From Escherichia phage vB_EcoM_01: a stretch of DNA of 64,000 nt. Shown one piece after another: positions 1 through 64,000 of this stretch (position 1 is its first letter; the number at the start of each line of letters is the position of its first letter). Below the pieces are notes generated by a model. It had not been told where the DNA came from and searched no databases. It saw only the letters and a program-made list of their open reading frames with translations. Location: the sequence record PP129558, one strand, 5' to 3'. Made by a program: the position numbers and the translations under genes.

Positions 1-187
1 GAAAGTGCATTCCTCGCAAAACACCGAAGTTTGATTTAGACATGTTATCTTGAACGAAAGTTTGTCTACCAATGATATCTTCGTATTTTTGTTCATTATA
101 TGTTTCTAAAAAGAAACCACGATCATCTTTATAAACATCTGGTTTGATAATTACCGCACCTTCAATTTTTGTTTTTTCTACTTTCAT
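1..187 (-). CDS. rmlC: dTDP-4-dehydrorhamnose 3,5-epimerase (RmlC), N-terminal 62 codons; gene runs off the window start
   Basis: Minus-strand translation from ATG at 187 gives [33 protein letters not shown]...[20 protein letters not shown], matching the RmlC N-terminal signature as recalled from memory (RGFF.ET, FVQDNxSKS, VLRGxHF). ATGA start/stop overlap with rmlA. Absent from the ORF track only because it is truncated by the window edge. Confidence 0.7.
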
Positions 188-1062
188 TTTCTCTCCGCTA
201 ATTTGAGTAGGTATTGCCCGTACTCTGTTTTCTTCAGTGAGTTTCCATGATATACCAAAGTCTCTAAAGAAATCCACCCTTTTTTGAAAGCAATTTCTTC
301 CAGGCACGCAATCTTCAATCCTTGACGGTTCTCAATAGTCTGCACGAATTGACCAGCTTCCATCAGACTGGCGTGTGTTCCTGTGTCAAGCCAAGTAAAT
401 CCTCGTCCGAGAACTTCCACTTGTAACTTCCTGTCTTCGAGGTAGCTGCGATTGATATCTGTGATCTCCAGTTCTCCACGCGCGGAAGGGGTTACTTCTA
501 ATGCACGTTGAACAACAGAGTTATCATAGAAATACAAACCTGTGACAGCATAATCTGATTTAGGATTTTCAGGTTTCTCTTCAATAGAAATAGCTTGACG
601 ATTACTCCCAAATTCAACCACACCAAATCGTTCAGGATCTTTCACCAAATACCCGAAGATACAAGCTCCGCCACAAACATCTACCATCTCACTGGCGTTA
701 ATCAGTAGTTTACCAAAGCTTTGTCCGAAGAATAGGTTGTCACCTAAAATAAGAGCAACAGAGTCTTCTCCGATAAAATCTTTACCGATGATGAAAGCGT
801 CCGCAAGACCTCGTGGCTCGGATTGGATTGCGTAAGTGAGTTTTATCCCAAACATAGACCCATCTCCGAGAAGATACTCAAAGTCTTCCTGATCGCCTGG
901 TGTGGTGATGATTAAGATATCCTTAATGTCAGCCAACATCAATACCGATAAAGGGTAGTAGATCATGGGTTTGTCATACACAGGGAGCAATTGCTTGCTC
1001 ACACTGCGTGTTACCGGATGAAGGCGGGTTCCACTTCCTCCCGCCAAAATAATACCTTTCAT
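184..1062 (-). CDS. rmlA: glucose-1-phosphate thymidylyltransferase (RmlA)
   Basis: 292 aa; N-terminal [18 protein letters not shown] nucleotidyltransferase motif, overall length and pattern typical of RmlA/RfbA. Confidence 0.9.
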
Positions 1063-1070
1063 AACCCTCC

Positions 1071-2063
1071 TTAAATCTTCTCACTCCACCATTGAGGGTT
1101 GTTTAAGTACCATTCAATCGTTGAGTAGAGATCTTGTTCAAATGTAGAGTTTGCACTCCAACCCAGTTCAGACTCTATTTTAGAAGGATTGATTTCATAA
1201 CGCAAGTCATGTCCTTTACGATCTTCAACAAAAGTTATCAAGTTGGAAGAAGGGTAGGTTCCTGCTTCTGGATGTACAGTATCCATGTAGTCACAAACCA
1301 TATAGATGATCTCCATATTGGTTTTGGGATTACGTGTTCCAACATTATACGTTTGACCTGGTTCTCCACCTGTTGCCACTTGAAGAATAGCTCGCGCATG
1401 ATCCTCAACAAAAAGCCAGTCTCGCACCTGATCGCCTTTACCATACACCGGAATCTCTTTATTCGTCAAGATACTTGTGATGATTTTTGGGATCAGCTTT
1501 TCTGGATGTTGATAAGGTCCAAAGTTATTGGAGCAGTTGGTTATCACAACAGGTAAACCGTAGGTACGGTACCAAGCTTTCACAAGATGGTCAGATGCTG
1601 CCTTAGACGCACTGTACGGGCTTGAAGGGGCATAAGCTGTCTCTTCGGTAAAGGGAACGCCAGAGTCTGCCATATCACCGTACACTTCGTCTGTGGAGAC
1701 GTGTACGAACATCTTCAGTTTATTTTTTGGGAGGAGCCTTGCAGCTTCCAATAAATTGTATGTACCAATAATATTGGAGTCGATGAAAACTCGTGGATTC
1801 TTGATAGAATTATCCACATGACTCTCTGCCGCTAAGTGAATGATGAAATCGGGATTGCACTCTACTACTAAACTTTTTACTTGGGCTTCGTTTGCCAAAT
1901 CTGTCATGCTTAGTTTAACGTGAGTGATATCGCCTACATTCTCAATATCTGCTGCATAGCTCATCTTATCAACGACAAAAACTTCGTTATTAGGATCTTG
2001 ACAAAGAGAGCGCACCACGGCACTCCCAATAAAACCAAGACCACCTGTTACCAGATAGCGCAT
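1071..2063 (-). CDS. rmlB: dTDP-glucose 4,6-dehydratase (RmlB)
   Basis: 330 aa; N-terminal GGLGFIGS Rossmann motif and YSASK catalytic YxxxK motif of short-chain dehydratases; AAGGAG RBS 6 nt upstream. Confidence 0.9.
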
Positions 2064-2072
2064 CAGTTCTCC

Positions 2073-2399
2073 TTACCAGACGTTTTGTGATACTAATGTT
2101 TCAGTTTCAATATTATACTTATTAAGCAGTTCAAAATAGATCTCATTCGCTTTTTTATTTAAGCTTGTGAGGTCTATGGCACAAGCACCACAGCCGCTAC
2201 ACAGCTTGACACCGAAGACACAATCTTCAGGATCTGCATCGTACCACGGGGAAATGTTGTCCAAGCCCAAACCTTCGCAGAGAAACCAATTAAAGTCCCC
2301 ATCGAACTGGTCTTCAACTTGTGGGTCGTCTCCAAATATTTCTTTCCATTTATCATATGGTGCACCCTGTAACATATGCCATTCGATATCAATACCCAT
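2073..2399 (-). CDS. hypothetical protein (Cys-rich, CSGCGAC motif)
   Basis: 108 aa ORF in the gene-dense minus-strand operon; start overlaps the stop of the upstream small ORF. Confidence 0.4.
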   Translation of the reverse strand: MGIDIEWHMLQGAPYDKWKEIFGDDPQVEDQFDGDFNWFLCEGLGLDNISPWYDADPEDCVFGVKLCSGCGACAIDLTSLNKKANEIYFELLNKYNIETETLVSQNVW

Positions 2400-2553
2400 T
2401 ATTCATCTCCTCCTCTTCTTGAGCAGCTTTAATAATTGCTTCATAAATATCGTAAGCAATACCTCCACAACATCTAGCTTCGAAAGCTATTGCTTCTGCA
2501 ATGTGATCTGTTAATTCTCGTGGAATGCGGACATACTCTTTTTCACTCTCCAT
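2389..2553 (-). CDS. hypothetical small protein (54 aa)
   Basis: ATG at 2553 to TGA at 2389-2391, found by manual translation; below the ORF-track length cutoff; overlaps neighbours at both ends. Confidence 0.25.
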   Translation of the reverse strand: MESEKEYVRIPRELTDHIAEAIAFEARCCGGIAYDIYEAIIKAAQEEEEMNNGY

Positions 2554-2695
2554 CTTCTACCTCCAACCCTTCTTTTTCAAAGACTACTACTCGTCCCTCA
2601 CCATGACAATTCAGGCAAGGAAATGTTACCATAATTTCCACTTCCATCTGTCCCGTCCCACCGCACACAGGACAAAAAATAAGTTTTTCAGCCAC
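2543..2695 (-). CDS. hypothetical zinc-ribbon protein (50 aa, CPVCGG...CLNCHG)
   Basis: GTG start at 2695 preceded by AAGGAGG; two CxxC pairs; stop overlaps the next start. Confidence 0.3.
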   Translation of the reverse strand: MAEKLIFCPVCGGTGQMEVEIMVTFPCLNCHGEGRVVVFEKEGLEVEDGE

Positions 2696-2904
2696 TATTC
2701 CTCCTTAATTATTTCAAACTTGGCAACACCATTTACAATAATATGACCACAAGACATAACTCCTAGCCAAGGATCGCCGTTTTTCTTCAGGCGTTTACCG
2801 AATACATCACAAAAACCATTCTTCATTTCAGAGGCTTCATAAGAAGCCCCTTTGTCAAAAACGTCTTTGAATGTGTCGATTATACCAACACATTTCAAAA
2901 TCAT
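2695..2904 (-). CDS. hypothetical protein
   Basis: 69 aa ORF; start overlaps the nrdB stop. Confidence 0.35.
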   Translation of the reverse strand: MILKCVGIIDTFKDVFDKGASYEASEMKNGFCDVFGKRLKKNGDPWLGVMSCGHIIVNGVAKFEIIKEE

Positions 2905-3989
2905 TCGAAGTCAAGCTCCTCATCATCAGAGAGATCTTTGTTAGCTGAATTCAATTTGTAGTTAGTTAACTGAATCTCTTGGGCTGCTGACTGAATCAAA
3001 TCAGGATTCAACCATTTTTCCATCCAAGCTAAAGGACTATGTTTAGGTGCTTTAAACTTGGCTTTCATTTTCAATCGACGATAAATAGGGGCAGCATTGA
3101 AATAAACCCACTGTTTAGACAATTCGGCGTTAAGACCTACAATAAAACGCCCTTCACTAAACAGGTAGTCACACCACTGTTCCTCTTGTTCAACAACAGT
3201 GTCGAGAATCAAAGTCAACTCTTCGATATTGTCTTCGTAAATTTTACGCCAAATTGGGTCATGCATCAATGCATCAATTACAGCATAATCCATCTTAACA
3301 TGCAAGATTTCATCTAGCATAATTTTCTGGATCAGTTTACAAGCCCCAACAAACAGTTGTTGTTCTGCCATAGCAAAAGTAGCAGAGAAGGAAGATATAA
3401 ACTGAATACCTTCTAATCCAATCAGGGCTACCATCCCTTTAAGAATCAGCAGTCGAAGTTCATCGTTAGCTTCAATCAATCCTAGAGCATACTTATGACC
3501 AGCTTCTTCCAACTGACCCATGATATCAGCAATGATACCCATACGATTGAAAATTTTATCATTAATCATAATCTGATTGATGACTTCGATTGGATCTGGA
3601 GTACATTGACGGATTATTTCAGAATACGTTAACGCATGGAGAACTTCCATTTCACTCTGCTTCATCATCATAGCACAGGCTTCATTGTTACTCAAGAATG
3701 GAGAGAACAAAGTGATGATTGATTTTGCAAGAGAATCATTTTCCCATTGGAACGATAAGTTTTTAATCATAACATCATAGTTGTTTTTAGAACAAGCTAC
3801 GAAATCTTTACGTGTCTGATCCAGATTGACTTCATTCTCATCCCAATCTTGTGCTTTTTGAAGTTTGTAGAGTTTGTGCATCTCTGGATAAGTTACGTTA
3901 ACAGAATCAAAGATCCCTAATTGTTCCCCTAAAAATACTGGATATTTTCCTGTTTTGTAAACTTCATTGTGTAAATTAATTGCTGCCAT
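2901..3989 (-). CDS. nrdB: ribonucleotide reductase class Ia beta subunit (NrdB)
   Basis: 362 aa; ferritin-like R2 pattern and acidic C-terminal tail (DLSDDEELDFE) typical of NrdB; lies next to nrdA once the N gap is discounted. Confidence 0.85.
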   Translation of the reverse strand: MAAINLHNEVYKTGKYPVFLGEQLGIFDSVNVTYPEMHKLYKLQKAQDWDENEVNLDQTRKDFVACSKNNYDVMIKNLSFQWENDSLAKSIITLFSPFLSNNEACAMMMKQSEMEVLHALTYSEIIRQCTPDPIEVINQIMINDKIFNRMGIIADIMGQLEEAGHKYALGLIEANDELRLLILKGMVALIGLEGIQFISSFSATFAMAEQQLFVGACKLIQKIMLDEILHVKMDYAVIDALMHDPIWRKIYEDNIEELTLILDTVVEQEEQWCDYLFSEGRFIVGLNAELSKQWVYFNAAPIYRRLKMKAKFKAPKHSPLAWMEKWLNPDLIQSAAQEIQLTNYKLNSANKDLSDDEELDFE

Positions 3990-5124
3990 TTAAAATTCTC
4001 CTCAATAAAAAGGGGCCGAAGCCCCTAGTTTCATCACATCTTGCAAGCTTCACAACCACCATCAGAATCTTCTTGTGCTAAAGAGTCTGCTGATTTTGTT
4101 CTACTATTAAGGTAATACAATGANNNNNNNNNNNNNNNNNNNNNNNNNNNNNNNNNNNNNNNNNNNNNNNNNNNNNNNNNNNNNNNNNNNNNNNNNNNNN
4201 NNNNNNNNNNNNNNNNNNNNNNNNNNNNNNNNNNNNNNNNNNNNNNNNNNNNNNNNNNNNNNNNNNNNNNNNNNNNNNNNNNNNNNNNNNNNNNNNNNNN
4301 NNNNNNNNNNNNNNNNNNNNNNNNNNNNNNNNNNNNNNNNNNNNNNNNNNNNNNNNNNNNNNNNNNNNNNNNNNNNNNNNNNNNNNNNNNNNNNNNNNNN
4401 NNNNNNNNNNNNNNNNNNNNNNNNNNNNNNNNNNNNNNNNNNNNNNNNNNNNNNNNNNNNNNNNNNNNNNNNNNNNNNNNNNNNNNNNNNNNNNNNNNNN
4501 NNNNNNNNNNNNNNNNNNNNNNNNNNNNNNNNNNNNNNNNNNNNNNNNNNNNNNNNNNNNNNNNNNNNNNNNNNNNNNNNNNNNNNNNNNNNNNNNNNNN
4601 NNNNNNNNNNNNNNNNNNNNNNNNNNNNNNNNNNNNNNNNNNNNNNNNNNNNNNNNNNNNNNNNNNNNNNNNNNNNNNNNNNNNNNNNNNNNNNNNNNNN
4701 NNNNNNNNNNNNNNNNNNNNNNNNNNNNNNNNNNNNNNNNNNNNNNNNNNNNNNNNNNNNNNNNNNNNNNNNNNNNNNNNNNNNNNNNNNNNNNNNNNNN
4801 NNNNNNNNNNNNNNNNNNNNNNNNNNNNNNNNNNNNNNNNNNNNNNNNNNNNNNNNNNNNNNNNNNNNNNNNNNNNNNNNNNNNNNNNNNNNNNNNNNNN
4901 NNNNNNNNNNNNNNNNNNNNNNNNNNNNNNNNNNNNNNNNNNNNNNNNNNNNNNNNNNNNNNNNNNNNNNNNNNNATTAATTGCTGCCATTTAAAATTCT
5001 CCTCAATAAAAAGGGGCCGAAGCCCCTAGTTTCATCACATCTTGCAAGCTTCACAACCACCATCAGAATCTTCTTGTGCTAAAGAGTCTGCTGATTTTGT
5101 TCTACTATTAAGGTAATACAATGA
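3973..5124. other. assembly gap: N run 4125-4975 flanked by identical ~150-bp sequence (3973-4124 = 4973-5124)
   Basis: Flanks are identical and each contains the nrdA stop, a terminator hairpin and the nrdB start; uncollapsed contig-end overlap. ORFs 4034..4990 and 4120..4980 are artefacts. Confidence 0.9.
5005..5027 (-). terminator. intrinsic terminator-like hairpin between nrdA and nrdB (duplicated at 4005-4027)
   Basis: Minus-strand RNA reads AGGGGCTTCGGCCCCT followed by TTTTTAT; GC stem with TTCG loop. Confidence 0.5.
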
Positions 5125-7275
5125 TTTGCCACCCAGTCTAGCAAAATTCAAAATAAACTGCATCTCAGCTTTCACGGATAAACGTCCACCTACCAATTTA
5201 GAATAATCTAGCCAAGAATCACAAGAAATTCCTTGGTCAGTAAACTTGGTAAAGATACCATACATTTCTGCAAGGTCTTTAGCCGGAGTATCCCAGGCAG
5301 ATTGGTAGAACATTTTCAGTTTTTCGTAGTCTGGAACAATAAATAATACACTACCTTTCTGACTTTGTTTATACATAATGGTATCACGAACAGGATACAG
5401 AGAGTTAGTAGTATTGCTTACCAAACTGCTGGACTCATTAGGTGCAATAGCAGCCAATACACTGTTACGGATACCACCTTGTTCAATGATTTCAGCACGT
5501 AAGCCTTCCCAGTCCATTTTAAGATCAAAATTACCGATACTATCTACTGTTTTAGCATAAGTGTCAATTGGTAGCCAACCTTGAGGCCATTTGGTCTTAT
5601 CGATCCATTCTGCATTACCTTTTTCCTTAGCCAGACGCAGAGAGGCTTTTGCCAACCAGAAGTAATGACGTTCTGCAAGTTCATGCATTAATTTTTTAGC
5701 ATAAGCATCTGAATAATTTACAAAATTACTTGCCAAGTAATGCGCTAAGTTTGTAATGCCTACACCAATAGATCTACGTGCTTTAGCAGTTATTTCGTTA
5801 TGTTTAAATGGATAATCCATTGTTTCAATAACGTTGTCAATTGTCAATACAGTGTAGTATGCAACATCTTCATATTCTTCAGGTAATACACGACCAGCAA
5901 CAATAGAAGATAAGAAGCATAAAGCCAATTCTTGATCTTCTGTATTCTCACCAGTAAAGAGATCCGGCATACTGTGGAAAGCTTTAGTTGGTAAGAAGAT
6001 CTCTTGACACAGGTTTGATTGATACACCGTATCCAGGAAAGGTGTATGGTTGTTAACGTTGTCAGCAAAGAACATGTAAATACGTCCTGTTTCTGCACGT
6101 TGAACAATAATCTCTGTCAGAAGATCACGAGCCTTAACAAATTTTTTCTTAATGCGACGACGGCTTACTTTGTCATAAACTGCATCAAACTCTTCTTCAC
6201 TTTTATACAAAGCTTCATAAAGTTCTGGAGCATCATCACAACTAACTAACATCCAATCTTCGTTTTTTGCTGCTCGACGCAAGAATGAACGGTTAACAAC
6301 AATAGAATAATCCAGTTTGTCTACTCGTTTATCTATAGGTGTTGTTGGATTCTTCAGTCGAATCAGATCGTCGAAGTCTGGTTCAAGTATGGTAAAGGTA
6401 ACTGTAGCACTACCTCCACGGCTTGCTTGCTTCGAAGCTCCAACACTATCTTCCATCCATTTCAGATATGGAAGAAGACCACCATGAATAATACGATTAT
6501 TCTTAACACCTTGACCTGTGGCACGAGTTTGAAGATTAACACCAATACCTGCGTTATTTAACGTATACTCATGAGCTAAGTAATTAGCAATGGCTAAAGA
6601 CTCTGCTGTATCGTCTGCGCGGAATAAACAACAAGACGCACTTCCTTTGATTGGAGTTCGTAGAGTTGTCAGATACGGCGATGGCAGATTAATCTTAAGA
6701 TCGCTAACATAAGTATAAAGTTTTTTAATATCTTCTATACGGCGTTCTTTTGGTTGGATCTCCATAACCTTCATTGCGATACCAATGAAAAGAAACTGTG
6801 GAGACTCATGCACAACATCGTTTACTGCATCTCGAATAAGATATTTATCTACCATCTGACGTAAAACAGAATAACCATAAGTTAGATTTTTATTATGCTT
6901 TACAATCTTACCGATTTCTTTGATCTCTTCATCAGTATAATCCATTTTAGCCCAATGTCCACGTTCTACCATATCATGATAAAAGGTATTCAGTGAAGGG
7001 ATACTGTGGTATCCCCCATGAGCCTGTTTGTAAATCATACCCAGAAGAAGTCTTCCTGCCATATCACTGTAAGCTTGTGTTTTCTTGTCAATACACGCTG
7101 CAATCATTGCTTTATGCAGATCACGTGTAGACACACCGTCATAACACCGCTTCACAGCTTCTAATTCAATTTCAGACCAGTTTAGTTTACCTGCTGCAAA
7201 TTCAGACCACTTGCGAAGTTTTTCTGGATTAAACTCCTCTGTCTTACCGTTAGATTTAGTTACAAAACGAATCAA
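5035..7275 (-). CDS. nrdA: ribonucleotide reductase class Ia alpha subunit (NrdA)
   Basis: 746 aa; N-terminal ATP-cone-like region and C-terminal Cys pair (CEACKM) typical of NrdA. Confidence 0.85.
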   Translation of the reverse strand: MIRFVTKSNGKTEEFNPEKLRKWSEFAAGKLNWSEIELEAVKRCYDGVSTRDLHKAMIAACIDKKTQAYSDMAGRLLLGMIYKQAHGGYHSIPSLNTFYHDMVERGHWAKMDYTDEEIKEIGKIVKHNKNLTYGYSVLRQMVDKYLIRDAVNDVVHESPQFLFIGIAMKVMEIQPKERRIEDIKKLYTYVSDLKINLPSPYLTTLRTPIKGSASCCLFRADDTAESLAIANYLAHEYTLNNAGIGVNLQTRATGQGVKNNRIIHGGLLPYLKWMEDSVGASKQASRGGSATVTFTILEPDFDDLIRLKNPTTPIDKRVDKLDYSIVVNRSFLRRAAKNEDWMLVSCDDAPELYEALYKSEEEFDAVYDKVSRRRIKKKFVKARDLLTEIIVQRAETGRIYMFFADNVNNHTPFLDTVYQSNLCQEIFLPTKAFHSMPDLFTGENTEDQELALCFLSSIVAGRVLPEEYEDVAYYTVLTIDNVIETMDYPFKHNEITAKARRSIGVGITNLAHYLASNFVNYSDAYAKKLMHELAERHYFWLAKASLRLAKEKGNAEWIDKTKWPQGWLPIDTYAKTVDSIGNFDLKMDWEGLRAEIIEQGGIRNSVLAAIAPNESSSLVSNTTNSLYPVRDTIMYKQSQKGSVLFIVPDYEKLKMFYQSAWDTPAKDLAEMYGIFTKFTDQGISCDSWLDYSKLVGGRLSVKAEMQFILNFARLGGKSLYYLNSRTKSADSLAQEDSDGGCEACKM

Positions 7276-7291
7276 CTTCTCCTCCCTATTA

Positions 7292-7546
7292 TTAATGCAT
7301 ATTCAAAACATCTACATCATAACCGAACTTCATTTCATTAAAAAGTCCATTAGCATATAGAAAACCTTCAAAATGAGTTATGTCATCAAACCCTTTTGCT
7401 TTTGCTCGACGGTCTGCTTCTTGTCTTTTAGGAGATAAACGTTTTGAAGTGTCTAGAATTACAGTTACATTACAACCAACAGTTTCATCAAAATAGACTT
7501 CGATTTCACAGCCTTCATATTTATTATCAGTCATTGTCCCTCTCAT
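7292..7546 (-). CDS. hypothetical protein
   Basis: 84 aa ORF; alternative start at 7534 (MTDNK) behind a GAGAGGG RBS. Confidence 0.35.
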   Translation of the reverse strand: MRGTMTDNKYEGCEIEVYFDETVGCNVTVILDTSKRLSPKRQEADRRAKAKGFDDITHFEGFLYANGLFNEMKFGYDVDVLNMH

Positions 7547-7953
7547 TGATTAGTATCATCTGCTTTCGCAGGATCATAAGAGTTACCGAAATCATCCATC
7601 TTAATATGTGACGCACCCCAACCTGTAAATTCTTCATCACCAAAATGAAAAATATCATTTTCTTGGTAGATTCGTTTAAAACCACAATTAGGTGAAACAG
7701 GGAAAGTGAAAAGCGTTGTATTTGCAAACACTACTCGCTTATCGTTATTGCTTCGGATATTCACATTACGCTCAACAGAATAGTGTGAATCTTCAGCCAT
7801 ACCCAGCATTACAAGCGACGCTCTAATAACAGCATTTTGTTTCTCGTGTGGGATATTGCCATTGTGTTTATTTGATTCTAGTTTCCAGATAGGGGTAGAC
7901 ATTACAGTAGACATGCTTACGGTAGCCCAAGTTGTAGTATTTACTAATGACAT
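7543..7953 (-). CDS. hypothetical protein
   Basis: ORF track gives 7543..7986; the ATG at 7953 (MSLVNTTTW) has an AAGGAGAA RBS and is the likelier start. Confidence 0.4.
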   Translation of the reverse strand: MSLVNTTTWATVSMSTVMSTPIWKLESNKHNGNIPHEKQNAVIRASLVMLGMAEDSHYSVERNVNIRSNNDKRVVFANTTLFTFPVSPNCGFKRIYQENDIFHFGDEEFTGWGASHIKMDDFGNSYDPAKADDTNQ

Positions 7954-8007
7954 ATTTTCTCCTTCATTTTGAATGGGAGGACTCACCTCCTCCCAGTATT
8001 GTGCTAT

Positions 8008-8035
8008 ATTATACTAAAACTAATACTAAAGTCAA
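8008..8035 (-). promoter_or_regulatory. sigma70-like promoter (TTGACT-N16-TATAAT) on the minus strand
   Basis: Minus strand reads TTGACT, 16-nt spacer, TATAAT; followed by a GGGAGGA/TCCTCCC hairpin in the 5-prime UTR of the 7543..7953 gene. Confidence 0.55.
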
Positions 8036-8051
8036 TAATTATTTAAACAGA

Positions 8052-9050
8052 TCACCATTTAGTATGATTTGTTAAAAGTTGACGATGTTGAATCCAGCCT
8101 TTGAAATTGCCAGACCAAAACTTACCATTACGATCTACATGGGTAATACCTGGTTCCCAAGAGTTAAAATCCCAAGGAGCATTGATAAACAAATCTTCAA
8201 AACAGTTCTCTCCATATTGTTCGCATGTTTCTTGCATTGGAGTCGCTTGATGTTCAAACGGAGAAGCATGAACCTTGCGCCCAGTCAGCAAACGACCATA
8301 GATATCTAAAGCTTTATCTTTAGTTGCATTTAAACGACGATAGCTAACCTGTGCACAACACGAAGCTGAAATAGCTTTGGCTTCTTCCAAAGTAAGCACA
8401 ACAACTTCTCCAGATTCATCTTGAACGTAGTATCCACCAAAAACAAAATGATCGTCACCTTCTGTGCCAATATTATCATAGAAATGGTCTACATAAGGTG
8501 TGTGCCATTGCCCTGGTTTCAGCACTTCTGGTGTAGATTCTTCATACTCTTTGTGCATCTCTTTAGCCAAAGCTTCGATAGTAGGATCGGCTTCTTTGTC
8601 ATCACGTAGCCACCAGAAATTTTCATATTCTGTTGCTGTCAGAACTGTTTTAATTCGTTGGAAAGGTTCCAGAAGACGGTTTGCAACTTGTTTGTGGTAC
8701 CCTGCCAAAGAGAATTCTTCTGCAAAACGTGCTGCACTAAGCGCGGCAAGATCCCACCACTCTTGAGCAGTATAACCTGCATCAATAAGAGCGTCATGAT
8801 CAACACCTTTATCCTGCATACCAGGTTGGTTAGCCCCAAAACGATAAGGACGAGCAGGTTGATTTCGCACCATTTCAATCAGTGTTTTAACAGGTATAGC
8901 ACGGCTAGAAGCAGCATTACGACTGAACAGGCGGTGAGTCATCAATTCTGAATGAATAATACGTGGATATTCTAGTTCAAAAGTTACAATCTCTTTTCCG
9001 TCTTCAGTGATGGAATGCGCAATAATACTAGCCGAAATCTGTTTTGTCAT
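8052..9050 (-). CDS. ThyX-like (flavin-dependent thymidylate synthase family) protein, divergent
   Basis: 332 aa; HRLFSRNAASSR resembles the ThyX RHRxxSxNxxSxR signature and HASPFEH resembles the ThyX HxSPFEH motif, but in non-canonical order and spacing, with a second weak HR motif (QHRQLLTNH) at the C-terminus. Confidence 0.45.
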   Translation of the reverse strand: MTKQISASIIAHSITEDGKEIVTFELEYPRIIHSELMTHRLFSRNAASSRAIPVKTLIEMVRNQPARPYRFGANQPGMQDKGVDHDALIDAGYTAQEWWDLAALSAARFAEEFSLAGYHKQVANRLLEPFQRIKTVLTATEYENFWWLRDDKEADPTIEALAKEMHKEYEESTPEVLKPGQWHTPYVDHFYDNIGTEGDDHFVFGGYYVQDESGEVVVLTLEEAKAISASCCAQVSYRRLNATKDKALDIYGRLLTGRKVHASPFEHQATPMQETCEQYGENCFEDLFINAPWDFNSWEPGITHVDRNGKFWSGNFKGWIQHRQLLTNHTKW

Positions 9051-9059
9051 TTTTTCTCC

Positions 9060-9668
9060 TTAGTTTTTAAAATTGTTCAAAGTGTTAAAAACATCCAAAC
9101 ATGTTAGCCACTGATCTTCTAAACCTGTGATCACAACATTTGGTTTTTTCTTTAGTTCTTCTAGATGGTTATCTTTATAAGGCGTATTAAAATATATTTT
9201 AACCACTTCATCTGGAAAATATAGTAGGTTATCAGCCCTGTCATCTATTGCTATATCACAAGGCAATAAATATTTTTCTTTCGTAGCAAAAAAGCCGTTG
9301 CCAGATCCTTTGCTAAAATCAATCGTATCTAATGTTCTTAAAACATGCTTATGTTTAGAACTTAAGTGACCACCTTTTGTCACACTTGCGATCAAAAGAT
9401 TGCTACCTTTTCTTGAAACATACTTTAAGAAATCTGGCATACCTGTAACAAAACCCATTGTATCATAGAGATGAGGATTATCCAGAAATCCGTAAGGATC
9501 TATGTTGAACTCTTCCCTGAAACCAGGAAAATAGTTGGTAAGATCGTAATCTGCATTTTTTGTGAATGTGTCGATTTTAACACCAAGTCCACTAATCTTA
9601 TTCAACCATTCTAACCAAGCAACATCTAATGGAGCCACAACTAAATCCCAATCACATACTATCTGCAT
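9060..9668 (-). CDS. HAD-superfamily phosphatase, possible 5-prime deoxynucleotidase
   Basis: 202 aa; N-terminal DxD motif (VCDWDLV) and a late hhhhDD motif (IAIDDRADN) typical of HAD hydrolases. Confidence 0.4.
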   Translation of the reverse strand: MQIVCDWDLVVAPLDVAWLEWLNKISGLGVKIDTFTKNADYDLTNYFPGFREEFNIDPYGFLDNPHLYDTMGFVTGMPDFLKYVSRKGSNLLIASVTKGGHLSSKHKHVLRTLDTIDFSKGSGNGFFATKEKYLLPCDIAIDDRADNLLYFPDEVVKIYFNTPYKDNHLEELKKKPNVVITGLEDQWLTCLDVFNTLNNFKN

Positions 9669-9704
9669 AAAACCTCCTCTCTCTTTTAGTATAGTTATCT
9701 TATA

Positions 9705-10280
9705 CTAACTTTCAATTTCCTGCAATAGGATTTTGACTATTTGTTTACGGCGTTTAGCTACTGTGCTTTCAGGTTCTATTTTACGCTTCTTCAACCAAGC
9801 TTTATCTTTCTTAGCTCTACACAAAGCTATCGCTTCTTTTTCAGCTTTTGCTTCTTCAAAAGATATGCCTTGCTTGTCTGCATAAGCAAGAATAGAGTTG
9901 CACAATTTACAAACCATGCGCAAATCTTCTTCTTTCACATAGATTAAACGGAAAACAAAAAGAGGAATATCATCAAAACATTGAAGTTGTTTTGCTGCGT
10001 GAATATGATCCACTTGGAAGTCTTTCATTCCTCCTCTATGTCCACATATTTCGCACTCACAATTCCAAACTTGTTTTGGTTTTCCAGTTTTCTTGTCTAT
10101 CATCACATTGCCGTCTTTATCTACGCGATCAACTTTAAAACGCCTTGCATTGATAACCTTAATTTTATTAGGGTGTCTCATCCATGCTTTTCTAAAACAT
10201 CCTCTAAGATAAGTATAAAATTCCGCTTGTGTTTTCCAGGGTGTTCCTTCACCCCACATTATTTTTGGTTCACCTGCCAA
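9705..10280 (-). CDS. HNH endonuclease
   Basis: 191 aa; CECEICGH...QVDHIHA...CKLCN matches a CxxC-HH-N-CxxC HNH zinc-finger nuclease layout. Confidence 0.55.
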   Translation of the reverse strand: MAGEPKIMWGEGTPWKTQAEFYTYLRGCFRKAWMRHPNKIKVINARRFKVDRVDKDGNVMIDKKTGKPKQVWNCECEICGHRGGMKDFQVDHIHAAKQLQCFDDIPLFVFRLIYVKEEDLRMVCKLCNSILAYADKQGISFEEAKAEKEAIALCRAKKDKAWLKKRKIEPESTVAKRRKQIVKILLQEIES

Positions 10281-10327
10281 TATTGCTCACCTTTTTAGCT
10301 GTATATTCCCCTGGTGGGATATTGTGT

Positions 10328-10359
10328 TTAAAAAACAAAAGGCGGTCTAACCCCGCCTT
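10328..10359 (-). terminator. intrinsic terminator (minus strand)
   Basis: Minus-strand hairpin AAGGCGG...CCGCCTT followed by TTTGTTTTTT, downstream of the 10448..10849 gene. Confidence 0.55.
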
Positions 10360-10447
10360 GCACATTGTTTCTGGAATAGTCAAAGTTAGTAAAAGTTTAT
10401 CACCTTTTCGGTTGAATATTTTATAAACTTCTCCTGCTCCATATTGT

Positions 10448-10849
10448 TTAGTATTGCTCGCCACTAATACGTTCCTTAAGTTGTTTAATAGCTTCAACTG
10501 CATCTACATAAGAAGAGTTATACATGTGTTTCAGTGCCACTCGGATTAAAGGATCTTTTGTGAAGAAATCAATAAGAAGCATAGCTTGATCATGTTTAGC
10601 TGCATTTGTCATAGATGGATAATTTTCACGAACCATATACGTGTTATTTTGCATAAGGGTTCTTTCTAGTTCGATACAATGAATAGCTTTATCTAGGTTA
10701 ATCTGACGTTCACCTTTAATACGTGTTGCGTATTTTGCCAATTTGCAAAAACAAGGTGTGCCACCAACCAAATAAGTTAGTTCGATAGGTTGCATTGCCA
10801 TTTTTGTGTAGTGATCACCGTCAACCTGATTATCAAAAGCATTAGACAT
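10448..10849 (-). CDS. hypothetical protein (GDHY motif; possibly DUF3310-like)
   Basis: 133 aa ORF in the operon; family assignment is from memory of a GGDHY-type motif only. Confidence 0.35.
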   Translation of the reverse strand: MSNAFDNQVDGDHYTKMAMQPIELTYLVGGTPCFCKLAKYATRIKGERQINLDKAIHCIELERTLMQNNTYMVRENYPSMTNAAKHDQAMLLIDFFTKDPLIRVALKHMYNSSYVDAVEAIKQLKERISGEQY

Positions 10850-11114
10850 AATTTTCCTCCTGAATTCCTACTGCGCCTTCTTCTGGGTAATCTGTATAAT
10901 AAGCTACCCTACCTTGATAGATAACATCACCATCATCATTGTAGATTGCTGTATCTTCTTGAATTGTTATTTTAACGTCAAGTAAATCGGGGTCTTTCTC
11001 GATGGTGTAGTTTAAACCTAACATTTCAAACAGTTCGAAAATTTCGTTACCTGTTAATGTAATGCTCATATTTCCTCCTTTTATTGTGGTTAGCAGAGTA
11101 TACACTAATATCAA
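10842..11114 (-). CDS. hypothetical protein
   Basis: 90 aa acidic ORF; ATGA-type overlap with the downstream gene. Confidence 0.35.
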   Translation of the reverse strand: MILVYTLLTTIKGGNMSITLTGNEIFELFEMLGLNYTIEKDPDLLDVKITIQEDTAIYNDDGDVIYQGRVAYYTDYPEEGAVGIQEENYV

Positions 11115-11155
11115 ATTTTTGTCAATAAAAAAGGGAGCAATAAGCTCCCTGATTA

Positions 11156-12115
11156 TTAGATTCCAATAATAGTTGCTGCTCGTTTATCTTTGGATCTGGT
11201 GTTTGCTCTACTACGTGACAAACCTCCACAAGATTCACAACGAATGATATCGAAAGAACTTACCGCAGTGTGGTATTGTTTACCAGTAACAACGTGAACG
11301 TGATCACTGCCACAACGAGAACAACGGACCTTCTCATCTGGGTAATAAGCGGATAAGTTAGGATGCTGTGGAATCCACGGAAGGATTTTCATATACAAAT
11401 CACGGAGCGAAACAACATCACCATCATTGTAAATCTGCATACGTTCAAAAGCATCACGATCACCTTCACAACATGCTTTCCATAAAGGGAACCCCTCGTT
11501 ATCCAGTTTTTCACTTTCTGTTTCGAAATATGCTCCCATTTCTTTAAGGGAATTGGAAGGAAGTGCAAATTGTTTCTTAGCTGCCTTCAATGTATCAACA
11601 ACTACATAATTAGAAGGAGGAGCCATATCGTGATATGCAAATCGTTGGTTAATGTATGCACGGTCAAACTTATATCCGTTGTGTGCCACAACTACATCTG
11701 CCTCATTCAGAAGGTTCCAAAGATCTTGGCAAAGCTCCCAATCATCTGTATGATCAATATCAAAAAGAGGATAAGAAGACAAGTTCTTACCTTCCACTTC
11801 ACCAGTATACAGGTCGGCAGAAGAGTAAGATAACAAATAACCCCTACGAATTACTTGATCTGGAGAAATGAAGGCTTTGAATCGACGGAAAGTATATGCA
11901 ATCTCTGGTGCAGTTTCAACATCAATAATTTTAATAACTGGTTGTTTCTTTTTAACTGGCTCTTGTTTACTTGCTCCGAATCGTGCAAGGAAATCGTTCA
12001 CTGTGCTTTTTCTTGTTGGACTACCTAAAACAATTGCTGCAATATTGCGAGAAGACATACCCTCTGCACTCATACTAAGGATATCTGCTTTCTGCTCTTC
12101 TGTTAATCTGCTCAC
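11156..12115 (-). CDS. DEDD-family 3-prime to 5-prime exonuclease with C-terminal zinc ribbon
   Basis: 319 aa; Exo I (IIDVETAPE), Exo II (HNGYKFD) and Exo III (YNDGDVVSLRDLY) motifs of DnaQ-like exonucleases; two CxxC pairs near the C-terminus. Confidence 0.55.
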   Translation of the reverse strand: MSRLTEEQKADILSMSAEGMSSRNIAAIVLGSPTRKSTVNDFLARFGASKQEPVKKKQPVIKIIDVETAPEIAYTFRRFKAFISPDQVIRRGYLLSYSSADLYTGEVEGKNLSSYPLFDIDHTDDWELCQDLWNLLNEADVVVAHNGYKFDRAYINQRFAYHDMAPPSNYVVVDTLKAAKKQFALPSNSLKEMGAYFETESEKLDNEGFPLWKACCEGDRDAFERMQIYNDGDVVSLRDLYMKILPWIPQHPNLSAYYPDEKVRCSRCGSDHVHVVTGKQYHTAVSSFDIIRCESCGGLSRSRANTRSKDKRAATIIGI

Positions 12116-12801
12116 TCTGCCTCCTGTTGCGAGATGTATGACTGAAGCATACTCTCAAATGTTGTATCGTCATTATCCCAGCGTTTCATGTATACCAACT
12201 GGAAAATTGTTTCTATCCATTCATCTGTTGTCATATGGACTTCTTCTCCATCCCAAGAAGTAAAATTAACACCATCTGGGAACCATGAGTAGTAAGTATC
12301 TTTAACTGTTTGGAAAAGTTCTGCTTGAGTTTTACAAGCTGAAAGAAGATTAAAACAAGTAATATCTCCGAACTTAATATCAAAATCTTGATAAGGTCGG
12401 ATACTATCTGTTTTATCTCCCATTAGCATCTGATATGCTAACCAGTAACTGCCCCAACCTTTAACTTCTTTCTTTTTACCTTTATCTACGATCCATATGT
12501 CGCCAATAGACTCGTCAATAAGAATTATATCTGGATTTTTAAATACTCCATCCTCTTTGTAGAAATTAAAAAGGATACTAGGAGTATGTAAACTATCTTT
12601 ATCTATAGATACAACGATATAAGAAAATTTACCCGTCCTTTTATAATCTTTATAACCTTGGAAACCATACTTCTCTAACTCATCATCAGCTTCTATTACA
12701 GTAACAACATCACCATTGTGGAACTCCACAAGATAATCTTTGGTTTCTGAAAGCTGGAGTGGTTTGATATCTAATCGTTCAGATTTATATTCTACAGGCA
12801 T
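12112..12801 (-). CDS. hypothetical protein; reading frame stays open upstream to 13239 without an ATG
   Basis: 229 aa from the first ATG; the same frame has no stop for another 146 codons upstream and no in-frame ATG/GTG/TTG, so the true start is unresolved. Confidence 0.4.
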   Translation of the reverse strand: MPVEYKSERLDIKPLQLSETKDYLVEFHNGDVVTVIEADDELEKYGFQGYKDYKRTGKFSYIVVSIDKDSLHTPSILFNFYKEDGVFKNPDIILIDESIGDIWIVDKGKKKEVKGWGSYWLAYQMLMGDKTDSIRPYQDFDIKFGDITCFNLLSACKTQAELFQTVKDTYYSWFPDGVNFTSWDGEEVHMTTDEWIETIFQLVYMKRWDNDDTTFESMLQSYISQQEAE

Positions 12802-13243
12802 TTTGAAGGCGTGTCTGAAAGTTTTTCCTACGCCAATAACTCCGCAATATTTTTCTAAACGTAGATGTTTTAGAATACCTAAGACTTTTGTTTTAGCTGC
12901 TTGGAAGGTGTGTCCGATATCTTCTGGCGGGTATTGCTTATCAATGATTTCGAACTCTTCCTTTGTGAAGGGACGTTTGTTTTTGGAGGCTCTTTCTGCA
13001 TTTGTATCTCCTAGCCAACCTCCAATTTTAGTCTTGCTTTTACCCCAAAACTCTGTCTTATTTTTAAATTCCTTTTGAGCACCTGAAGGGATGTGCTTCG
13101 CAATGATTGTTCTTTTCTCTAATGCAGACGCTGCTTGGAAAGCGATCTGATCGTAATCAATTGCAGCTATTGTTTCTTCGTTGACATATAAATGAAGATC
13201 TTCAGGTTTAATTAAAATATAACCGCTAATATTTCCCCCCTAA

Positions 13244-13453
13244 TTATTCATCGTCATCCTCTGTTGAGAATGTTTTAGTATACGGACATTGACGACTTTT
13301 CGGGATTGCTATAACTTCATCTTGGTTAGCGTTAGAATAGTAGCAATATTTTGTATTGCCATTAACTTCAGAATCAGACAAGATTAAAGTAATTTGACCT
13401 GCTGCTACTGTGAAACTAAAAGCTAAAAGAACGACTGTCAGAATCTTTTTCAT
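13244..13453 (-). CDS. small secreted protein (signal peptide)
   Basis: 69 aa; N-terminal MKKILTVVLLAFSFTVAAG hydrophobic signal-like segment; AGGAGG RBS immediately after the upstream terminator. Confidence 0.4.
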   Translation of the reverse strand: MKKILTVVLLAFSFTVAAGQITLILSDSEVNGNTKYCYYSNANQDEVIAIPKSRQCPYTKTFSTEDDDE

Positions 13454-13463
13454 AACGCCTCCT

Positions 13464-13492
13464 AAAAAGCCTACCTCATTAAGTAGGTAGGC
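13464..13492 (-). terminator. intrinsic terminator (minus strand)
   Basis: Perfect 8-bp stem GCCTACCT/AGGTAGGC followed by TTTTT on the minus strand, then the AGGAGG RBS of the next gene. Confidence 0.65.
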
Positions 13493-13525
13493 ATAATATC
13501 ATAACTAATCCCGCAAGTCAAGAAC

Positions 13526-14404
13526 TTATTTAAGGATTGTTGCTTTGGTTAAATCTTCCATCAGACCTCGAATCTCATTGAAGCACAGAAGGACCGAAGC
13601 TTCAATACTACCTTCTTCGTCTGCAAAATATTTCGGAAAACGTAGTTTAGAAAGTTTAAACTCTTTATCCACTACAAAATCTACAACACCGTCATATTCA
13701 AGACCGATTGCAACAACATCTTTACCATCTTCTTTTAGTTCGACAGCTTTAGACTCGTATAGGGATTCTTTACTCCAAACAACAACGCCCTCGCTATCCT
13801 CCATTTTGATATAATTTCCGAGAGTAATACGATCTGCTTCGTGATTCTCCAGCAATTCACCAAAACCTTTCACAATAGCTTCTTCATGCACACTAAAACC
13901 TACCGAAGGGAAAGTCCCCAGAACGGAACGGAGGAAAGAAGTAATCTCTTCTGCAACCTTTTTACTTCCATTAAGAACATAAAGAAGATTCGTAGTTTTA
14001 TCCAGAACCACATAATTGAAGAAATCTTCCGGTTCGGTTTCTGGGAGCAGACCAAATTCAATATCAGCTTTCAGGACTTTCATGTCTTCTTTAGCTACAA
14101 AGAATTCTTGGCCTTGGCTTTCCATATCTACTCGAATTTCTTCCAGGCGTTCATTAAGAAGACGTTTAACTTTCTTCTTGTCAACTTTCTTAACAGATTG
14201 ACCAACCTGGAGGAGTTCCAGATCGGAGAACTCTTTTACGTATTTCCCATCATCTTCAAAACGAACCAGACCAATAGTATGGGCTTGAGATCCTTCGGCA
14301 GGTACAAAGTCAATCGGAAATTCGTTGAACTCGTTCAGAGACGCTACAGAAGCATTATCACCAGCAACCATCGGAAGTGCAGATTTAAAAGATTTAACGA
14401 ACAT
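13526..14404 (-). CDS. RdgC-like recombination-associated protein (tentative)
   Basis: 292 aa; length and residue pattern (LLP..F, V.D..S.K.AE, LR.SLG..P) loosely resemble RdgC as recalled from memory; not searched. Confidence 0.35.
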   Translation of the reverse strand: MFVKSFKSALPMVAGDNASVASLNEFNEFPIDFVPAEGSQAHTIGLVRFEDDGKYVKEFSDLELLQVGQSVKKVDKKKVKRLLNERLEEIRVDMESQGQEFFVAKEDMKVLKADIEFGLLPETEPEDFFNYVVLDKTTNLLYVLNGSKKVAEEITSFLRSVLGTFPSVGFSVHEEAIVKGFGELLENHEADRITLGNYIKMEDSEGVVVWSKESLYESKAVELKEDGKDVVAIGLEYDGVVDFVVDKEFKLSKLRFPKYFADEEGSIEASVLLCFNEIRGLMEDLTKATILK

Positions 14405-14430
14405 ATATTTCCTCCTATTATTTAACTCTC

Positions 14431-14453
14431 ACAATAACCGCCCCGAAGGGCGG
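14431..14453 (-). terminator. terminator-like hairpin (minus strand)
   Basis: CCGCCC-CGAA-GGGCGG stem-loop downstream of the 14462..15190 gene; weak U tract. Confidence 0.4.
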
Positions 14454-14461
14454 CTTACAGA

Positions 14462-15190
14462 TTATTTCTTAGCAATGATTTTTGCAATATCAGGTTTAAC
14501 AAAGGTAGAAGGCTTCATGATCTTACCTTTATCATCAAAGAACACATACACTTTCTGTTTTTCATTATAAACAGCATGAACACCAGTGTATGCCCCTTCT
14601 GGACGATTGGCATTTCGTTCTTCAATTGCAGCGCATTCTTGTGCAATGGCTGAATCGATATCCGAAGTTTTCCAAGTTTTCAGCAACTGTTGTTTAGTTG
14701 GATACTTGGAATCATTACTTTTCAATACCTCTTTAATAACTTTCTTTTCTGGATATTTTGAACGGATTAGAGTGTCACGAGACATACGCATAATACCAGC
14801 AGCCATTAGTGCCATTTGAACTGGCTCTGTAAATGTTTGTTCCAAAGCATCAAAATCAGTATACACAGTTGGAGTAAAAACATCGCCTACAACATAGTCC
14901 AAGAAATTCATCGTATGTTCTTCACCAAAGAACATGTAAGTAAGATAACTGGATACTACAAAAATATCCGCTGCTGCATCCAAGAGTTCTACATGATCGT
15001 TTACTTTCGCGGCTGTTTCATACTCTTTAAGCTCTTCACGAACGAACCCGATTTGGGACATAAATAGCTCTTGAGTGAATTCAGGTTGTTCACCACCTCG
15101 TGCTTTGGCATTCCAATCAATTACGTGCTTTGCTGCATTTTTGAAAAATTCAGTATCGAATTTAATATCTTTAAAAAAATTCTCGATCAT
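14462..15190 (-). CDS. hypothetical protein, possible MazG-like NTP pyrophosphohydrolase
   Basis: 242 aa; REELKEYETAA...ELLDAAADIF resembles the EExxE...ExxD acidic motif of MazG-type enzymes; weak. Confidence 0.3.
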   Translation of the reverse strand: MIENFFKDIKFDTEFFKNAAKHVIDWNAKARGGEQPEFTQELFMSQIGFVREELKEYETAAKVNDHVELLDAAADIFVVSSYLTYMFFGEEHTMNFLDYVVGDVFTPTVYTDFDALEQTFTEPVQMALMAAGIMRMSRDTLIRSKYPEKKVIKEVLKSNDSKYPTKQQLLKTWKTSDIDSAIAQECAAIEERNANRPEGAYTGVHAVYNEKQKVYVFFDDKGKIMKPSTFVKPDIAKIIAKK

Positions 15191-15199
15191 TATAACTCC

Positions 15200-15382
15200 T
15201 TATTTAAAATAGCTTTCTAGAAAGTTGCTAATATTTACTACAGACTCACCCATGTAAATCCCTGCGAAACCGAAAACAAGCATACGTGGAATATTGAAAT
15301 ACCATTTATCTGCCGGAAAAGATGCCAGAATTACGATAGCAATTGCTATCAACATCATAAGAATTGTTGCTAAAATTATCAT
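15200..15382 (-). CDS. small membrane protein (60 aa, two hydrophobic segments)
   Basis: Start MIILATILMMLIAIAIV with GGAGG 6 nt upstream; the ORF-track version (15200..15487) extends into the duplicated segment. Confidence 0.4.
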   Translation of the reverse strand: MIILATILMMLIAIAIVILASFPADKWYFNIPRMLVFGFAGIYMGESVVNISNFLESYFK

Positions 15383-15626
15383 AAAAATGCCTCCAGGTAT
15401 TTTGCACAATGATAAGCTAAGAACATTTTTCCTCCTTATTCTGCTGGTTCCCAAGTGCCTGGGATCATTTCTCGAATACGATAGCAATTGCTATCAACAT
15501 CATAAGAATTGTTGCTAAAATTATCATAAAAATGCCTCCAGGTATTTTGCACAATGATAAGCTAAGAACATTTTTCCTCCTTATTCTGCTGGTTCCCAAG
15601 TGCCTGGGATCATTTCTCGAATACGA
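15332..15626. repeat. perfect tandem duplication of ~146 bp (15336-15480 = 15481-15625)
   Basis: Unit holds the ligase 3-prime end, an RBS and the start of the small membrane protein; same size class as the other duplications and the gap flanks. Confidence 0.85.
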
Positions 15627-16708
15627 ACACCAACAGGTTTTGTTGGAATACCTTCATCTGAAAATTCTTCATACTCTATTTCAACGAACTGATTAATCAA
15701 GGTAGAAGCATTCTCTGCTTTACGATAATTGATAGTCTCATGAGCATCTTTACGCATTAAGAATTCGACTACTTTACCATTTTCCATCTCACCTGTCAAC
15801 ACTCCATCACCATTTTTATCACTTTTTGAATTTGTTACTTTAACTTCAAGGGTGTGGCGAGGCTTACGTTTAATAACGTCATAAGAACGTTTATCAAATT
15901 CGTAAACTCCGTGAGCATTACGATATACTACACCTTCAGCTTTCTCAAGTAAAGCTTTTTCATAGAAAGCATCAAACTGTTCTTGGTTTTCAATATACTC
16001 TGTATGAACTACGCAAATAAGCTCGTCAAGACCATAATCTTCAACTACTGCCTTAAGAGCAGCAAGAACATCAACACGTTTTTCAAACGGTAGATCTGGA
16101 ACTGGAATATCGTATACGTAATAATTCAGCAAAGGTGTATTTGCATTATGCTTCTTCCAGGCACTGTTAATTTGTTGCAGACTAAGGACACCTAACCCAG
16201 CAAACACTTCACCATCAAGAGGATGACCAACAACTTCACTAATAAAGTTTGGAATACCTTTCCAATGAGGTGGCAGGTTATACACTTCTCCAGCTTTTGA
16301 TAAACACTCCCCTTTCATGTTAATCATAGAACGTAACCCGTTCAGTTTGTATTGTGCATAACCAGGGAACACAACCCTTTCAGGATAATCTTTATAATCC
16401 TGGCATTTCATTGGTGTGGAAGGAACATGGTTTTCAGCTTCTTCTTTTGTTTTATAATAGCCATTCTTTAACTGTTTTGTCCATTTGGCAAAAGCTTCAA
16501 GTTCAGCTTGTTCTTCTGGTGTTGTTTCATTGGAACGACCGATGTTTTTTGCTTCTGCTGTATAAGATTTTTCTGTGATTTTTCCACCTACCCTTCCATG
16601 AGCTACAGTAACAACTGCACCATCTGTATACACTGTCCACTGTTTAAGTTTTCCTTTTGAATCTTTACCATACAGCGTTTGATTTGTTTGTTGCATTAGT
16701 CCTCCCAT
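15581..16708 (-). CDS. ATP-dependent ligase (nucleotidyltransferase superfamily), probably DNA ligase
   Basis: 375 aa; motif I KLNGLR (KxNG variant of KxDG), motif III LDGEVF, motif IV EGVVYR, motif V DVIKRKP. Confidence 0.55.
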   Translation of the reverse strand: MGGLMQQTNQTLYGKDSKGKLKQWTVYTDGAVVTVAHGRVGGKITEKSYTAEAKNIGRSNETTPEEQAELEAFAKWTKQLKNGYYKTKEEAENHVPSTPMKCQDYKDYPERVVFPGYAQYKLNGLRSMINMKGECLSKAGEVYNLPPHWKGIPNFISEVVGHPLDGEVFAGLGVLSLQQINSAWKKHNANTPLLNYYVYDIPVPDLPFEKRVDVLAALKAVVEDYGLDELICVVHTEYIENQEQFDAFYEKALLEKAEGVVYRNAHGVYEFDKRSYDVIKRKPRHTLEVKVTNSKSDKNGDGVLTGEMENGKVVEFLMRKDAHETINYRKAENASTLINQFVEIEYEEFSDEGIPTKPVGVRIREMIPGTWEPAE

Positions 16709-16917
16709 TTAAAAACTGAAATTTTCAATCTGTTACACACTTCATCCAAATCTGCGTCGAGTAACGTTGTAGATGTTGCCAACATATAATCAATGCTTGT
16801 GAAACCTTGCCCTTTGGCATAGTCAAGCATATCTTCATACATATCTTCAAGATCACCGTCATCAAAAGTAGCTAGAAAATCCTCGTCCCCACTACGAACA
16901 TAAAATGCAGTACTCAT
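16696..16917 (-). CDS. hypothetical small, highly acidic protein
   Basis: 73 aa, very D/E-rich (SGDEDFLATFDDGDLEDMYEDMLDY). Confidence 0.3.
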   Translation of the reverse strand: MSTAFYVRSGDEDFLATFDDGDLEDMYEDMLDYAKGQGFTSIDYMLATSTTLLDADLDEVCNRLKISVFKWED

Positions 16918-17102
16918 TCATCTTCATCCCAAGATTCAAAAACGCAGCAATCATCGGTTTCTATAATACCAACACGTCCGCAGGTATTGCAAGTGATTTT
17001 ATCACCGTAGAATAAATAATTTTTATCACCCTCTGTGTTTACAGTTATGTCATTACTACCACAAGGGCAAGTCAGCCAACCAACAACGATATCTTTTTTC
17101 AT
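16914..17102 (-). CDS. hypothetical zinc-ribbon protein
   Basis: 62 aa; CPCG...CNTCG Cys pairs. Confidence 0.3.
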   Translation of the reverse strand: MKKDIVVGWLTCPCGSNDITVNTEGDKNYLFYGDKITCNTCGRVGIIETDDCCVFESWDEDE

Positions 17103-17111
17103 AATCCCTCC

Positions 17112-17438
17112 TTAAGCGTTCAGTTCGTTGTTGAGTTCGTAAATCTCTTCTTGAAGAGCATCAATCTCTTCCTCCAAACGGGAGATCTCTTCTTTTAGAT
17201 ATACCATTTCTGATTCTTTCTCTTCTAATTCATTTTCAAATTTTACTTTATTCGCCTCATTTTCATAATGCAGTTCAGCGTAATCATCACGCATTTGTTC
17301 AATAAGATGAATCAGAGATAAGATATAGTTATCCCCAGTTTCATCTCGCCACTCTTCCCCGTGGCGCAAGATTGTGATTCGTCCAGTATCTTCATCTAAA
17401 ATTGTCTCATATTTACGATCATCTGTATAAATCTGCAT
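17112..17438 (-). CDS. hypothetical coiled-coil protein
   Basis: 108 aa; C-terminal heptad-like E/L-rich region. Confidence 0.35.
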   Translation of the reverse strand: MQIYTDDRKYETILDEDTGRITILRHGEEWRDETGDNYILSLIHLIEQMRDDYAELHYENEANKVKFENELEEKESEMVYLKEEISRLEEEIDALQEEIYELNNELNA

Positions 17439-17447
17439 TATTTCTCC

Positions 17448-17852
17448 TTATTGAAGTTTAAGTGAACCACGAAGACGCTTCTCTTGCTGATCACGAATAT
17501 ATTGTGGAACCTCGTGAATTGAATCATTACCGTGCCTATTTTCAACAACTAAAGAGATAACTTGATAACCAAACTCTTCAGCAAGAGTTAGATAAGGTTT
17601 AAGTTCTTTCTCTGTGGTTGAAGTGTTAGAAACAATAATCTTGTTAAGATTAGATGCCATAGCATCACGAACAATACTCTGACACCATGCGTGTGCTTTA
17701 CCTACATTTTCTGGCTTCCAATCGTAAACACCACTTTCTGTGTAATGATATTGATCTGCCTCACAGATAGGCCAATAACCTTCAGAAATAATTTCTGCTA
17801 CTGTAGATTTACCAGCACCTGAAACGCCACGTAAAATGATAAGTTGTTTCAT
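17448..17852 (-). CDS. P-loop polynucleotide 5-prime kinase (T4 Pnk kinase-domain-like)
   Basis: 134 aa; Walker A GVSGAGKST; IIVSNTS and LAEEFGYQV segments resemble the T4 Pnk kinase domain as recalled from memory; no phosphatase domain. Confidence 0.5.
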   Translation of the reverse strand: MKQLIILRGVSGAGKSTVAEIISEGYWPICEADQYHYTESGVYDWKPENVGKAHAWCQSIVRDAMASNLNKIIVSNTSTTEKELKPYLTLAEEFGYQVISLVVENRHGNDSIHEVPQYIRDQQEKRLRGSLKLQ

Positions 17853-18785
17853 TTATCCTCCAAAGAAGTTTTCGATTTTTTCACGTCGCTCTTGCTGATT
17901 TAAAGCAGCCCATTGAGTCTTCGTAAAATTATTTCGAATCCATTCTAACAAAGCGTAATATTCTTCGTCAACAATTTGTTTGGCATTTTTTGGATTATCC
18001 CAAATCAGATCCCACTTTTTATCTCCACCGCGCATAAGAAACTTCTTAGTAAGATAGTGTGGTGATTTAATTTTTAAAAGTAAGTTGAACGGATAGTTTG
18101 TTTCACGAACTACAAACCCTTCGTGTTTACAATGCTTAGACATTTCAACAACATCTGAAAACTTAACCATTGGATGAACTTCAGGACGCTTAAATTTGGT
18201 GACAGAAGCAATCCCATCAAGAGCACCTTCAGGTAACATAAAACTTGTCCCATCAGGATTTTGAATTCTGGCACCAATTAAGTATGCACCTGGTTCTTCT
18301 TCGACAATATGTGGATCAGAAGGATCACAGATTTCAAAAAGGAAAGTTGCTTTTGCACTCTCTGTCCATTTGATGAAATGTTCTATGTCATCACACTCTG
18401 AAACAATACGATTCTTTGCAATACTTGCAAAATCTGATTCAAGGCTTCCTGTTGTCGATACAATAAGCTGACCTTTATATACACCTACAGAGGCCATAAA
18501 ACCATTTACTTTACGAACCACATCTACAAATTCATCCGCTGGTAGATCTGTGCCATTCTCAAAACGATTAAAAATCTTAGTGAAAGGCCAAATAACAACA
18601 TTGTCATCAGCGTCAACAACGATTCCGCGACATTCTAGAAGACGAGAATCAATGTTCCACAGGTTATCCCAGAAAACTTTGTTCTTATACTTAAGAACAG
18701 ATAGACCAGAATACTCTCCTTCTTTATATGTTTTCTTATGAACTAAACCTTTTTCAACCAAATCGTCGCAATTAAATTTAGTCAC
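17853..18785 (-). CDS. RNA ligase-like nucleotidyltransferase (Rnl-type)
   Basis: 310 aa; motif I KVNGFM, motif IV EGFVVR, motif V LLLKIK; sits between the kinase and the phosphoesterase. Confidence 0.45.
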   Translation of the reverse strand: MTKFNCDDLVEKGLVHKKTYKEGEYSGLSVLKYKNKVFWDNLWNIDSRLLECRGIVVDADDNVVIWPFTKIFNRFENGTDLPADEFVDVVRKVNGFMASVGVYKGQLIVSTTGSLESDFASIAKNRIVSECDDIEHFIKWTESAKATFLFEICDPSDPHIVEEEPGAYLIGARIQNPDGTSFMLPEGALDGIASVTKFKRPEVHPMVKFSDVVEMSKHCKHEGFVVRETNYPFNLLLKIKSPHYLTKKFLMRGGDKKWDLIWDNPKNAKQIVDEEYYALLEWIRNNFTKTQWAALNQQERREKIENFFGG

Positions 18786-18786
18786 A

Positions 18787-19338
18787 TTACTCTCCTTTGA
18801 TTATTTTGTGATGGTCTACAGTTACGATATCTCGTTTACTCATCATAGAAATTATCTCATCAAAATGTAAGATTTTTCCATGTGCATCCCAACCCACATC
18901 TAACATTTTACCATAAGCTTCATCAGGGAAAGATCCGTGGGAATGCCCATGTAGCATGATTGATCCACGACCTTGTTTATTCCAGGAGGCCATAGGGTAA
19001 TGGCTTAAGACGAAGAACAGCTTCTGATATTTCACTTCGTCATAATACACCACTTCTCCATACTCTGCAAGCACTTCTCGGTGTTTGCTGTAATCATGGT
19101 TCCCAACACAATAAGTGATATCCCCTTGGAGGCGGGAAGCAATCTTACGGGTATCTTCTTCAGTCCCGAAACAGAAGTCACCCAAATGCCACATCTTGAC
19201 ACCTGGACTCGTAGCGCATTTATTCCATGCTTCGATCAGTGCTTCTGTCATGTGGTCCATATCTTCCCACGGTCGATATTCAGGAGCAAACTCTCGTATA
19301 CGTTTGTGCATAAAATGCAAATCACTTGTAATAAACAT
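18787..19338 (-). CDS. calcineurin-like metallophosphoesterase
   Basis: 183 aa; DLHF, GDFCFG, GNHD and GHSH motifs of the metallophosphatase fold. Confidence 0.7.
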   Translation of the reverse strand: MFITSDLHFMHKRIREFAPEYRPWEDMDHMTEALIEAWNKCATSPGVKMWHLGDFCFGTEEDTRKIASRLQGDITYCVGNHDYSKHREVLAEYGEVVYYDEVKYQKLFFVLSHYPMASWNKQGRGSIMLHGHSHGSFPDEAYGKMLDVGWDAHGKILHFDEIISMMSKRDIVTVDHHKIIKGE

Positions 19339-19694
19339 TAGTATAATCCCTCGCTAAATAGGTCACGATCATGACCATTACGTTCGTAGTCAATCTGGTC
19401 TGCGTGTTTTGCAATAATGTATGCATCTTCACGACTCCACCAATTGTAGTATTGATCAATAAAACCTTGATTGTTTGGAAGACAATGCACTTTATCAAGC
19501 ACACCTGCTTCTTTCAATACATTCAATTGTGCTGATAATACAGGATTTGCATGTCGAACACAAGGAATAATTAACTCTTCACCATTATTCAAAATATATT
19601 TATTCGCAGCACAGACGATAACACGTTGCGCATAATGACCCTCACCAATCCAGGTAAGAGGTTGGTAACAAATGTTCTGATCAATACTACTCAT
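19338..19694 (-). CDS. hypothetical protein
   Basis: 118 aa; AAGGAGAA RBS; its 5-prime end lies in copy 1 of a tandem duplication. Confidence 0.4.
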   Translation of the reverse strand: MSSIDQNICYQPLTWIGEGHYAQRVIVCAANKYILNNGEELIIPCVRHANPVLSAQLNVLKEAGVLDKVHCLPNNQGFIDQYYNWWSREDAYIIAKHADQIDYERNGHDRDLFSEGLY

Positions 19695-19913
19695 TAAGTT
19701 TCTCCTTAATAGTGAACACGAATCATTTTAATACCATAACGCAGCATGGATTCTTTTGCAAGCATATAACACGTTGCGCATAATGACCCTCACCAATCCA
19801 GGTAAGAGGTTGGTAACAAATGTTCTGATCAATACTACTCATTAAGTTTCTCCTTAATAGTGAACACGAATCATTTTAATACCATAACGCAGCATGGATT
19901 CTTTTGCAAGCAT
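19617..19913. repeat. perfect tandem duplication of ~148 bp (19618-19765 = 19766-19913)
   Basis: Unit holds the last 18 codons of gene 19854..20210, the intergenic RBS and the first 26 codons of gene 19338..19694. Confidence 0.85.
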
Positions 19914-20210
19914 GAATTTATCCCCAGCGGCGGGGTTAGAAGTATGCACGAAAATGGTAGGTGAACCAAAGCAAGGTTTACCAAACGCCAGAAGTTCTTC
20001 CAGGTACAGGAAAACATCATACCCATCTTGGTCTGACTCCATACCCAAATCGTTGTCAAAATGCCACTCGTCTACAAAACGATAACCCTTCTGCACCTCA
20101 TTCATGTAACGAGAGGCAAGAAGTTCCTGTGAGGTTTTAAACCAGATTGCATCTGGACAACCATAATCTTTTGGATCACGTAAATCATCAAGCCAAATAA
20201 TAGTACCCAT
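19854..20210 (-). CDS. hypothetical protein
   Basis: 118 aa ORF in the operon. Confidence 0.4.
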   Translation of the reverse strand: MGTIIWLDDLRDPKDYGCPDAIWFKTSQELLASRYMNEVQKGYRFVDEWHFDNDLGMESDQDGYDVFLYLEELLAFGKPCFGSPTIFVHTSNPAAGDKFMLAKESMLRYGIKMIRVHY

Positions 20211-20220
20211 ATAACCTCCT

Positions 20221-20691
20221 CTAAGCTGGCATTATTAAAAAAGAACTCTCCACTTCAAAATGCCAATCATCCACAAGCCCTGATTCCCAATCCTTCTCTT
20301 CATGGAAAGAGCAAATCCAACGGTACATACCTGGCGGTGTATTCTCAACATCTTCTGGCAACCCGTAATCCAAAGCTGTCAAACCGTTCTCTGTAAAACT
20401 AGGATGGAGATTAGGAGCTTTCAATACAGAAACCATGCCTCCAACATCTACAGCCACAATCCACTCTGTCATGTATGGGCTGTCATATTGAGGCTCATCA
20501 GAACCTACCTCAACAGCCTCTGTGCGTAAGATGATAATAGCCTGCTCTGTGATTGGGGCTTTGACAATATAACCTTGGTCCTCAAAAAGATCGATAACCT
20601 CGAACTCATCGCCGTTTTCGACACCATAACTCTTATTCAAAGAGATAAACTTCGGGTTATCATCGTAAGCTTTAGTTACTTTAATTTTCAT
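20221..20691 (-). CDS. hypothetical acidic protein
   Basis: 156 aa, D/E-rich. Confidence 0.4.
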   Translation of the reverse strand: MKIKVTKAYDDNPKFISLNKSYGVENGDEFEVIDLFEDQGYIVKAPITEQAIIILRTEAVEVGSDEPQYDSPYMTEWIVAVDVGGMVSVLKAPNLHPSFTENGLTALDYGLPEDVENTPPGMYRWICSFHEEKDWESGLVDDWHFEVESSFLIMPA

Positions 20692-20912
20692 TTTTCCTCC
20701 TTCACTTTAACCTCAAATTCTACAGGCTTACCCTCAATGTAAAAACACTGATACTCTGCCTTATCATCCTCATCACGAGGCCAAGTTACCAAGGAGTTAT
20801 AGCAATCTTCTGGTGCTTTGAAGATGGTTTTAGTCTCCACAGTAACATTCCCATTAAGTGTTGCCAATACCACCCAACCAGCTACAGGGATCATAGTGTC
20901 TCCACTTTCCAC
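20688..20912 (-). CDS. hypothetical protein
   Basis: 74 aa; ATGA overlap with the downstream gene. Confidence 0.3.
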   Translation of the reverse strand: MESGDTMIPVAGWVVLATLNGNVTVETKTIFKAPEDCYNSLVTWPRDEDDKAEYQCFYIEGKPVEFEVKVKEEK

Positions 20913-21073
20913 GTTTTACCATTATCAACCAAGGTCTTTGCTACAGCATACTCCTTCCCATTAACAAGGAAATAATAAACTATAAAAGATTTCCCGATTG
21001 TTACTGTCTTAGTAACCTCTACACGTTTAACACCTTGCATGTATTTTGCCTTACCGGAATAGAGTAAAATCAT
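20891..21073 (-). CDS. hypothetical protein
   Basis: 60 aa ORF. Confidence 0.25.
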   Translation of the reverse strand: MILLYSGKAKYMQGVKRVEVTKTVTIGKSFIVYYFLVNGKEYAVAKTLVDNGKTWKVETL

Positions 21074-21351
21074 TTTGCATTCCTCTTGTTGTTGATAACA
21101 TCCATAGCAGTATATGGTTTATTAGTGCCATGATACTCCAGAATCATTGGAGAGCCTTCTTGCACTACTTCAAAGATACCATAAACAGAACTTTCAGCAA
21201 ATACCATTTGCTTCGTGCCTTCATCGTTTACAACGAGAGAAAACTTCTTGCCTGTCCCGTTGAGGATCTCGTATTTCTTGCCAGCAGTGAATAATCCAGA
21301 GTACCACTCATTATCTGTTGCTTTTACACACTTCAGGAAAGTCTTGATCAT
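21070..21351 (-). CDS. hypothetical protein
   Basis: 93 aa; its start region is duplicated on the far side of the N gap. Confidence 0.35.
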   Translation of the reverse strand: MIKTFLKCVKATDNEWYSGLFTAGKKYEILNGTGKKFSLVVNDEGTKQMVFAESSVYGIFEVVQEGSPMILEYHGTNKPYTAMDVINNKRNAK

Positions 21352-22003
21352 TTCTTTTTGCTCCTCTTTTTAGATTTCTCATACAAACCTAACACAGCCG
21401 CTTCTTTTGCACAAGTAGGAACTGAAGTCATTCCTCTTCTTTTTGCTTCTGGCAGTTGCAAAGTCCATATTCNGTCTCTTATNNNNNNNNNNNNNNNNNN
21501 NNNNNNNNNNNNNNNNNNNNNNNNNNNNNNNNNNNNNNNNNNNNNNNNNNNNNNNNNNNNNNNNNNNNNNNNNNNNNNNNNNNNNNNNNNNNNNNNNNNN
21601 NNNNNNNNNNNNNNNNNNNNNNNNNNNNNNNNNNNNNNNNNNNNNNNNNNNNNNNNNNNNNNNNNNNNNNNNNNNNNNNNNNNNNNNNNNNNNNNNNNNN
21701 NNNNNNNNNNNNNNNNNNNNNNNNNNNNNNNNNNNNNNNNNNNNNNNNNNNNNNNNNNNNNNNNNNNNNNNNNNNNNNNNNNNNNNNNNNNNNNNNNNNN
21801 NNNNNNNNNNNNNNNNNNNNNNNNNNNNNNNNNNNNNNNNNNNNAGAGACAGCTTTTACACACTTCAGGAAAGTCTTGATCATTTCTTTTTGCTCCTCTT
21901 TTTAGATTTCTCATACAAACCTAACACAGCCGCTTCTTTTGCACAAGTAGGAACTGAAGTCATTCCTCTTCTTTTTGCTTCTGGCAGTTGCAAAGTCCAT
22001 ATT
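21331..22003. other. assembly gap: N run 21481-21844 flanked by ~140-bp duplicated sequence
   Basis: Flanks near 21331-21473 and 21861-22003 are identical, with ambiguous bases beside the Ns; ORFs made of X codons are artefacts. Confidence 0.9.
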
Positions 22004-22233
22004 CCCCACCAATAGATTTGGTCTGCCGTGAGTGGTTCAGCCATTGGATCTGCCTCCTGCTCCTCAAGACGTTGCAACGCTTCTTCAATCTTCTCGATTG
22101 GTGTGTCAAAGACGAATGCCTCCGTATCAAACTTATCTTTCTTAGGAACTGATTTGGCTACTTTGAGAACCTCGTTTTTCGGTTTCTTAGTAACGTTCTT
22201 TGGCTTTGATAACTTCTTCGGTGTTTTCGCCAC
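21880..22233 (-). CDS. hypothetical lysine-rich protein, possibly DNA-binding
   Basis: 117 aa; KK-rich N- and C-termini; its 3-prime end lies in the gap-flanking duplicate. Confidence 0.35.
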   Translation of the reverse strand: MAKTPKKLSKPKNVTKKPKNEVLKVAKSVPKKDKFDTEAFVFDTPIEKIEEALQRLEEQEADPMAEPLTADQIYWWGIWTLQLPEAKRRGMTSVPTCAKEAAVLGLYEKSKKRSKKK

Positions 22234-22426
22234 TTACTACCTCCATACGATCTAAAAAGTCATTCACAAATCTCCAGTAACGTTGACCTGTTCTAAGATC
22301 TTCATAGATAACCACAGGATCAAACACTTTAGATATTCCGGCAGGTTTTGGAAATTCCACTACTGTATATAAACCACCTTTTGCTACACAAGAATAGGTT
22401 ACGCCTGTAATTGGATAGTTGCTCAT
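22187..22426 (-). CDS. hypothetical protein
   Basis: 79 aa ORF. Confidence 0.3.
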   Translation of the reverse strand: MSNYPITGVTYSCVAKGGLYTVVEFPKPAGISKVFDPVVIYEDLRTGQRYWRFVNDFLDRMEVVSGENTEEVIKAKERY

Positions 22427-22617
22427 TTCTTTACGTACTCCATGATTGGGGTATGGTCGCCAGTAAGCGTAACACGGCTGTAGGACACATCTTGTGTCTT
22501 CAATGTATCAATCCACTCTAAGAAGTGTTCTTTAGCTTCTGTGTAGTTCTGTGTGCCTTTAACAACGTGTATACCATCTAGCGTTACACGGAATACCATT
22601 TGAATAACGTCTTTCAT
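22423..22617 (-). CDS. hypothetical protein
   Basis: 64 aa ORF. Confidence 0.3.
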   Translation of the reverse strand: MKDVIQMVFRVTLDGIHVVKGTQNYTEAKEHFLEWIDTLKTQDVSYSRVTLTGDHTPIMEYVKK

Positions 22618-22730
22618 TTCTTACCTCCTTTGTTGTCAAAGTAGCTTACCAGAACATCGTGAACCACACACATGGCAAAAATCAGAACAATTGTTGCCAG
22701 GATTGGGTTCTCACTAATTAGTGCTATCAT
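22614..22730 (-). CDS. hypothetical small membrane peptide (38 aa)
   Basis: Internal ATG (MIALISENPILATIVLIFAMCVV) behind GGAGGTGG; the longer ORF-track version overlaps the upstream gene by ~100 nt. Confidence 0.25.
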   Translation of the reverse strand: MIALISENPILATIVLIFAMCVVHDVLVSYFDNKGGKK

Positions 22731-23037
22731 CTTTAACCACCTCCAATTGCCTTTCGAGTTTGACTCTGTTTGAGAACTGATAATGACACAACTTACATTG
22801 CATGTCAACAATCTGATCGTGATTTAACCCTACAATTTTAACTTCCTTTGCACCATCCCACTCCAAATACTCAAAGCCATCTAAATGATTACTCTTGTCC
22901 AACAGGAATGCTATCTGCTGCCATTCAATCTGAATATCATTTAAATGATATGCTGCACAGAAGATATCCTCATAGTAAAAGACGATCATTGTCATTGCTT
23001 CGTCTAGTACAACTACCTCTTGTCTTGTAAATCTCAT
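22714..23037 (-). CDS. hypothetical protein; first gene of the leftward transcription unit
   Basis: 107 aa; AGGAGG RBS; borders the divergent control region. Confidence 0.35.
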   Translation of the reverse strand: MRFTRQEVVVLDEAMTMIVFYYEDIFCAAYHLNDIQIEWQQIAFLLDKSNHLDGFEYLEWDGAKEVKIVGLNHDQIVDMQCKLCHYQFSNRVKLERQLEVVKDDSTN

Positions 23038-23039
23038 TC

Positions 23040-23517
23040 TAGCCTCCTAAACGCGTCTCTGACACACTTTTTATATATAAGATGATAAATCACCTTACCT
23101 AGTAAGTAAACTTGCTCTACGAGCCTCTTATGAAGCTTATGTTATAGGCTATACTATTACTACCTGTTTAAGCAAGGTTTTGCACACAGAAATAATTTTT
23201 TAATAAAACTCTTGACTTTTGTGTTCGAAGTATGCTACCCTAGAAATCTATTAACGAGCGCAGCGAGTTAAGGTTTTAGGTTGTTGATGTAGTACTCTGT
23301 ACTCAAGTACTGTACTCCGTACTAGATTAATAATTATTAAATATTAATAATAAATAATTATTAGATCTAACAAACAGGTACAGTGTATCAGAACTGGTAC
23401 GTACAGATCAACTTCTATCAATTAAAAATAAAATAATAAATTATTATAAATAATACTTGATCTATAGATCAGTATGAAGTACAGTACGTAACATCTTAAC
23501 AAGAATGGAGGTGTGCA
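23040..23517. promoter_or_regulatory. divergent intergenic control region; candidate replication origin or promoter hub
   Basis: 478 bp without ORFs between the leftward and rightward gene blocks; five closely spaced GTACT(C) direct repeats, two fully A/T tracts of ~40 bp, GTAC-containing motifs and a 12-bp palindrome GATCTATAGATC. Confidence 0.4.
23291..23325. repeat. iteron-like array of five GTACT(C) direct repeats
   Basis: AGTACTCTGTACTCAAGTACTGTACTCCGTACTAG read directly from the sequence. Confidence 0.6.
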
Positions 23518-23703
23518 ATGATTAGTGAGAATCCGTGCAAATGGCATCATGTGCCTATTAAAGATTGTATGTCTTGTAATCCACGTTCTATTTATAACAT
23601 TGCATCTTATGATGATGACAATGTGTTAGACGATGATGAAGGCTGGGAGGATTTAGATTGGACTGGTTATGAAACCAAAAGGGATAAAATTATTCCTAGT
23701 TGA
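23518..23703 (+). CDS. hypothetical protein
   Basis: 61 aa; GGAGG RBS; first rightward ORF. Confidence 0.3.
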   Translation: MISENPCKWHHVPIKDCMSCNPRSIYNIASYDDDNVLDDDEGWEDLDWTGYETKRDKIIPS

Positions 23704-23740
23704 CTTAAGATATCCTTCGTGCTAAACTAGAAGTGAGGAG

Positions 23741-23992
23741 ATGCCGATCACTCCCCATTTGGGGTTCGAAGGATATATGCAAAATAGCTTTTATTTTAGG
23801 TGCCGTGCTTGTAATAGGCATTTGACAAACCACTCCAGACGTGATAAAAATGGAGTCATCAAGGAATCAGACCTCTGTTCTATTTGCACAGGTTTGGCTT
23901 TTGATGATAGTCCCGAAAGGGTTTATCAGCATCAATATATAACAGACGTTCTCGTGTCAAACTTGGTAGAGGACGAACAACTAACAGATTAG
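23741..23992 (+). CDS. hypothetical Cys-rich protein
   Basis: 83 aa; CRACN...CSIC pairs. Confidence 0.3.
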   Translation: MPITPHLGFEGYMQNSFYFRCRACNRHLTNHSRRDKNGVIKESDLCSICTGLAFDDSPERVYQHQYITDVLVSNLVEDEQLTD

Positions 23993-24000
23993 GAGGAACA

Positions 24001-24249
24001 ATGTCTCTATTAGAAAAACACGTGTTTGAAGATGGTAACGGCAATGCAGTTTTTCTTTTCCATCCAGAAAAATACACATCTGAAAATAATGGTACAACTT
24101 CTATTGTAATCACTAAAGATGTTAAAGTTATTGATTTCTTGGCTCTGATGCGAGAGATGGATCTTGAAATTAATACTTTTAACGCAGAAGCTTTGGTTGT
24201 TGCTCTTCTGGAAAAGAAAGATAGTGAAGAAGTAGCAGAATATGCTTAA
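24001..24249 (+). CDS. hypothetical protein
   Basis: 82 aa; GGAGGAACA RBS. Confidence 0.3.
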   Translation: MSLLEKHVFEDGNGNAVFLFHPEKYTSENNGTTSIVITKDVKVIDFLALMREMDLEINTFNAEALVVALLEKKDSEEVAEYA

Positions 24250-24256
24250 ATAACTA

Positions 24257-24285
24257 TTGACAAACGTATCCTTCATATGTTAGGA
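24257..24285 (+). promoter_or_regulatory. candidate promoter (TTGACA-N17-TTAGGA) ahead of the tRNA array
   Basis: Consensus -35 hexamer; weak -10; shares the AACTATTGACAA context with the promoter at 24844. Confidence 0.35.
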
Positions 24286-24299
24286 TACGTTCATCAAGT

Positions 24300-24490
24300 G
24301 TGGTAACAGGGTCGTTGATTTTTGTTAAGAGGGGCTTGCACTGCGGTAGTGTTAGAGACTACTTCTTCAGAGGTTAGCTACCAAAGAGGAAAAGGAATAG
24401 TCTCGGCTCAAGAACTTTTACGCTGAAAGTTGGGCTTGGTCTTAGAGAATGTAGCGATTCTCTACAATCGTCAGCGTCTCTGTTACCACA
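24300..24490 (+). ncRNA. candidate structured RNA (~190 nt) closed by a 10-bp long-range stem
   Basis: GTGGTAACAG at 24300-24309 pairs with CTGTTACCAC at 24481-24490; internal hairpins such as TAGAGAAT/ATTCTCTA; no ORF or tRNA fold; sits between a promoter and the first tRNA. Confidence 0.3.
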
Positions 24491-24495
24491 TTTAT

Positions 24496-24570
24496 GGCCC
24501 TGTAGCTCAATGGGAGAGCTGTCGGCTCATAACCGATAGGTAGCTGGATCGAAACCAGCCAGGGCCACCA
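24496..24570 (+). tRNA. tRNA with CAT anticodon (Met or Ile2)
   Basis: Manual fold: acceptor GGCCCTG/CAGGGCC, D stem GCTC/GAGC, anticodon loop CTCATAA, T arm GCTGG-ATCGAAA-CCAGC, encoded CCA. Confidence 0.7.
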
Positions 24571-24572
24571 AC

Positions 24573-24647
24573 GTCTTTATGGTGTAATGGATAGCACAGG
24601 AGTCTTCTAAACTCTTAGTCAAGGTTCGATTCCTTGTAAAGACACCA
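24573..24647 (+). tRNA. tRNA-Arg (anticodon TCT)
   Basis: Acceptor GTCTTTA/TAAAGAC, anticodon loop CTTCTAA, T arm CAAGG-TTCGATT-CCTTG, encoded CCA. Confidence 0.75.
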
Positions 24648-24650
24648 GAA

Positions 24651-24831
24651 CATTTTAACATGAATTAGCTCAAGTGATTTGAACCCACTACTGATCATGG
24701 TGGCAGAGAATGAGGCAAGTATGTCAGACATTATAAACAAAGGCCACGGTTATATTAGAAGACATAAATGCTCGAAGAGCACCGTTCGTGGAGAGCGGGG
24801 GTTGGTGGAGTCACCATTCATGGTAAAATGT
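24651..24831 (+). ncRNA. candidate structured RNA (~180 nt) closed by a 17-bp long-range stem
   Basis: AACATTTTAACATGAAT (24651-24667) pairs with ATTCATGGTAAAATGTT (24815-24831) with one mismatch; between two tRNAs; the 63-aa ORF inside is probably not coding. Confidence 0.3.
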
Positions 24832-24843
24832 TTTAAAAAACTA

Positions 24844-24872
24844 TTGACAACTAACATTATTTTATGTTAGAT
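24844..24872 (+). promoter_or_regulatory. candidate promoter (TTGACA-N17-TTAGAT) ahead of tRNA-Ser
   Basis: Consensus -35 hexamer; the tRNA 5-prime end at 24882 is at a plausible distance from the -10. Confidence 0.4.
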
Positions 24873-24881
24873 TATAAGTAT

Positions 24882-24972
24882 GGAAGGGCAAATCGACGTG
24901 GCGACGAAAACGGTCTTGAAAACCGCCGAGCTTGAAAGAGCCTTGGGAGTTCGACTCTCCCTCCTTCCGCCA
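24882..24972 (+). tRNA. tRNA-Ser (anticodon TGA), type II
   Basis: Acceptor GGAAGGG/TCCTTCC, anticodon loop CTTGAAA, long variable arm, T arm GGGAG-TTCGACT-CTCCC, encoded CCA. Confidence 0.65.
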
Positions 24973-24977
24973 GATTA

Positions 24978-25063
24978 GGTAGATTGGTGAAATGGTAGCC
25001 ACGACAGTTTGCTAAACTGTAGTCGGAAACGGCGTGTAGGTTCGAGTCCTACATCTACCGCCA
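24978..25063 (+). tRNA. tRNA-Ser (anticodon GCT), type II
   Basis: Acceptor GGTAGAT/ATCTACC, anticodon stem ACAGT/ACTGT with loop TTGCTAA, long variable arm, T arm GTAGG-TTCGAGT-CCTAC, CCA. Confidence 0.65.
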
Positions 25064-25193
25064 AGTTCTTTTTAATGTAGCTTACTTTAGCAGAGTAAAT
25101 CTTCGGCAAGTGGCGGTAACCACTTTACCGATACCTCATAGTTAGTGGTGAGAACACTGGCTATTTTAAAAAGAATTTAAATATTAGTATTTA

Positions 25194-25281
25194 GGTGAGT
25201 TAATTCCGTAGGGGTAGCGGGGCAGACTGTAAATCTGTTATCATTGCGATTCGGGTGGTTCGACTCCATCACTCACCACCA
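25194..25281 (+). tRNA. tRNA-Tyr (anticodon GTA), type II
   Basis: Acceptor GGTGAGT/ACTCACC, anticodon loop CTGTAAA, long variable arm, T loop TTCGACT, CCA. Confidence 0.6.
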
Positions 25282-25287
25282 AATTAA

Positions 25288-25373
25288 GATGAGTTGGCTG
25301 AATGGTTTAAGCGGCGGACTGTTAATCCGTGTTCGAAAGAACAATATAGGTTCGAATCCTATACTCATCGCCA
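25288..25373 (+). tRNA. atypical type II tRNA whose anticodon loop parses as GTT
   Basis: Perfect acceptor GATGAGT/ACTCATC, T arm ATAGG-TTCGAAT-CCTAT, CCA; best anticodon arm GCGGA-CTGTTAA-TCCGT gives GTT, yet there is a 15-nt variable arm with its own GTTC-GAAA-GAAC hairpin. Confidence 0.4.
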
Positions 25374-25380
25374 GAATTAT

Positions 25381-25457
25381 GGACTTGTAGAGTTAAGGTA
25401 AACCCCCAGTCGCCAATAGGCTTCTGGAATTGCAGGTATCGAATCCTGCCGAGTCCC
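25381..25457 (+). ncRNA. tRNA-like element with aberrant anticodon arm (possible tRNA pseudogene)
   Basis: Acceptor GGACTTG/CGAGTCC and T arm GCAGG...CCTGC (8-nt loop) are present, but the anticodon region forms a bulged hairpin with an AATA tetraloop; no CCA. Confidence 0.3.
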
Positions 25458-25463
25458 AGCATT

Positions 25464-25538
25464 GCTCCTATAGTATAATGGCTATTACAACGGTTTTGTA
25501 ATCCGTGGATCTCTGTTCGATTCAGTGTGGGAGCACCA
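25464..25538 (+). tRNA. tRNA-Thr (anticodon TGT)
   Basis: Acceptor GCTCCTA/TGGGAGC, anticodon loop TTTGTAA, T loop TTCGATT, CCA. Confidence 0.6.
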
Positions 25539-25811
25539 ACACAACATTAAGAGCACTGTGATTGATCGTCGTATCCTGTGCACAAGGTCTGCTCGAAAGA
25601 CAGTGTTCTTAGTATTGTGTTGATCACAAAAAGAGTCACCCGAAACTTGACCGGAGTAGGGTTGGATGGGGCAAAATGAGAAGCGGCTCTCCCATCGACA
25701 GCAACGAAGAATAATATTTGACTTTGGTTTTGTATTATTTTAAGTTAGCTTACCGAACGTAGGGCTAGTCACCCAACGGGATACTCGTCACTGTCCCAAT
25801 CAATAAAAGTC

Positions 25812-25841
25812 TTGACAACAAATAGTAAAATGTAGTATAGT
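25812..25841 (+). promoter_or_regulatory. sigma70-like promoter (TTGACA-N18-TATAGT) ahead of tRNA-Gly
   Basis: Consensus -35 and near-consensus -10; the tRNA 5-prime end is 12 nt downstream. Confidence 0.55.
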
Positions 25842-25852
25842 AAATATATAGG

Positions 25853-25926
25853 GCGTTCTTGGTGTAGCGGTAGCATTCCGTCCTTCCAAGTCGGCGGCAC
25901 GAGTTCGATCCTCGTAGAACGCTCCA
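25853..25926 (+). tRNA. tRNA-Gly (anticodon TCC)
   Basis: Acceptor GCGTTCT/AGAACGC, anticodon loop CTTCCAA, T arm ACGAG-TTCGATC-CTCGT, CCA. Confidence 0.6.
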
Positions 25927-26024
25927 AATTATTTAATAAAGGGTTGCCAGAAAACTTTCTCTTTTACTCATGGTTTTCTCCTTCTCTCACACTTCTTCTG
26001 GTTGCCCTTCATTAAATGATTTAT

Positions 26025-26100
26025 TGGTTTGTAGTGTAGTCCGGTAGCACACGACACTTTGACTGTCGTAGGTTTGGTTCAAATCCAGACAGACCAGCCA
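26025..26100 (+). tRNA. tRNA-Gln (anticodon TTG)
   Basis: Acceptor TGGTTTG/CAGACCA, anticodon stem CGACA/TGTCG with loop CTTTGAC, T loop TTCAAAT, CCA. Confidence 0.7.
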
Positions 26101-26270
26101 TATAACGGAATTTAGCTCAGTTTGGTAGAGCGTACGCTTTGGGAGCGTAGGGTCGCAGGTTCGAATCCTGCAATNCNGACAGACCAGCCATATAACGGAA
26201 TTTAGCTCAGTTTGGTAGAGCGTACGCTTTGGGAGCGTAGGGTCGCAGGTTCGAATCCTGCAATTCCGAC
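26091..26270. repeat. 90-bp tandem duplication with ambiguous bases at the junction (26175, 26177), duplicating tRNA-Pro
   Basis: 26091-26180 equals 26181-26270 apart from ncn; copy 1 of tRNA-Pro (26106-26180) is 3-prime degraded by the ambiguous bases; probably a consensus artefact. Confidence 0.7.
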
Positions 26271-26272
26271 CA
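26196..26272 (+). tRNA. tRNA-Pro (anticodon TGG)
   Basis: Acceptor CGGAATT/AATTCCG, anticodon stem TACGC/GCGTA with loop TTTGGGA, T arm GCAGG-TTCGAAT-CCTGC, CCA. Confidence 0.7.
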
Positions 26273-26278
26273 ATTAAA

Positions 26279-26352
26279 TGTTTCGTAGTTCAATGGTAGA
26301 ACCCACGACTGATAATCGTGAGACACAAGTTCGATTCTTGTCGAAACAACCA
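26279..26352 (+). tRNA. tRNA-Ile (anticodon GAT)
   Basis: Acceptor TGTTTCG/CGAAACA, anticodon stem CACGA/TCGTG with loop CTGATAA, T arm ACAAG-TTCGATT-CTTGT, CCA. Confidence 0.75.
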
Positions 26353-26354
26353 GT

Positions 26355-26424
26355 TTCCCGTTAGACTTACAGGATAAGAGATCCACAATTTATTGTGACG
26401 CTGGTTCGAATCCAGCACGGGATA
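26355..26424 (+). ncRNA. tRNA-like element with tetraloop in place of an anticodon loop
   Basis: Perfect T arm GCTGG-TTCGAAT-CCAGC and a 6/7 acceptor pairing, but the central arm is CACAA-TTTA-TTGTG (4-nt loop); CC without A at the 3-prime end. Confidence 0.3.
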
Positions 26425-26430
26425 CCTAAT

Positions 26431-26509
26431 AGCGGGATAGAGGAGTCTGGTCGTCCTCGCCAGTTTCATATGCTGGAGATCATTGGTTCAAATCCAATTC
26501 CCGCCTCCA
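26431..26509 (+). tRNA. second tRNA with CAT anticodon (Met or Ile2); A1-C72 mismatch
   Basis: Acceptor AGCGGGA/TCCCGCC (position 1-72 unpaired), D stem GAGG/CCTC, anticodon stem CCAGT/GCTGG with loop TTCATAT, T arm ATTGG-TTCAAAT-CCAAT, CCA; lacks the three G-C pairs of an initiator anticodon stem. Confidence 0.6.
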
Positions 26510-26624
26510 AATATCGCTTGCCAGCGGTATCTTTGAAGACCTTGCCTGGTTCCTTCTAAGATGGAGGGGTGCGACTCCTTAACGCACAATTATAATAAAT
26601 CATTTCAAATTAACAGTATTTATT

Positions 26625-26648
26625 AGCCTCCTTATTGGAGGCTTTTTG
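26625..26648 (+). terminator. intrinsic terminator ending the tRNA transcription unit
   Basis: AGCCTCC-TTATT-GGAGGCT hairpin followed by TTTTT. Confidence 0.65.
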
Positions 26649-26666
26649 CTATCTATTGAATAAAAC

Positions 26667-26695
26667 TTGACTTATTATTTTTTATATGTTAAGAT
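26667..26695 (+). promoter_or_regulatory. candidate promoter (TTGACT-N17-TAAGAT)
   Basis: Near-consensus -35; TAAGAT -10-like element; about 20 nt upstream of the 26717 start. Confidence 0.4.
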
Positions 26696-26716
26696 AAAGT
26701 TTAGGAGGATTTTATT

Positions 26717-27013
26717 ATGCCTAAACTAAAACGTGGTCGTGGAAGACCAACAGCCGAAATGCAACAGATTTACGCAATGGATGCGGCGCAAGCAAGTGTA
26801 AAAGAATTATTTGCAGAGCATTATTTAGAAGCTATGCGGTATATTGTTGAACTTGTTAATGATAAGGATGCAGCAAAACCTCTCCGCTTCCAAGCAGCTA
26901 AAGCTATTAAAGAGCAAGTAGAAGAATGGTTAGAAGAACATTATGAAGCTATGGAAGAAGAAACCCCTGCCGTGCAGAATACAGATGACGTTCCTAAAAA
27001 GATCGTAATCTAA
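26717..27013 (+). CDS. hypothetical DNA-binding protein (AT-hook-like KRGRGRP)
   Basis: 98 aa; TAGGAGG RBS; GRGRP motif near the N-terminus; could be a small terminase candidate but unsupported. Confidence 0.35.
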   Translation: MPKLKRGRGRPTAEMQQIYAMDAAQASVKELFAEHYLEAMRYIVELVNDKDAAKPLRFQAAKAIKEQVEEWLEEHYEAMEEETPAVQNTDDVPKKIVI

Positions 27014-27062
27014 TCCCTCTCCTCTCTTGGGGCTTTGCCCCTCCTCCTTGTTATTTTTAACA

Positions 27063-27097
27063 CCCCTCTCCGAAAGGTTAGGGGCTTTTTTATTTTT
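27063..27097 (+). terminator. intrinsic terminator
   Basis: CCCCTCTCC-GAAA-GGTTAGGGG hairpin followed by CTTTTTTATTTTT; a second smaller hairpin GGGGC-TTT-GCCCC lies at 27029-27041. Confidence 0.6.
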
Positions 27098-27102
27098 AAT
27101 GC

Positions 27103-27132
27103 TTGCAATTGTATATCATTTTATGATAAGAT
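27103..27132 (+). promoter_or_regulatory. candidate promoter (TTGCAA-N18-TAAGAT)
   Basis: -35-like hexamer and the same TAAGAT element as at 26690. Confidence 0.35.
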
Positions 27133-27153
27133 CAGATATGAGGAGGATAAAAT

Positions 27154-27327
27154 ATGCGCAATTTTGTAGTTAAAAATGATTTTAACCGTTCTTCTTATCA
27201 TAAAGATAAAAAGAATGATTACACACGGGTTTGGAACTTGGAGGAAGAACTTTATGATGACAGAGAAGACTTGGGAAGAGATCCTAGCGGAGGCTCAACC
27301 AATGGAAGTGAAGAAGATAGTTAACAA
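27154..27327 (+). CDS. hypothetical small protein (57 aa); alternative to the ORF-track 27176..27391
   Basis: ATG at 27154 is preceded by GAGGAGG; the ORF-track alternative in another frame has no obvious RBS. Confidence 0.25.
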
Positions 27328-27374
27328 CGCCCCTTCTCTTCCTAAAATAAAATTTTATGAGGAAGTAGAAGATA

Positions 27375-27767
27375 ATGAATCTAAAGACTAAAACTGTATT
27401 AAGTTTTGTTTTAATTGTTGTTCTTATTCTTGCCGGAATGTTTGCTTATAACAAGATACGTGAGTCTGGCTACAAAGATGGTGTTGCCTATCAAACGCAA
27501 GTATATCAAGCAGCCCAAGCAAAAGCAAAACAAGATTTTGATGTTCTTCAAAAAAGAGCAGATGAAGAAAGAGCATTATTAAATACTCAAATAAACAACT
27601 TGTCTAAAAACAATGCACAATTAAAAGCAGATTTAGAGAAGAAGAAACAAACGATCAATGAGGATACAACGAATTATGCAAAAACTAATTCTGGCAGTAT
27701 GTCTTGCTTTGCCCCTAATGATGACGGGTTGTTCATCATCAACAAAAGTTTCCCCAGTTCTTATTGA
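27375..27767 (+). CDS. i-spanin-like protein (Rz-like)
   Basis: 130 aa; N-terminal transmembrane segment (VLSFVLIVVLILAGMFAY) then a coiled-coil-rich domain; GAGGAAG RBS; an embedded lipoprotein gene overlaps its 3-prime end. Confidence 0.45.
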   Translation: MNLKTKTVLSFVLIVVLILAGMFAYNKIRESGYKDGVAYQTQVYQAAQAKAKQDFDVLQKRADEERALLNTQINNLSKNNAQLKADLEKKKQTINEDTTNYAKTNSGSMSCFAPNDDGLFIINKSFPSSY

Positions 27768-28002
27768 TGAGTGTAAGGCTGTAGCCATAGAAAAGGTTAA
27801 AGGTCCAGATTCGGACTTGATGGATAAAGTATCGACACCTGTGCCATACACTAAAAATCAAATTGCAAAAGGGGTTAGTAGATCTGAAGTTGTTAACAAC
27901 CAAACTCAAAACAATGCTCTTTGGGAGCAAGATAGACGAAAGGTTCTAGGTTTACAAACATATATTAAAACACTGCAAGAAAAAGGTATTATTGCTGAAT
28001 AA
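27658..28002 (+). CDS. o-spanin-like lipoprotein (Rz1-like), embedded or overlapping
   Basis: Signal peptide with lipobox-like LMMTGC; starts in another frame inside the i-spanin gene (possible start 27676) and extends past it. Confidence 0.45.
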   Translation: MRIQRIMQKLILAVCLALPLMMTGCSSSTKVSPVLIDECKAVAIEKVKGPDSDLMDKVSTPVPYTKNQIAKGVSRSEVVNNQTQNNALWEQDRRKVLGLQTYIKTLQEKGIIAE

Positions 28003-28011
28003 GGAGGGAAT

Positions 28012-30087
28012 GTGGCAAAGAAAAAGGCAGCAGGTAGTTTAGCTGGAGTAGATATTGAAGTAAAGGCTCAACCAGGTAAACAGACTCTTGCAATGGATTT
28101 AATGCCAGAAGTTATGATTTATGGTGGTGCCGCTGGATGTGTTTCGGCTGAAACGGAATATCTTACAAAAGATGGTTGGAGGCAGATTAGTGAATATTCG
28201 GGAGAGGATATTTACCAATACAATCCTAAGAATAAGCGTTTAGAATTGGTAACACCTTATTTTGTAGAATATGATTTAAATGGAGATAACCTATACAGAA
28301 TAACAAATGGTGTAGGATTGTTCCAAGAACTTAGTATGGAACACCGTTTTGTATTCTATAAGAAAAAGAAATCAAAGAAACATTTCGAGATTCTTGTAGG
28401 AGATCTTATTGCATTACAGCAAATAGGAAAACCCCTGCAAGGTTATGTAGAAAATCCATTCGGTAAACGTGTTCCTTTTAACATACCTGGTAAAAAGAGC
28501 ACTTACTTAAAAATACACGAGGTTATTTCAACAGATGATAAGAAATATTGTTTTGAGACTCCAAGCAGCTATATTGTCTTTAGACGTGGCGATCACTGCT
28601 TCGTTACTGGGAATAGCGGCAAGTCTCGTCTGCTATTGCTGAAAGCTTTAAAATACGCCTACAAAGACCCTTTGTTTGGTGGAATACTTTTCCGTAAGAA
28701 CACCACTGCTCACCGTAAACCAGGTGGTCTGTTTACAGAAGCAAAACGTTTGTATCTTCCTTTACAACCACACGTAAAAGAAAGTACAATGGATATCATT
28801 TTTGAAGCCACTGGTGGTGGAACCCTCAAATTTGACCATTTGGAAAATGATAACGTAACAGCAGAAACAAACCATCAGGGTACACAGTATTCAATGGTAG
28901 GTTTTGACGAGTTAACCCACTTCACACAATATGAAATGCTCTATCTTCTGGGACGTATGCGTTCAGAGTCAGAAACAAGTTTCATGTTGTGCACATGTAA
29001 CCCTGACGCAGATAGTTGGGTTTTGAATTGGGTGTTACCTTATCTTGATGAGGGTGGTTATCCTAGAGAAGATATGTGTGGTAAACAAAAATATTTCATC
29101 ATTGTTAACGATGAACCTGTTTTTGCTGACACACCTGAAGAACTGAAAGAAAAATATCCAGAAAACTGTTTCATGGAAAACCCTAATACAGGGGAGACAG
29201 TTGTTATTGAACCACAAACTTTCGTATTTATTGGTGGGACAATATTTGATAACCCAGAACTCATTAGGCTTAACCCTAATTACCTAGCACAGCTTAAATC
29301 ACAAACAGCGATCAAAAGAGCACAGCTTCTGGACGGTTGTTGGTTTGCACGTATCCAGAAAGAATCTTTCTTTCAACGTGAATGGTTACATAAAATATCT
29401 TATAAAGATGTTCCTAACAATCTTAAACTAATGCGAGCATGGGATAAAGCTGTTTCAGTTCCTACAGAAACTTACCGTTATCCAGACTATACAACATCTG
29501 TCAAAATGGGTAAAGATCAAGATGGTAATATCTACATCTTTGGCGACTATGATTATGATGCTGTGGATGAGAAAAGTAAAATTTTCGGAAGGTTTCGAAG
29601 ACTACCTGGGGAAAGGGATAATTTGATTCTAAATCAATGTAAGATTGATGGACCAGAAGTTACAGTAGTGCTTCCTAAAGACCCATCTGGTGCTGGGACA
29701 ATAGAATACACAGAGTCTGCAAAGAAACTTATTCTAGAAGGTTTTGTTGTTAAACCAGATGCTATGCCAGGTAACAAGAAAAAGCTTCAGCGTTTTATGC
29801 CTTTTAGTAGTGCGTGTCAAAACGGCTTTGTTTATATTGTTGAAGATTCTTTCCCTAATGTGGAAACTTTAACCCACTTTTATAAAGAATTGGAATCTTT
29901 CAATGGTGAAAGATCTACAGCCACTATTAAAGATGACATTCCCGATGCTGCTGCCTCTTGTTTTAATACTCTGTCAAAAGAGAATACTTTCAAAGCAGTA
30001 GCAATCCCTACAACAACAAATGCTCCTACAGGATACAGTAGAATGAACAGCGGATTTCACCAACCGTATAGTGTCCGTAAAAGATAA
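28012..30087 (+). CDS. terL: terminase large subunit (TerL) with intein
   Basis: 691 aa; GTG start after AAGGAGGG; Walker B-like MVGFDELTHF and TCNPD motifs; the P-loop is split by an insertion and re-forms as GGAAG-SGKS once that insertion is removed. Confidence 0.85.
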   Translation: MAKKKAAGSLAGVDIEVKAQPGKQTLAMDLMPEVMIYGGAAGCVSAETEYLTKDGWRQISEYSGEDIYQYNPKNKRLELVTPYFVEYDLNGDNLYRITNGVGLFQELSMEHRFVFYKKKKSKKHFEILVGDLIALQQIGKPLQGYVENPFGKRVPFNIPGKKSTYLKIHEVISTDDKKYCFETPSSYIVFRRGDHCFVTGNSGKSRLLLLKALKYAYKDPLFGGILFRKNTTAHRKPGGLFTEAKRLYLPLQPHVKESTMDIIFEATGGGTLKFDHLENDNVTAETNHQGTQYSMVGFDELTHFTQYEMLYLLGRMRSESETSFMLCTCNPDADSWVLNWVLPYLDEGGYPREDMCGKQKYFIIVNDEPVFADTPEELKEKYPENCFMENPNTGETVVIEPQTFVFIGGTIFDNPELIRLNPNYLAQLKSQTAIKRAQLLDGCWFARIQKESFFQREWLHKISYKDVPNNLKLMRAWDKAVSVPTETYRYPDYTTSVKMGKDQDGNIYIFGDYDYDAVDEKSKIFGRFRRLPGERDNLILNQCKIDGPEVTVVLPKDPSGAGTIEYTESAKKLILEGFVVKPDAMPGNKKKLQRFMPFSSACQNGFVYIVEDSFPNVETLTHFYKELESFNGERSTATIKDDIPDAAASCFNTLSKENTFKAVAIPTTTNAPTGYSRMNSGFHQPYSVRKR
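28138..28614 (+). mobile_element. mini-intein (159 aa) in the TerL Walker A motif
   Basis: Begins with Cys (CVSAETEYLTKDGW, block A-like), has a block B-like LSMEHRF, ends in Asn followed by Ser; excision gives IYGGAAG-SGKSRLLL; too short for a homing endonuclease domain; penultimate residue is Gly, not the usual His. Confidence 0.6.
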
Positions 30088-30090
30088 TTG

Positions 30091-30119
30091 TTGACAAAAG
30101 TCACTTTAAAGTGTATTAT
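30091..30119 (+). promoter_or_regulatory. sigma70-like promoter (TTGACA-N17-TATTAT, with TG extension)
   Basis: Consensus -35, 17-nt spacer, TGTATTAT -10; upstream of the portal gene. Confidence 0.55.
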
Positions 30120-30188
30120 AACTAGATAGGTGAGGTTGTATATAATACAGCCTTGCCTTAACGATTTTATACCTGACTGGAGGAACAA

Positions 30189-31754
30189 GTGTCAACAGGA
30201 AAAAGAACGTACACTAAAAAGTCAGAATACTGGGACAAAGGTGCTGCAAATAAAGCTGCTCTCTCTCCAACAAAAGAGGCAGAGAAAGAGAAAACGTTAC
30301 TCCTGTCACCTGAAATAGGAACGATCGGATTAAACTCAATCAAAGCATTTACGAATTTCATGCAACCTTATGAGACTCGTTTCCCAGAATGTATTCGCAC
30401 TTTTAAAGAGATGGGTGAAGACCCTGATGTAGCTACTGCTCTTGATGCTACATATATCTTTGTAGATAGAGCATTCTTTGATTTCAAGATAAAATACAAT
30501 GTAAACTCGGCAAAGTCAAGAAAAGCTGCTAAGTTTATTGATTACATGTTACGCAATATGCAAGCCCCTCTACGTCAATATGTTAGATCACTTTTGACAT
30601 ATAAGCAATATGGTTTTGCATTTGCAGAGAAAGTTTATGAGTTGGATGAAGATCCTAAAAGTCCTTACTTTGGGTATTGGCGATTAACCAAACTGGCTTT
30701 TAGACCACAAGACACTCTTCACATGGCTCAACCTTTTACATATTCGGCAGACGGACGTTCTATTCTATCTGTTAACCAGAATATCACCAATACGATGTTA
30801 GCTCCAGGCAATACAACTTTAGAAACTGGTATTAAAGAAATTCCTTTCAGTAAAGTTTTATTTGTTGGTAGCAACATTACAGAGAATAACCCACTAGGAG
30901 TTAGTCCGCTTTTAGCTGTATATCGTAGCTGGCGTGAAAAATCTCTTATTCAGGAATTTGAGGTTATTGGGGTATCTAAAGATTTAGGTGGTATGCCAGT
31001 TCTTAAGGTTCCAAGTGACATTCTAAACAGGGCATCTTTAGATCCTGCTGGGGATGAAGCACAATCTCTTCGAGTTCTCCAAGCCAACATCGCTAACCTG
31101 CACTCTGGTGAGCAAGCCTACATGGTATTGCCTTCAGACGTTTATGAAGGCACAGTGATGCGTCAATACGATCTTGTATTCCAAGGTGTTGATGGCACAG
31201 GTAAACAGTTTGACACTCAAGCACTAATCAAACAACGCAAGCTAGATATTTATAACCGCTTTGGTGCGGGTGTGTTGATTATGGGTGATGGTGATGCAGG
31301 AAGTTTTGCGCTTTCTGACAACAAACAAACACTATTGTCTCATTTTATTGAGCGAGATGTAGATATTGTTGTAGAAGCTATAAACTCTCAACTGATCCCT
31401 CAAACACTACGACTAAACAATATCTTCCTTTCTGATGAAGATATGCCTAAGTTTGTCAGTGGTGAAATGGGTGATCCTGATATTGAAGTAAATGCTAAAG
31501 CTATTCAGCAGTTGGTAGCCTCTGGTGCAATACCTTTAACCCCAGAAGTTATTAACGAGTTCCTTGAAAAAATTGGTTTTGAATATCGCATCCCTGACGA
31601 TATTGTTGCCAATAAAGAGAAATTCTTTGAATTCATGGATAACTATATGCCTGACAAAACTTCACGATCAGGAGATGGTTTAGCTACAGCGGGAACTGGA
31701 ACATCTGATACTGTTTCTGCTTTAGATCCTTCAGCACAAAACCTGTCGAATTAA
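30189..31754 (+). CDS. portal protein (putative)
   Basis: 521 aa; GTG start after GGAGG; directly downstream of terL, with size and position typical of a portal; no motif check possible. Confidence 0.55.
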   Translation: MSTGKRTYTKKSEYWDKGAANKAALSPTKEAEKEKTLLLSPEIGTIGLNSIKAFTNFMQPYETRFPECIRTFKEMGEDPDVATALDATYIFVDRAFFDFKIKYNVNSAKSRKAAKFIDYMLRNMQAPLRQYVRSLLTYKQYGFAFAEKVYELDEDPKSPYFGYWRLTKLAFRPQDTLHMAQPFTYSADGRSILSVNQNITNTMLAPGNTTLETGIKEIPFSKVLFVGSNITENNPLGVSPLLAVYRSWREKSLIQEFEVIGVSKDLGGMPVLKVPSDILNRASLDPAGDEAQSLRVLQANIANLHSGEQAYMVLPSDVYEGTVMRQYDLVFQGVDGTGKQFDTQALIKQRKLDIYNRFGAGVLIMGDGDAGSFALSDNKQTLLSHFIERDVDIVVEAINSQLIPQTLRLNNIFLSDEDMPKFVSGEMGDPDIEVNAKAIQQLVASGAIPLTPEVINEFLEKIGFEYRIPDDIVANKEKFFEFMDNYMPDKTSRSGDGLATAGTGTSDTVSALDPSAQNLSN

Positions 31755-31782
31755 AAATATTTAATATTTTTTAATTTTTCTA

Positions 31783-31816
31783 TTGACAAAACAACAAATA
31801 TCCTGTAGACTAAGAT
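31783..31816 (+). promoter_or_regulatory. candidate promoter (TTGACA with TAGACT/TAAGAT -10-like elements)
   Basis: Consensus -35 in the CTATTGACAAA context shared with the tRNA promoters; -10 assignment ambiguous. Confidence 0.35.
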
Positions 31817-31847
31817 TTATGGGATATCTGTTTTTAAGAGGTTTCAA

Positions 31848-32327
31848 ATGGAACTCAATAAAGATACACTGTGGGAACTCTTCAAAACCTTCGCTGGTTT
31901 TAAAGAGAATTCTGAATCCCAACAAGATTCTATACCATCTCAAAAACCTGAAACTCTAGTCAAACAAAATAAATTTGATGAAGAAAAGATGCAGGTTATT
32001 GAGGTCTTGTATTGTCCACCTGAAGAAGACGATCTCCACGGAGAGCGCATGTCTGATTTGGAAATCAGGAAGATGGTTGACAACTTCAATGAGAATATTA
32101 CCAACATTAGTGGTAATCTTGGTCACATGAAGAACACCGATAAGTTTTCTCCAATTAAAGCTTGGGTAAATGAAGTCGATTGTTACATTGGTGACGAACT
32201 CGTTGTGGAAGGAACTCCCCTCGTTAAAATCCAATTCAACGACCCTGAATTATATCAAGCTCGTAAAGACGGCGTTCTTAAAGGTTTGAGTATAGGCGCA
32301 ATGGGCGTTAAAGTCAAGAAGGACTAA
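31848..32327 (+). CDS. prohead protease, XkdF-like (tentative)
   Basis: 159 aa; VIEVLYCPPEEDDLHGERMSDLEIRKMVDNF resembles the N-terminal pattern of XkdF-type phage proteases as recalled from memory; lies between portal and scaffold. Confidence 0.4.
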   Translation: MELNKDTLWELFKTFAGFKENSESQQDSIPSQKPETLVKQNKFDEEKMQVIEVLYCPPEEDDLHGERMSDLEIRKMVDNFNENITNISGNLGHMKNTDKFSPIKAWVNEVDCYIGDELVVEGTPLVKIQFNDPELYQARKDGVLKGLSIGAMGVKVKKD

Positions 32328-32329
32328 TC

Positions 32330-33445
32330 GTGGCAAATACATATTTAACTAACGTAGACTTTTCTGGAAAAGCTACGGAAGAGTCACTAGGTGCTCATAT
32401 TGCTTACACTTTTGATTTTCAAGGTGGAGCGGCATCTGGTTACAATACCCCCCTTTTATTTAAGTCAGACGGATCTCCAGACATAACTTTTGAAAAGTTA
32501 GAAGCTCTCACTAAAATGGGAGAAGATGTTACAGAGTTACGTAAAAGCTATATTCAACAAGTGATGGATCGCATTTCTGAAAAAGTGCGTGAAAAATTTG
32601 AAGCTGGTTGGGATTGGGTTTACGTTATTGATGCTGACTTCGATGCGAACGTTGCAATTTTCTGTTCAGATAACGGTATGTTCTCTGTTGGCTTTAAAGT
32701 TGACGGACTGAATGTTGAAGTTGAAGAGGTTGCTAAACCTGTTGTTCGTGTTACTGATTATCAAGTTGTTGATGGTGATGTAATGATCTCCATTGATTTC
32801 TTTGAGGACGTTTTAGACGATGCTTTGAGTAATCTCGTTAAGAGTTCCTTGAAACAAAGTCAAGTTAAAGATTATTTAGTGAAAGCTCACGCTAAAGCTA
32901 ATACAAACTCTGTGGATGCAGAGGCTAACCCCGCAGGTGATAAATCTGCAAACACAACTGGAATCAATAAAGGAGAAACCCCTTTGGAAAATATCAACAA
33001 AGAAGAATTCCTGAAATCTGCTGAATTCCAAGAACTGATGAAAGCACAGATCGCTGAAGCTGTAGAAAAAGCAGCAGCAGATGCACGTGCAGCCGCAGAA
33101 CTTGAAGCACAGGAAAAAATCGCTAAGGCAGAACAGGAAGCAGAAGAACTTCGTAAAGCTGAACAAGCTCGTATCGAAGAAGAATATACAACTGTTGTTA
33201 AATCCTATTCTTTCGTAGAAGAAGACAAAGTTGAAGCTCTCGTTAAATATCTGGTAGACAATAAAGATATCGCTGAAACTATCGTCAAAGCATTCGAAAA
33301 AGCACGTGCAGAAGTGGACGCAGTTAAGAAAGAATTTGGAACAGAACGTGGTGTTGATGTGATCAATACTCAACCTGTAGCTAAATCTTCTTCTGAACTG
33401 ATTAGTCAGAAAGCTGCTGAACTTAAAAAAGCCCAGAAACAATAA
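32330..33445 (+). CDS. scaffolding protein (putative)
   Basis: 371 aa; GTG start coupled to the upstream stop; long A/E/K-rich coiled-coil segment; directly upstream of the capsid genes. Confidence 0.45.
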   Translation: MANTYLTNVDFSGKATEESLGAHIAYTFDFQGGAASGYNTPLLFKSDGSPDITFEKLEALTKMGEDVTELRKSYIQQVMDRISEKVREKFEAGWDWVYVIDADFDANVAIFCSDNGMFSVGFKVDGLNVEVEEVAKPVVRVTDYQVVDGDVMISIDFFEDVLDDALSNLVKSSLKQSQVKDYLVKAHAKANTNSVDAEANPAGDKSANTTGINKGETPLENINKEEFLKSAEFQELMKAQIAEAVEKAAADARAAAELEAQEKIAKAEQEAEELRKAEQARIEEEYTTVVKSYSFVEEDKVEALVKYLVDNKDIAETIVKAFEKARAEVDAVKKEFGTERGVDVINTQPVAKSSSELISQKAAELKKAQKQ

Positions 33446-33464
33446 TCTTAGGAGATTAAATTAA

Positions 33465-33863
33465 ATGGCTAAAGGAATTACTTTATCTAACTCTCGCCAG
33501 GAATTCGGACACCTGGTTCTGGGTGGAGTGTTTAGCTCTGACCTTGGACACTGTGTACGTGAAGTTAACCTGGTTAAAACAGCAACCATGAAAATTGGTT
33601 CTATCCTGAAAGCTGACAACACTGAAGCTGCTAAAGCTGAAGCTGCCGATGCTGCTAAAGTTCTGATTTGGACTGATGCTCTGTTCGGTATTGACGATGT
33701 AGCAGTAGGTGACACTTTCACCGCAGTTGTTGGCGTACGTGATCTTACTCTGAACCGCTTTGCAGTATACTACAAAGATGGCTCCCTGGTAGATGACGCT
33801 GGCGTAGCAGCACTGGAAACACATGATCTGAAACTGACCGAAAAAGTCGTTTTCACTTCTTAA
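33465..33863 (+). CDS. head decoration protein (lambda gpD-like position, tentative)
   Basis: 132 aa; immediately upstream of the gpE-like major capsid gene; host-like codon usage. Confidence 0.35.
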   Translation: MAKGITLSNSRQEFGHLVLGGVFSSDLGHCVREVNLVKTATMKIGSILKADNTEAAKAEAADAAKVLIWTDALFGIDDVAVGDTFTAVVGVRDLTLNRFAVYYKDGSLVDDAGVAALETHDLKLTEKVVFTS

Positions 33864-33884
33864 TTTTAATAGGAGATTAATATA

Positions 33885-34886
33885 ATGCCAGCAGTAATTT
33901 TAGATCAGGTTGTAGATTTCAGCCCTATGATCGAACTTCAGGATTCCCCTGATACACTGATTGCCAGCCTGAATCTGTTCAGTGTTGACTATCATTCAAC
34001 TACCGCTATTGAAATCGGTAAAGAAAAAGCTGAAGATGCTCTGATCTCCGCTCGTGAGCGTGGTGGTGAGCGTAACTTCCTGACCATGAAAAATCCAGAA
34101 CTGAAAGCGTTCCGCATTCCGTTCTTCCCTCTGGATAAAAACATCAAAGCTCAAGATATTCAATCTTTCCGTAGCTTTGCAATGGCAGGAATCAATGACT
34201 CTCTGCGCACAGACGCTGAAGTTGTTAACCGCTATATGTCCCAGATTCTGCGTGACGTAGCAAAAACCAAAGAGAAAATCTTTGCAGAAGCAGTTATGGG
34301 TCGTGCCTATAACGGCGTAGGTGGTGCAGCTAACTCTGCATACAACTGGTATACCGAATGGGGTGCTACCCAGAAATCTGTTGCTGTAGACTTTGCTTCT
34401 ACCACTGTTTCTCCAGCAGCCACTATCGAACAAGAAGCTCGTGCTTACATCATCGATACTAAACAAGATGGCTCTACCGCTACCCGTATCGTAGCTCTGT
34501 GTTCTCGTGAGTTTTTCGCATCTCTGGTTAACTCTCCATTTGTTCGCCAGGCATATCAGTATTTCCAGGGAACTCCTAACCTTCTGCGTGACCGCCTTAG
34601 CGGTAACATGGATGTTCAGGTGTTCGAATGGAACGGTGTAACTTACATTGAAGATATCCACGGTAACATCCCTGCTGGTGAAGCATATGTTCTGCCTATG
34701 GGTATCGAAGGTATGTTCCAGGCGCACTACGCTCCTGCGGATACCCCAGAACTGGCTAACACCCAGGCTCGTGAACTGTATACCTTCATGATCAGCCAGC
34801 ACCGCACTATTCAGCTTCAGTCTGAATTCTCGCTGCTCGCAGTTAACACCCGTCCAGAACTGGTAGTTAAACTGACTACGGCTTAA
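33885..34886 (+). CDS. major capsid protein (lambda gpE-like)
   Basis: 333 aa; C-terminal NTQARELYTF resembles lambda gpE GNTQARGLRTY as recalled; length matches; strong host-like codon bias; terminator follows. Confidence 0.75.
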   Translation: MPAVILDQVVDFSPMIELQDSPDTLIASLNLFSVDYHSTTAIEIGKEKAEDALISARERGGERNFLTMKNPELKAFRIPFFPLDKNIKAQDIQSFRSFAMAGINDSLRTDAEVVNRYMSQILRDVAKTKEKIFAEAVMGRAYNGVGGAANSAYNWYTEWGATQKSVAVDFASTTVSPAATIEQEARAYIIDTKQDGSTATRIVALCSREFFASLVNSPFVRQAYQYFQGTPNLLRDRLSGNMDVQVFEWNGVTYIEDIHGNIPAGEAYVLPMGIEGMFQAHYAPADTPELANTQARELYTFMISQHRTIQLQSEFSLLAVNTRPELVVKLTTA

Positions 34887-34908
34887 TAGAACTCTGTTAA
34901 GATTAGAG

Positions 34909-34941
34909 GCTCGTCCGTGATGGGCGAGCCTTTTCTGTTTA
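34909..34941 (+). terminator. intrinsic terminator after the capsid gene
   Basis: GGCTCG...CGAGCC stem followed by TTTTCTGTTT. Confidence 0.6.
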
Positions 34942-34970
34942 CAATAAGAGTTTACAACGAGGAGATTGAT

Positions 34971-35315
34971 ATGTCAAACCCAGAATTGAAACGTTACTTT
35001 AGTTATCACGAAATGATTCGTGATTTCGAATCGCTTTCACCACTGATCGATGCTGATAAAACATTAGTATCTGCGCCACCAATGTCTTTCTATCTGAAAG
35101 ATGGTCGTATTGCATTAGGTGGAAACTTCATTCACTTCCTCACGCGTTTGAGAGAAGAAACAGGTATTCTTGTGCATCCTTTTGCAAGTGAAGAACACAT
35201 GGGTTACTATCTTGTAAGTTACGAAGACTATGCACCTGTAAAAATCAAAGAAGAAGTTTTAAAAGTAGAAGCGGTAGACACTCCAGCTAAAAAACGTTCC
35301 CTTCGTAAAAAATAA
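34971..35315 (+). CDS. hypothetical head-tail joining or completion protein
   Basis: Start at the ATG behind GAGGAG (MSNPELKRY); the ORF-track start at 34917 lies inside the terminator. Confidence 0.3.
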   Translation: MSNPELKRYFSYHEMIRDFESLSPLIDADKTLVSAPPMSFYLKDGRIALGGNFIHFLTRLREETGILVHPFASEEHMGYYLVSYEDYAPVKIKEEVLKVEAVDTPAKKRSLRKK

Positions 35316-35324
35316 GGTGGGCTT

Positions 35325-35873
35325 ATGCTGAATGCGGTAGAGTTGGCACCACTGATCCGAATTCTTGTTTATAACCCTTCTCAAGAAGTATTGCCAGATG
35401 CAATGCTGATTCAGATCATCCAAACTTGGATTGATATTATAGGGAATGAAGATAAGGATAAGTGTGCAGTATTGTGGAACAGCTTGATTTCTGTTTTAGA
35501 GTATTTATGGAACAACGATGTTCTTAACAACAGTACTCAAACAGGAGGAGCTATGTCCCGCAGAGAAAAGATGGGTGAAGTCGAAGTTGAAGTTAAATTT
35601 AACAACGGTCAAGTCACTTATAAATCTCCGTGGGAAGATATCTATCATAACTATTTAAATGGTCTTATGGTGATCCCTGGGTGCACGGCAGGACGAGGAG
35701 CAACCAGTAAAGTTCTTATTGGTGGTGTTGATGCTCGTGAGATTGATCGAGTAAACAGTGATCCTAACTCTGTAAATGGTCTTGGTAATGTTGCAAGTGT
35801 TGATCGGAATACACGCAACGTTAATTATTTACGAAATTACGGACCTGTTTCTTTTTATCGTAGGGACAAATAA
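35325..35873 (+). CDS. hypothetical virion protein
   Basis: 182 aa; AAGGTGG RBS; in the head-tail connector region. Confidence 0.3.
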   Translation: MLNAVELAPLIRILVYNPSQEVLPDAMLIQIIQTWIDIIGNEDKDKCAVLWNSLISVLEYLWNNDVLNNSTQTGGAMSRREKMGEVEVEVKFNNGQVTYKSPWEDIYHNYLNGLMVIPGCTAGRGATSKVLIGGVDAREIDRVNSDPNSVNGLGNVASVDRNTRNVNYLRNYGPVSFYRRDK

Positions 35874-36361
35874 TGGAAAGTGAGATCTTACCAGGTGACG
35901 ATACAGATTGGGAAACCATTATCAAAAAGATGATGGACCTTGAACAAGTTCAAATTGAAGCTGGTTTTTTAACAAACAAAAGGCATCCTGAATCAGATCT
36001 CACTATTCCTGCAATAGCAGCTATTCAACAATATGGTAATGAAACAAATAACATACCTGCTCGCCCTTTTATAACAGATGGTGCTGTTATCTCACAGAAC
36101 AATATCGCTAAAAAGATGAAGCAGGTTTTTGCAAATTACCTAATGAACAATGTTGGATTAGCTGTTTTTGAGCCTATAGCGAGAGCCTCTAGAGAAGGAA
36201 TAGCTCAAGCGATTGCAATGCAACGTTATCGTCCTTTATCTCCTGTGACAATTAAGATACGACAAGATAAAGGCAACTATTCTAATCATATCTTAATAGA
36301 TACGGCACACATGATAAATGCAATCGAAACAAAAATCACAAAAAGCAAGTCTAAAAAATAA
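35873..36361 (+). CDS. hypothetical virion protein
   Basis: 162 aa; ATGA-type coupling to the upstream gene. Confidence 0.3.
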   Translation: MESEILPGDDTDWETIIKKMMDLEQVQIEAGFLTNKRHPESDLTIPAIAAIQQYGNETNNIPARPFITDGAVISQNNIAKKMKQVFANYLMNNVGLAVFEPIARASREGIAQAIAMQRYRPLSPVTIKIRQDKGNYSNHILIDTAHMINAIETKITKSKSKK

Positions 36362-36362
36362 C

Positions 36363-36391
36363 TTGCATAAACTTTGTTTTTGATGTATACT
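36363..36391 (+). promoter_or_regulatory. sigma70-like promoter (TTGCAT-N17-TGnTATACT)
   Basis: Near-consensus -35, 17-nt spacer, extended -10; upstream of the tail genes. Confidence 0.5.
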
Positions 36392-36406
36392 AAAAAGGAG
36401 ATACAA

Positions 36407-36823
36407 GTGTTACTAGATCAATTTACTCTCCTTGATCTAACTGAATACCAAGGTCGTAGACGAGTCTACAAAGAGGCCGTTGGTTCAGTTATTGCTAACT
36501 TAGAAAGTAGTGTAGAATATGAACCATTTACTATTGAAGCTGCAAGCTTACAACCGATATCTGGTAAAACACTGAATGCACTACCTGAAGGTTACAGATC
36601 TAAGGCTCAATATAGTTTCTGGACTAAAACAGAAATGAAGGGGTTACAACAAGGAACAGAACAGTTATCAGATCAGATATTGATAGATGGTAAATGGTAT
36701 TCTGTTTATTCCCTTAAAGATTGGACCAGAACATCTTTCTTAGTCCATCATCACTGTGTTGCAATATTAGACGATCAAAACAACTCCTGGTCTTATGGAA
36801 CAGAAGGAGGAAATTTTGGCTAA
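36407..36823 (+). CDS. hypothetical tail-completion or neck protein
   Basis: GTG at 36407 behind AAAGGAGA is the likelier start than the ORF-track ATG at 36374. Confidence 0.3.
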   Translation: MLLDQFTLLDLTEYQGRRRVYKEAVGSVIANLESSVEYEPFTIEAASLQPISGKTLNALPEGYRSKAQYSFWTKTEMKGLQQGTEQLSDQILIDGKWYSVYSLKDWTRTSFLVHHHCVAILDDQNNSWSYGTEGGNFG

Positions 36824-37454
36824 TATTTACCAACAAATAGAAGCATACGAAAATGCCATCTACTTAAATATAGGTGGCTTCCTTCAAGAATTAGTGGGGT
36901 TGCCAGTCTATGTTATGGATAAGCCATTCATTAAACCGGATACTCCTTACCTAGCACTACGTATTATCACTTCCAGCGATTCTGGAGGTTGGTCTTACCG
37001 AAGCTCTATTCAAAATGATATGTATTCCTACGAGATGGATAATACCTACGAGATTGAACTTGTAGCCTATCGTGGAAGACCTACCACTTTGATGAGCTAT
37101 GTTCTGGCTGCTCTCCGTGGTGCAGAGGAATTAAAATACAAACATCTCTATTCTAAAGGTCTTGGTTTTTTAGGAGCCTCCAATATAGCTCAAGCCAATA
37201 CAATTGTAGACGGAGATAAGACTGAATTAAGAGCGCGTATGGTTATGACGTTCAACACTCGTATGAGTATTGAAGATATTGCTACTACACCAATAGAAGC
37301 AATCAACATGCACATCCGTTCATTCAGAGATAGTTACAATGATCCTATCCCTTTAGATTTAATTCTAAACAGGGTTTATGCAATTACTTTGGTTCCAGGC
37401 GAATACTCGTCAGTCAATCAAAATGGATCATTATTTAACAACCCTACCGAATAA
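36795..37454 (+). CDS. hypothetical virion protein
   Basis: 219 aa; alternative TTG start at 36816 behind GAAGGAGG. Confidence 0.3.
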   Translation: MEQKEEILANIYQQIEAYENAIYLNIGGFLQELVGLPVYVMDKPFIKPDTPYLALRIITSSDSGGWSYRSSIQNDMYSYEMDNTYEIELVAYRGRPTTLMSYVLAALRGAEELKYKHLYSKGLGFLGASNIAQANTIVDGDKTELRARMVMTFNTRMSIEDIATTPIEAINMHIRSFRDSYNDPIPLDLILNRVYAITLVPGEYSSVNQNGSLFNNPTE

Positions 37455-37488
37455 ACTCATTGGAATTAAGTTTCTAACAGGAGCATAA

Positions 37489-38862
37489 ATGGCAACTTTT
37501 CGTGAAAAGGTAGCAACCGTAACTTTACTGTATGGTGCTACATCAATTCGTGAAACCCAGTTTGATATTCCCCTGATCCTTACAGGTCAGAACGTAACTG
37601 GCGAAGCGATTCAATATTACTCTTCTTCCGATGCACTTTTGGAAGCAGGTTATGGATTAAATGATCCAGCGTATATTATGGCAGTCAAACTGTTTAACGG
37701 TTTGTTCCCACCAGATCAAGTCATGGTTGGTAAGCGTGAAGTTACAAACTTTACTCTAACTCCAATCGTAGAAGATAGTGCAACTTACACAATTACCATC
37801 AAAAATGGTACCAAGAAAAAAGAATTTAAATTCATTGCTGATGACACTGCAACTGCACAAGAGATTGTAGTTGGTCTGACTGAAATGATCAATGCAGATC
37901 TTGTTTATGGTCCACTGTTTACAGTAGCTAACAACGGCGCTGCAATGACTTTCACTCCAGTAGAAGGTAAGTTTGGTTCTATTGACAGCACAGGTTTCAC
38001 TCAAGAAACTGTCTATGCTAATGCTATTACGGAAGATATTGCTGCTCTGCATGATATTGATAGTAGCTGGTTCTGGACCCTTTCAGATTCCCATGAAACA
38101 GAAGATGTTCTAGCTTTGGCTGCATGGGTAGAAGAGAATGATAAAGTTTACTTCTTCTCTAGCTCTGAACCTGGAATTAAAACGAAAGCAGAAGATAACG
38201 TTCTGGAACGACTGAATGACCTCGGTTATAATAACACTTGCTTTGCTTTGTGGATGACCGATGCAGATTCTGTATTCCCAGAAGCGGCAGTTGTTGGTGC
38301 AATCTGTTCTCGTCAACCTGGTTTAACTACTCTTCACGGTAAAACACTGGTAGGTGTAGAGATCGAGAAACTGGATCAGACTTCGGAAAACAATATTGTT
38401 CAACAGAACGGTAACATCTATCGTAAAGAGCATGGAACTCTGTTCTATCGTGATGGATTGATGGTTAGCGGTTTCTTTGTTGACTATGTTGTTCATGCTT
38501 TGTGGTTTAAAGCTCGCACAGAAGAATCACTGTTTACACTGTTTAAACAACAATCTATGCTGGGTGGTGGCGTTCGTGCTACTTCAAACGGTCTGGCTTT
38601 GATTCGACAAGCTGTTCTGGCTAACCCGATCCAAGTAGGTATCCTCAACGGTTCCATCGCTAATGAAGTTGTTACTTCTGAAGAGACTGGTTTGCGTGTC
38701 GATCTGAAACCTATTGTTTATATTCCTTCTCGTGCCGATATGACTGATGCGCAAATCAATGCTCGTCTGGTCGATGGGATGAAGATTGAATATGTTTACG
38801 CTGGCTTCTTCCATTACGTTAAAGTTCAGGTCAACGTCCTGACTAACCGTACTGCAAACTAA
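37489..38862 (+). CDS. tail sheath protein (putative)
   Basis: 457 aa; strongly biased codon usage; sheath-tube-chaperone-tape measure gene order. Confidence 0.55.
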   Translation: MATFREKVATVTLLYGATSIRETQFDIPLILTGQNVTGEAIQYYSSSDALLEAGYGLNDPAYIMAVKLFNGLFPPDQVMVGKREVTNFTLTPIVEDSATYTITIKNGTKKKEFKFIADDTATAQEIVVGLTEMINADLVYGPLFTVANNGAAMTFTPVEGKFGSIDSTGFTQETVYANAITEDIAALHDIDSSWFWTLSDSHETEDVLALAAWVEENDKVYFFSSSEPGIKTKAEDNVLERLNDLGYNNTCFALWMTDADSVFPEAAVVGAICSRQPGLTTLHGKTLVGVEIEKLDQTSENNIVQQNGNIYRKEHGTLFYRDGLMVSGFFVDYVVHALWFKARTEESLFTLFKQQSMLGGGVRATSNGLALIRQAVLANPIQVGILNGSIANEVVTSEETGLRVDLKPIVYIPSRADMTDAQINARLVDGMKIEYVYAGFFHYVKVQVNVLTNRTAN

Positions 38863-38863
38863 T

Positions 38864-38888
38864 ACGGCGGGGGTTAAGCCCCCGTTAT
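38864..38888 (+). terminator. terminator-like hairpin after the sheath gene
   Basis: CGGGGG-TTAAG-CCCCCG stem-loop; poor U tract. Confidence 0.35.
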
Positions 38889-38908
38889 CAAAATAAAGAG
38901 GATTTATA

Positions 38909-39388
38909 ATGGATAAAATGCTTACTGGCGTAATGGCCTACGACCCATCTCAAGTTATCCTTTCATTAGGTGGTTGGGAACCGTGGGGTTTTGCGGCTGA
39001 TACTAAAATCGTTATTGCTAAATCTAACGATATTATCAACCCTTATTCAGGGACTGATGGCGACGTTTCACTAGCTTTGAGTCGTAACCGTTTGGGAACA
39101 CTCACCATGTCTTTGCAACGCACATCTCCAGCTAACGAAGTACTTGCAACATATGCACAAACAATGTATTCTACTCGTCAAGTAGCGTTCAGTGTTTACT
39201 TGGAAGACCCACGTGGCTATTACATTAGCACGATTGGATGGATTCAAAGTCAGCCTGAAGATACTATTGGCGAAATGATTACAGAGAACCAATGGGTTAT
39301 TGGTCTTAAAGATGCAAGCCTTCTGCGTAATGAAGTTGGTGTAGGTTTGAGCACCCTTAACTCAATCTCTGCTCTGACAATTCAATAA
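38909..39388 (+). CDS. tail tube protein (putative)
   Basis: 159 aa; immediately downstream of the sheath; terminator follows. Confidence 0.45.
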   Translation: MDKMLTGVMAYDPSQVILSLGGWEPWGFAADTKIVIAKSNDIINPYSGTDGDVSLALSRNRLGTLTMSLQRTSPANEVLATYAQTMYSTRQVAFSVYLEDPRGYYISTIGWIQSQPEDTIGEMITENQWVIGLKDASLLRNEVGVGLSTLNSISALTIQ

Positions 39389-39394
39389 TAAATA

Positions 39395-39416
39395 AAGGGC
39401 AGAAATGCCCTTTTTA
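39395..39416 (+). terminator. intrinsic terminator
   Basis: AAGGGCA-GAAA-TGCCCTT hairpin followed by TTTTTAT. Confidence 0.7.
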
Positions 39417-39433
39417 TCATTAGAGAGGAAAAT

Positions 39434-39916
39434 ATGTCACAAGAACAAGATAACACAATTCAAAAATATGCTCGACCAGAAGAAGTAGTTGAGATTCCGT
39501 TAGATGGAAACAGATCTGTTACTTTCCGTATTATGAAGTGGAGTCCATCTAAAGTGTTTGACAGGATTCCAGAATTGGGTAGTGTTCTGGTTGTTCCTAT
39601 GACTATGTATAGCACAGCAACAATGTCCGCAGACGAAGACCTTGAGTCACGTATTGCTATGGCACTGATCCAACTTTTTGCAGGTTTGGAAGAAAAGAAT
39701 TTAACTGTCTTTTTGCGTAAAATTTTAGATGAGGTTTATACTCAAGACGGTTATAACGTTGCAGAAAATTTTGATGAATTATTTATGGCTCACCCAGAAC
39801 TAGTGTTAGATCTTACGGCTAAAGTTCTGGAGGTAAACTACGGCCCTTTTTTCAAACGAGGTTTCGGAAAACTGTTCACACAGCTTCAGGCGATGACGAG
39901 TTTAGCAGCAAATTAA
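39434..39916 (+). CDS. tail assembly chaperone (G-like), zero-frame product
   Basis: 160 aa; sits between tube and tape measure; carries the slippery heptamer near its 3-prime end. Confidence 0.55.
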   Translation: MSQEQDNTIQKYARPEEVVEIPLDGNRSVTFRIMKWSPSKVFDRIPELGSVLVVPMTMYSTATMSADEDLESRIAMALIQLFAGLEEKNLTVFLRKILDEVYTQDGYNVAENFDELFMAHPELVLDLTAKVLEVNYGPFFKRGFGKLFTQLQAMTSLAAN

Positions 39917-40182
39917 CACCTGCGATTGAACATGCTATCGACACAGCAACGAAAACCCTTACTTTGAAGTGGTATGAGGTTATTCTTTGCAAAGTCGTTA
40001 AAGATACCTCGGAAACACTGAAAACATTGGATAACTACGGTGTAGATTATCTTTTAAAACTATATGAGTATTTAACATACGAAGAGTATGTTGAAGCCAT
40101 GTATGTTAAAGACACTTCAATAAAGAGAAAACATCAAAACCAGACAAATAAAATGTCAGATTTGTTTAAGAAACTTGTTTAA
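39434..40182 (+). CDS. tail assembly chaperone frameshift fusion (GT-like); -1 shift at 39847-39853
   Basis: The -1 frame from 39847 has no stop until 40182 and reads ...TLTLKWYEVILCKVV..., joining the downstream 72-aa ORF; predicted fusion about 250 aa. Confidence 0.5.
39847..39853 (+). other. programmed -1 ribosomal frameshift slippery heptamer T_TTT_TTC
   Basis: Heptamer is in the X_XXY_YYZ register of the zero frame (CCT TTT TTC); the -1 frame is open from here and runs in phase into ORF 39964..40182. Confidence 0.6.
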
Positions 40183-40202
40183 TCCAACACGAGGAACATA
40201 CT

Positions 40203-42191
40203 TTGTTAGAAATTAACGCCTCCAAAATTAGTAACGTGGTTACGTTTAAGGTGGACAAGAACAGTCTCAAGGAAGCAAAAGATGCCGTGTTGAGTGTTCA
40301 GAAGTTTGCAAATAAAATGCAACCCACTATGAACATGACCAAGTTTAGACAACAAATGAAAGAGATTGAGCGTGAACTTAAGAAAGCTCAAACTCAAAGT
40401 CAAAAACCTATGCGAGCACCTACTCCCGCTGGAGCGGGTGCTCCTGTAGGAGGATCTGGTAGACCTAGAACTCCTAAAACCCCGCAAGGAAGAGAAGAAG
40501 AAAAAGCTCGTAAAGCTGCTGAACGCGAAGCTAAAGCAGCAGCACGTAGGGAAGATTTAGGTAATCTTCGTTTGCAGAACTTTAACTACAGAGCAAGAGC
40601 ATTTAGTAAAGCCAGTCCTGGCGCTATGCAAGAAGCTAGAGACGTTATGGGTAAAGCTGTAGAGCAATACAAAAAGGGTGAAATAACTCTTCAACGTATG
40701 AACCAAGCTCTTGCTCACCAGTTAGATGCCTTACGCAGATCTCATCGTGAAAAGAATGCTGAAATAGAAGACGAGGTTCGCGGTCGTCGCCGTATTCGTA
40801 GAGAGCTAGAAGCAGAAGCTAAAATGCGTATACGTATGCGAAATCGTGAACTTAGAGATATAGAACGCAACCGTAAGCGTGAATTAGCTCAACAAAAACG
40901 TGATCGTGATCGTCGATATGGACAATTAAAAGAAGGTGCAGCAGGTCTTAATCCACGCATGATTGCATCCTCTTTAATAGGTGCTGGGCTGTTTGCAGGT
41001 GGTTCTGTAGTTGGTAACACGTTGATGAATACTAACGAAAGAATTAAACTTGTAAGTCGTGGTGCTGAAAACGTTCAGACAAACGCCAACGCTATTTTGG
41101 CAATGACAGCTTGGGGTGAACAGAACGGTGTAGACTCTGCAAATATTATTAAGTCAATAGATAATATTAAAGACGTTCGTGAACGTCTTGGTAATACAGT
41201 TTTAGCCTCAAAATGGAATGAGAAAGAAGGGAAGTGGAAAGGCGGTGATAATGGCATAAATGACATTATGAACTTGTTTGGATGGAATCCAGAACAGCTT
41301 AAACCTTTACAGAACGATCCTTTAGCTTTTATTCAGGCTACTGTTAATGAAGGTGAGCGTCGAGGTATGAACTCTGCTCAAATCGGGCGACTTCTTGAAA
41401 ACCTTGGTGATGACCTTATGCACTACCAACGTATGTTTAGTAAAAACGGCGAAGGGTATAATGAAGTATTGAAAATGCTTCAAAGAACAGGTGCAACATT
41501 AACTCAAGAACAAATAGATGCTTCTAAAGAGTTTACTCGTTTTGCTGCAACAGTTCAGCTTGTAGGTCAAGGTATGCAGAACCACTTCTTAGAGGGTTTT
41601 GTGAAAGCCTTACCTAAAGATGATTCTTGGTTGGATAACGTTAAAGTGCTAGATCAGTTTGCCAAAGATTTAGGTGAAGAACTCGGTAAGACAACAGTTC
41701 AATTAGGAGGTTTTGCTAAAGAATTGGGAGATGGTTTCGGATCTTTTACCAATTGGCTTAAAGAAACATTCCCAGATACATTCGGAGACAACACAGATCC
41801 TAATAAATCTATGGCACAAAAAGCATACGAGGCAACGCAAAGTGGAGACAGCAATCCTGTAGCAGATTGGTTGTACAATTTAACAGGTATTGATACACAA
41901 GATATTGGTCGTATGTGGAGAGGAGAACAAACAAGGACACGTGCTTTTGGATTTGGTAATCCTCTTGAAGATTTACGTGAATCAGCCTATACACCTAACG
42001 TAAGTTTGGCTCGTAATCAACCTGTTGTTGAGAATACGGTAGCAATACCAAGTGATCTTATCAAAGTTACGATCAGCCCTTCTTCCGAGTTTGGAAATAT
42101 TCTTGATGCAAGAATTCAAAATAGCGGAAATAGTATTTTCCAACGTTTGTCTCTTTCAACTCTAAGTGGACAATCTAACACTGGTGGTTAA
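40203..42191 (+). CDS. tail tape measure protein
   Basis: 662 aa; TTG start behind GAGGAA; long R/E/K/A-rich helical N-terminal region; follows the frameshifting chaperone. Confidence 0.7.
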   Translation: MLEINASKISNVVTFKVDKNSLKEAKDAVLSVQKFANKMQPTMNMTKFRQQMKEIERELKKAQTQSQKPMRAPTPAGAGAPVGGSGRPRTPKTPQGREEEKARKAAEREAKAAARREDLGNLRLQNFNYRARAFSKASPGAMQEARDVMGKAVEQYKKGEITLQRMNQALAHQLDALRRSHREKNAEIEDEVRGRRRIRRELEAEAKMRIRMRNRELRDIERNRKRELAQQKRDRDRRYGQLKEGAAGLNPRMIASSLIGAGLFAGGSVVGNTLMNTNERIKLVSRGAENVQTNANAILAMTAWGEQNGVDSANIIKSIDNIKDVRERLGNTVLASKWNEKEGKWKGGDNGINDIMNLFGWNPEQLKPLQNDPLAFIQATVNEGERRGMNSAQIGRLLENLGDDLMHYQRMFSKNGEGYNEVLKMLQRTGATLTQEQIDASKEFTRFAATVQLVGQGMQNHFLEGFVKALPKDDSWLDNVKVLDQFAKDLGEELGKTTVQLGGFAKELGDGFGSFTNWLKETFPDTFGDNTDPNKSMAQKAYEATQSGDSNPVADWLYNLTGIDTQDIGRMWRGEQTRTRAFGFGNPLEDLRESAYTPNVSLARNQPVVENTVAIPSDLIKVTISPSSEFGNILDARIQNSGNSIFQRLSLSTLSGQSNTGG

Positions 42192-42198
42192 TAAAATA

Positions 42199-42220
42199 CC
42201 TCGCTTCGGCGGGGTTTTTT
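42199..42220 (+). terminator. intrinsic terminator after the tape measure gene
   Basis: CCTCGC-TTCG-GCGGGG hairpin followed by TTTTTT. Confidence 0.7.
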
Positions 42221-42228
42221 CGTTTCCC

Positions 42229-42258
42229 TTGACACGAAGTTTCTATATGTGTTACAAT
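42229..42258 (+). promoter_or_regulatory. sigma70-like promoter (TTGACA-N18-TACAAT)
   Basis: Consensus -35 and near-consensus -10; followed by a GGAAGAT/ATCTTCC hairpin in the 5-prime UTR. Confidence 0.5.
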
Positions 42259-42317
42259 AATCAATATGGGAAGATCTTGCATCTTCCTTTTGGCATTATC
42301 ATTACTACGAGGTTATC

Positions 42318-43019
42318 ATGGCAGCAATGACTCCACAACAGTCGGTGAGAGCCGTCTATAAGGCAGAACAGGAAATCAACTCTACCGAGAATAAAAATAC
42401 CTCGGCATCTACTGTAAAGGGTGATAATGGTTTCTGCATTTTAGCAAGTGTTTATAATAGTTCAAGTGATCAATACATTCAAAACTTTAAAGCAATTACT
42501 TTCGATTCGGTCCCTGAAGTAGGTGTAACTCGTGAGGCAGATGTTACAAGTTTTCCAGTAGAATCAGGATCGGATGTAAGTGACCACGTTCAAATAAAAA
42601 ACAACAGATTTAAACTTTCAGGTATAATTACCGAAACACCAATTCGGCTTATGCGAGATCAATTATACAGTGCAGGTGTAAATGGGGCAAGGATTTCTCA
42701 AGCAATAGAATATCTAGATCAAATATTTGAGTCAAGACAACCAATAGTTCTTTTGACAGAACACAGGACTTTTGAAAATGTTATTCTCAAAGGCTACTCT
42801 TATGATTATAAATCTGAATTTGCTATGCAATTTGATTTAGAGTTTGAACAAATCCGTCTCGTTTCTAAGGCCACTACTAATGCTATTGCTGTAAAAACAG
42901 CACCAAATAAATCGACTGGTGGTGATGTGAAAGGTCAAGTTGCTTCGAATGGTCCTAAGTCAGATATTACAGTAAGAACTGCTGAAGCTACTAATACCCC
43001 AACAAACAACGGAGGTTAA
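42318..43019 (+). CDS. hypothetical tail or baseplate protein
   Basis: 233 aa; first gene after the tape measure. Confidence 0.3.
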   Translation: MAAMTPQQSVRAVYKAEQEINSTENKNTSASTVKGDNGFCILASVYNSSSDQYIQNFKAITFDSVPEVGVTREADVTSFPVESGSDVSDHVQIKNNRFKLSGIITETPIRLMRDQLYSAGVNGARISQAIEYLDQIFESRQPIVLLTEHRTFENVILKGYSYDYKSEFAMQFDLEFEQIRLVSKATTNAIAVKTAPNKSTGGDVKGQVASNGPKSDITVRTAEATNTPTNNGG

Positions 43020-43021
43020 TA

Positions 43022-43435
43022 GTGACAACTTATTCTAAAACAACAAGGTCTACAAGTAATACAGGCTACAGTGCAGTTTATCTAGAGGACCATTCTACTT
43101 ATTTTGCATGGTATCTGAAAACTGAAGAGTATCCTGATCAAACATATACAGTTACATTGGATGGAGTTGATTATGACATTCGTTTAAGGTGGAACACTAG
43201 GGACGAGTCTTGGCAATGTCAGATTGGATTATCTGGAGATGATCCAAGTATAAGTTTCAAAGTTACAAATGGTTTAGATCTTCTTAAACCTTATAAATAT
43301 CTTGAAAGTGTGCCAGATGGTCAATTGTATATAGTAGATACAGTTAAGATTAATGGTCGTCCTGGGTATACAACTACAGGTCGAGATAAACGTTTTGTAT
43401 TGGTTTATATTGATAACAAACCTAATCAGGCGTAA
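43022..43435 (+). CDS. hypothetical tail or baseplate protein
   Basis: 137 aa. Confidence 0.3.
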   Translation: MTTYSKTTRSTSNTGYSAVYLEDHSTYFAWYLKTEEYPDQTYTVTLDGVDYDIRLRWNTRDESWQCQIGLSGDDPSISFKVTNGLDLLKPYKYLESVPDGQLYIVDTVKINGRPGYTTTGRDKRFVLVYIDNKPNQA

Positions 43436-43444
43436 GGAGATAAT

Positions 43445-44455
43445 ATGGCAGAAAGAGAGTATACAAAAGCTCCTGCCCCTAATTTAAACAGGGCATACAA
43501 ATTATTAATTGGTTCTGCCACAAACACAATACAGAAGAGAACTAAGAACTCGGCATTTAAATCTACAGTAGATTTGGATACCAAGTTAGGGACAACAGAA
43601 AAATCCTCTTCTAATTTGTATTTGTTGCAAGACCATCAAATAACCTTCAGTATTAAGAAAGATAATAACAAAGATCCTAACCAAGCAGAGATTGTAGTTT
43701 ATAACCTTTCGGATGATACTGTTAACTATATAAACCGTGGTATCCGAAATAACTTGGCTGTTGCTTTAGCGGTAGGATACGAAGGTGAAGAGTTGGTTAT
43801 GATCTTCAAAGGAACTATCCAGTGGGTTAGTGATACTTTTGACTCGGTAGACAGGAAAACCACTTTACACTGTTTGGATGGCGGGATTAACATTGCAGAA
43901 GCAAGAACAAGTCGCAGTTATCCAAAAGGAACTAAAATCAAACGTGTTGTGACAGATTTGGTAAAGGATTTAGGAACTACAGAAGGTAATATACACGTAG
44001 ATAATGATCAAACCTTATCTTCAGCAACAGCTATGTGTGGAAACACTTCACATTACCTAGAACATATTTGTAAAAGTATTGATCACAATGTATCAATACA
44101 AGATGGATCTGTTTATGTCACTCCTCGTTCACAAATGTCTAGTGCACGTAGCGCCTATATTAGCCCTGAAACTGGTCTGATAGGAAGTCCAGAACCATTC
44201 CACAACGATATAAAACCTACTAAAAAAGTTACCAAGTCCTCTAAGAAGGCAAAGAAACCTACAGACGGTGTTAAATTCAAATGCCAAATGAATGGTGCAA
44301 TATTACCAGAAAAAACAATCTGGTTAAAAAGCCGAGATTATGATGGTCCGTTTAAAGTTGTTTCTGTGTCTCACAATGGTGATAAAGAGGGTAAAGAGTG
44401 GGTTACTGAAGTGGAGTGTGTATCCGTGTCTGAAATAATGACTAAGGAGAAATAA
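43445..44455 (+). CDS. baseplate hub-like protein (tentative)
   Basis: 336 aa; positioned between tape measure and the spike-like gene. Confidence 0.3.
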   Translation: MAEREYTKAPAPNLNRAYKLLIGSATNTIQKRTKNSAFKSTVDLDTKLGTTEKSSSNLYLLQDHQITFSIKKDNNKDPNQAEIVVYNLSDDTVNYINRGIRNNLAVALAVGYEGEELVMIFKGTIQWVSDTFDSVDRKTTLHCLDGGINIAEARTSRSYPKGTKIKRVVTDLVKDLGTTEGNIHVDNDQTLSSATAMCGNTSHYLEHICKSIDHNVSIQDGSVYVTPRSQMSSARSAYISPETGLIGSPEPFHNDIKPTKKVTKSSKKAKKPTDGVKFKCQMNGAILPEKTIWLKSRDYDGPFKVVSVSHNGDKEGKEWVTEVECVSVSEIMTKEK

Positions 44456-45189
44456 TGGATGCATTAAATTTTGTCACAGCAATGCGTGGCTTAATGACAG
44501 AACAATTAGCAGAAGTCCATACAGCCCTGCCAGTCCGTGTGACTGGCGTTAATTATGGTGCTAAAACTGTCACTTTAGAATCTATTGTTAAAAACACACG
44601 ATCTAGTGAAGATGAAATAGATTACCCTACTTTTGAAGATGTTCCTTTTATGGTTAATGGGGGTGGGACAGGAAGAATCTCATTCCCTATTAAAGCTGGC
44701 GATTTAGGAACTGTTATATTTTCTGAAAGAGATCCTTCTAATGCACTGCAAACTAGTGGAGAAACCTCTTCATCATCCACTTTTATGCAGCCTTGTGGAT
44801 TATACCCTATTTGTTTTATTCCCAAAATAGCTACAGGAACAGATTCAACAGAAGCTGTAGATTCTGAAAAGGTAGTTATTTCTAATAACAAAAACACGTA
44901 CGCTTCTTTCGACCCTACAGGTAATATTTCAATATGGAATAGTCAAGGGATGAAAATAGATATTACTACCTCCGGTATTACTATTACAGATGGCACAGGG
45001 ACTTTGGATCTAAAAGGTGGTAATTTAACTTTCAAAGGCGGCGTGGCAGATATCAATGGTCTTAAAATAGACCAGAACGGTTTGATGACAGATGGTAATG
45101 GCATCGGATTCCATACTCACACGCACACGGTTCGTAACATTCAGAGCGGTAACTCAAGTGCCGAGTCCTTAAAACCAACAGGAGCCTAA
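44455..45189 (+). CDS. baseplate spike protein (gpV-like, tentative)
   Basis: 244 aa; ATGA coupling; Gly-rich C-terminal region with GxxG repeats. Confidence 0.35.
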   Translation: MDALNFVTAMRGLMTEQLAEVHTALPVRVTGVNYGAKTVTLESIVKNTRSSEDEIDYPTFEDVPFMVNGGGTGRISFPIKAGDLGTVIFSERDPSNALQTSGETSSSSTFMQPCGLYPICFIPKIATGTDSTEAVDSEKVVISNNKNTYASFDPTGNISIWNSQGMKIDITTSGITITDGTGTLDLKGGNLTFKGGVADINGLKIDQNGLMTDGNGIGFHTHTHTVRNIQSGNSSAESLKPTGA

Positions 45190-45190
45190 C

Positions 45191-45817
45191 ATGGGAATCC
45201 CTTTTGACTTAAAACTTGGGCCAAACAACGACCTCATCATGGATGATGGGGATTTGGTCCTCACTACAACCAGAACAGAAATTGCAGCACAAACTCTTGG
45301 GATAACTCTGAACACGTATCGTGGGGAGTGGTTTTTAAATACTAACTTCGGTGTTCCTTACTTACAAGAGATTATTGGTGTTGCCAGAAAGAAAGATATT
45401 GTAGACAGAATATTTTTAGCAGAGATTGCCAAAAACGTTTACATAGATACAATAAACAGTTATAAATCTGCTTATGATATGGATCAACGTTATTACTCAA
45501 TGACAGTTATGGTCACAGTTGGAGCAGATACAGTAACATCTATATTCAATACTCAACCTTCTGAAGAGTTTATTTACCCTGAAGCTGGTGAAGACAATGC
45601 AGCGATCATTTGTGAAGCTTACAGTATTGTTGAGAATTCGAATAGACTTTATCGCTTTATCAACTTTGTTGGTTTGCCACGTGATACCTACTCTACTTGG
45701 TGGAATGAATGGTCTACAGAGTCAGCAGTGGAAAGAATCATGGTTAACGAAAAAGGTGATGCATTAGCTACAAACAATAATTTCGGTATAACAGCTATGA
45801 CAGGAGTAGAAGAGTAA
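45191..45817 (+). CDS. baseplate protein (tentative)
   Basis: 208 aa; N-terminal NDLIMDDGDLVL pattern reminiscent of small baseplate proteins. Confidence 0.3.
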   Translation: MGIPFDLKLGPNNDLIMDDGDLVLTTTRTEIAAQTLGITLNTYRGEWFLNTNFGVPYLQEIIGVARKKDIVDRIFLAEIAKNVYIDTINSYKSAYDMDQRYYSMTVMVTVGADTVTSIFNTQPSEEFIYPEAGEDNAAIICEAYSIVENSNRLYRFINFVGLPRDTYSTWWNEWSTESAVERIMVNEKGDALATNNNFGITAMTGVEE

Positions 45818-46290
45818 TGGCAGATTTAACTACGATCAAAATTTCTGATCTTACACAAACAACCTCTGTGTCTGATACAGATTTCTTTGTAACAGATCAG
45901 GCTGGAATAACAAAGAAAACTTCTTTGAAAGTGCTGTTGAGTGGTGCAGGGGTAACTAGAAACCGTCTGAATGCACGGGGAACAGTAACTAGCACCTTGG
46001 CATTAGATATTAGTTCGGCAGAATATTTTTCAGCAACTTTATCTTCTGCAACGTGCACAATTAGTTTTACTAATATTCCAGTAGCAACAAATGCAGTTTT
46101 AAACTTTACTTTAGCTTTGCGTCAAGGAAGTGGTGCAAATAAAGTCGTATGGCCTTCTTCTGTAAAATGGAGTTTTGGTCGTTCCCCAGTTTTGAGTTAT
46201 CGTCAAGGTGCAACAGACACTTTTGAGTTTATCAGTTATGATAATGGAGCAACTTGGACAGGTAGCTTAGTTTTAGCAGGAGTTATTTAA
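45817..46290 (+). CDS. hypothetical tail protein
   Basis: 157 aa; ATGA coupling. Confidence 0.3.
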   Translation: MADLTTIKISDLTQTTSVSDTDFFVTDQAGITKKTSLKVLLSGAGVTRNRLNARGTVTSTLALDISSAEYFSATLSSATCTISFTNIPVATNAVLNFTLALRQGSGANKVVWPSSVKWSFGRSPVLSYRQGATDTFEFISYDNGATWTGSLVLAGVI

Positions 46291-49166
46291 TGTCAAGAGT
46301 TAAGCACAATATTGACAACACGTTTCAGTTGATTGAAGGGTTGGTTCAGTTTTTGGAAAGAAATACTGGGCTTACCATAGATCCTACGGTTCAGCATTAC
46401 ATTATCAACCCACAAAACGTATTGGCGAACAACAGACACTTTATTAACTGGACAGCGCAGGAAGGGCAACCAAACGGTGACGCTACTACCGAAGGTCAAT
46501 CTGTGCTTATCACTGGTTTTGCTTATGCATATTTGGCTACAGGGGATAAAAAATATCTTGAATCTGCCGAGAAGTATTGGCAAGCCTATATAGATCACTT
46601 CTTCGGGGGCCAACCTATTCCTGATCCTCCGGCTAAGTATCGTCCCAACTGGATCATCAATGGTAAAGAACCACGTTTAGCACATTACCCTCTCACAGAT
46701 GATGGGTATCCTACGCACGGCGGGTTCAAAGGTAGCATGATGACTTGGATTAACGGAAGGACTGTTATTCCTAAAGGTGCACCGCATTGGGGGGAATACT
46801 TAGATAAAGCTTGGTTTGCTTTCAATGGCAATCTTGGTTGGAACTCCGTTAACGCAACAGTTTATGCAACTAACCCAGATGGTTCAACCAACTGGAAAGA
46901 ATATGGAGATCAGTGGGACGTTGAATGGATTATAGACCGTCTAGGACGTAAAGTTGATTGGGATGGTAACATTTTATCTACTGGTCATAGCTTTGCAGAA
47001 TATGGAACAGTGCAACTTAAAAATGCTTCTGTGAACGGGGACTATAAATTCAACTACGCTACATGCAATCCTGTAGAACACGGTGGATATCTGCTTAAGC
47101 GTAATGAGATGTGGCATAACCGTCCTGTAAACGTTCCGGTAGAGTTAGGCTATCAAGATAATGCTTCCGATGCTGAAACGTGGTGGTGTGATGCAAACTA
47201 CTTGATGTATCAGATCACAGGAGAGAGAAAATACTGGCTTTGCTGGCAATCTTCTTTATTGTTGTGTCAAGACTACTCAAACATCGATATGTTTGATAAA
47301 TTCTTCCGTAGATCTACGACAGCAATAATTCCTTTTACAGATGGTATCTCGTATGATTACTCATACCCATCTACAGCAATACCTAAATATTCTCGTGACG
47401 AATTAGGATACACAGTAATTCGCCAAGATGTTTCAGCACAAACAACTCTAGAACAACAGGCAGTTTGGTTCAGAGTAGATCAGAATTCAAAACTGCGTAT
47501 TGAGTTTCAAGGTGTAGATGATGCAGGGGAAGGTGTTCTTTTCCGTCCAGAGCTAGAATTAAGCAAAACTAAGAGTGAAACAGACACAGTGACATATCGT
47601 TGTGGCTTACCTCTTGGTGCAGCTAATATGACTAAGATGGATATACCTTTATCTAGTTTTATGCGCACCGAACCTCCTGGAGGTGGTGTATATATTATTG
47701 CTGAACCCAGAATTATTGTTGACTGGGGAAGCAATACTGTGATACAATATAAATATGCAACTGGTATTGCTGGGACAAATAGTGATCAGATAGTTTCTGC
47801 TAATATGGATTCAGATGGTGGTTTTACTGTTGGGTTTTGGTTAACACCAACTAAAACAGCCAATTTAAAATCTATTACATATCGTTCATACGCAGATGAT
47901 TTTAACATCACTATTACGGATTCAGCAGGTTGGAGATGGTGGGCCATGTTAGAAAAAACAAATTCTGCATGGGTTACTAAAGCTTTAAGTCCTGCTGATT
48001 TCAAATTAAGTACTTGGCAACCTAATCACAATGACACAGAGACAAAACCTTCGTCAATAAACTTGACTACTGTTGATCAGATCAACATTGCATTGGATTC
48101 TGAACCTGCAAATGGCTTGACAGGGGCAATCGACTTTTATTGCGTTAACGATATCCCATCTTTGTATTCTTCAGCCGCTGGCGATGATTACACAATGTAT
48201 TTCAGGGTTACAGTTTCATCTGAAAATCCTTATACAGCAAAACTTGGAGATTGTACAATACTGGACTACAAACTTGACAGTTTGAATTATACTCCAGGAA
48301 TCATTCCATTTTCCAATATTAGTGATCCTAACACAGCATTATATGACGGTTGGCGTGGTATTCCTTACCCAGGTTATCAATACCCATCCTTATATTGTTT
48401 TAAAGGGAGAGATATTGACTGGGTTCGTATGAACAACAGTATAGACTTTTTATATGATTCACAAATGTGGTTTTATAATAAGTTTGCCCCTGTGATGCCT
48501 GGGCCAATGGCACAAGCTTATGTTTGGGATCGTTGGGATGCTCATAAATATGGAAACAAGAATGAGTTCACAATGTATCATTGGAACGATAAAGCTTGGG
48601 ATGGTTATGAAGCACGAGCATTCTTCTGTGCGTGTCATACAGTATACGAACTGAAACAACGAGGAGCAGAAGTTCCTGAAAAACTTTTAACAGTTTGTAA
48701 AAACTGGATCAACTATCTGAAGTGGTTCCAAGACAACAACGAAGGAAGAACACCAACAATATTTTATCCCGATGGAGAAGTGGCTGCGCCTGTAGATGAC
48801 TTTACAAGTCACATGTCTGCGCTCTTTATGGCGGGATGTGCTATAATGGGGATGGCTGGATATGATTCAGAAATTCCTAACATTAAAATAGTAGCAGATC
48901 GCTGTTTTGAACTTATTCAGGAAAATTATATTGTTCTTGGTCCTAATCACGTTATGAATGGTTGTTGGAGTGCTGCCCCTAGACCAGACAGTGATAACGG
49001 AGTCTTCTTTGGCTTCCACGCCGGAGAGTTGTTACGTGGTTTTGGGTTGTATGCCTTATACAAAAAACTTAATCCCCAAAATGCATTACCTGTTTTGGAT
49101 TCGAGCAATATTCCTGCACTTACTGTTTTGACAATGGCAAACATTAGTGTGGACGTTACCGAGTAA
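46290..49166 (+). CDS. large tail fibre or tailspike-like protein
   Basis: 958 aa; W/Y/N/G-rich; size and position in the tail module; no domain assignable by eye. Confidence 0.4.
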   Translation: MSRVKHNIDNTFQLIEGLVQFLERNTGLTIDPTVQHYIINPQNVLANNRHFINWTAQEGQPNGDATTEGQSVLITGFAYAYLATGDKKYLESAEKYWQAYIDHFFGGQPIPDPPAKYRPNWIINGKEPRLAHYPLTDDGYPTHGGFKGSMMTWINGRTVIPKGAPHWGEYLDKAWFAFNGNLGWNSVNATVYATNPDGSTNWKEYGDQWDVEWIIDRLGRKVDWDGNILSTGHSFAEYGTVQLKNASVNGDYKFNYATCNPVEHGGYLLKRNEMWHNRPVNVPVELGYQDNASDAETWWCDANYLMYQITGERKYWLCWQSSLLLCQDYSNIDMFDKFFRRSTTAIIPFTDGISYDYSYPSTAIPKYSRDELGYTVIRQDVSAQTTLEQQAVWFRVDQNSKLRIEFQGVDDAGEGVLFRPELELSKTKSETDTVTYRCGLPLGAANMTKMDIPLSSFMRTEPPGGGVYIIAEPRIIVDWGSNTVIQYKYATGIAGTNSDQIVSANMDSDGGFTVGFWLTPTKTANLKSITYRSYADDFNITITDSAGWRWWAMLEKTNSAWVTKALSPADFKLSTWQPNHNDTETKPSSINLTTVDQINIALDSEPANGLTGAIDFYCVNDIPSLYSSAAGDDYTMYFRVTVSSENPYTAKLGDCTILDYKLDSLNYTPGIIPFSNISDPNTALYDGWRGIPYPGYQYPSLYCFKGRDIDWVRMNNSIDFLYDSQMWFYNKFAPVMPGPMAQAYVWDRWDAHKYGNKNEFTMYHWNDKAWDGYEARAFFCACHTVYELKQRGAEVPEKLLTVCKNWINYLKWFQDNNEGRTPTIFYPDGEVAAPVDDFTSHMSALFMAGCAIMGMAGYDSEIPNIKIVADRCFELIQENYIVLGPNHVMNGCWSAAPRPDSDNGVFFGFHAGELLRGFGLYALYKKLNPQNALPVLDSSNIPALTVLTMANISVDVTE

Positions 49167-49174
49167 GGGGTAAA

Positions 49175-51328
49175 ATGAAACAAGCTATATTTACTGTCAC
49201 GCGAGACAAGAGAGTAAATGCGAGTTCATTTAACTACACGACTGTTGATGGAACAGCAGTCGCTGGTAGAGATTATATTGCAAAATCGGGAACACTTGTG
49301 TTCCCTGATGATGCTGATTCTGCTACCATTGTGGTTGAAGTATTTGAACGACCAAAGAACTCAATAGATCTTAACTTCTCCCTCCAAGTTTCAGGGATTA
49401 GTCAAAATAACATGATGGTTGAAACGACCATCAATTGTATTATAACTACTATCCAAGAAAATACTACTCCAATAACTTGGACTACAAAAGACGTTAAAAT
49501 GTTCTCTCCTATGTATTGGACAATAGACTCTCAAGCAACGGAAAGTTGTTCTATTGTATCTCATGGAGACTCTTTTACTGCAAGATTTGTAAACAGAACA
49601 ACAGCAGGTTTGGCAGGGGTTATCTGGAGCACAGTTGACAAATATGATCACAAAGGTGTTGGGTATTTACCCCACACAGATTTAAGTTCAGAGAAACTTT
49701 GGTTTAAAATGGAAATTAGTCAAAACATGCCAGGTTTTAAAGAAGAACCTTTGGTGCCGACTTTGACTGTAACTCTCCTGGATAAAAGTGTTCATTATAT
49801 CAGTTTAGGATTCTACGCTTCAGATATTTCAGAAGATGGTAAAACAGCTACAATCAAGTTAGATTTTGGTAATATCTTTTCTGGCCCTAATAATGATATT
49901 CCTTTGGATATGAGTGCTGTAGATAATATTTTCTTCTCTTTGATTACAGCAAGGTATGAAGAAATAGAAGAGGTTGTACCTATTGACAGTCAAGAGGCTT
50001 GGTTTACTTTCACTCTTCTTGAACCTACCTCTGGTTATAGTATGATGAAAGTCAGCAATCTTGTCCAGCCTGAACATGATATTCGCATGTGCACATCTTA
50101 TGATGATATGTATAACCTGACTCCAGAGAGAGTTATTTATAATACGTATGCACTAGGTTATCGTGGAATGATTAACCATTACAACGGAATGTCTCACTAT
50201 TATGAGTTCTCATGGAACGGAACATCTTGGGCTTTAAATAGATCTGTTTTCCTGAATCCGGCTACAGAAGCTTGGCTTAACAGTTTCCATTCTATAGCTA
50301 ATGAAAATGGCTACACAATAATGAACTCTTTGAGTTTTGAGTTGATGAGCACAGTTTGTCCTGTTGAATGGGTCCAGCATGATTGGAACGATGCTCTTGC
50401 AGCAACAGGGTATAAGCCTCCTAGTTACGTGTTGTCTCCAACTATTGACGAAGGCATGGAATATTTGCAAAATGTTATTAACAAAATAGCATCTATTTCT
50501 CAAGCTAATAACATTCCAGTCGTCATTCAAATTGGTGAACCTTGGTGGTGGTATAATACAGCAAGTAAAATGCCTTGCATATACGATTACACTACCAAAC
50601 TGGCATTCAACACAGAAACTGGCTTATTTGCACAAGATGCAGGAACAATAGATAATTATAAAACAGGAACGCCGTTTGACGAATACTATGCGTTTTTGTC
50701 TCGTAAACTAGGATTAAGAGTTACAAAGTTTGCAACAGATACTAGAGCAACTTACCCAGGAGCTAAAGTAACATTGCTTCCGTTCTTACCATCGATTATC
50801 GGCAACGGTTTGATGGAGAAAGTTAACTTTCCGTCTGATTACTACATTCCTGAAGCTTTTGATTTTTACTGTTCAGAGTGTTACGACTGGCTTCTGGAAG
50901 GTAAGATGATGAAAGCATTTGATGCAATTACCATACCACATGAAAAATTAGGTTTTGAATATTCTGATATTCACTATCTTTCAGGTTTTGTTCCAGATGC
51001 TACTCTTGCGCCTTTGTATGGCTTCGATCCTGAATCAAACTACCGCACGTATCTTTGGAAAATGATTATAGGTAATATAGTGTTGAACGCCAATAAGTTC
51101 AATGGGCTTACACAATATATATGGGCCTACCCTCAAATAATGCATGATTCCATCACGGTAGTTAATTCTCAATCCCAAGTTTTCTATATGGGTAATGTGC
51201 CTTTGAATTGTTATTTGCAAGATATCACTCTTAAACAAGCAAATGTTGAGATTGCTACCATAAGTGGAATTACATTAGCTACTAAATCTGGAGAAGATTT
51301 AGTAACAACACAAAAATTTTATATATAG
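49175..51328 (+). CDS. large tail-associated protein
   Basis: 717 aa; in the tail fibre module. Confidence 0.35.
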   Translation: MKQAIFTVTRDKRVNASSFNYTTVDGTAVAGRDYIAKSGTLVFPDDADSATIVVEVFERPKNSIDLNFSLQVSGISQNNMMVETTINCIITTIQENTTPITWTTKDVKMFSPMYWTIDSQATESCSIVSHGDSFTARFVNRTTAGLAGVIWSTVDKYDHKGVGYLPHTDLSSEKLWFKMEISQNMPGFKEEPLVPTLTVTLLDKSVHYISLGFYASDISEDGKTATIKLDFGNIFSGPNNDIPLDMSAVDNIFFSLITARYEEIEEVVPIDSQEAWFTFTLLEPTSGYSMMKVSNLVQPEHDIRMCTSYDDMYNLTPERVIYNTYALGYRGMINHYNGMSHYYEFSWNGTSWALNRSVFLNPATEAWLNSFHSIANENGYTIMNSLSFELMSTVCPVEWVQHDWNDALAATGYKPPSYVLSPTIDEGMEYLQNVINKIASISQANNIPVVIQIGEPWWWYNTASKMPCIYDYTTKLAFNTETGLFAQDAGTIDNYKTGTPFDEYYAFLSRKLGLRVTKFATDTRATYPGAKVTLLPFLPSIIGNGLMEKVNFPSDYYIPEAFDFYCSECYDWLLEGKMMKAFDAITIPHEKLGFEYSDIHYLSGFVPDATLAPLYGFDPESNYRTYLWKMIIGNIVLNANKFNGLTQYIWAYPQIMHDSITVVNSQSQVFYMGNVPLNCYLQDITLKQANVEIATISGITLATKSGEDLVTTQKFYI

Positions 51329-51336
51329 GAGTAAAA

Positions 51337-54174
51337 ATGTCAACTACAATTACTAATTTACCCGAAACATCAAAAGTTAATGATTCTGATTACCTGGTTT
51401 TAGACCAACCTGATAAGACTGTTAAAAGCACAGTTTCCAACTTTCTTACTGACACTGGGGTGGTTTTAGCCACCCAGTTGAAAGNNNNANNNGGGNCTGA
51501 GTTAATAGGACACAGAAACGCTACGGTTGGTGCCACTCTGGATTCAATTGCAGTCCGCTCAGATCAATTTTCTACTATTCAGGAATGGGCATCATACCCG
51601 GCAAAGAATAAAATTTTAGCGGAGGGTACTTATACTCTTGACTCAACTCNTNNNNGTGTTGAATGTGAATCACTAACCACTGAGGGTGTAGTTANNNNNN
51701 NNNNNNNNNNNNNNNNNNNNNNNNNNNNNNNNNNNNNNNNNNNNNNNNNNNNNNNNNNNNNNNNNNNNNNNNNNNNNNNNNNNNNNNNNNNNNNNNNNNN
51801 NNNNNNNNNNNNNNNNNNNNNNNNNNNNNNNNNNNNNNNNNNNNNNNNNNNNNNNNNNNNNNNNNNNNNNNNNNNNNNNNNNNNNNNNNNNNNNNNNNNN
51901 NNNNNNNNNNNNNNNNNNNNNNNNNNNNNNNNNNNNNNNNNNNNNNNNNNNNNNNNNNNNNNNNNNNNNNNNNNNNNNNNNNNNNNNNNNNNNNNNNNNN
52001 NNNNNNNNNNNNNNNNNNNNNNNNNNNNNNNNNNNNNNNNNNNNNNNNNNNNNNNNNNNNNNNNNNNNNNNNNNNNNNNNNNNNNNNNNNNNNNNNNNNN
52101 NNNNNNNNNNNNNNNNNNNNNNNNNNNNNNNNNNNNNNNNNNNNNNNNNNNNNNNNNNNNNNNNNNNNNNNNNNNNNNNNNNNNNNNNNNNNNNNNNNNN
52201 NNNNNNNNNNNNNNNNNNNNNNNNNNNNNNNNNNNNNNNNNNNNNNNNNNNNNNNNNNNNNNNNNNNNNNNNNNNNNNNNNNNNNNNNNNNNNNNNNNNN
52301 NNNNNNNNNNNNNNNNNNNNNNNNNNNNNNNNNNNNNNNNNNNNNNNNNNNNNNNNNNNNNNNNNNNNNNNNNNNNNNNNNNNNNNNNNNNNNNNNNNNN
52401 NNNNNNNNNNNNNNNNNNNNNNNNNNNNNNNNNNNNNNNNNNNNNNNNNNNNNNNNNNNNNNNNNNNNNNNNNNNNNNNNNNNNNNNNNNNNNNNNNNNN
52501 NNNNNNNNNNNNNNNNNNNNNNNNNNNNNNNNNNNNNNNNNNNNNNNNNNNNNNNNNNNNNNNNNNNNNNNNNNNNNNNNNNNNNNNNNNNNNNNNNNNN
52601 NNNNNNNNNNNNNNNNNNNNNNNNNNNNNNNNNNNNNNNNNNNNNNNNNNNNNNNNNNNNNNNNNNNNNNNNNNNNNNNNNNNNNNNNNNNNNNNNNNNN
52701 NNNNNNNNNNNNNNNNNNNNNNNNNNNNNNNNNNNNNNNNNNNNNNNNNNNNNNNNNNNNNNNNNNNNNNNNNNNNNNNNNNNNNNNNNNNNNNNNNNNN
52801 NNNNNNNNNNNNNNNNNNNNNNNNNNNNNNNNNNNNNNNNNNNNNNNNNNNNNNNNNNNNNNNNNNNNNNNNNNNNNNNNNNNNNNNNNNNNNNNNNNNN
52901 NNNNNNNNNNNNNNNNNNNNNNNNNNNNNNNNNNNNNNNNNNNNNNNNNNNNNNNNNNNNNNNNNNNNNNNNNNNNNNNNNNNNNNNNNNNNNNNNNNNN
53001 NNNNNNNNNNNNNNNNNNNNNNNNNNNNNNNNNNNNNNNNNNNNNNNNNNNNNNNNNNNNNNNNNNNNNNNNNNNNNNNNNNNNNNNNNNNNNNNNNNNN
53101 NNNNNNNNNNNNNNNNNNNNNNNNNNNNNNNNNNNNNNNNNNNNNNNNNNNNNNNNNNNNNNNNNNNNNNNNNNNNNNNNNNNNNNNNNNNNNNNNNNNN
53201 NNNNNNNNNNNNNNNNNNNNNNNNNNNNNNNNNNNNNNNNNNNNNNNNNNNNNNNNNNNNNNNNNNNNNNNNNNNNNNNNNNNNNNNNNNNNNNNNNNNN
53301 NNNNNNNNNNNNNNNNNNNNNNNNNNNNNNNNNNNNNNNNNNNNNNNNNNNNNNNNNNNNNNNNNNNNNNNNNNNNNNNNNNNNNNNNNNNNNNNNNNNN
53401 NNNNNNNNNNNNNNNNNNNNNNNNNNNNNNNNNNNNNNNNNNNNNNNNNNNNNNNNNNNNNNNNNNNNNNNNNNNNNNNNNNNNNNNNNNNNNNNNNNNN
53501 NNNNNNNNNNNNNNNNNNNNNNNNNNNNNNNNNNNNNNNNNNNNNNNNNNNNNNNNNNNNNNNNNNNNNNNNNNNNNNNNNNNNNNNNNNNNNNNNNNNN
53601 NNNNNNNNNNNNNNNNNNNNNNNNNNNNNNNNNNNNNNNNNNNNNNNNNNNNNNNNNNNNNNNNNNNNNNNNNNNNNNNNNNNNNNNNNNNNNNNNNNNN
53701 NNNNNNNNNNNNNNNNNNNNNNNNNNNNNNNNNNNNNNNNNNNNNNNNNNNNNNNNNNNNNNNNNNNNNNNNNNNNNNNNNNNNNNNNNNNNNNNNNNNN
53801 NNNNNNNNNNNNNNNNNNNNNNNNNNNNNNNNNNNNNNNNNNNNNNNNNNNNNNNNNNNNNNNNNNNNNNNNNNNNNNNNNNNNNNNNNNNNNNNNNNNN
53901 NNNNNNNNNNNNNNNNNNNNNNNNNNNNNNNNNNNNNNNNNNNNNNNNNNNNNNNNNNNNNNNNNNNNNNNNNNNNNNNNNNNNNNNNNNNNNNNNNNNN
54001 NNGGTTATCTATGATAAGGAGACGCAAAGGGCGTATTCCCTACCTGCTGATATTGCCCCAGGTACTACTGCCATTAGTCTTAGTGCTGCTGTACTTGTGC
54101 ATTCGGCGGGTTCTGTAGACCTTGGGGAATTAGCTGTATCTTGTGATTTAAAAAGTAATGAGAACACACTATGA
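51337..54174 (+). CDS. tail fibre protein interrupted by an assembly gap
   Basis: N-terminus MSTTITNLPETSKVNDSDYLVLD is fibre-like; the interior is an N run, so length and frame continuity are unknown. Confidence 0.35.
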   Translation: MSTTITNLPETSKVNDSDYLVLDQPDKTVKSTVSNFLTDTGVVLATQLKXXXGXELIGHRNATVGATLDSIAVRSDQFSTIQEWASYPAKNKILAEGTYTLDSTXXXVECESLTTEGVVXXXXXXXXXXXXXXXXXXXXXXXXXXXXXXXXXXXXXXXXXXXXXXXXXXXXXXXXXXXXXXXXXXXXXXXXXXXXXXXXXXXXXXXXXXXXXXXXXXXXXXXXXXXXXXXXXXXXXXXXXXXXXXXXXXXXXXXXXXXXXXXXXXXXXXXXXXXXXXXXXXXXXXXXXXXXXXXXXXXXXXXXXXXXXXXXXXXXXXXXXXXXXXXXXXXXXXXXXXXXXXXXXXXXXXXXXXXXXXXXXXXXXXXXXXXXXXXXXXXXXXXXXXXXXXXXXXXXXXXXXXXXXXXXXXXXXXXXXXXXXXXXXXXXXXXXXXXXXXXXXXXXXXXXXXXXXXXXXXXXXXXXXXXXXXXXXXXXXXXXXXXXXXXXXXXXXXXXXXXXXXXXXXXXXXXXXXXXXXXXXXXXXXXXXXXXXXXXXXXXXXXXXXXXXXXXXXXXXXXXXXXXXXXXXXXXXXXXXXXXXXXXXXXXXXXXXXXXXXXXXXXXXXXXXXXXXXXXXXXXXXXXXXXXXXXXXXXXXXXXXXXXXXXXXXXXXXXXXXXXXXXXXXXXXXXXXXXXXXXXXXXXXXXXXXXXXXXXXXXXXXXXXXXXXXXXXXXXXXXXXXXXXXXXXXXXXXXXXXXXXXXXXXXXXXXXXXXXXXXXXXXXXXXXXXXXXXXXXXXXXXXXXXXXXXXXXXXXXXXXXXXXXXXXXXXXXXXXXXXXXXXXXXXXXXXXXXXXXXXXXXXXXXXXXXXXXXXXXXXXXXXXXXXXXXXXXXXXXXXXXXXXXXXXXXVIYDKETQRAYSLPADIAPGTTAISLSAAVLVHSAGSVDLGELAVSCDLKSNENTL
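51485..54002. other. assembly gap: scattered ambiguous bases (51485-51655) and N run 51695-54002
   Basis: Runs of n in the sequence; the ORFs across it on both strands are artefacts. Confidence 0.95.
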
Positions 54175-54413
54175 GAAAATTTTTAATAGGTATGTTCTGT
54201 ACATATCCTGATAATAAAGTCAGTTCTACGAAAGTCTGGAACGCTGTAGGCATGTCGGTTATGACAGGCATGTTTATCTTTTTAGGAATAGAAAAAGAAA
54301 TTCCTGAATGGATGGGTTGGGCTTTTGTTTTCATGATAACTCCTTCTCGCCTCATGAAAAATCTTATTGATTTACGCTGGGGCAGATCACAATCTACCAA
54401 AGAGGATGACTAA
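54171..54413 (+). CDS. small membrane protein (possible holin-like, two hydrophobic segments)
   Basis: 80 aa; two hydrophobic stretches and a charged C-terminus; overlaps neighbours by ATGA. Confidence 0.3.
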   Translation: MRKFLIGMFCTYPDNKVSSTKVWNAVGMSVMTGMFIFLGIEKEIPEWMGWAFVFMITPSRLMKNLIDLRWGRSQSTKEDD

Positions 54414-55900
54414 TGGACGAATATGGTTTGACAGATGCGGGATTTGTAATCCCGACTTTTGACGATGTTTTAAACAACTACATGACAGCAGTAAAAAACA
54501 CATTTGGTGCAGATGCAGCCACTTCGGAAGATACTGTGATCGGACAACTGTTTAGAATAATTGCATACACAGATTACACATTGTGGGAAGGTATGCAAGG
54601 TGTTTATAATACTCAAACACTGGATGGTGCAGAAGGTATTTATCTTGATGAAATCTTTTCTAAACGCGGTTTCTATCGAGCAGGTGCAGCAGCAAGTACA
54701 GGTTATGCATATGTTAAGAGTAATAACAAAGCAGCTTGGACTTATGAGCTAGGCACGGATATTTACTTCAACTCTGATAGTGATATGAACTACTATGTTA
54801 GCACACCAACTATGTTGAATGCTAAGATTGCAGCTTATCAAATCTCTCGTGCTAATGCAACTGCTACAGGTGTTCCAAATATTACTTTTTATGCACAAAG
54901 TGCGGTCGATGGAGGACTAAACAGTAAAACACTTGCACCTGGTTCTTCTACATTTATAACCGATCTTGAAACTTTTATCAAGGCAAATTTAACAGAAGCT
55001 GATCGTAGTCTTGTATTTTCTGATTCAGGTAACTTATCAATTGGTTTTACTTCTTTAACCAGTGATACTCCAGTGGGTCTGGTAACTCCTATTAAATTTT
55101 ATGCTAGTGTTCCGGTTGGAACCAAATGGAGTGAGATTCCGGTAGTTGCAGCAGAGAAAGGATACAATCCTGTTGGTGTGGAGTCTATTACAGGGATATC
55201 TTCTACCTTTACAGGTTATCTTGACAGTGGTAACTTCTATTCATTTTCTCCTGGTCGAGATGTTGAGACAGACGCAGAATTCCGCTCTCGTTTCAATGAC
55301 AACGTTGATGAAGCTAACGCAGGGACACGAGCAGCTATTGTGAAAGCTCTGTTGCTTACAGATGGTGTTACTAAGGTGAAGATTTATGATAACCCTACGT
55401 TACATGATCAAGAACACGCTCCAGCTATGACTTTCCAGACTATAGTTTATGGTGGCAGTGCAGAAGAAATTGCAAATGTTATCTATAAAACCAAACCAAT
55501 TAACACTTTGACACACGGAACAACTAACATAACAGTTACAACAGAAGATGGAGGACAAGAAATTATTCGCTTCTCCCCTGGTGCTTCTGCTATGTATTCT
55601 GTAAAACTTGTTTATCAAACTGTCAACGGAACAACTTTAAGTGGAACAGAAAAACAAAACATCGTAGAAGCTTTACAAAACCTGCAAGCTTACTTTGAGT
55701 TAGGTTCTTCAGTAACAAACGATCAAATCAAAGGTGTTATTTATGCAGCACTTGCTTTTGGACGCTTGACTTCTCTTCGTGTTTATGTTAAACTTAATAC
55801 TGAGGATGACAGTAAATATACAGAGAATAATATAGTTCCTGCTTATAATGTTGTCCCTTCTTTTGACCTTGATAACATTTCTTACGAGTATGGAGTGTAA
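54413..55900 (+). CDS. baseplate J-like protein (tentative)
   Basis: 495 aa; size and position beside the gpI-like protein and tail fibre genes. Confidence 0.4.
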   Translation: MDEYGLTDAGFVIPTFDDVLNNYMTAVKNTFGADAATSEDTVIGQLFRIIAYTDYTLWEGMQGVYNTQTLDGAEGIYLDEIFSKRGFYRAGAAASTGYAYVKSNNKAAWTYELGTDIYFNSDSDMNYYVSTPTMLNAKIAAYQISRANATATGVPNITFYAQSAVDGGLNSKTLAPGSSTFITDLETFIKANLTEADRSLVFSDSGNLSIGFTSLTSDTPVGLVTPIKFYASVPVGTKWSEIPVVAAEKGYNPVGVESITGISSTFTGYLDSGNFYSFSPGRDVETDAEFRSRFNDNVDEANAGTRAAIVKALLLTDGVTKVKIYDNPTLHDQEHAPAMTFQTIVYGGSAEEIANVIYKTKPINTLTHGTTNITVTTEDGGQEIIRFSPGASAMYSVKLVYQTVNGTTLSGTEKQNIVEALQNLQAYFELGSSVTNDQIKGVIYAALAFGRLTSLRVYVKLNTEDDSKYTENNIVPAYNVVPSFDLDNISYEYGV

Positions 55901-55902
55901 AA

Positions 55903-56532
55903 ATGGCAGTGAGTGTTGACCATGTAACAACTTGGGCCAGTATCAATGAAGACGTTAAAAACCTTCTGATTGAAGATTTTAAATCTTCTCCTAACATTGT
56001 CAAGCTCCTCTACATCGTATCCAGTGAAAAGCAAAAGATAGATCAGGCAATGATCTATCTTGCTAAACACCGCTTGATCTCCACAGCCACAGGCAAATAC
56101 CTAGATATCTTAGGAGAAGAAATGGGGATCGAACGTAATGGCTCTGATGATGAAGAGTATAGAACAATATTAAAAATCAGGGCTTACCGCGTAGCCTCAT
56201 CGGGGACTCGTGGTGACATAATTGATATCTTCGCCCGTTTCACAGGAACAGAGCGTGAAACGCTTAATACTTACGTAGGTTTGAATAAAACCTTTGATGT
56301 GTTTTTCTACAACCTGTGTCTTCAATCTGATCAAGCTTTAGAGCAGTTGCTAAGTGTTTTCCCTATTATTAGTAGCTACCGTCTTGGAGCAAAAGCAGGA
56401 TCAGCTTTTGGTTTTAGTTCTTATTATGCTACCAAACCACCTCATGGTATTGGTGGTTTAGGTTCCCTGTACATGGAATCTACTGGGGATGAAACAGGAC
56501 GCATGTGTACGCTTCTCAAGCAAATAGATTAA
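55903..56532 (+). CDS. baseplate or tail protein (gpI-like position)
   Basis: 209 aa; between the J-like protein and a tail fibre. Confidence 0.3.
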   Translation: MAVSVDHVTTWASINEDVKNLLIEDFKSSPNIVKLLYIVSSEKQKIDQAMIYLAKHRLISTATGKYLDILGEEMGIERNGSDDEEYRTILKIRAYRVASSGTRGDIIDIFARFTGTERETLNTYVGLNKTFDVFFYNLCLQSDQALEQLLSVFPIISSYRLGAKAGSAFGFSSYYATKPPHGIGGLGSLYMESTGDETGRMCTLLKQID

Positions 56533-56541
56533 GGAGTTTAA

Positions 56542-57603
56542 ATGGCGAAGCCAATATATTATCCTGACTGGGCTACACAAACTGTAACGCTCCCAGGAAC
56601 TTTAAACACAAACAAAATTAGACCTAAAGAAACCATCCGCACAGTTGGTATGGATTATGGTCAAATCATGACTTGCGAAGAAATGAACTGGATTCTTAAT
56701 AATATCGGTTTATGGATTCGTTATTTGGTGGATGACTTTATTCCAACTTTACCTAATACTTACTTGCCTTTAGTTGGAACTAAGATTACAATGGCAGGTG
56801 ATGCTACTGGTGAGGCTACTTGGAACGGTGATAAAGAAGTTATTTTATCTGTCCAAGTTCAAGATAACAGTCATAATCACTTATCGGCAAACATTACAGA
56901 TGCTACTAGTTCAATAGTAACACCAAATGTGTTGGTAAAACGTGATGCAGGTGGTGCTATTTATGGTGGTGATGTTTATGTTAATGGTACTTCCACAACA
57001 GATCCTGCAACCCTGTTTTTCAAGAACTTTGCAGGACAGACTAATGGTGAGATTTCTGCCGAATACCAAAGTGGAGGTCAGCTTTATATTTATCGTAGAA
57101 ATCCTAGTACAGGTAGTGTAGCCGCAGGTGTTCGTTTATATGATGCAGGTTATGTTCTAATAGACAATCCAAGATCAAACAATGGACAAGACACTTCTAA
57201 CGGAAATGCCTTGGTTCGCTTAGATTATCTGAATTCTCGTTTGACTTCTCTTCAGAACACATTGCAAACGAATATTAATACTGTTCAAAACAACCTGAAT
57301 AGTGTTAACAACAACCTCTCTTCCCGTATAAACAATGTAGAAAGTAATCATCAAAGTCAGATTACAAATAACTACAACTATGCTAATGGAACCTTTGTAA
57401 GAGATATTCGTTACACTAGCCAAGGTGTGTATTATCCGCCAGGGAACGAAGTTTCTTGGACTTATATCTGTTCTTCTGGTTATGTTCTTTCTGGTATTAT
57501 TGTTCAGGAAACAGGTCGTAGTTCTGCGGATAACATTGGTGGGGTTTACTTCAAACGCCTCCAGCGCAACGTTAACGGAAACTGGTACGATATTGGAGGC
57601 TAA
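56542..57603 (+). CDS. tail fibre protein
   Basis: 353 aa; N/Q/S/T-rich repeats (NTLQTNINTVQNNLNSVNNNLSS); followed by an assembly chaperone. Confidence 0.45.
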   Translation: MAKPIYYPDWATQTVTLPGTLNTNKIRPKETIRTVGMDYGQIMTCEEMNWILNNIGLWIRYLVDDFIPTLPNTYLPLVGTKITMAGDATGEATWNGDKEVILSVQVQDNSHNHLSANITDATSSIVTPNVLVKRDAGGAIYGGDVYVNGTSTTDPATLFFKNFAGQTNGEISAEYQSGGQLYIYRRNPSTGSVAAGVRLYDAGYVLIDNPRSNNGQDTSNGNALVRLDYLNSRLTSLQNTLQTNINTVQNNLNSVNNNLSSRINNVESNHQSQITNNYNYANGTFVRDIRYTSQGVYYPPGNEVSWTYICSSGYVLSGIIVQETGRSSADNIGGVYFKRLQRNVNGNWYDIGG

Positions 57604-58149
57604 ATGATATTTACAAATTTTAAAAAGTATATTCCTGAAGATCCTGAACTAAAAGAATTGGTAGAAGCAGAGAACATTCTTTTCCTTCGTTGTGATCAAG
57701 GTTACGATTGGTATGATTTACGTAGCACAGAATTCAATAACGATAAAATGAAAGTCGTTTTTGATGATCAAAATCGTATTGTGTTTTGGAATACTGATCC
57801 TACACTACTTTGCCCTGAAGATCTTTCTATAGCACAAGTAGACTTTAATATAGATACTTTTGAGGATATTAGGAACAAGGTTTTGGATTTAGAAACCTTA
57901 ACTCTTAAGGATAAAGAGTATTCCCGTGAAGAGTTGATGACGCAAGCTAGTGCAAAGATTCGCTCTTTACAAGAGACAGCGGTAGCACTTATAACACCTT
58001 TACAATATGCTAAAGATTTAGAAATGGCTACTGAAGATGAATTAGCTTATCTTAAAAATCTTCAAGTTTATGTGGTTAAACTAAACCGTGTTCCGCTTCA
58101 AAAAAACTATCCTTACACTATAGATTGGCCTACATTACCGACGGAATAA
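57604..58149 (+). CDS. tail fibre assembly protein (Tfa-like)
   Basis: 181 aa; C-terminal YPYTIDWPTLP resembles the conserved Tfa C-terminus; directly downstream of a fibre gene. Confidence 0.5.
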   Translation: MIFTNFKKYIPEDPELKELVEAENILFLRCDQGYDWYDLRSTEFNNDKMKVVFDDQNRIVFWNTDPTLLCPEDLSIAQVDFNIDTFEDIRNKVLDLETLTLKDKEYSREELMTQASAKIRSLQETAVALITPLQYAKDLEMATEDELAYLKNLQVYVVKLNRVPLQKNYPYTIDWPTLPTE

Positions 58150-58158
58150 GGGATCACT

Positions 58159-58494
58159 ATGGAATTTCAAGAAGCATGGGGACTTGCAAAGGATGCAATC
58201 ATCCCTTTAATCGGAGTCATCTGGTTCTTTTTCAAACAAAAAATGGATAAATTCGGCTCTGATCTTGAGGAAATGGAGGAGAAAAGTCGAGAGCTAGAGA
58301 AGAAGTTGGTCTTTGTTGAATCAACTTATGCAACTAAAGCCGAACTTACCCAGATGCTAAATCAAATTAACTCTACATTAATGGCAAATAATAACACTCT
58401 TGAGCAAAAGATTGAAAAGATTATGGACCTCAAGAATGCTACTATTCAAATGATGCTAGATGACATAGTTAAACGTACACAGAATAAGGGGTAA
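58159..58494 (+). CDS. hypothetical membrane-anchored coiled-coil protein
   Basis: 111 aa; N-terminal hydrophobic segment (AIIPLIGVIWFFF) then coiled coil. Confidence 0.3.
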   Translation: MEFQEAWGLAKDAIIPLIGVIWFFFKQKMDKFGSDLEEMEEKSRELEKKLVFVESTYATKAELTQMLNQINSTLMANNNTLEQKIEKIMDLKNATIQMMLDDIVKRTQNKG

Positions 58495-58497
58495 TTA

Positions 58498-61400
58498 ATG
58501 GCAACATTCCCAACATATCCAGCAACGTCTCTTGAACAGGGCGTAGATCTGGTTATTTTCTCGTCTAACCAACTCCATGATGTTATTAATGGAAGTGCTA
58601 CAGAGAGTATTGAAACAGAATCAGGGTTGATACCAACCCTGAGAAAAGCCCTTGTTGACAACTTTTTCTTTAAAAGTCCATTAGATTGGGCGCAAGGCAC
58701 AAACGAAACAGTTTTTAACCAACTTCGTTATTTCCAGAACGGAGTGTTGAGTGGTTATTACTATGCGCCTAATGCTACGCTGGTAAACCCAATTCCTATG
58801 CAAGGGACTCCAGTAGGAGATAACAACTGGGTATTGTGGGGACTGAAGACAGAACAACTAGCAACAGAAGTCACCCCTTGGGTATATTCTGGTGCAACTG
58901 GTTATGAAACAGTAATCAGTCCTCCCTACATCTTTGATAGTGCTATTGTTACAATCAATGGTGTTATTCAGGTTCTGGGAGAAGCTTTCCGCATAGAAGA
59001 TAGTAAAATCATTTTATCTGAACCTTTGGGACATGATCCTGCAACAGGACTGCCAAACAAGCTTTTTGCCTATATTGGTAAAATCGTAGCTTCCGCAGAT
59101 ACAGATCCTAACTTAGAAAACCGTCTTGTCAGTTTAGAAACAAAAACTGAAGAACTGACAGAAAGCATGGATAAAGTACCTTTACAAACTATTGCTCGTA
59201 AATACGGTTTGTTGGATGATGAAGTAGCTTACGCAACAGCGGGTCAATCATTAACAGGGATTAAAGCTCTGTATGATCCGGTAGCACAATCTTCCTACAC
59301 ATTGCCTCCTAACATCACAGGGACTTTAACATCTTTGTCTGTTTCTGGAGTAATGACTTATTCTGGCGGATCTGTAGACCTTTCTGCATTAGCTGTTGAA
59401 CGTGGACAGTTTGTTCATTTGCCTACAAGCTTTGGTAATAACGTAACTCTGACAGCTAAAAATCAGACGATTGGGCGTGGCGCTGGTCGCTATCGTTGGG
59501 CGGGGAGTTTACCAAAAAGTATTTTAGCTTCTGATACATTGGAAACAAGTGGTGGATTAGGTCCAAATGCATGGGTTCTAACTAATACAGAAGGACTGTT
59601 AACCCCTCGTGGTGGAACATACAACGATTTATTCGATGTTGTCTACTTGTCAGAATTTGCTAACAATACAACTACCTATGCCACACCAGAAGCAGCTTTC
59701 CAGGCGGCACTGTTAGCAGCAAAAGCTTCGAAAAGTAAGATTCTCGACGCTTACGGTTGTGATATGACTTTCACGACAAGCTCTTTTGATATTCAAGATA
59801 TCACTTTGCGTGGGGGTGTGTTCCGTGGTCAACGCGACTATCGTGTGCAAAATGCTACAGTAGAAGGCACAACTTTCCGTAACTCTCGTGTTATGTATTG
59901 GGGTGGTGCTGTGCGCATGTTCGATTGTTTGTGGGACGGTGCTCCTCGCGCAGGTCAAGTTGGTAGCTTGGTATTCCAAGGCAACCCAATATCAGGTACT
60001 TTTGAAATTGATAATTGTACTTTTAAAAATGGGTTATATGGCATCCTTCAACAAGGAACAGGGGAACCAGTAACACGTGGTGTCTTCCGTAACCTTACCT
60101 TCATGGACATGCAAGGTGATGCAATAGAACTGAACGTCATCAATAAACATTATGACGATGGTTGTGTGATTGAGAATATTTACCTGTCTAATATCGATGG
60201 GACTAACGCTCCTATTCCTCTGTCCAACTGGGGTATCGGTATCGGTGTAGCTGGTAAAGGACCATATGGTTACGGAATCCCTGATGATCAATATTGCAAG
60301 AATATTACAATTCGTAACGTTTTTGCAAAACGTTGTCGTCAGATTGTCCACGTAGAAGTTGGTCGTAATATCTCTATCGAAAACATTCATGGCGATCCAG
60401 ATCAAACCGTATCTGTTGGGACAGGTTTGGCAACAGGCGCAGTTGTAATGTATGGAAGTAAAGATTTTACGATTGACGGTGTTTACGGAGAGCCTAAAAC
60501 AGACGGTAGCACACTTGCAAGTAATATCCGTATGATTTATTTGGAGTGGGGAACTAACGCAGTTCTGGACGAAGAGGGTAATCCGGTAGTTCCGGCACAG
60601 GGTAGACCTTCAAACCCATGCTTTAACTATTCTGTTCGTAACATTCACACCAAAACTGGGCGTGTTTTTGCGGGAGTTTCCGCTGGGCCAGGTTATGAAA
60701 ACAGAGTTAGCTTTGAAAATATTCGTTGCGCTGCATTGCAGTTGTTCGGTATAGCTTCTTGGCTTTCAATGTCTAACATCACCTGTAATATCTTCGATTG
60801 TGTTGGTCAACCTGAATCTGGTCCAGGGACATTTTATGATGGATTCTTCCGTAGAGAAAAATCTGTTCTTGAAATGGTTAACGTAAACTGTTACCCAGAT
60901 GGCAAGACGATGGTTACTGGTCGTCCACAGTGGAGCCGTTGCCGTTACTCGGATATTCATCGTGTCAACTGTAATGTTGAAGCTAATATGTATACCAATA
61001 TCGCAGGTGGTATTGGAGCTATTGTAGGGACAACGGGCAAAGTTTATTACTTAGAGCCTAATCCTAGTCGAAACATTGATGGAATGCATTTCCCAACAGG
61101 GAAAGAGTTTGACAAAGGTGATATGATAGTCAAGGCGGATAATACGTTCTTCCTTGTAACAACAAGTGGGGCATATATTCCAGATATCCCAGCTTTCGGT
61201 ATTCGAGCTACACAAGCAGGAGATACCTTCCTGACACAGAACTTGACTCCTAACGGGACAGCAACAAATGCTTCTTGGTTGTATCATTACCCTCTGTCAG
61301 CAGGGACACGTATCCGTATTCCTGGTGCTGGCGTAGGTGGAGCAGATTTGGACACAGTTATTACTCGTGCACCTTATCAAGATAATGATACGTGGACTAA

Positions 61401-61551
61401 CCCAGTTAAAATAGACATTGCAGATCCAATTGTAACGCCTACAAGTGCTGGAGTTAGAATTAAAACCATACCTAATGATTCCAGTAATGTTTCTGTAGGT
61501 AATACTGCGGTTATTCGCCCAACGCCAGTAGTAGATGTGCCAACAACCTAA
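58498..61551 (+). CDS. tailspike or tail fibre with beta-helix-like repeats (possible depolymerase)
   Basis: 1017 aa; central region with recurring N-I-x-I/V-x-N motifs (NITIRNVF, ISIENIHG, YSVRNIHT, SFENIRC) suggestive of a parallel beta-helix. Confidence 0.45.
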   Translation: MATFPTYPATSLEQGVDLVIFSSNQLHDVINGSATESIETESGLIPTLRKALVDNFFFKSPLDWAQGTNETVFNQLRYFQNGVLSGYYYAPNATLVNPIPMQGTPVGDNNWVLWGLKTEQLATEVTPWVYSGATGYETVISPPYIFDSAIVTINGVIQVLGEAFRIEDSKIILSEPLGHDPATGLPNKLFAYIGKIVASADTDPNLENRLVSLETKTEELTESMDKVPLQTIARKYGLLDDEVAYATAGQSLTGIKALYDPVAQSSYTLPPNITGTLTSLSVSGVMTYSGGSVDLSALAVERGQFVHLPTSFGNNVTLTAKNQTIGRGAGRYRWAGSLPKSILASDTLETSGGLGPNAWVLTNTEGLLTPRGGTYNDLFDVVYLSEFANNTTTYATPEAAFQAALLAAKASKSKILDAYGCDMTFTTSSFDIQDITLRGGVFRGQRDYRVQNATVEGTTFRNSRVMYWGGAVRMFDCLWDGAPRAGQVGSLVFQGNPISGTFEIDNCTFKNGLYGILQQGTGEPVTRGVFRNLTFMDMQGDAIELNVINKHYDDGCVIENIYLSNIDGTNAPIPLSNWGIGIGVAGKGPYGYGIPDDQYCKNITIRNVFAKRCRQIVHVEVGRNISIENIHGDPDQTVSVGTGLATGAVVMYGSKDFTIDGVYGEPKTDGSTLASNIRMIYLEWGTNAVLDEEGNPVVPAQGRPSNPCFNYSVRNIHTKTGRVFAGVSAGPGYENRVSFENIRCAALQLFGIASWLSMSNITCNIFDCVGQPESGPGTFYDGFFRREKSVLEMVNVNCYPDGKTMVTGRPQWSRCRYSDIHRVNCNVEANMYTNIAGGIGAIVGTTGKVYYLEPNPSRNIDGMHFPTGKEFDKGDMIVKADNTFFLVTTSGAYIPDIPAFGIRATQAGDTFLTQNLTPNGTATNASWLYHYPLSAGTRIRIPGAGVGGADLDTVITRAPYQDNDTWTNPVKIDIADPIVTPTSAGVRIKTIPNDSSNVSVGNTAVIRPTPVVDVPTT

Positions 61552-61557
61552 TGGAAT

Positions 61558-61583
61558 AGAGGGGGAATCCCCCCTCTTCTTCC
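61558..61583 (+). terminator. terminator-like hairpin
   Basis: AGAGGGGG-AATC-CCCCCTCT stem; weak U tract. Confidence 0.35.
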
Positions 61584-61613
61584 AATAGAATGGTCTAATG
61601 ATAGGAGAGATAA

Positions 61614-63638
61614 ATGAATTTAACAAGACCTAATAGTGCGATAGCCGATCTGGTAGAAGCTACTTATCGAAAACGTCGCAGCTTTGAGGCAGGTTTTACA
61701 TTACGTAATTCCCGTGAAGTTTTGCTGTTAGCAGCAGAAGGGAATTATTACCAATGGAAAGGAACTTTTCCTAAAGTAGTTCCAGCAAACTCTACGCCAG
61801 CCACCACAGGTGGTATTTCTTCCCTTGCATGGCAAAGTGTTGGGACCGCTGATGATATAGCAATTATCAATGCCAAGTTTACGGCAGTGCAACAACAGAT
61901 CGATGATTTGTCAGAAGCAATACCTGAAGCTGGTAAATCGGCTTATCAGATCGCACTTGATAATGGTTTTGTTGGAACAGAAGCACAATGGCTTGCTTCT
62001 TTGAAAGGGGATACTGGTGCTCAACTTAATATTAAAGGATCATTAGCAAGCACTAGTGAACTACCATCTACAGGTAACGTTGCAGGGGATGGTTATATCG
62101 TAGGTGATGTTATTTACGCTTGGGACGGTTCTGTTTGGAAACTTATTTCTTCTCTTGGACCAGAAGGGAAATCAGCTTACGAGGTATGGTTGGCAGATGG
62201 TAATACAGGATCTGTTTATGACTTTCTTGCCTCTATAAAAGGTGATAAAGGAGACGTTGGTCCTACAGGTCCACAGGGTGCACCTGGTGTCAACGCTAAT
62301 GGTTTTGATTATCGTGGGGATTTGCCTTCTACAAGTAACTTACCACAACCTAACTCTGAAAACGTAAGCCAAGCTTATTCTATCAGTGGTAATCTTTATG
62401 TCTCCAATGGGACAGCTTGGGTCAACATGGGTAATATTGTTGGTCCTCAAGGTCCACAAGGTGAGGCAGGTAAAGACGGTCTAGATGGAACAGATGGAGA
62501 TGAAGGGAAATCTGCATATCAAAGTTGGCTGGATGCTGGTAATGAAGGGACAGAAGTAGATTTTATTGCCTCGCTTAAAGGTCCAAAAGGAGACAAGGGA
62601 GAGCAAGGAGAACGAGGACCACAAGGCGAATTAGGTCCACAAGGACCAGTGGGTGCAACAGGATCAGGTTTAGAGATTATCGGGGTTCTGAACAGCGAAG
62701 CTGAACTTCCTCCGACTGGAGAAGTAGGTGACGCATATAAAATTAATAATGATTTGTATGTTTGGGTTCAAGATGCTACGGAATGGATGAATGTTGGTAG
62801 TCTTGGAGGAACATCAATTACAGCTAAAGGTCATGTTCCGAACAGTGAAGCTCTACCTGTTTACAATAACTATGGTGATGCTTACTTAACTGAAGACACT
62901 AGTAATCTTTACATCTATACCTACGATCAAGACACCAATTCCGCATCTTTTGTTGACATGGGAAGTATTAAAGGCGACAAAGGTGAAAAAGGGGATAAAG
63001 GAGATAAGGGTGATCCTGGAACAAACGGAACCAACGGTACTGATGGGACCAACGGTAAGGACGGCGCACAGTGGTTTGTAGCAACAACTAATCCAGTCAC
63101 AGGAGACGGTGTTATCAATGATTACGCCTTCAATACTACTACTGGAGCAGTATTTAAGAAAACAGATTCTTCTACGTGGACACTTATAGGAACTCTTCCT
63201 AGTATACCAGAAGCCCCTCAAGACGGCTTGACGTATGGTCGTTCTGATGGAAACTGGATCGAAATATCAGGATCAGATCCTACGGAAGCTATAACACCAA
63301 CTAAAGTTACAGCAGGTTTCATGGAACTTGAAACAACTACTGCCAACTCTGGAGCATCTTGGACTCCTTCTGGAACTTCCAATATGTATGTTGTTACAGT
63401 AACTGACGCTCTGACAGTTGGAGCATGGCCTGGTGTCACTGGCTCTACAAAACCTAAAGCGTTTTCAGCAATGATTTATTTGATTCAAGATACAACGGGA
63501 CACACGGTTACACTAGATGCGTCTTATGGAGCACTAAATGATACAGAAATAGCAACTACTGCTAACGCAGTAACAATTTTGCAATTAACGTATCCTGGTG
63601 TGGGTGATATCGTGGACATGGTTGTTGTAACACGATAA
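61614..63638 (+). CDS. tail fibre with collagen-like Gly-X-Y repeats and three phage-tail-fibre-repeat motifs
   Basis: 674 aa; Gly-X-Y runs (GPQGPQGEAGKDGLDG, GPKGDKGEQGERGPQGELGPQGPVGATG, GDKGEKGDKGDKGDPGTNGTNGTDG) and three GKSAYxxWLxxGxxGxxxxFxASLKG repeats. Confidence 0.6.
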   Translation: MNLTRPNSAIADLVEATYRKRRSFEAGFTLRNSREVLLLAAEGNYYQWKGTFPKVVPANSTPATTGGISSLAWQSVGTADDIAIINAKFTAVQQQIDDLSEAIPEAGKSAYQIALDNGFVGTEAQWLASLKGDTGAQLNIKGSLASTSELPSTGNVAGDGYIVGDVIYAWDGSVWKLISSLGPEGKSAYEVWLADGNTGSVYDFLASIKGDKGDVGPTGPQGAPGVNANGFDYRGDLPSTSNLPQPNSENVSQAYSISGNLYVSNGTAWVNMGNIVGPQGPQGEAGKDGLDGTDGDEGKSAYQSWLDAGNEGTEVDFIASLKGPKGDKGEQGERGPQGELGPQGPVGATGSGLEIIGVLNSEAELPPTGEVGDAYKINNDLYVWVQDATEWMNVGSLGGTSITAKGHVPNSEALPVYNNYGDAYLTEDTSNLYIYTYDQDTNSASFVDMGSIKGDKGEKGDKGDKGDPGTNGTNGTDGTNGKDGAQWFVATTNPVTGDGVINDYAFNTTTGAVFKKTDSSTWTLIGTLPSIPEAPQDGLTYGRSDGNWIEISGSDPTEAITPTKVTAGFMELETTTANSGASWTPSGTSNMYVVTVTDALTVGAWPGVTGSTKPKAFSAMIYLIQDTTGHTVTLDASYGALNDTEIATTANAVTILQLTYPGVGDIVDMVVVTR

Positions 63639-63641
63639 CAG

Positions 63642-63666
63642 AAGCCCCGAAAGGGGCTTTCTTTTT
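63642..63666 (+). terminator. intrinsic terminator
   Basis: AAGCCCC-GAAA-GGGGCTT hairpin followed by TCTTTTT. Confidence 0.7.
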
Positions 63667-63679
63667 ATGGAGGGTTTAA

Positions 63680-64000
63680 ATGTTTCCAATTCCAATATTT
63701 ACTATTATGACCAGCACTGGTGTCGTTCCTCTGCCAGCAGGTATTGTTAAAAAAGTAATCACTTTAGATTACCCAGATAATGCTGGCAATTCTAATAGCA
63801 GTTTAGCAATTTTGCTTAATGATGGTAGATTGTTTACTCAAGGCGCAAACCTTTTTGGTGAGATTGCAGATGGAACTCGTAGTGCACGATTCAATAATTT
63901 CCACTTAGCTTCTACTGTAGTAGCGGATGTGTTTACCGCAGATCGTTGTTTTGTTATTAAAACTAACAGTGGAGGATGGCAATATTCAGGATTGACAGCA
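63680..64000 (+). CDS. hypothetical tail-associated protein, 5-prime partial at window end
   Basis: ATG at 63680 behind GGAGGG; open to the last base of the window (107 codons). Confidence 0.35.
   Translation, partial: MFPIPIFTIMTSTGVVPLPAGIVKKVITLDYPDNAGNSNSSLAILLNDGRLFTQGANLFGEIADGTRSARFNNFHLASTVVADVFTADRCFVIKTNSGGWQYSGLTA

Follow-up and report, generated by a model that had tools for sequence, protein, structure and literature searches.

The 64,000-nucleotide window (the whole stretch of DNA analysed) carries towards its 3' end a series of tightly packed plus-strand genes, spaced −4 to +62 nt apart and provided with Shine-Dalgarno sequences, that encode baseplate and host-recognition proteins. 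Sequence comparison identified the genes between 42318 and 63638 as one-to-one orthologues of phi92 gp135–gp151 (60–87% amino acid identity), and the annotated gene order of the relatives Ro121c4YLVW, phAPEC8 and SF1-1 is the same as in the window. A preliminary description had bounded the module at 46290–64000, which cuts it at both ends: the tube initiator, hub and central spike begin upstream at about 42318, and one more tail protein begins at 63680 and runs off the window. The features are as follows, with identities to the phi92 proteins.

42318–43019, plus strand: tube initiator (Dit-like), gp135 orthologue (70%; Pfam Dit_like, E=9e-27), its role taken from the phi92 cryo-EM study (PMC13450770)
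43022–43435, plus strand: baseplate plug or spacer, gp136 orthologue (74%; role from phi92 cryo-EM)
43445–44455, plus strand: baseplate hub, gp137 orthologue (83%; Pfam E217_GP41 hub)
44455–45189, plus strand: central membrane-piercing spike, orthologue of the phi92 spike (73%; Pfam N- and C-terminal spike domains, E=8.5e-32)
45191–45817, plus strand: sheath initiator, gp139 orthologue (74%; faint gp25-like match; role from phi92 cryo-EM)
45817–46290, plus strand: small 157-aa fibre-like protein, gp140 orthologue (83%; phrog_9017 'tail fiber', E=2.7e-68)
46290–49166, plus strand: 958-aa conserved tail protein, gp141 orthologue (83%; predicted model and fold search)
49175–51328, plus strand: 717-aa protein with Calx-beta and N4 gp64/gp65-like TIM-barrel domains, gp142 orthologue (77%)
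51337–51694, plus strand: readable 5' end (119 codons) of a hypervariable tailspike gene at the gp143 position (allele comparison)
51695–54002, no strand: run of 2308 N, read from the letters
54004–54174, plus strand: 3' end of a separate small ORF whose product, of 102 aa in Ro121c4YLVW, resembles a free-standing tailspike N-domain (sequence comparison)
54171–54413, plus strand: 80-aa small hydrophobic protein, gp144 orthologue (81%)
54413–55900, plus strand: 495-aa baseplate wedge subunit (Baseplate_J), gp145 orthologue (80%; Pfam, phrog_6)
55903–56532, plus strand: 209-aa second wedge subunit, gp146 orthologue (87%; phrog_4056, E=6.8e-81; DUF2612)
56542–57603, plus strand: 353-aa Mu gpS-like short tail fibre, fibre III, a gp147 orthologue whose distal tip is swapped (phrog_4465, E=3.9e-107)
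57604–58149, plus strand: tail-fibre assembly chaperone (Tfa or Mu gpU-like; Caudo_TAP; PF02413, E=2.2e-13; phrog_136)
58159–58494, plus strand: 111-aa protein annotated 'lipoprotein', gp149 orthologue (76%; phrog_15210)
58498–61551, plus strand: 1017-aa beta-helix tailspike, gp150 orthologue (PDB and PHROG matches, AF2 model, Foldseek)
61614–63638, plus strand: 674-aa collagen-like fibre, gp151 orthologue (60%; PF18668, E=1.2e-19; Collagen, E=3.2e-12)
63641–63660, plus strand: terminator-like hairpin after the collagen-like fibre gene (sequence)
63680–64000, plus strand: start of one more tail protein gene, truncated where the window stops (orthologue of 891 aa in Ro121c4YLVW)

About 60 deposited Phapecoctavirus genomes match both halves of the 46290–64000 interval at 97–98.7% nucleotide identity, and by this comparison the window is a piece of the genome of a Phapecoctavirus, a phAPEC8-like E. 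coli myovirus of the Stephanstirmvirinae. The interval is very probably the distal part of a baseplate and host-recognition operon that corresponds gene for gene to phi92 gp140–gp151, a block published as a multivalent adsorption apparatus or 'nanosized Swiss army knife' (PMC8594841). Cryo-EM of the phi92 apparatus revealed three fibre sets, with the gp145 wedge as the attachment platform of fibres I and III and with fibre II joining the base of fibre I; models of gp150, gp151 and gp140 did not fit the fibre II density, which was left unassigned (PMC13450770). The module is thus real but ordinary, already well described and near-identical in dozens of sequenced phages. Five large reading frames (958, 717, 353, 1017 and 674 aa) lie where the preliminary description put them, all on the plus strand, and Pfam and PHROG matches to the two wedge proteins bear out its view that fibre genes are interleaved with baseplate genes. 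Its Tfa-like chaperone was likewise recovered, with a PF02413 score of 50.9 bits against a cut-off of 22.1.

The sixth large frame, of about 945 aa (51337–54174), consists of 81% N. Its last 56 readable residues match the C-terminus of the separate 102-aa ORF of Ro121c4YLVW at 96% identity, and separate small ORFs in ALITA and SF1-1 as well. The two ends of the frame are separate genes in relatives, and we therefore rejected a single ~945-aa protein as a read-through artefact in which the N run fuses the 5' end of a tailspike gene to the 3' end of a small ORF. The 102-aa protein is itself 42% identical to residues 230–300 of the 1017-aa spike. The 618-aa ALITA/10C3 allele, a protein with Gp49 pectate-lyase-like and TSP Ig-like domains, shares 89% identity with residues 1–119 of the masked spike; only the first ~54 residues are common to all alleles of the locus. 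Judged by these alleles, the spike locus is a hypervariable cassette behind a conserved ~54-aa anchor.

Sequence matches and a predicted model together confirm that the 1017-aa protein is a beta-helix tailspike and belongs to the phi92 colanidase family. Residues 1–215 form a baseplate anchor, residues ~226–400 match the N-domains of CBA120 TSP1/3/4 and G7C gp63.1, and residues ~415–1000 form a colanidase-like beta-helix. The protein matches the phi92 colanidase gp150 (PDB 6e0v, E=1e-78), whose activity and structure are published, and, over its full length, phrog_6117 'colanic acid degradation' (E=2e-282). The AF2 model is a beta-helix, as the preliminary description had predicted from repeats, and agrees with the colanidase crystal structure, which was the best Foldseek match (E=3e-37) in a set that also included the Sf6 and HK620 spikes and PL6 lyases. 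A cluster of 169 proteins matches the sequence at 100% identity, and the N-terminal ~200 residues of the 1017-aa protein recur on many spikes with other C-terminal enzymes (pectate lyase, NosD, SGNH).

The 674-aa protein contains a Tail_spike_N domain, four Gly-X-Y runs and three GKSAY repeats, in keeping with the collagen runs and three repeat copies described earlier. [quoted passage not shown] In the 353-aa fibre, residues 1–267 are 73% identical to gp147, the tip found no match in phi92 gp147, and residues 286–353 match the phiTE short tail fibre (PDB 9cuy_c, E=4e-23). The chaperone is only 23% identical to phi92 gp148, so it was exchanged along with the fibre tip. The 111-aa 'lipoprotein' has a hydrophobic N-terminal segment and lacks a lipobox, and the Ro121c4YLVW orthologue of the truncated last protein has RCC1-like and Big_2 domains in its first 571 residues.

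Neither of the two large proteins just upstream of the masked locus could be retained as a fibre. According to its model, the 958-aa protein is a globular (alpha/alpha)6 glycoside-hydrolase-like barrel with inserted carbohydrate-binding-module (CBM)-like beta-sandwich domains. It is 99% identical to a 478-member protein cluster, and many Asp, Glu, His, Arg and Trp residues are invariant across its family in the barrel halves and first beta insert, with few invariant positions in the second, CBM-like beta domain (residues ~400–660). The 717-aa protein carries PF03160 (Calx-beta), PF23844 and PF23845 (E=5.5e-79 for the last), with matches to N4 gp64 (E=7e-30) and gp65 (E=1e-12) in PDB 9lc0/9yf4 and a GMSHY motif at residues 338–342. 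Genetic screens and comparative genomics in a preprint assigned NGR recognition, with a conserved GMSHY motif, to the gp142 family; its predictions were given for Vequintavirus, Justusliebigvirus and Enquatrovirus, and Phapecoctavirus was not explicitly named. By analogy, the 717-aa protein is probably an NGR-glycan binder.

A branched apparatus in which all six large frames (958, 717, ~945, 353, 1017 and 674 aa) stand for separate fibre or spike proteins, as originally read, is very improbable. All six frames occur in the mechanical ORF list, and homologues of the 958-aa and 717-aa proteins are often labelled 'tail fiber' in deposited genomes, but the ~945-aa frame joins the ends of different genes across its N run, and trimeric fibre or beta-helix architecture is absent from both the (alpha/alpha)6 barrel with jelly-roll domains and the Calx-beta plus TIM-barrel protein. 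The claim of at least five such proteins holds for the 353-, 1017- and 674-aa products and fails for the ~945-aa artefact and the two globular, carbohydrate-enzyme-like proteins. For these two, a purely structural place in the baseplate periphery (e.g., the arm of the L-shaped fibre I), with enzyme-derived folds but neither glycan binding nor catalysis, is a possible if doubtful reading. It would fit their strong conservation, which is among the highest at the locus (83% and 77% identity to phi92; 43–55% over the full length across distant phages), since receptor-binding proteins are usually variable, and N4 gp64/gp65, with the same TIM barrel, form a structural sheath. Yet a conserved receptor such as NGR would also account for a conserved binder, the NGR-associated GMSHY motif is found in the 717-aa protein, and the invariant residues of the 958-aa family are kept in its barrel halves and first beta insert.

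Over its catalytic part, the 1017-aa spike shares only 33% identity with the characterised enzyme of phi92, so we infer, rather than read off, its colanic acid substrate. Tailspike specificity often shifts at this level of divergence, and, compared with gp150, the spike has an insertion of ~240 residues that separates the helix from the anchor; nevertheless, a depolymerase for some other glycan seems unlikely, given the full-length colanic acid degradation match, the colanidase as top fold match, and a protein near-invariant in ~60 phages from different E. coli, Shigella and Klebsiella hosts, which fits an enterobacteria-wide substrate. The proposal of a branched apparatus aimed at several surface glycans keeps its core, as phi92 orthology places several receptor-binding proteins on one baseplate; its further link to a phage-encoded rhamnose pathway finds no support in the module. 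Functional coupling to dTDP-rhamnose genes, for instance through rhamnosylated fibres or a rhamnose-containing receptor, is scarcely credible. RmlA-like and RmlB-like genes do lie in the window, followed by rmlC and rmlD in a relative, and glycosyltransferases occur near the module in relatives, but the rml genes sit on the other strand at a distance of ~45 kb, in a nucleotide-metabolism cluster that includes ribonucleotide reductase. The module's domains give no hint of rhamnose, and in the literature the rml genes come up where restriction sensitivity is discussed, as a putative dTDP-glycosylation machinery (PMC8594841).

Drawing on the phi92, phiTE, N4 and CBA120 literature, we propose that six wedge heterotrimers of the 495-aa and 209-aa proteins would hold trimeric fibres in three sets of six. 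The variable spike would form the tip of fibre I and break down strain-specific capsule or O-antigen, and the 1017-aa spike, anchored to the wedge and sheath initiator by its N-terminal 200 residues, would clear colanic acid. The 717-aa protein, possibly with the 958-aa protein, may bind or process the conserved NGR glycan, and the collagen-like fibre probably docks to another spike via its Tail_spike_N domain. Last, the downward-pointing 353-aa fibre would bind the LPS core, and its rearrangement would open the wedge ring and trigger sheath contraction.

Parts of this apparatus recur in distant phages. The branched tailspike complex of Ackermannviridae (CBA120) and G7C gp63.1/gp66 share PF18668 Tail_spike_N with the 1017-aa (302–361) and 674-aa (12–77) proteins, and the N-terminal domains of CBA120 TSP1, TSP3 and TSP4 and of G7C gp63.1 resemble residues 226–400 of the former; the enzymatic domains and baseplate are unrelated, and a TSP2/TSP4-type scaffold was not found in the module. 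The N4 non-contractile sheath proteins gp64/gp65 (PDB 9lc0, 9yf4) resemble the 717-aa protein in their NCTSP_N and TIM-barrel domains and in a GMSHY segment implicated in NGR recognition, whereas the 717-aa protein has an N-terminal Calx-beta domain and belongs to a myovirus baseplate rather than a sheath around a podovirus tail. In Pectobacterium phage phiTE (PDB 9cuy, PMC11972413), the short-fibre tip resembles that of the 353-aa fibre, and the long fibre resembles the 1017-aa protein at its N-terminus and the 674-aa knob at its C-terminus; unlike in the window, a single fibre of 793 aa carries these modules in phiTE, a flagellotropic phage. The lateral tail-fibre locus of rV5 and the Vequintavirinae (BASEL paper, PMC8594841) likewise has three lateral fibre sets, a conserved N4 gp64-like 'deacetylase-domain' protein, a Mu gpS/gpU-like short fibre with chaperone, and allelic variation limited to a few large genes, but belongs to a different subfamily, with two short-fibre paralogues and different variable genes.

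Phi92 (Justusliebigvirus; Schwarzer et al. 2012; PMC13450770) has an identical gene order, 60–87% amino acid identity in the anchor, wedge, short-fibre shaft, gp141, gp142, gp149 and gp151, and a colanidase of the same family. That enzyme has 804 aa, against 1017 aa in the window, where the CBA120/G7C-type N-domain module is inserted; phi92 gp143 is an endosialidase allele rather than one resembling ALITA/10C3, the short-fibre tip and chaperone differ, and gp152/gp153 stand where the window has the RCC1/Big_2 protein. The Phapecoctavirus phages phAPEC8, Ro121c4YLVW, SF1-1 and AV126, at 97–98.7% nucleotide identity across the module, differ from the window only in the spike cassette, which encodes 921 aa in phAPEC8, 762+102 aa in Ro121c4YLVW and 625+70 aa in SF1-1, and which is masked here within a locus of 2834 nt. 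Host-range differences among close relatives come mainly from cassette exchange at this spike locus and at the short-fibre tip with its chaperone.

The host-recognition block of the window (46290–64000, + strand) corresponds gene for gene to the tail region of phage phi92. When phi92 gp135–gp151 were compared with the proteins of the window by BLASTP, the genes from 42318 to 63638 each had exactly one phi92 partner with the order kept, and the phi92/phAPEC8-type (Stephanstirmvirinae) arrangement, running from tube initiator to collagen-like fibre, is present with one-to-one orthologues. The phi92 block has been published as a "multivalent adsorption apparatus"; the general idea of a preliminary description of this DNA, that of a multi-fibre host-recognition module, was thus right, whereas three of its details were wrong and a proposed rhamnose connection found no support. 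The module is real and already known, having been described since 2012 and being represented by near-identical sequences in GenBank. As a discovery it carries little weight; its practical value lies in annotation.

Identity of window proteins to their phi92 orthologues
gp135, 70%; gp136, 74%; gp137, 83%; central spike, 73%; gp139, 74%
gp140, 83%; gp141, 83%; gp142, 77%; gp144, 81%
gp145, 80%; gp146, 87%; gp149, 76%; gp151, 60%
gp147, 73%, shaft only
gp148, 23%
gp150, 75% over residues 1–215 and 33% over the beta-helix

Principal features of the module
54004–54174, + strand, 3' end of a small ORF that separates the spike cassette from a membrane-protein gene (21586–21894 in the related locus L001)
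56542–57603, + strand, 353-aa fibre, orthologue of gp147 (fibre III)
58498–61551, + strand, 1017-aa tailspike in three parts: anchor (residues 1–215), N-domains (~226–400) and helix (427–1000)
61614–63638, + strand, 674-aa collagen-like fibre

Both readable halves of the interval matched 128 phage records by megablast, and about 60 of these, including phAPEC8, Ro121c4YLVW, SF1-1, AV126 and other Phapecoctavirus (Stephanstirmvirinae), were 95–99% identical in nucleotide sequence over the full length. Nucleotide identity to Phapecoctavirus genomes across the module came to 97–98.7%. At the protein level, the 1017-aa protein was 100% identical to a 169-member cluster and the 958-aa protein 99% identical to a 478-member cluster. 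Judged by this near-identity of genomes and protein clusters, the window is part of the genome of a phAPEC8-like lytic myovirus. Origin from a tailocin or prophage was rejected because genes for capsid, ribonucleotide reductase and tRNAs are also present, and because the window aligns over its whole length with genomes of lytic phages. The + strand ORFs of the module are tightly packed (gaps of −4 to +62 nt), with Shine-Dalgarno sequences ahead of their starts; a promoter scan stayed at chance level (42 found vs 41.8 expected). Terminator-like GC-rich hairpins occupy the module's only two sizeable intergenic gaps, at 61561–61573 (3' of the colanidase gene) and 63641–63660 (3' of the collagen-like fibre gene). 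Elsewhere in the window, 11 tRNA genes are clustered on the + strand (24496–26509) where genes switch from the − to the + strand, and GC skew changes sign at ~23–24 kb, where this cluster and the strand switch sit.

Masked bases total 3,538 in the window, and the longest run (2,308 bases) falls within the module.

Stretches of N in the window
Runs: 4124–4975; 21483–21844; 51695–54002
Short runs: 21473; 26175–26177; 51485–51496; 51650–51655

ORFs at 4034–4990, 51337–54174 and 51673–54027 (− strand), together with a set at 21348–22015, were rejected as artefacts that read through N. Among them is the ~945-aa protein counted as a large fibre or spike-like protein in the preliminary description. 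Only 119 codons at its 5' end and 56 at its 3' end are readable, the rest being the N run 51695–54002, and the two ends belong to different genes in relatives. Residues 1–119 are 89% identical to the 618-aa spike allele of phages ALITA and 10C3, which carries Gp49 pectate-lyase-like and TSP Ig-like domains. The last 56 residues share 96% identity with the C-terminus of a 102-aa ORF, distinct from the spike gene, in Ro121c4YLVW and also match such distinct small ORFs in ALITA and SF1-1; among five relatives examined, none has a spike gene ending with this sequence. The ~945-aa protein is an artefact, and its annotation should not be propagated.

The locus itself, between the gp142 and gp144 orthologues, is a hypervariable host-range cassette that is unreadable in the window. 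The five relatives have four unrelated spike alleles, which among relatives measure 618, 625, 762 and 921 aa and share only the first ~54 aa, an anchor that the window retains. An exact 51-mer from the readable spike part had no match in viral contigs, and by blastn that part matched only four phages, at 88–90% identity; the exact spike allele was therefore not recovered, and the true host-range determinant of the phage is hidden by the N run. The small ORF that follows the cassette varies or is cut short in relatives (102, 70 and 63 aa), and its 102-aa version in Ro121c4YLVW is 42% identical to residues 230–300 of the 1017-aa spike. By this similarity it resembles a free-standing tailspike N-domain; given its variability, it may be what remains of a lost spike gene, or else a small adaptor.

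The beta-helix tailspike of the preliminary description was borne out in the 1017-aa protein. By phmmer, residues 427–1000 match 6e0v, a crystal structure of phi92 gp150 (colanidase), at E=1e-78. An AF2 model (pLDDT 73.7) is strand-rich over residues 415–830, and its best Foldseek match was again 6e0v (E=3e-37, target-normalised TM-score 0.66), followed by the Sf6, HK620 and AS12 tailspikes and by beta-helix lyases and hydrolases including chondroitinase B and PL6 lyases. As modelled, the body is a right-handed parallel beta-helix; structure prediction, where an absence of any beta-helix or enzymatic fold would have shown, leaves the claim standing. Its N-terminal particle-binding module is separate from the enzymatic body: residues 1–215, 75% identical to the gp150 N-terminus, recur on many spikes of ~150 kb phage contigs with other C-terminal enzyme domains (Pectate_lyase_3, NosD and SGNH). 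For residues ~226–400, which include PF18668 at 302–361, the matches (E=1e-26 to 1e-30) were to N-terminal domains of tailspikes, namely TSP1, TSP3 and TSP4 of CBA120 and gp63.1 of G7C. Hydrolysis of colanic acid, at the Glc-Fuc beta-1,4 linkage, has been reported for phi92 gp150 only. Because phrog_6117 matches the 1017-aa protein over its full length and phi92 gp150 has this demonstrated activity, we infer colanic acid as its putative substrate, with a helix only 33% identical to that of gp150.

A second point of cassette exchange relative to phi92, beside the spike locus, lies at 57343–58149 and comprises the tip of the 353-aa fibre and its chaperone. The distal tip (residues 286–353) is unlike that of phi92 and matches the phiTE short fibre. 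The chaperone gene begins at the base following the fibre's stop codon, and its product scores 50.9 bits against PF02413 (Caudo_TAP / Tfa / Mu gpU; cut-off 22.1), in agreement with the Tfa-like chaperone noticed earlier. Chaperone and gp148 share only 23% identity, in contrast to 73% between the fibre shaft and gp147, which together with the phi92-unlike tip argues that tip and chaperone were exchanged together. The short fibre/chaperone pair has been related to Mu gpS/gpU, with the terminal receptor placed in the LPS outer core (PMC8594841). The 111-aa protein encoded at 58159–58494 is labelled a lipoprotein in PHROGs and in deposited genomes; we rejected this label since the protein lacks a lipobox cysteine. 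Its N-terminus includes a hydrophobic segment, and charged residues abound in the remainder.

The collagen Gly-X-Y runs and three-copy repeat previously described for the 674-aa protein were correct. Uninterrupted runs of 6, 8, 10 and 11 triplets lie at residues 210–227, 277–300, 323–352 and 454–486, and the Collagen profile PF01391 scores 46.4 bits (cut-off 27.2). A 32-residue repeat, GKSAY...W...G..G....F..S.KG, occurs three times with the copies 47–63% identical to one another; there are four LP..GDAY..LY.W....W...G units, and alignments of the larger repeat units reach z = 14–30 relative to shuffles. PF18668 (Tail_spike_N) covers residues 12–77. Between the last collagen run and a C-terminal knob, residues 530–551 (window 63201–63266; IPEAPQDGLTYGRSDGNWIEIS) agree with the T4 fibritin foldon at 12 of 22 positions, and PDB fibritin matches were weak (E=0.003–0.08). 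A further tail protein begins at 63680 and is cut at the window end (64000); its Ro121c4YLVW counterpart, 891 aa long, combines an RCC1-like propeller with Ig-like domains of the Big_2 type.

Two further proteins taken for fibres, of 958 and 717 aa, have other architectures, and the label "fibre" should be avoided in their annotation. The 717-aa protein consists of Calx-beta, NCTSP_N and NCTSP TIM barrel domains (PF23844, 58.5 bits; PF23845, 266 bits; cut-off 27 for both) and is homologous to N4 gp64 (E=7e-30) and gp65. The latter two are sheath subunits according to the N4 paper (PMC13434306), which covers 9YF4, the sister entry of PDB 9LC0. Maffei et al. noted the N4-type homology as a "poly-GlcNAc deacetylase domain" (PMC8594841). 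A 2026 preprint assigns NGR-glycan recognition to phi92 gp142 and reports a perfectly conserved GMSHY motif, found here at residues 338–342; genetic screens on the phi92 gp142 family are the basis for assigning NGR or NfrA binding. The 958-aa protein is predicted to adopt a six-hairpin (alpha/alpha)6 barrel of the GH8/GH76/GH88/GH105 kind, with CBM-like domains in addition. It had no Pfam match, PDB sequence searches with the protein alone or as a profile were uninformative (best profile match GH76, E=0.11), and only the fold search gave matches, at 9–13% identity. Neither family-specific catalytic residues of (alpha/alpha)6 glycoside hydrolases nor detectable homology to them was found, and the link suggested by the model is one of fold resemblance, short of enzyme membership.

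The two genes are adjacent, and in the 1557-aa protein P0101 a 958-like part is naturally fused to a 717-like part that is devoid of Calx-beta (51% identity over 585 aa); other homologues reach 1400–1650 aa with differing C-terminal additions (PF21722 and PF09684). By this Rosetta-stone hint, the fusion suggests that the 958-aa and 717-aa proteins act together as one unit. We consider it unlikely that they make up one physical unit which serves as an active enzyme complex for glycan processing and is the source of the phi92-type fibre II/arm density. The phi92 gp141 and gp142 proteins receive no mention in the phi92 cryo-EM paper (PMC13450770).

The proposed connection between the receptor-binding apparatus and a phage-encoded rhamnose pathway was unsupported: the fibre module itself gives no pointer to rhamnose, and such a link would be speculation. 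The window has two genes of this kind.

Rhamnose-type genes in the window
184–1062, − strand, RmlA-like, 292 aa
1071–2063, − strand, RmlB-like, 330 aa

These adjoin the ribonucleotide reductase genes. In Ro121c4YLVW, RmlA/RmlB are followed by RmlC and a "nucleotide-sugar epimerase" (possible RmlD), positions that fall at or past the window's left edge. The rml genes have been discussed as putative dTDP-glycosylation machinery in regard to restriction sensitivity (PMC8594841). Relatives (loci L002 and L007) have 3–4 genes for glycosyltransferases close to the tail module.

Comparison establishes which genes are present, their folds and the points of modular exchange; from the literature on phi92, phiTE, N4 and CBA120 we propose the following roles. 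The variable spike would make up the fibre I tip at the upper wedge face and degrade a strain-specific glycan, while the colanidase spike, anchored via its N-terminal 200 aa, would clear colanic acid. The gp142-type protein would bind NGR, perhaps with the gp141-type protein, and the collagen-like fibre would dock by its Tail_spike_N domain. The short fibre would bind the LPS core, and its rearrangement would open the wedge ring, leading to contraction.

In phi92, cryo-EM revealed six wedge heterotrimers bearing three sets of six fibres, with fibre I inferred to bear the gp143 endosialidase, fibre III being gp147, and no protein assigned to the fibre II density (PMC13450770); the three sets have been seen by phi92 cryo-EM only. 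The two phages also differ downstream, where phi92 gp152/gp153 include no counterpart of the tail protein that begins at 63680. In the branched TSP complex of Ackermannviridae, TSP2/TSP4-type scaffold spikes carry the other spikes through XD1–XD3 docking domains; the module showed only Tail_spike_N-type domains, in two proteins, and a weak match of the 1017-aa protein to TSP2 (6w4q, E=1e-7), and it was not assigned to this family. When all module proteins were compared with one another by BLASTP for shared anchors, the sole similarity was that of Tail_spike_N in the 1017-aa and 674-aa proteins (E=6e-4). The long fibre of phiTE resembles both of these proteins, its C-terminal knob (9cuy_g) being like that of the 674-aa fibre and its modelled N-terminus, which attaches to wedge 2A as well as to the sheath initiator (PMC11972413), resembling the anchor of the 1017-aa spike.
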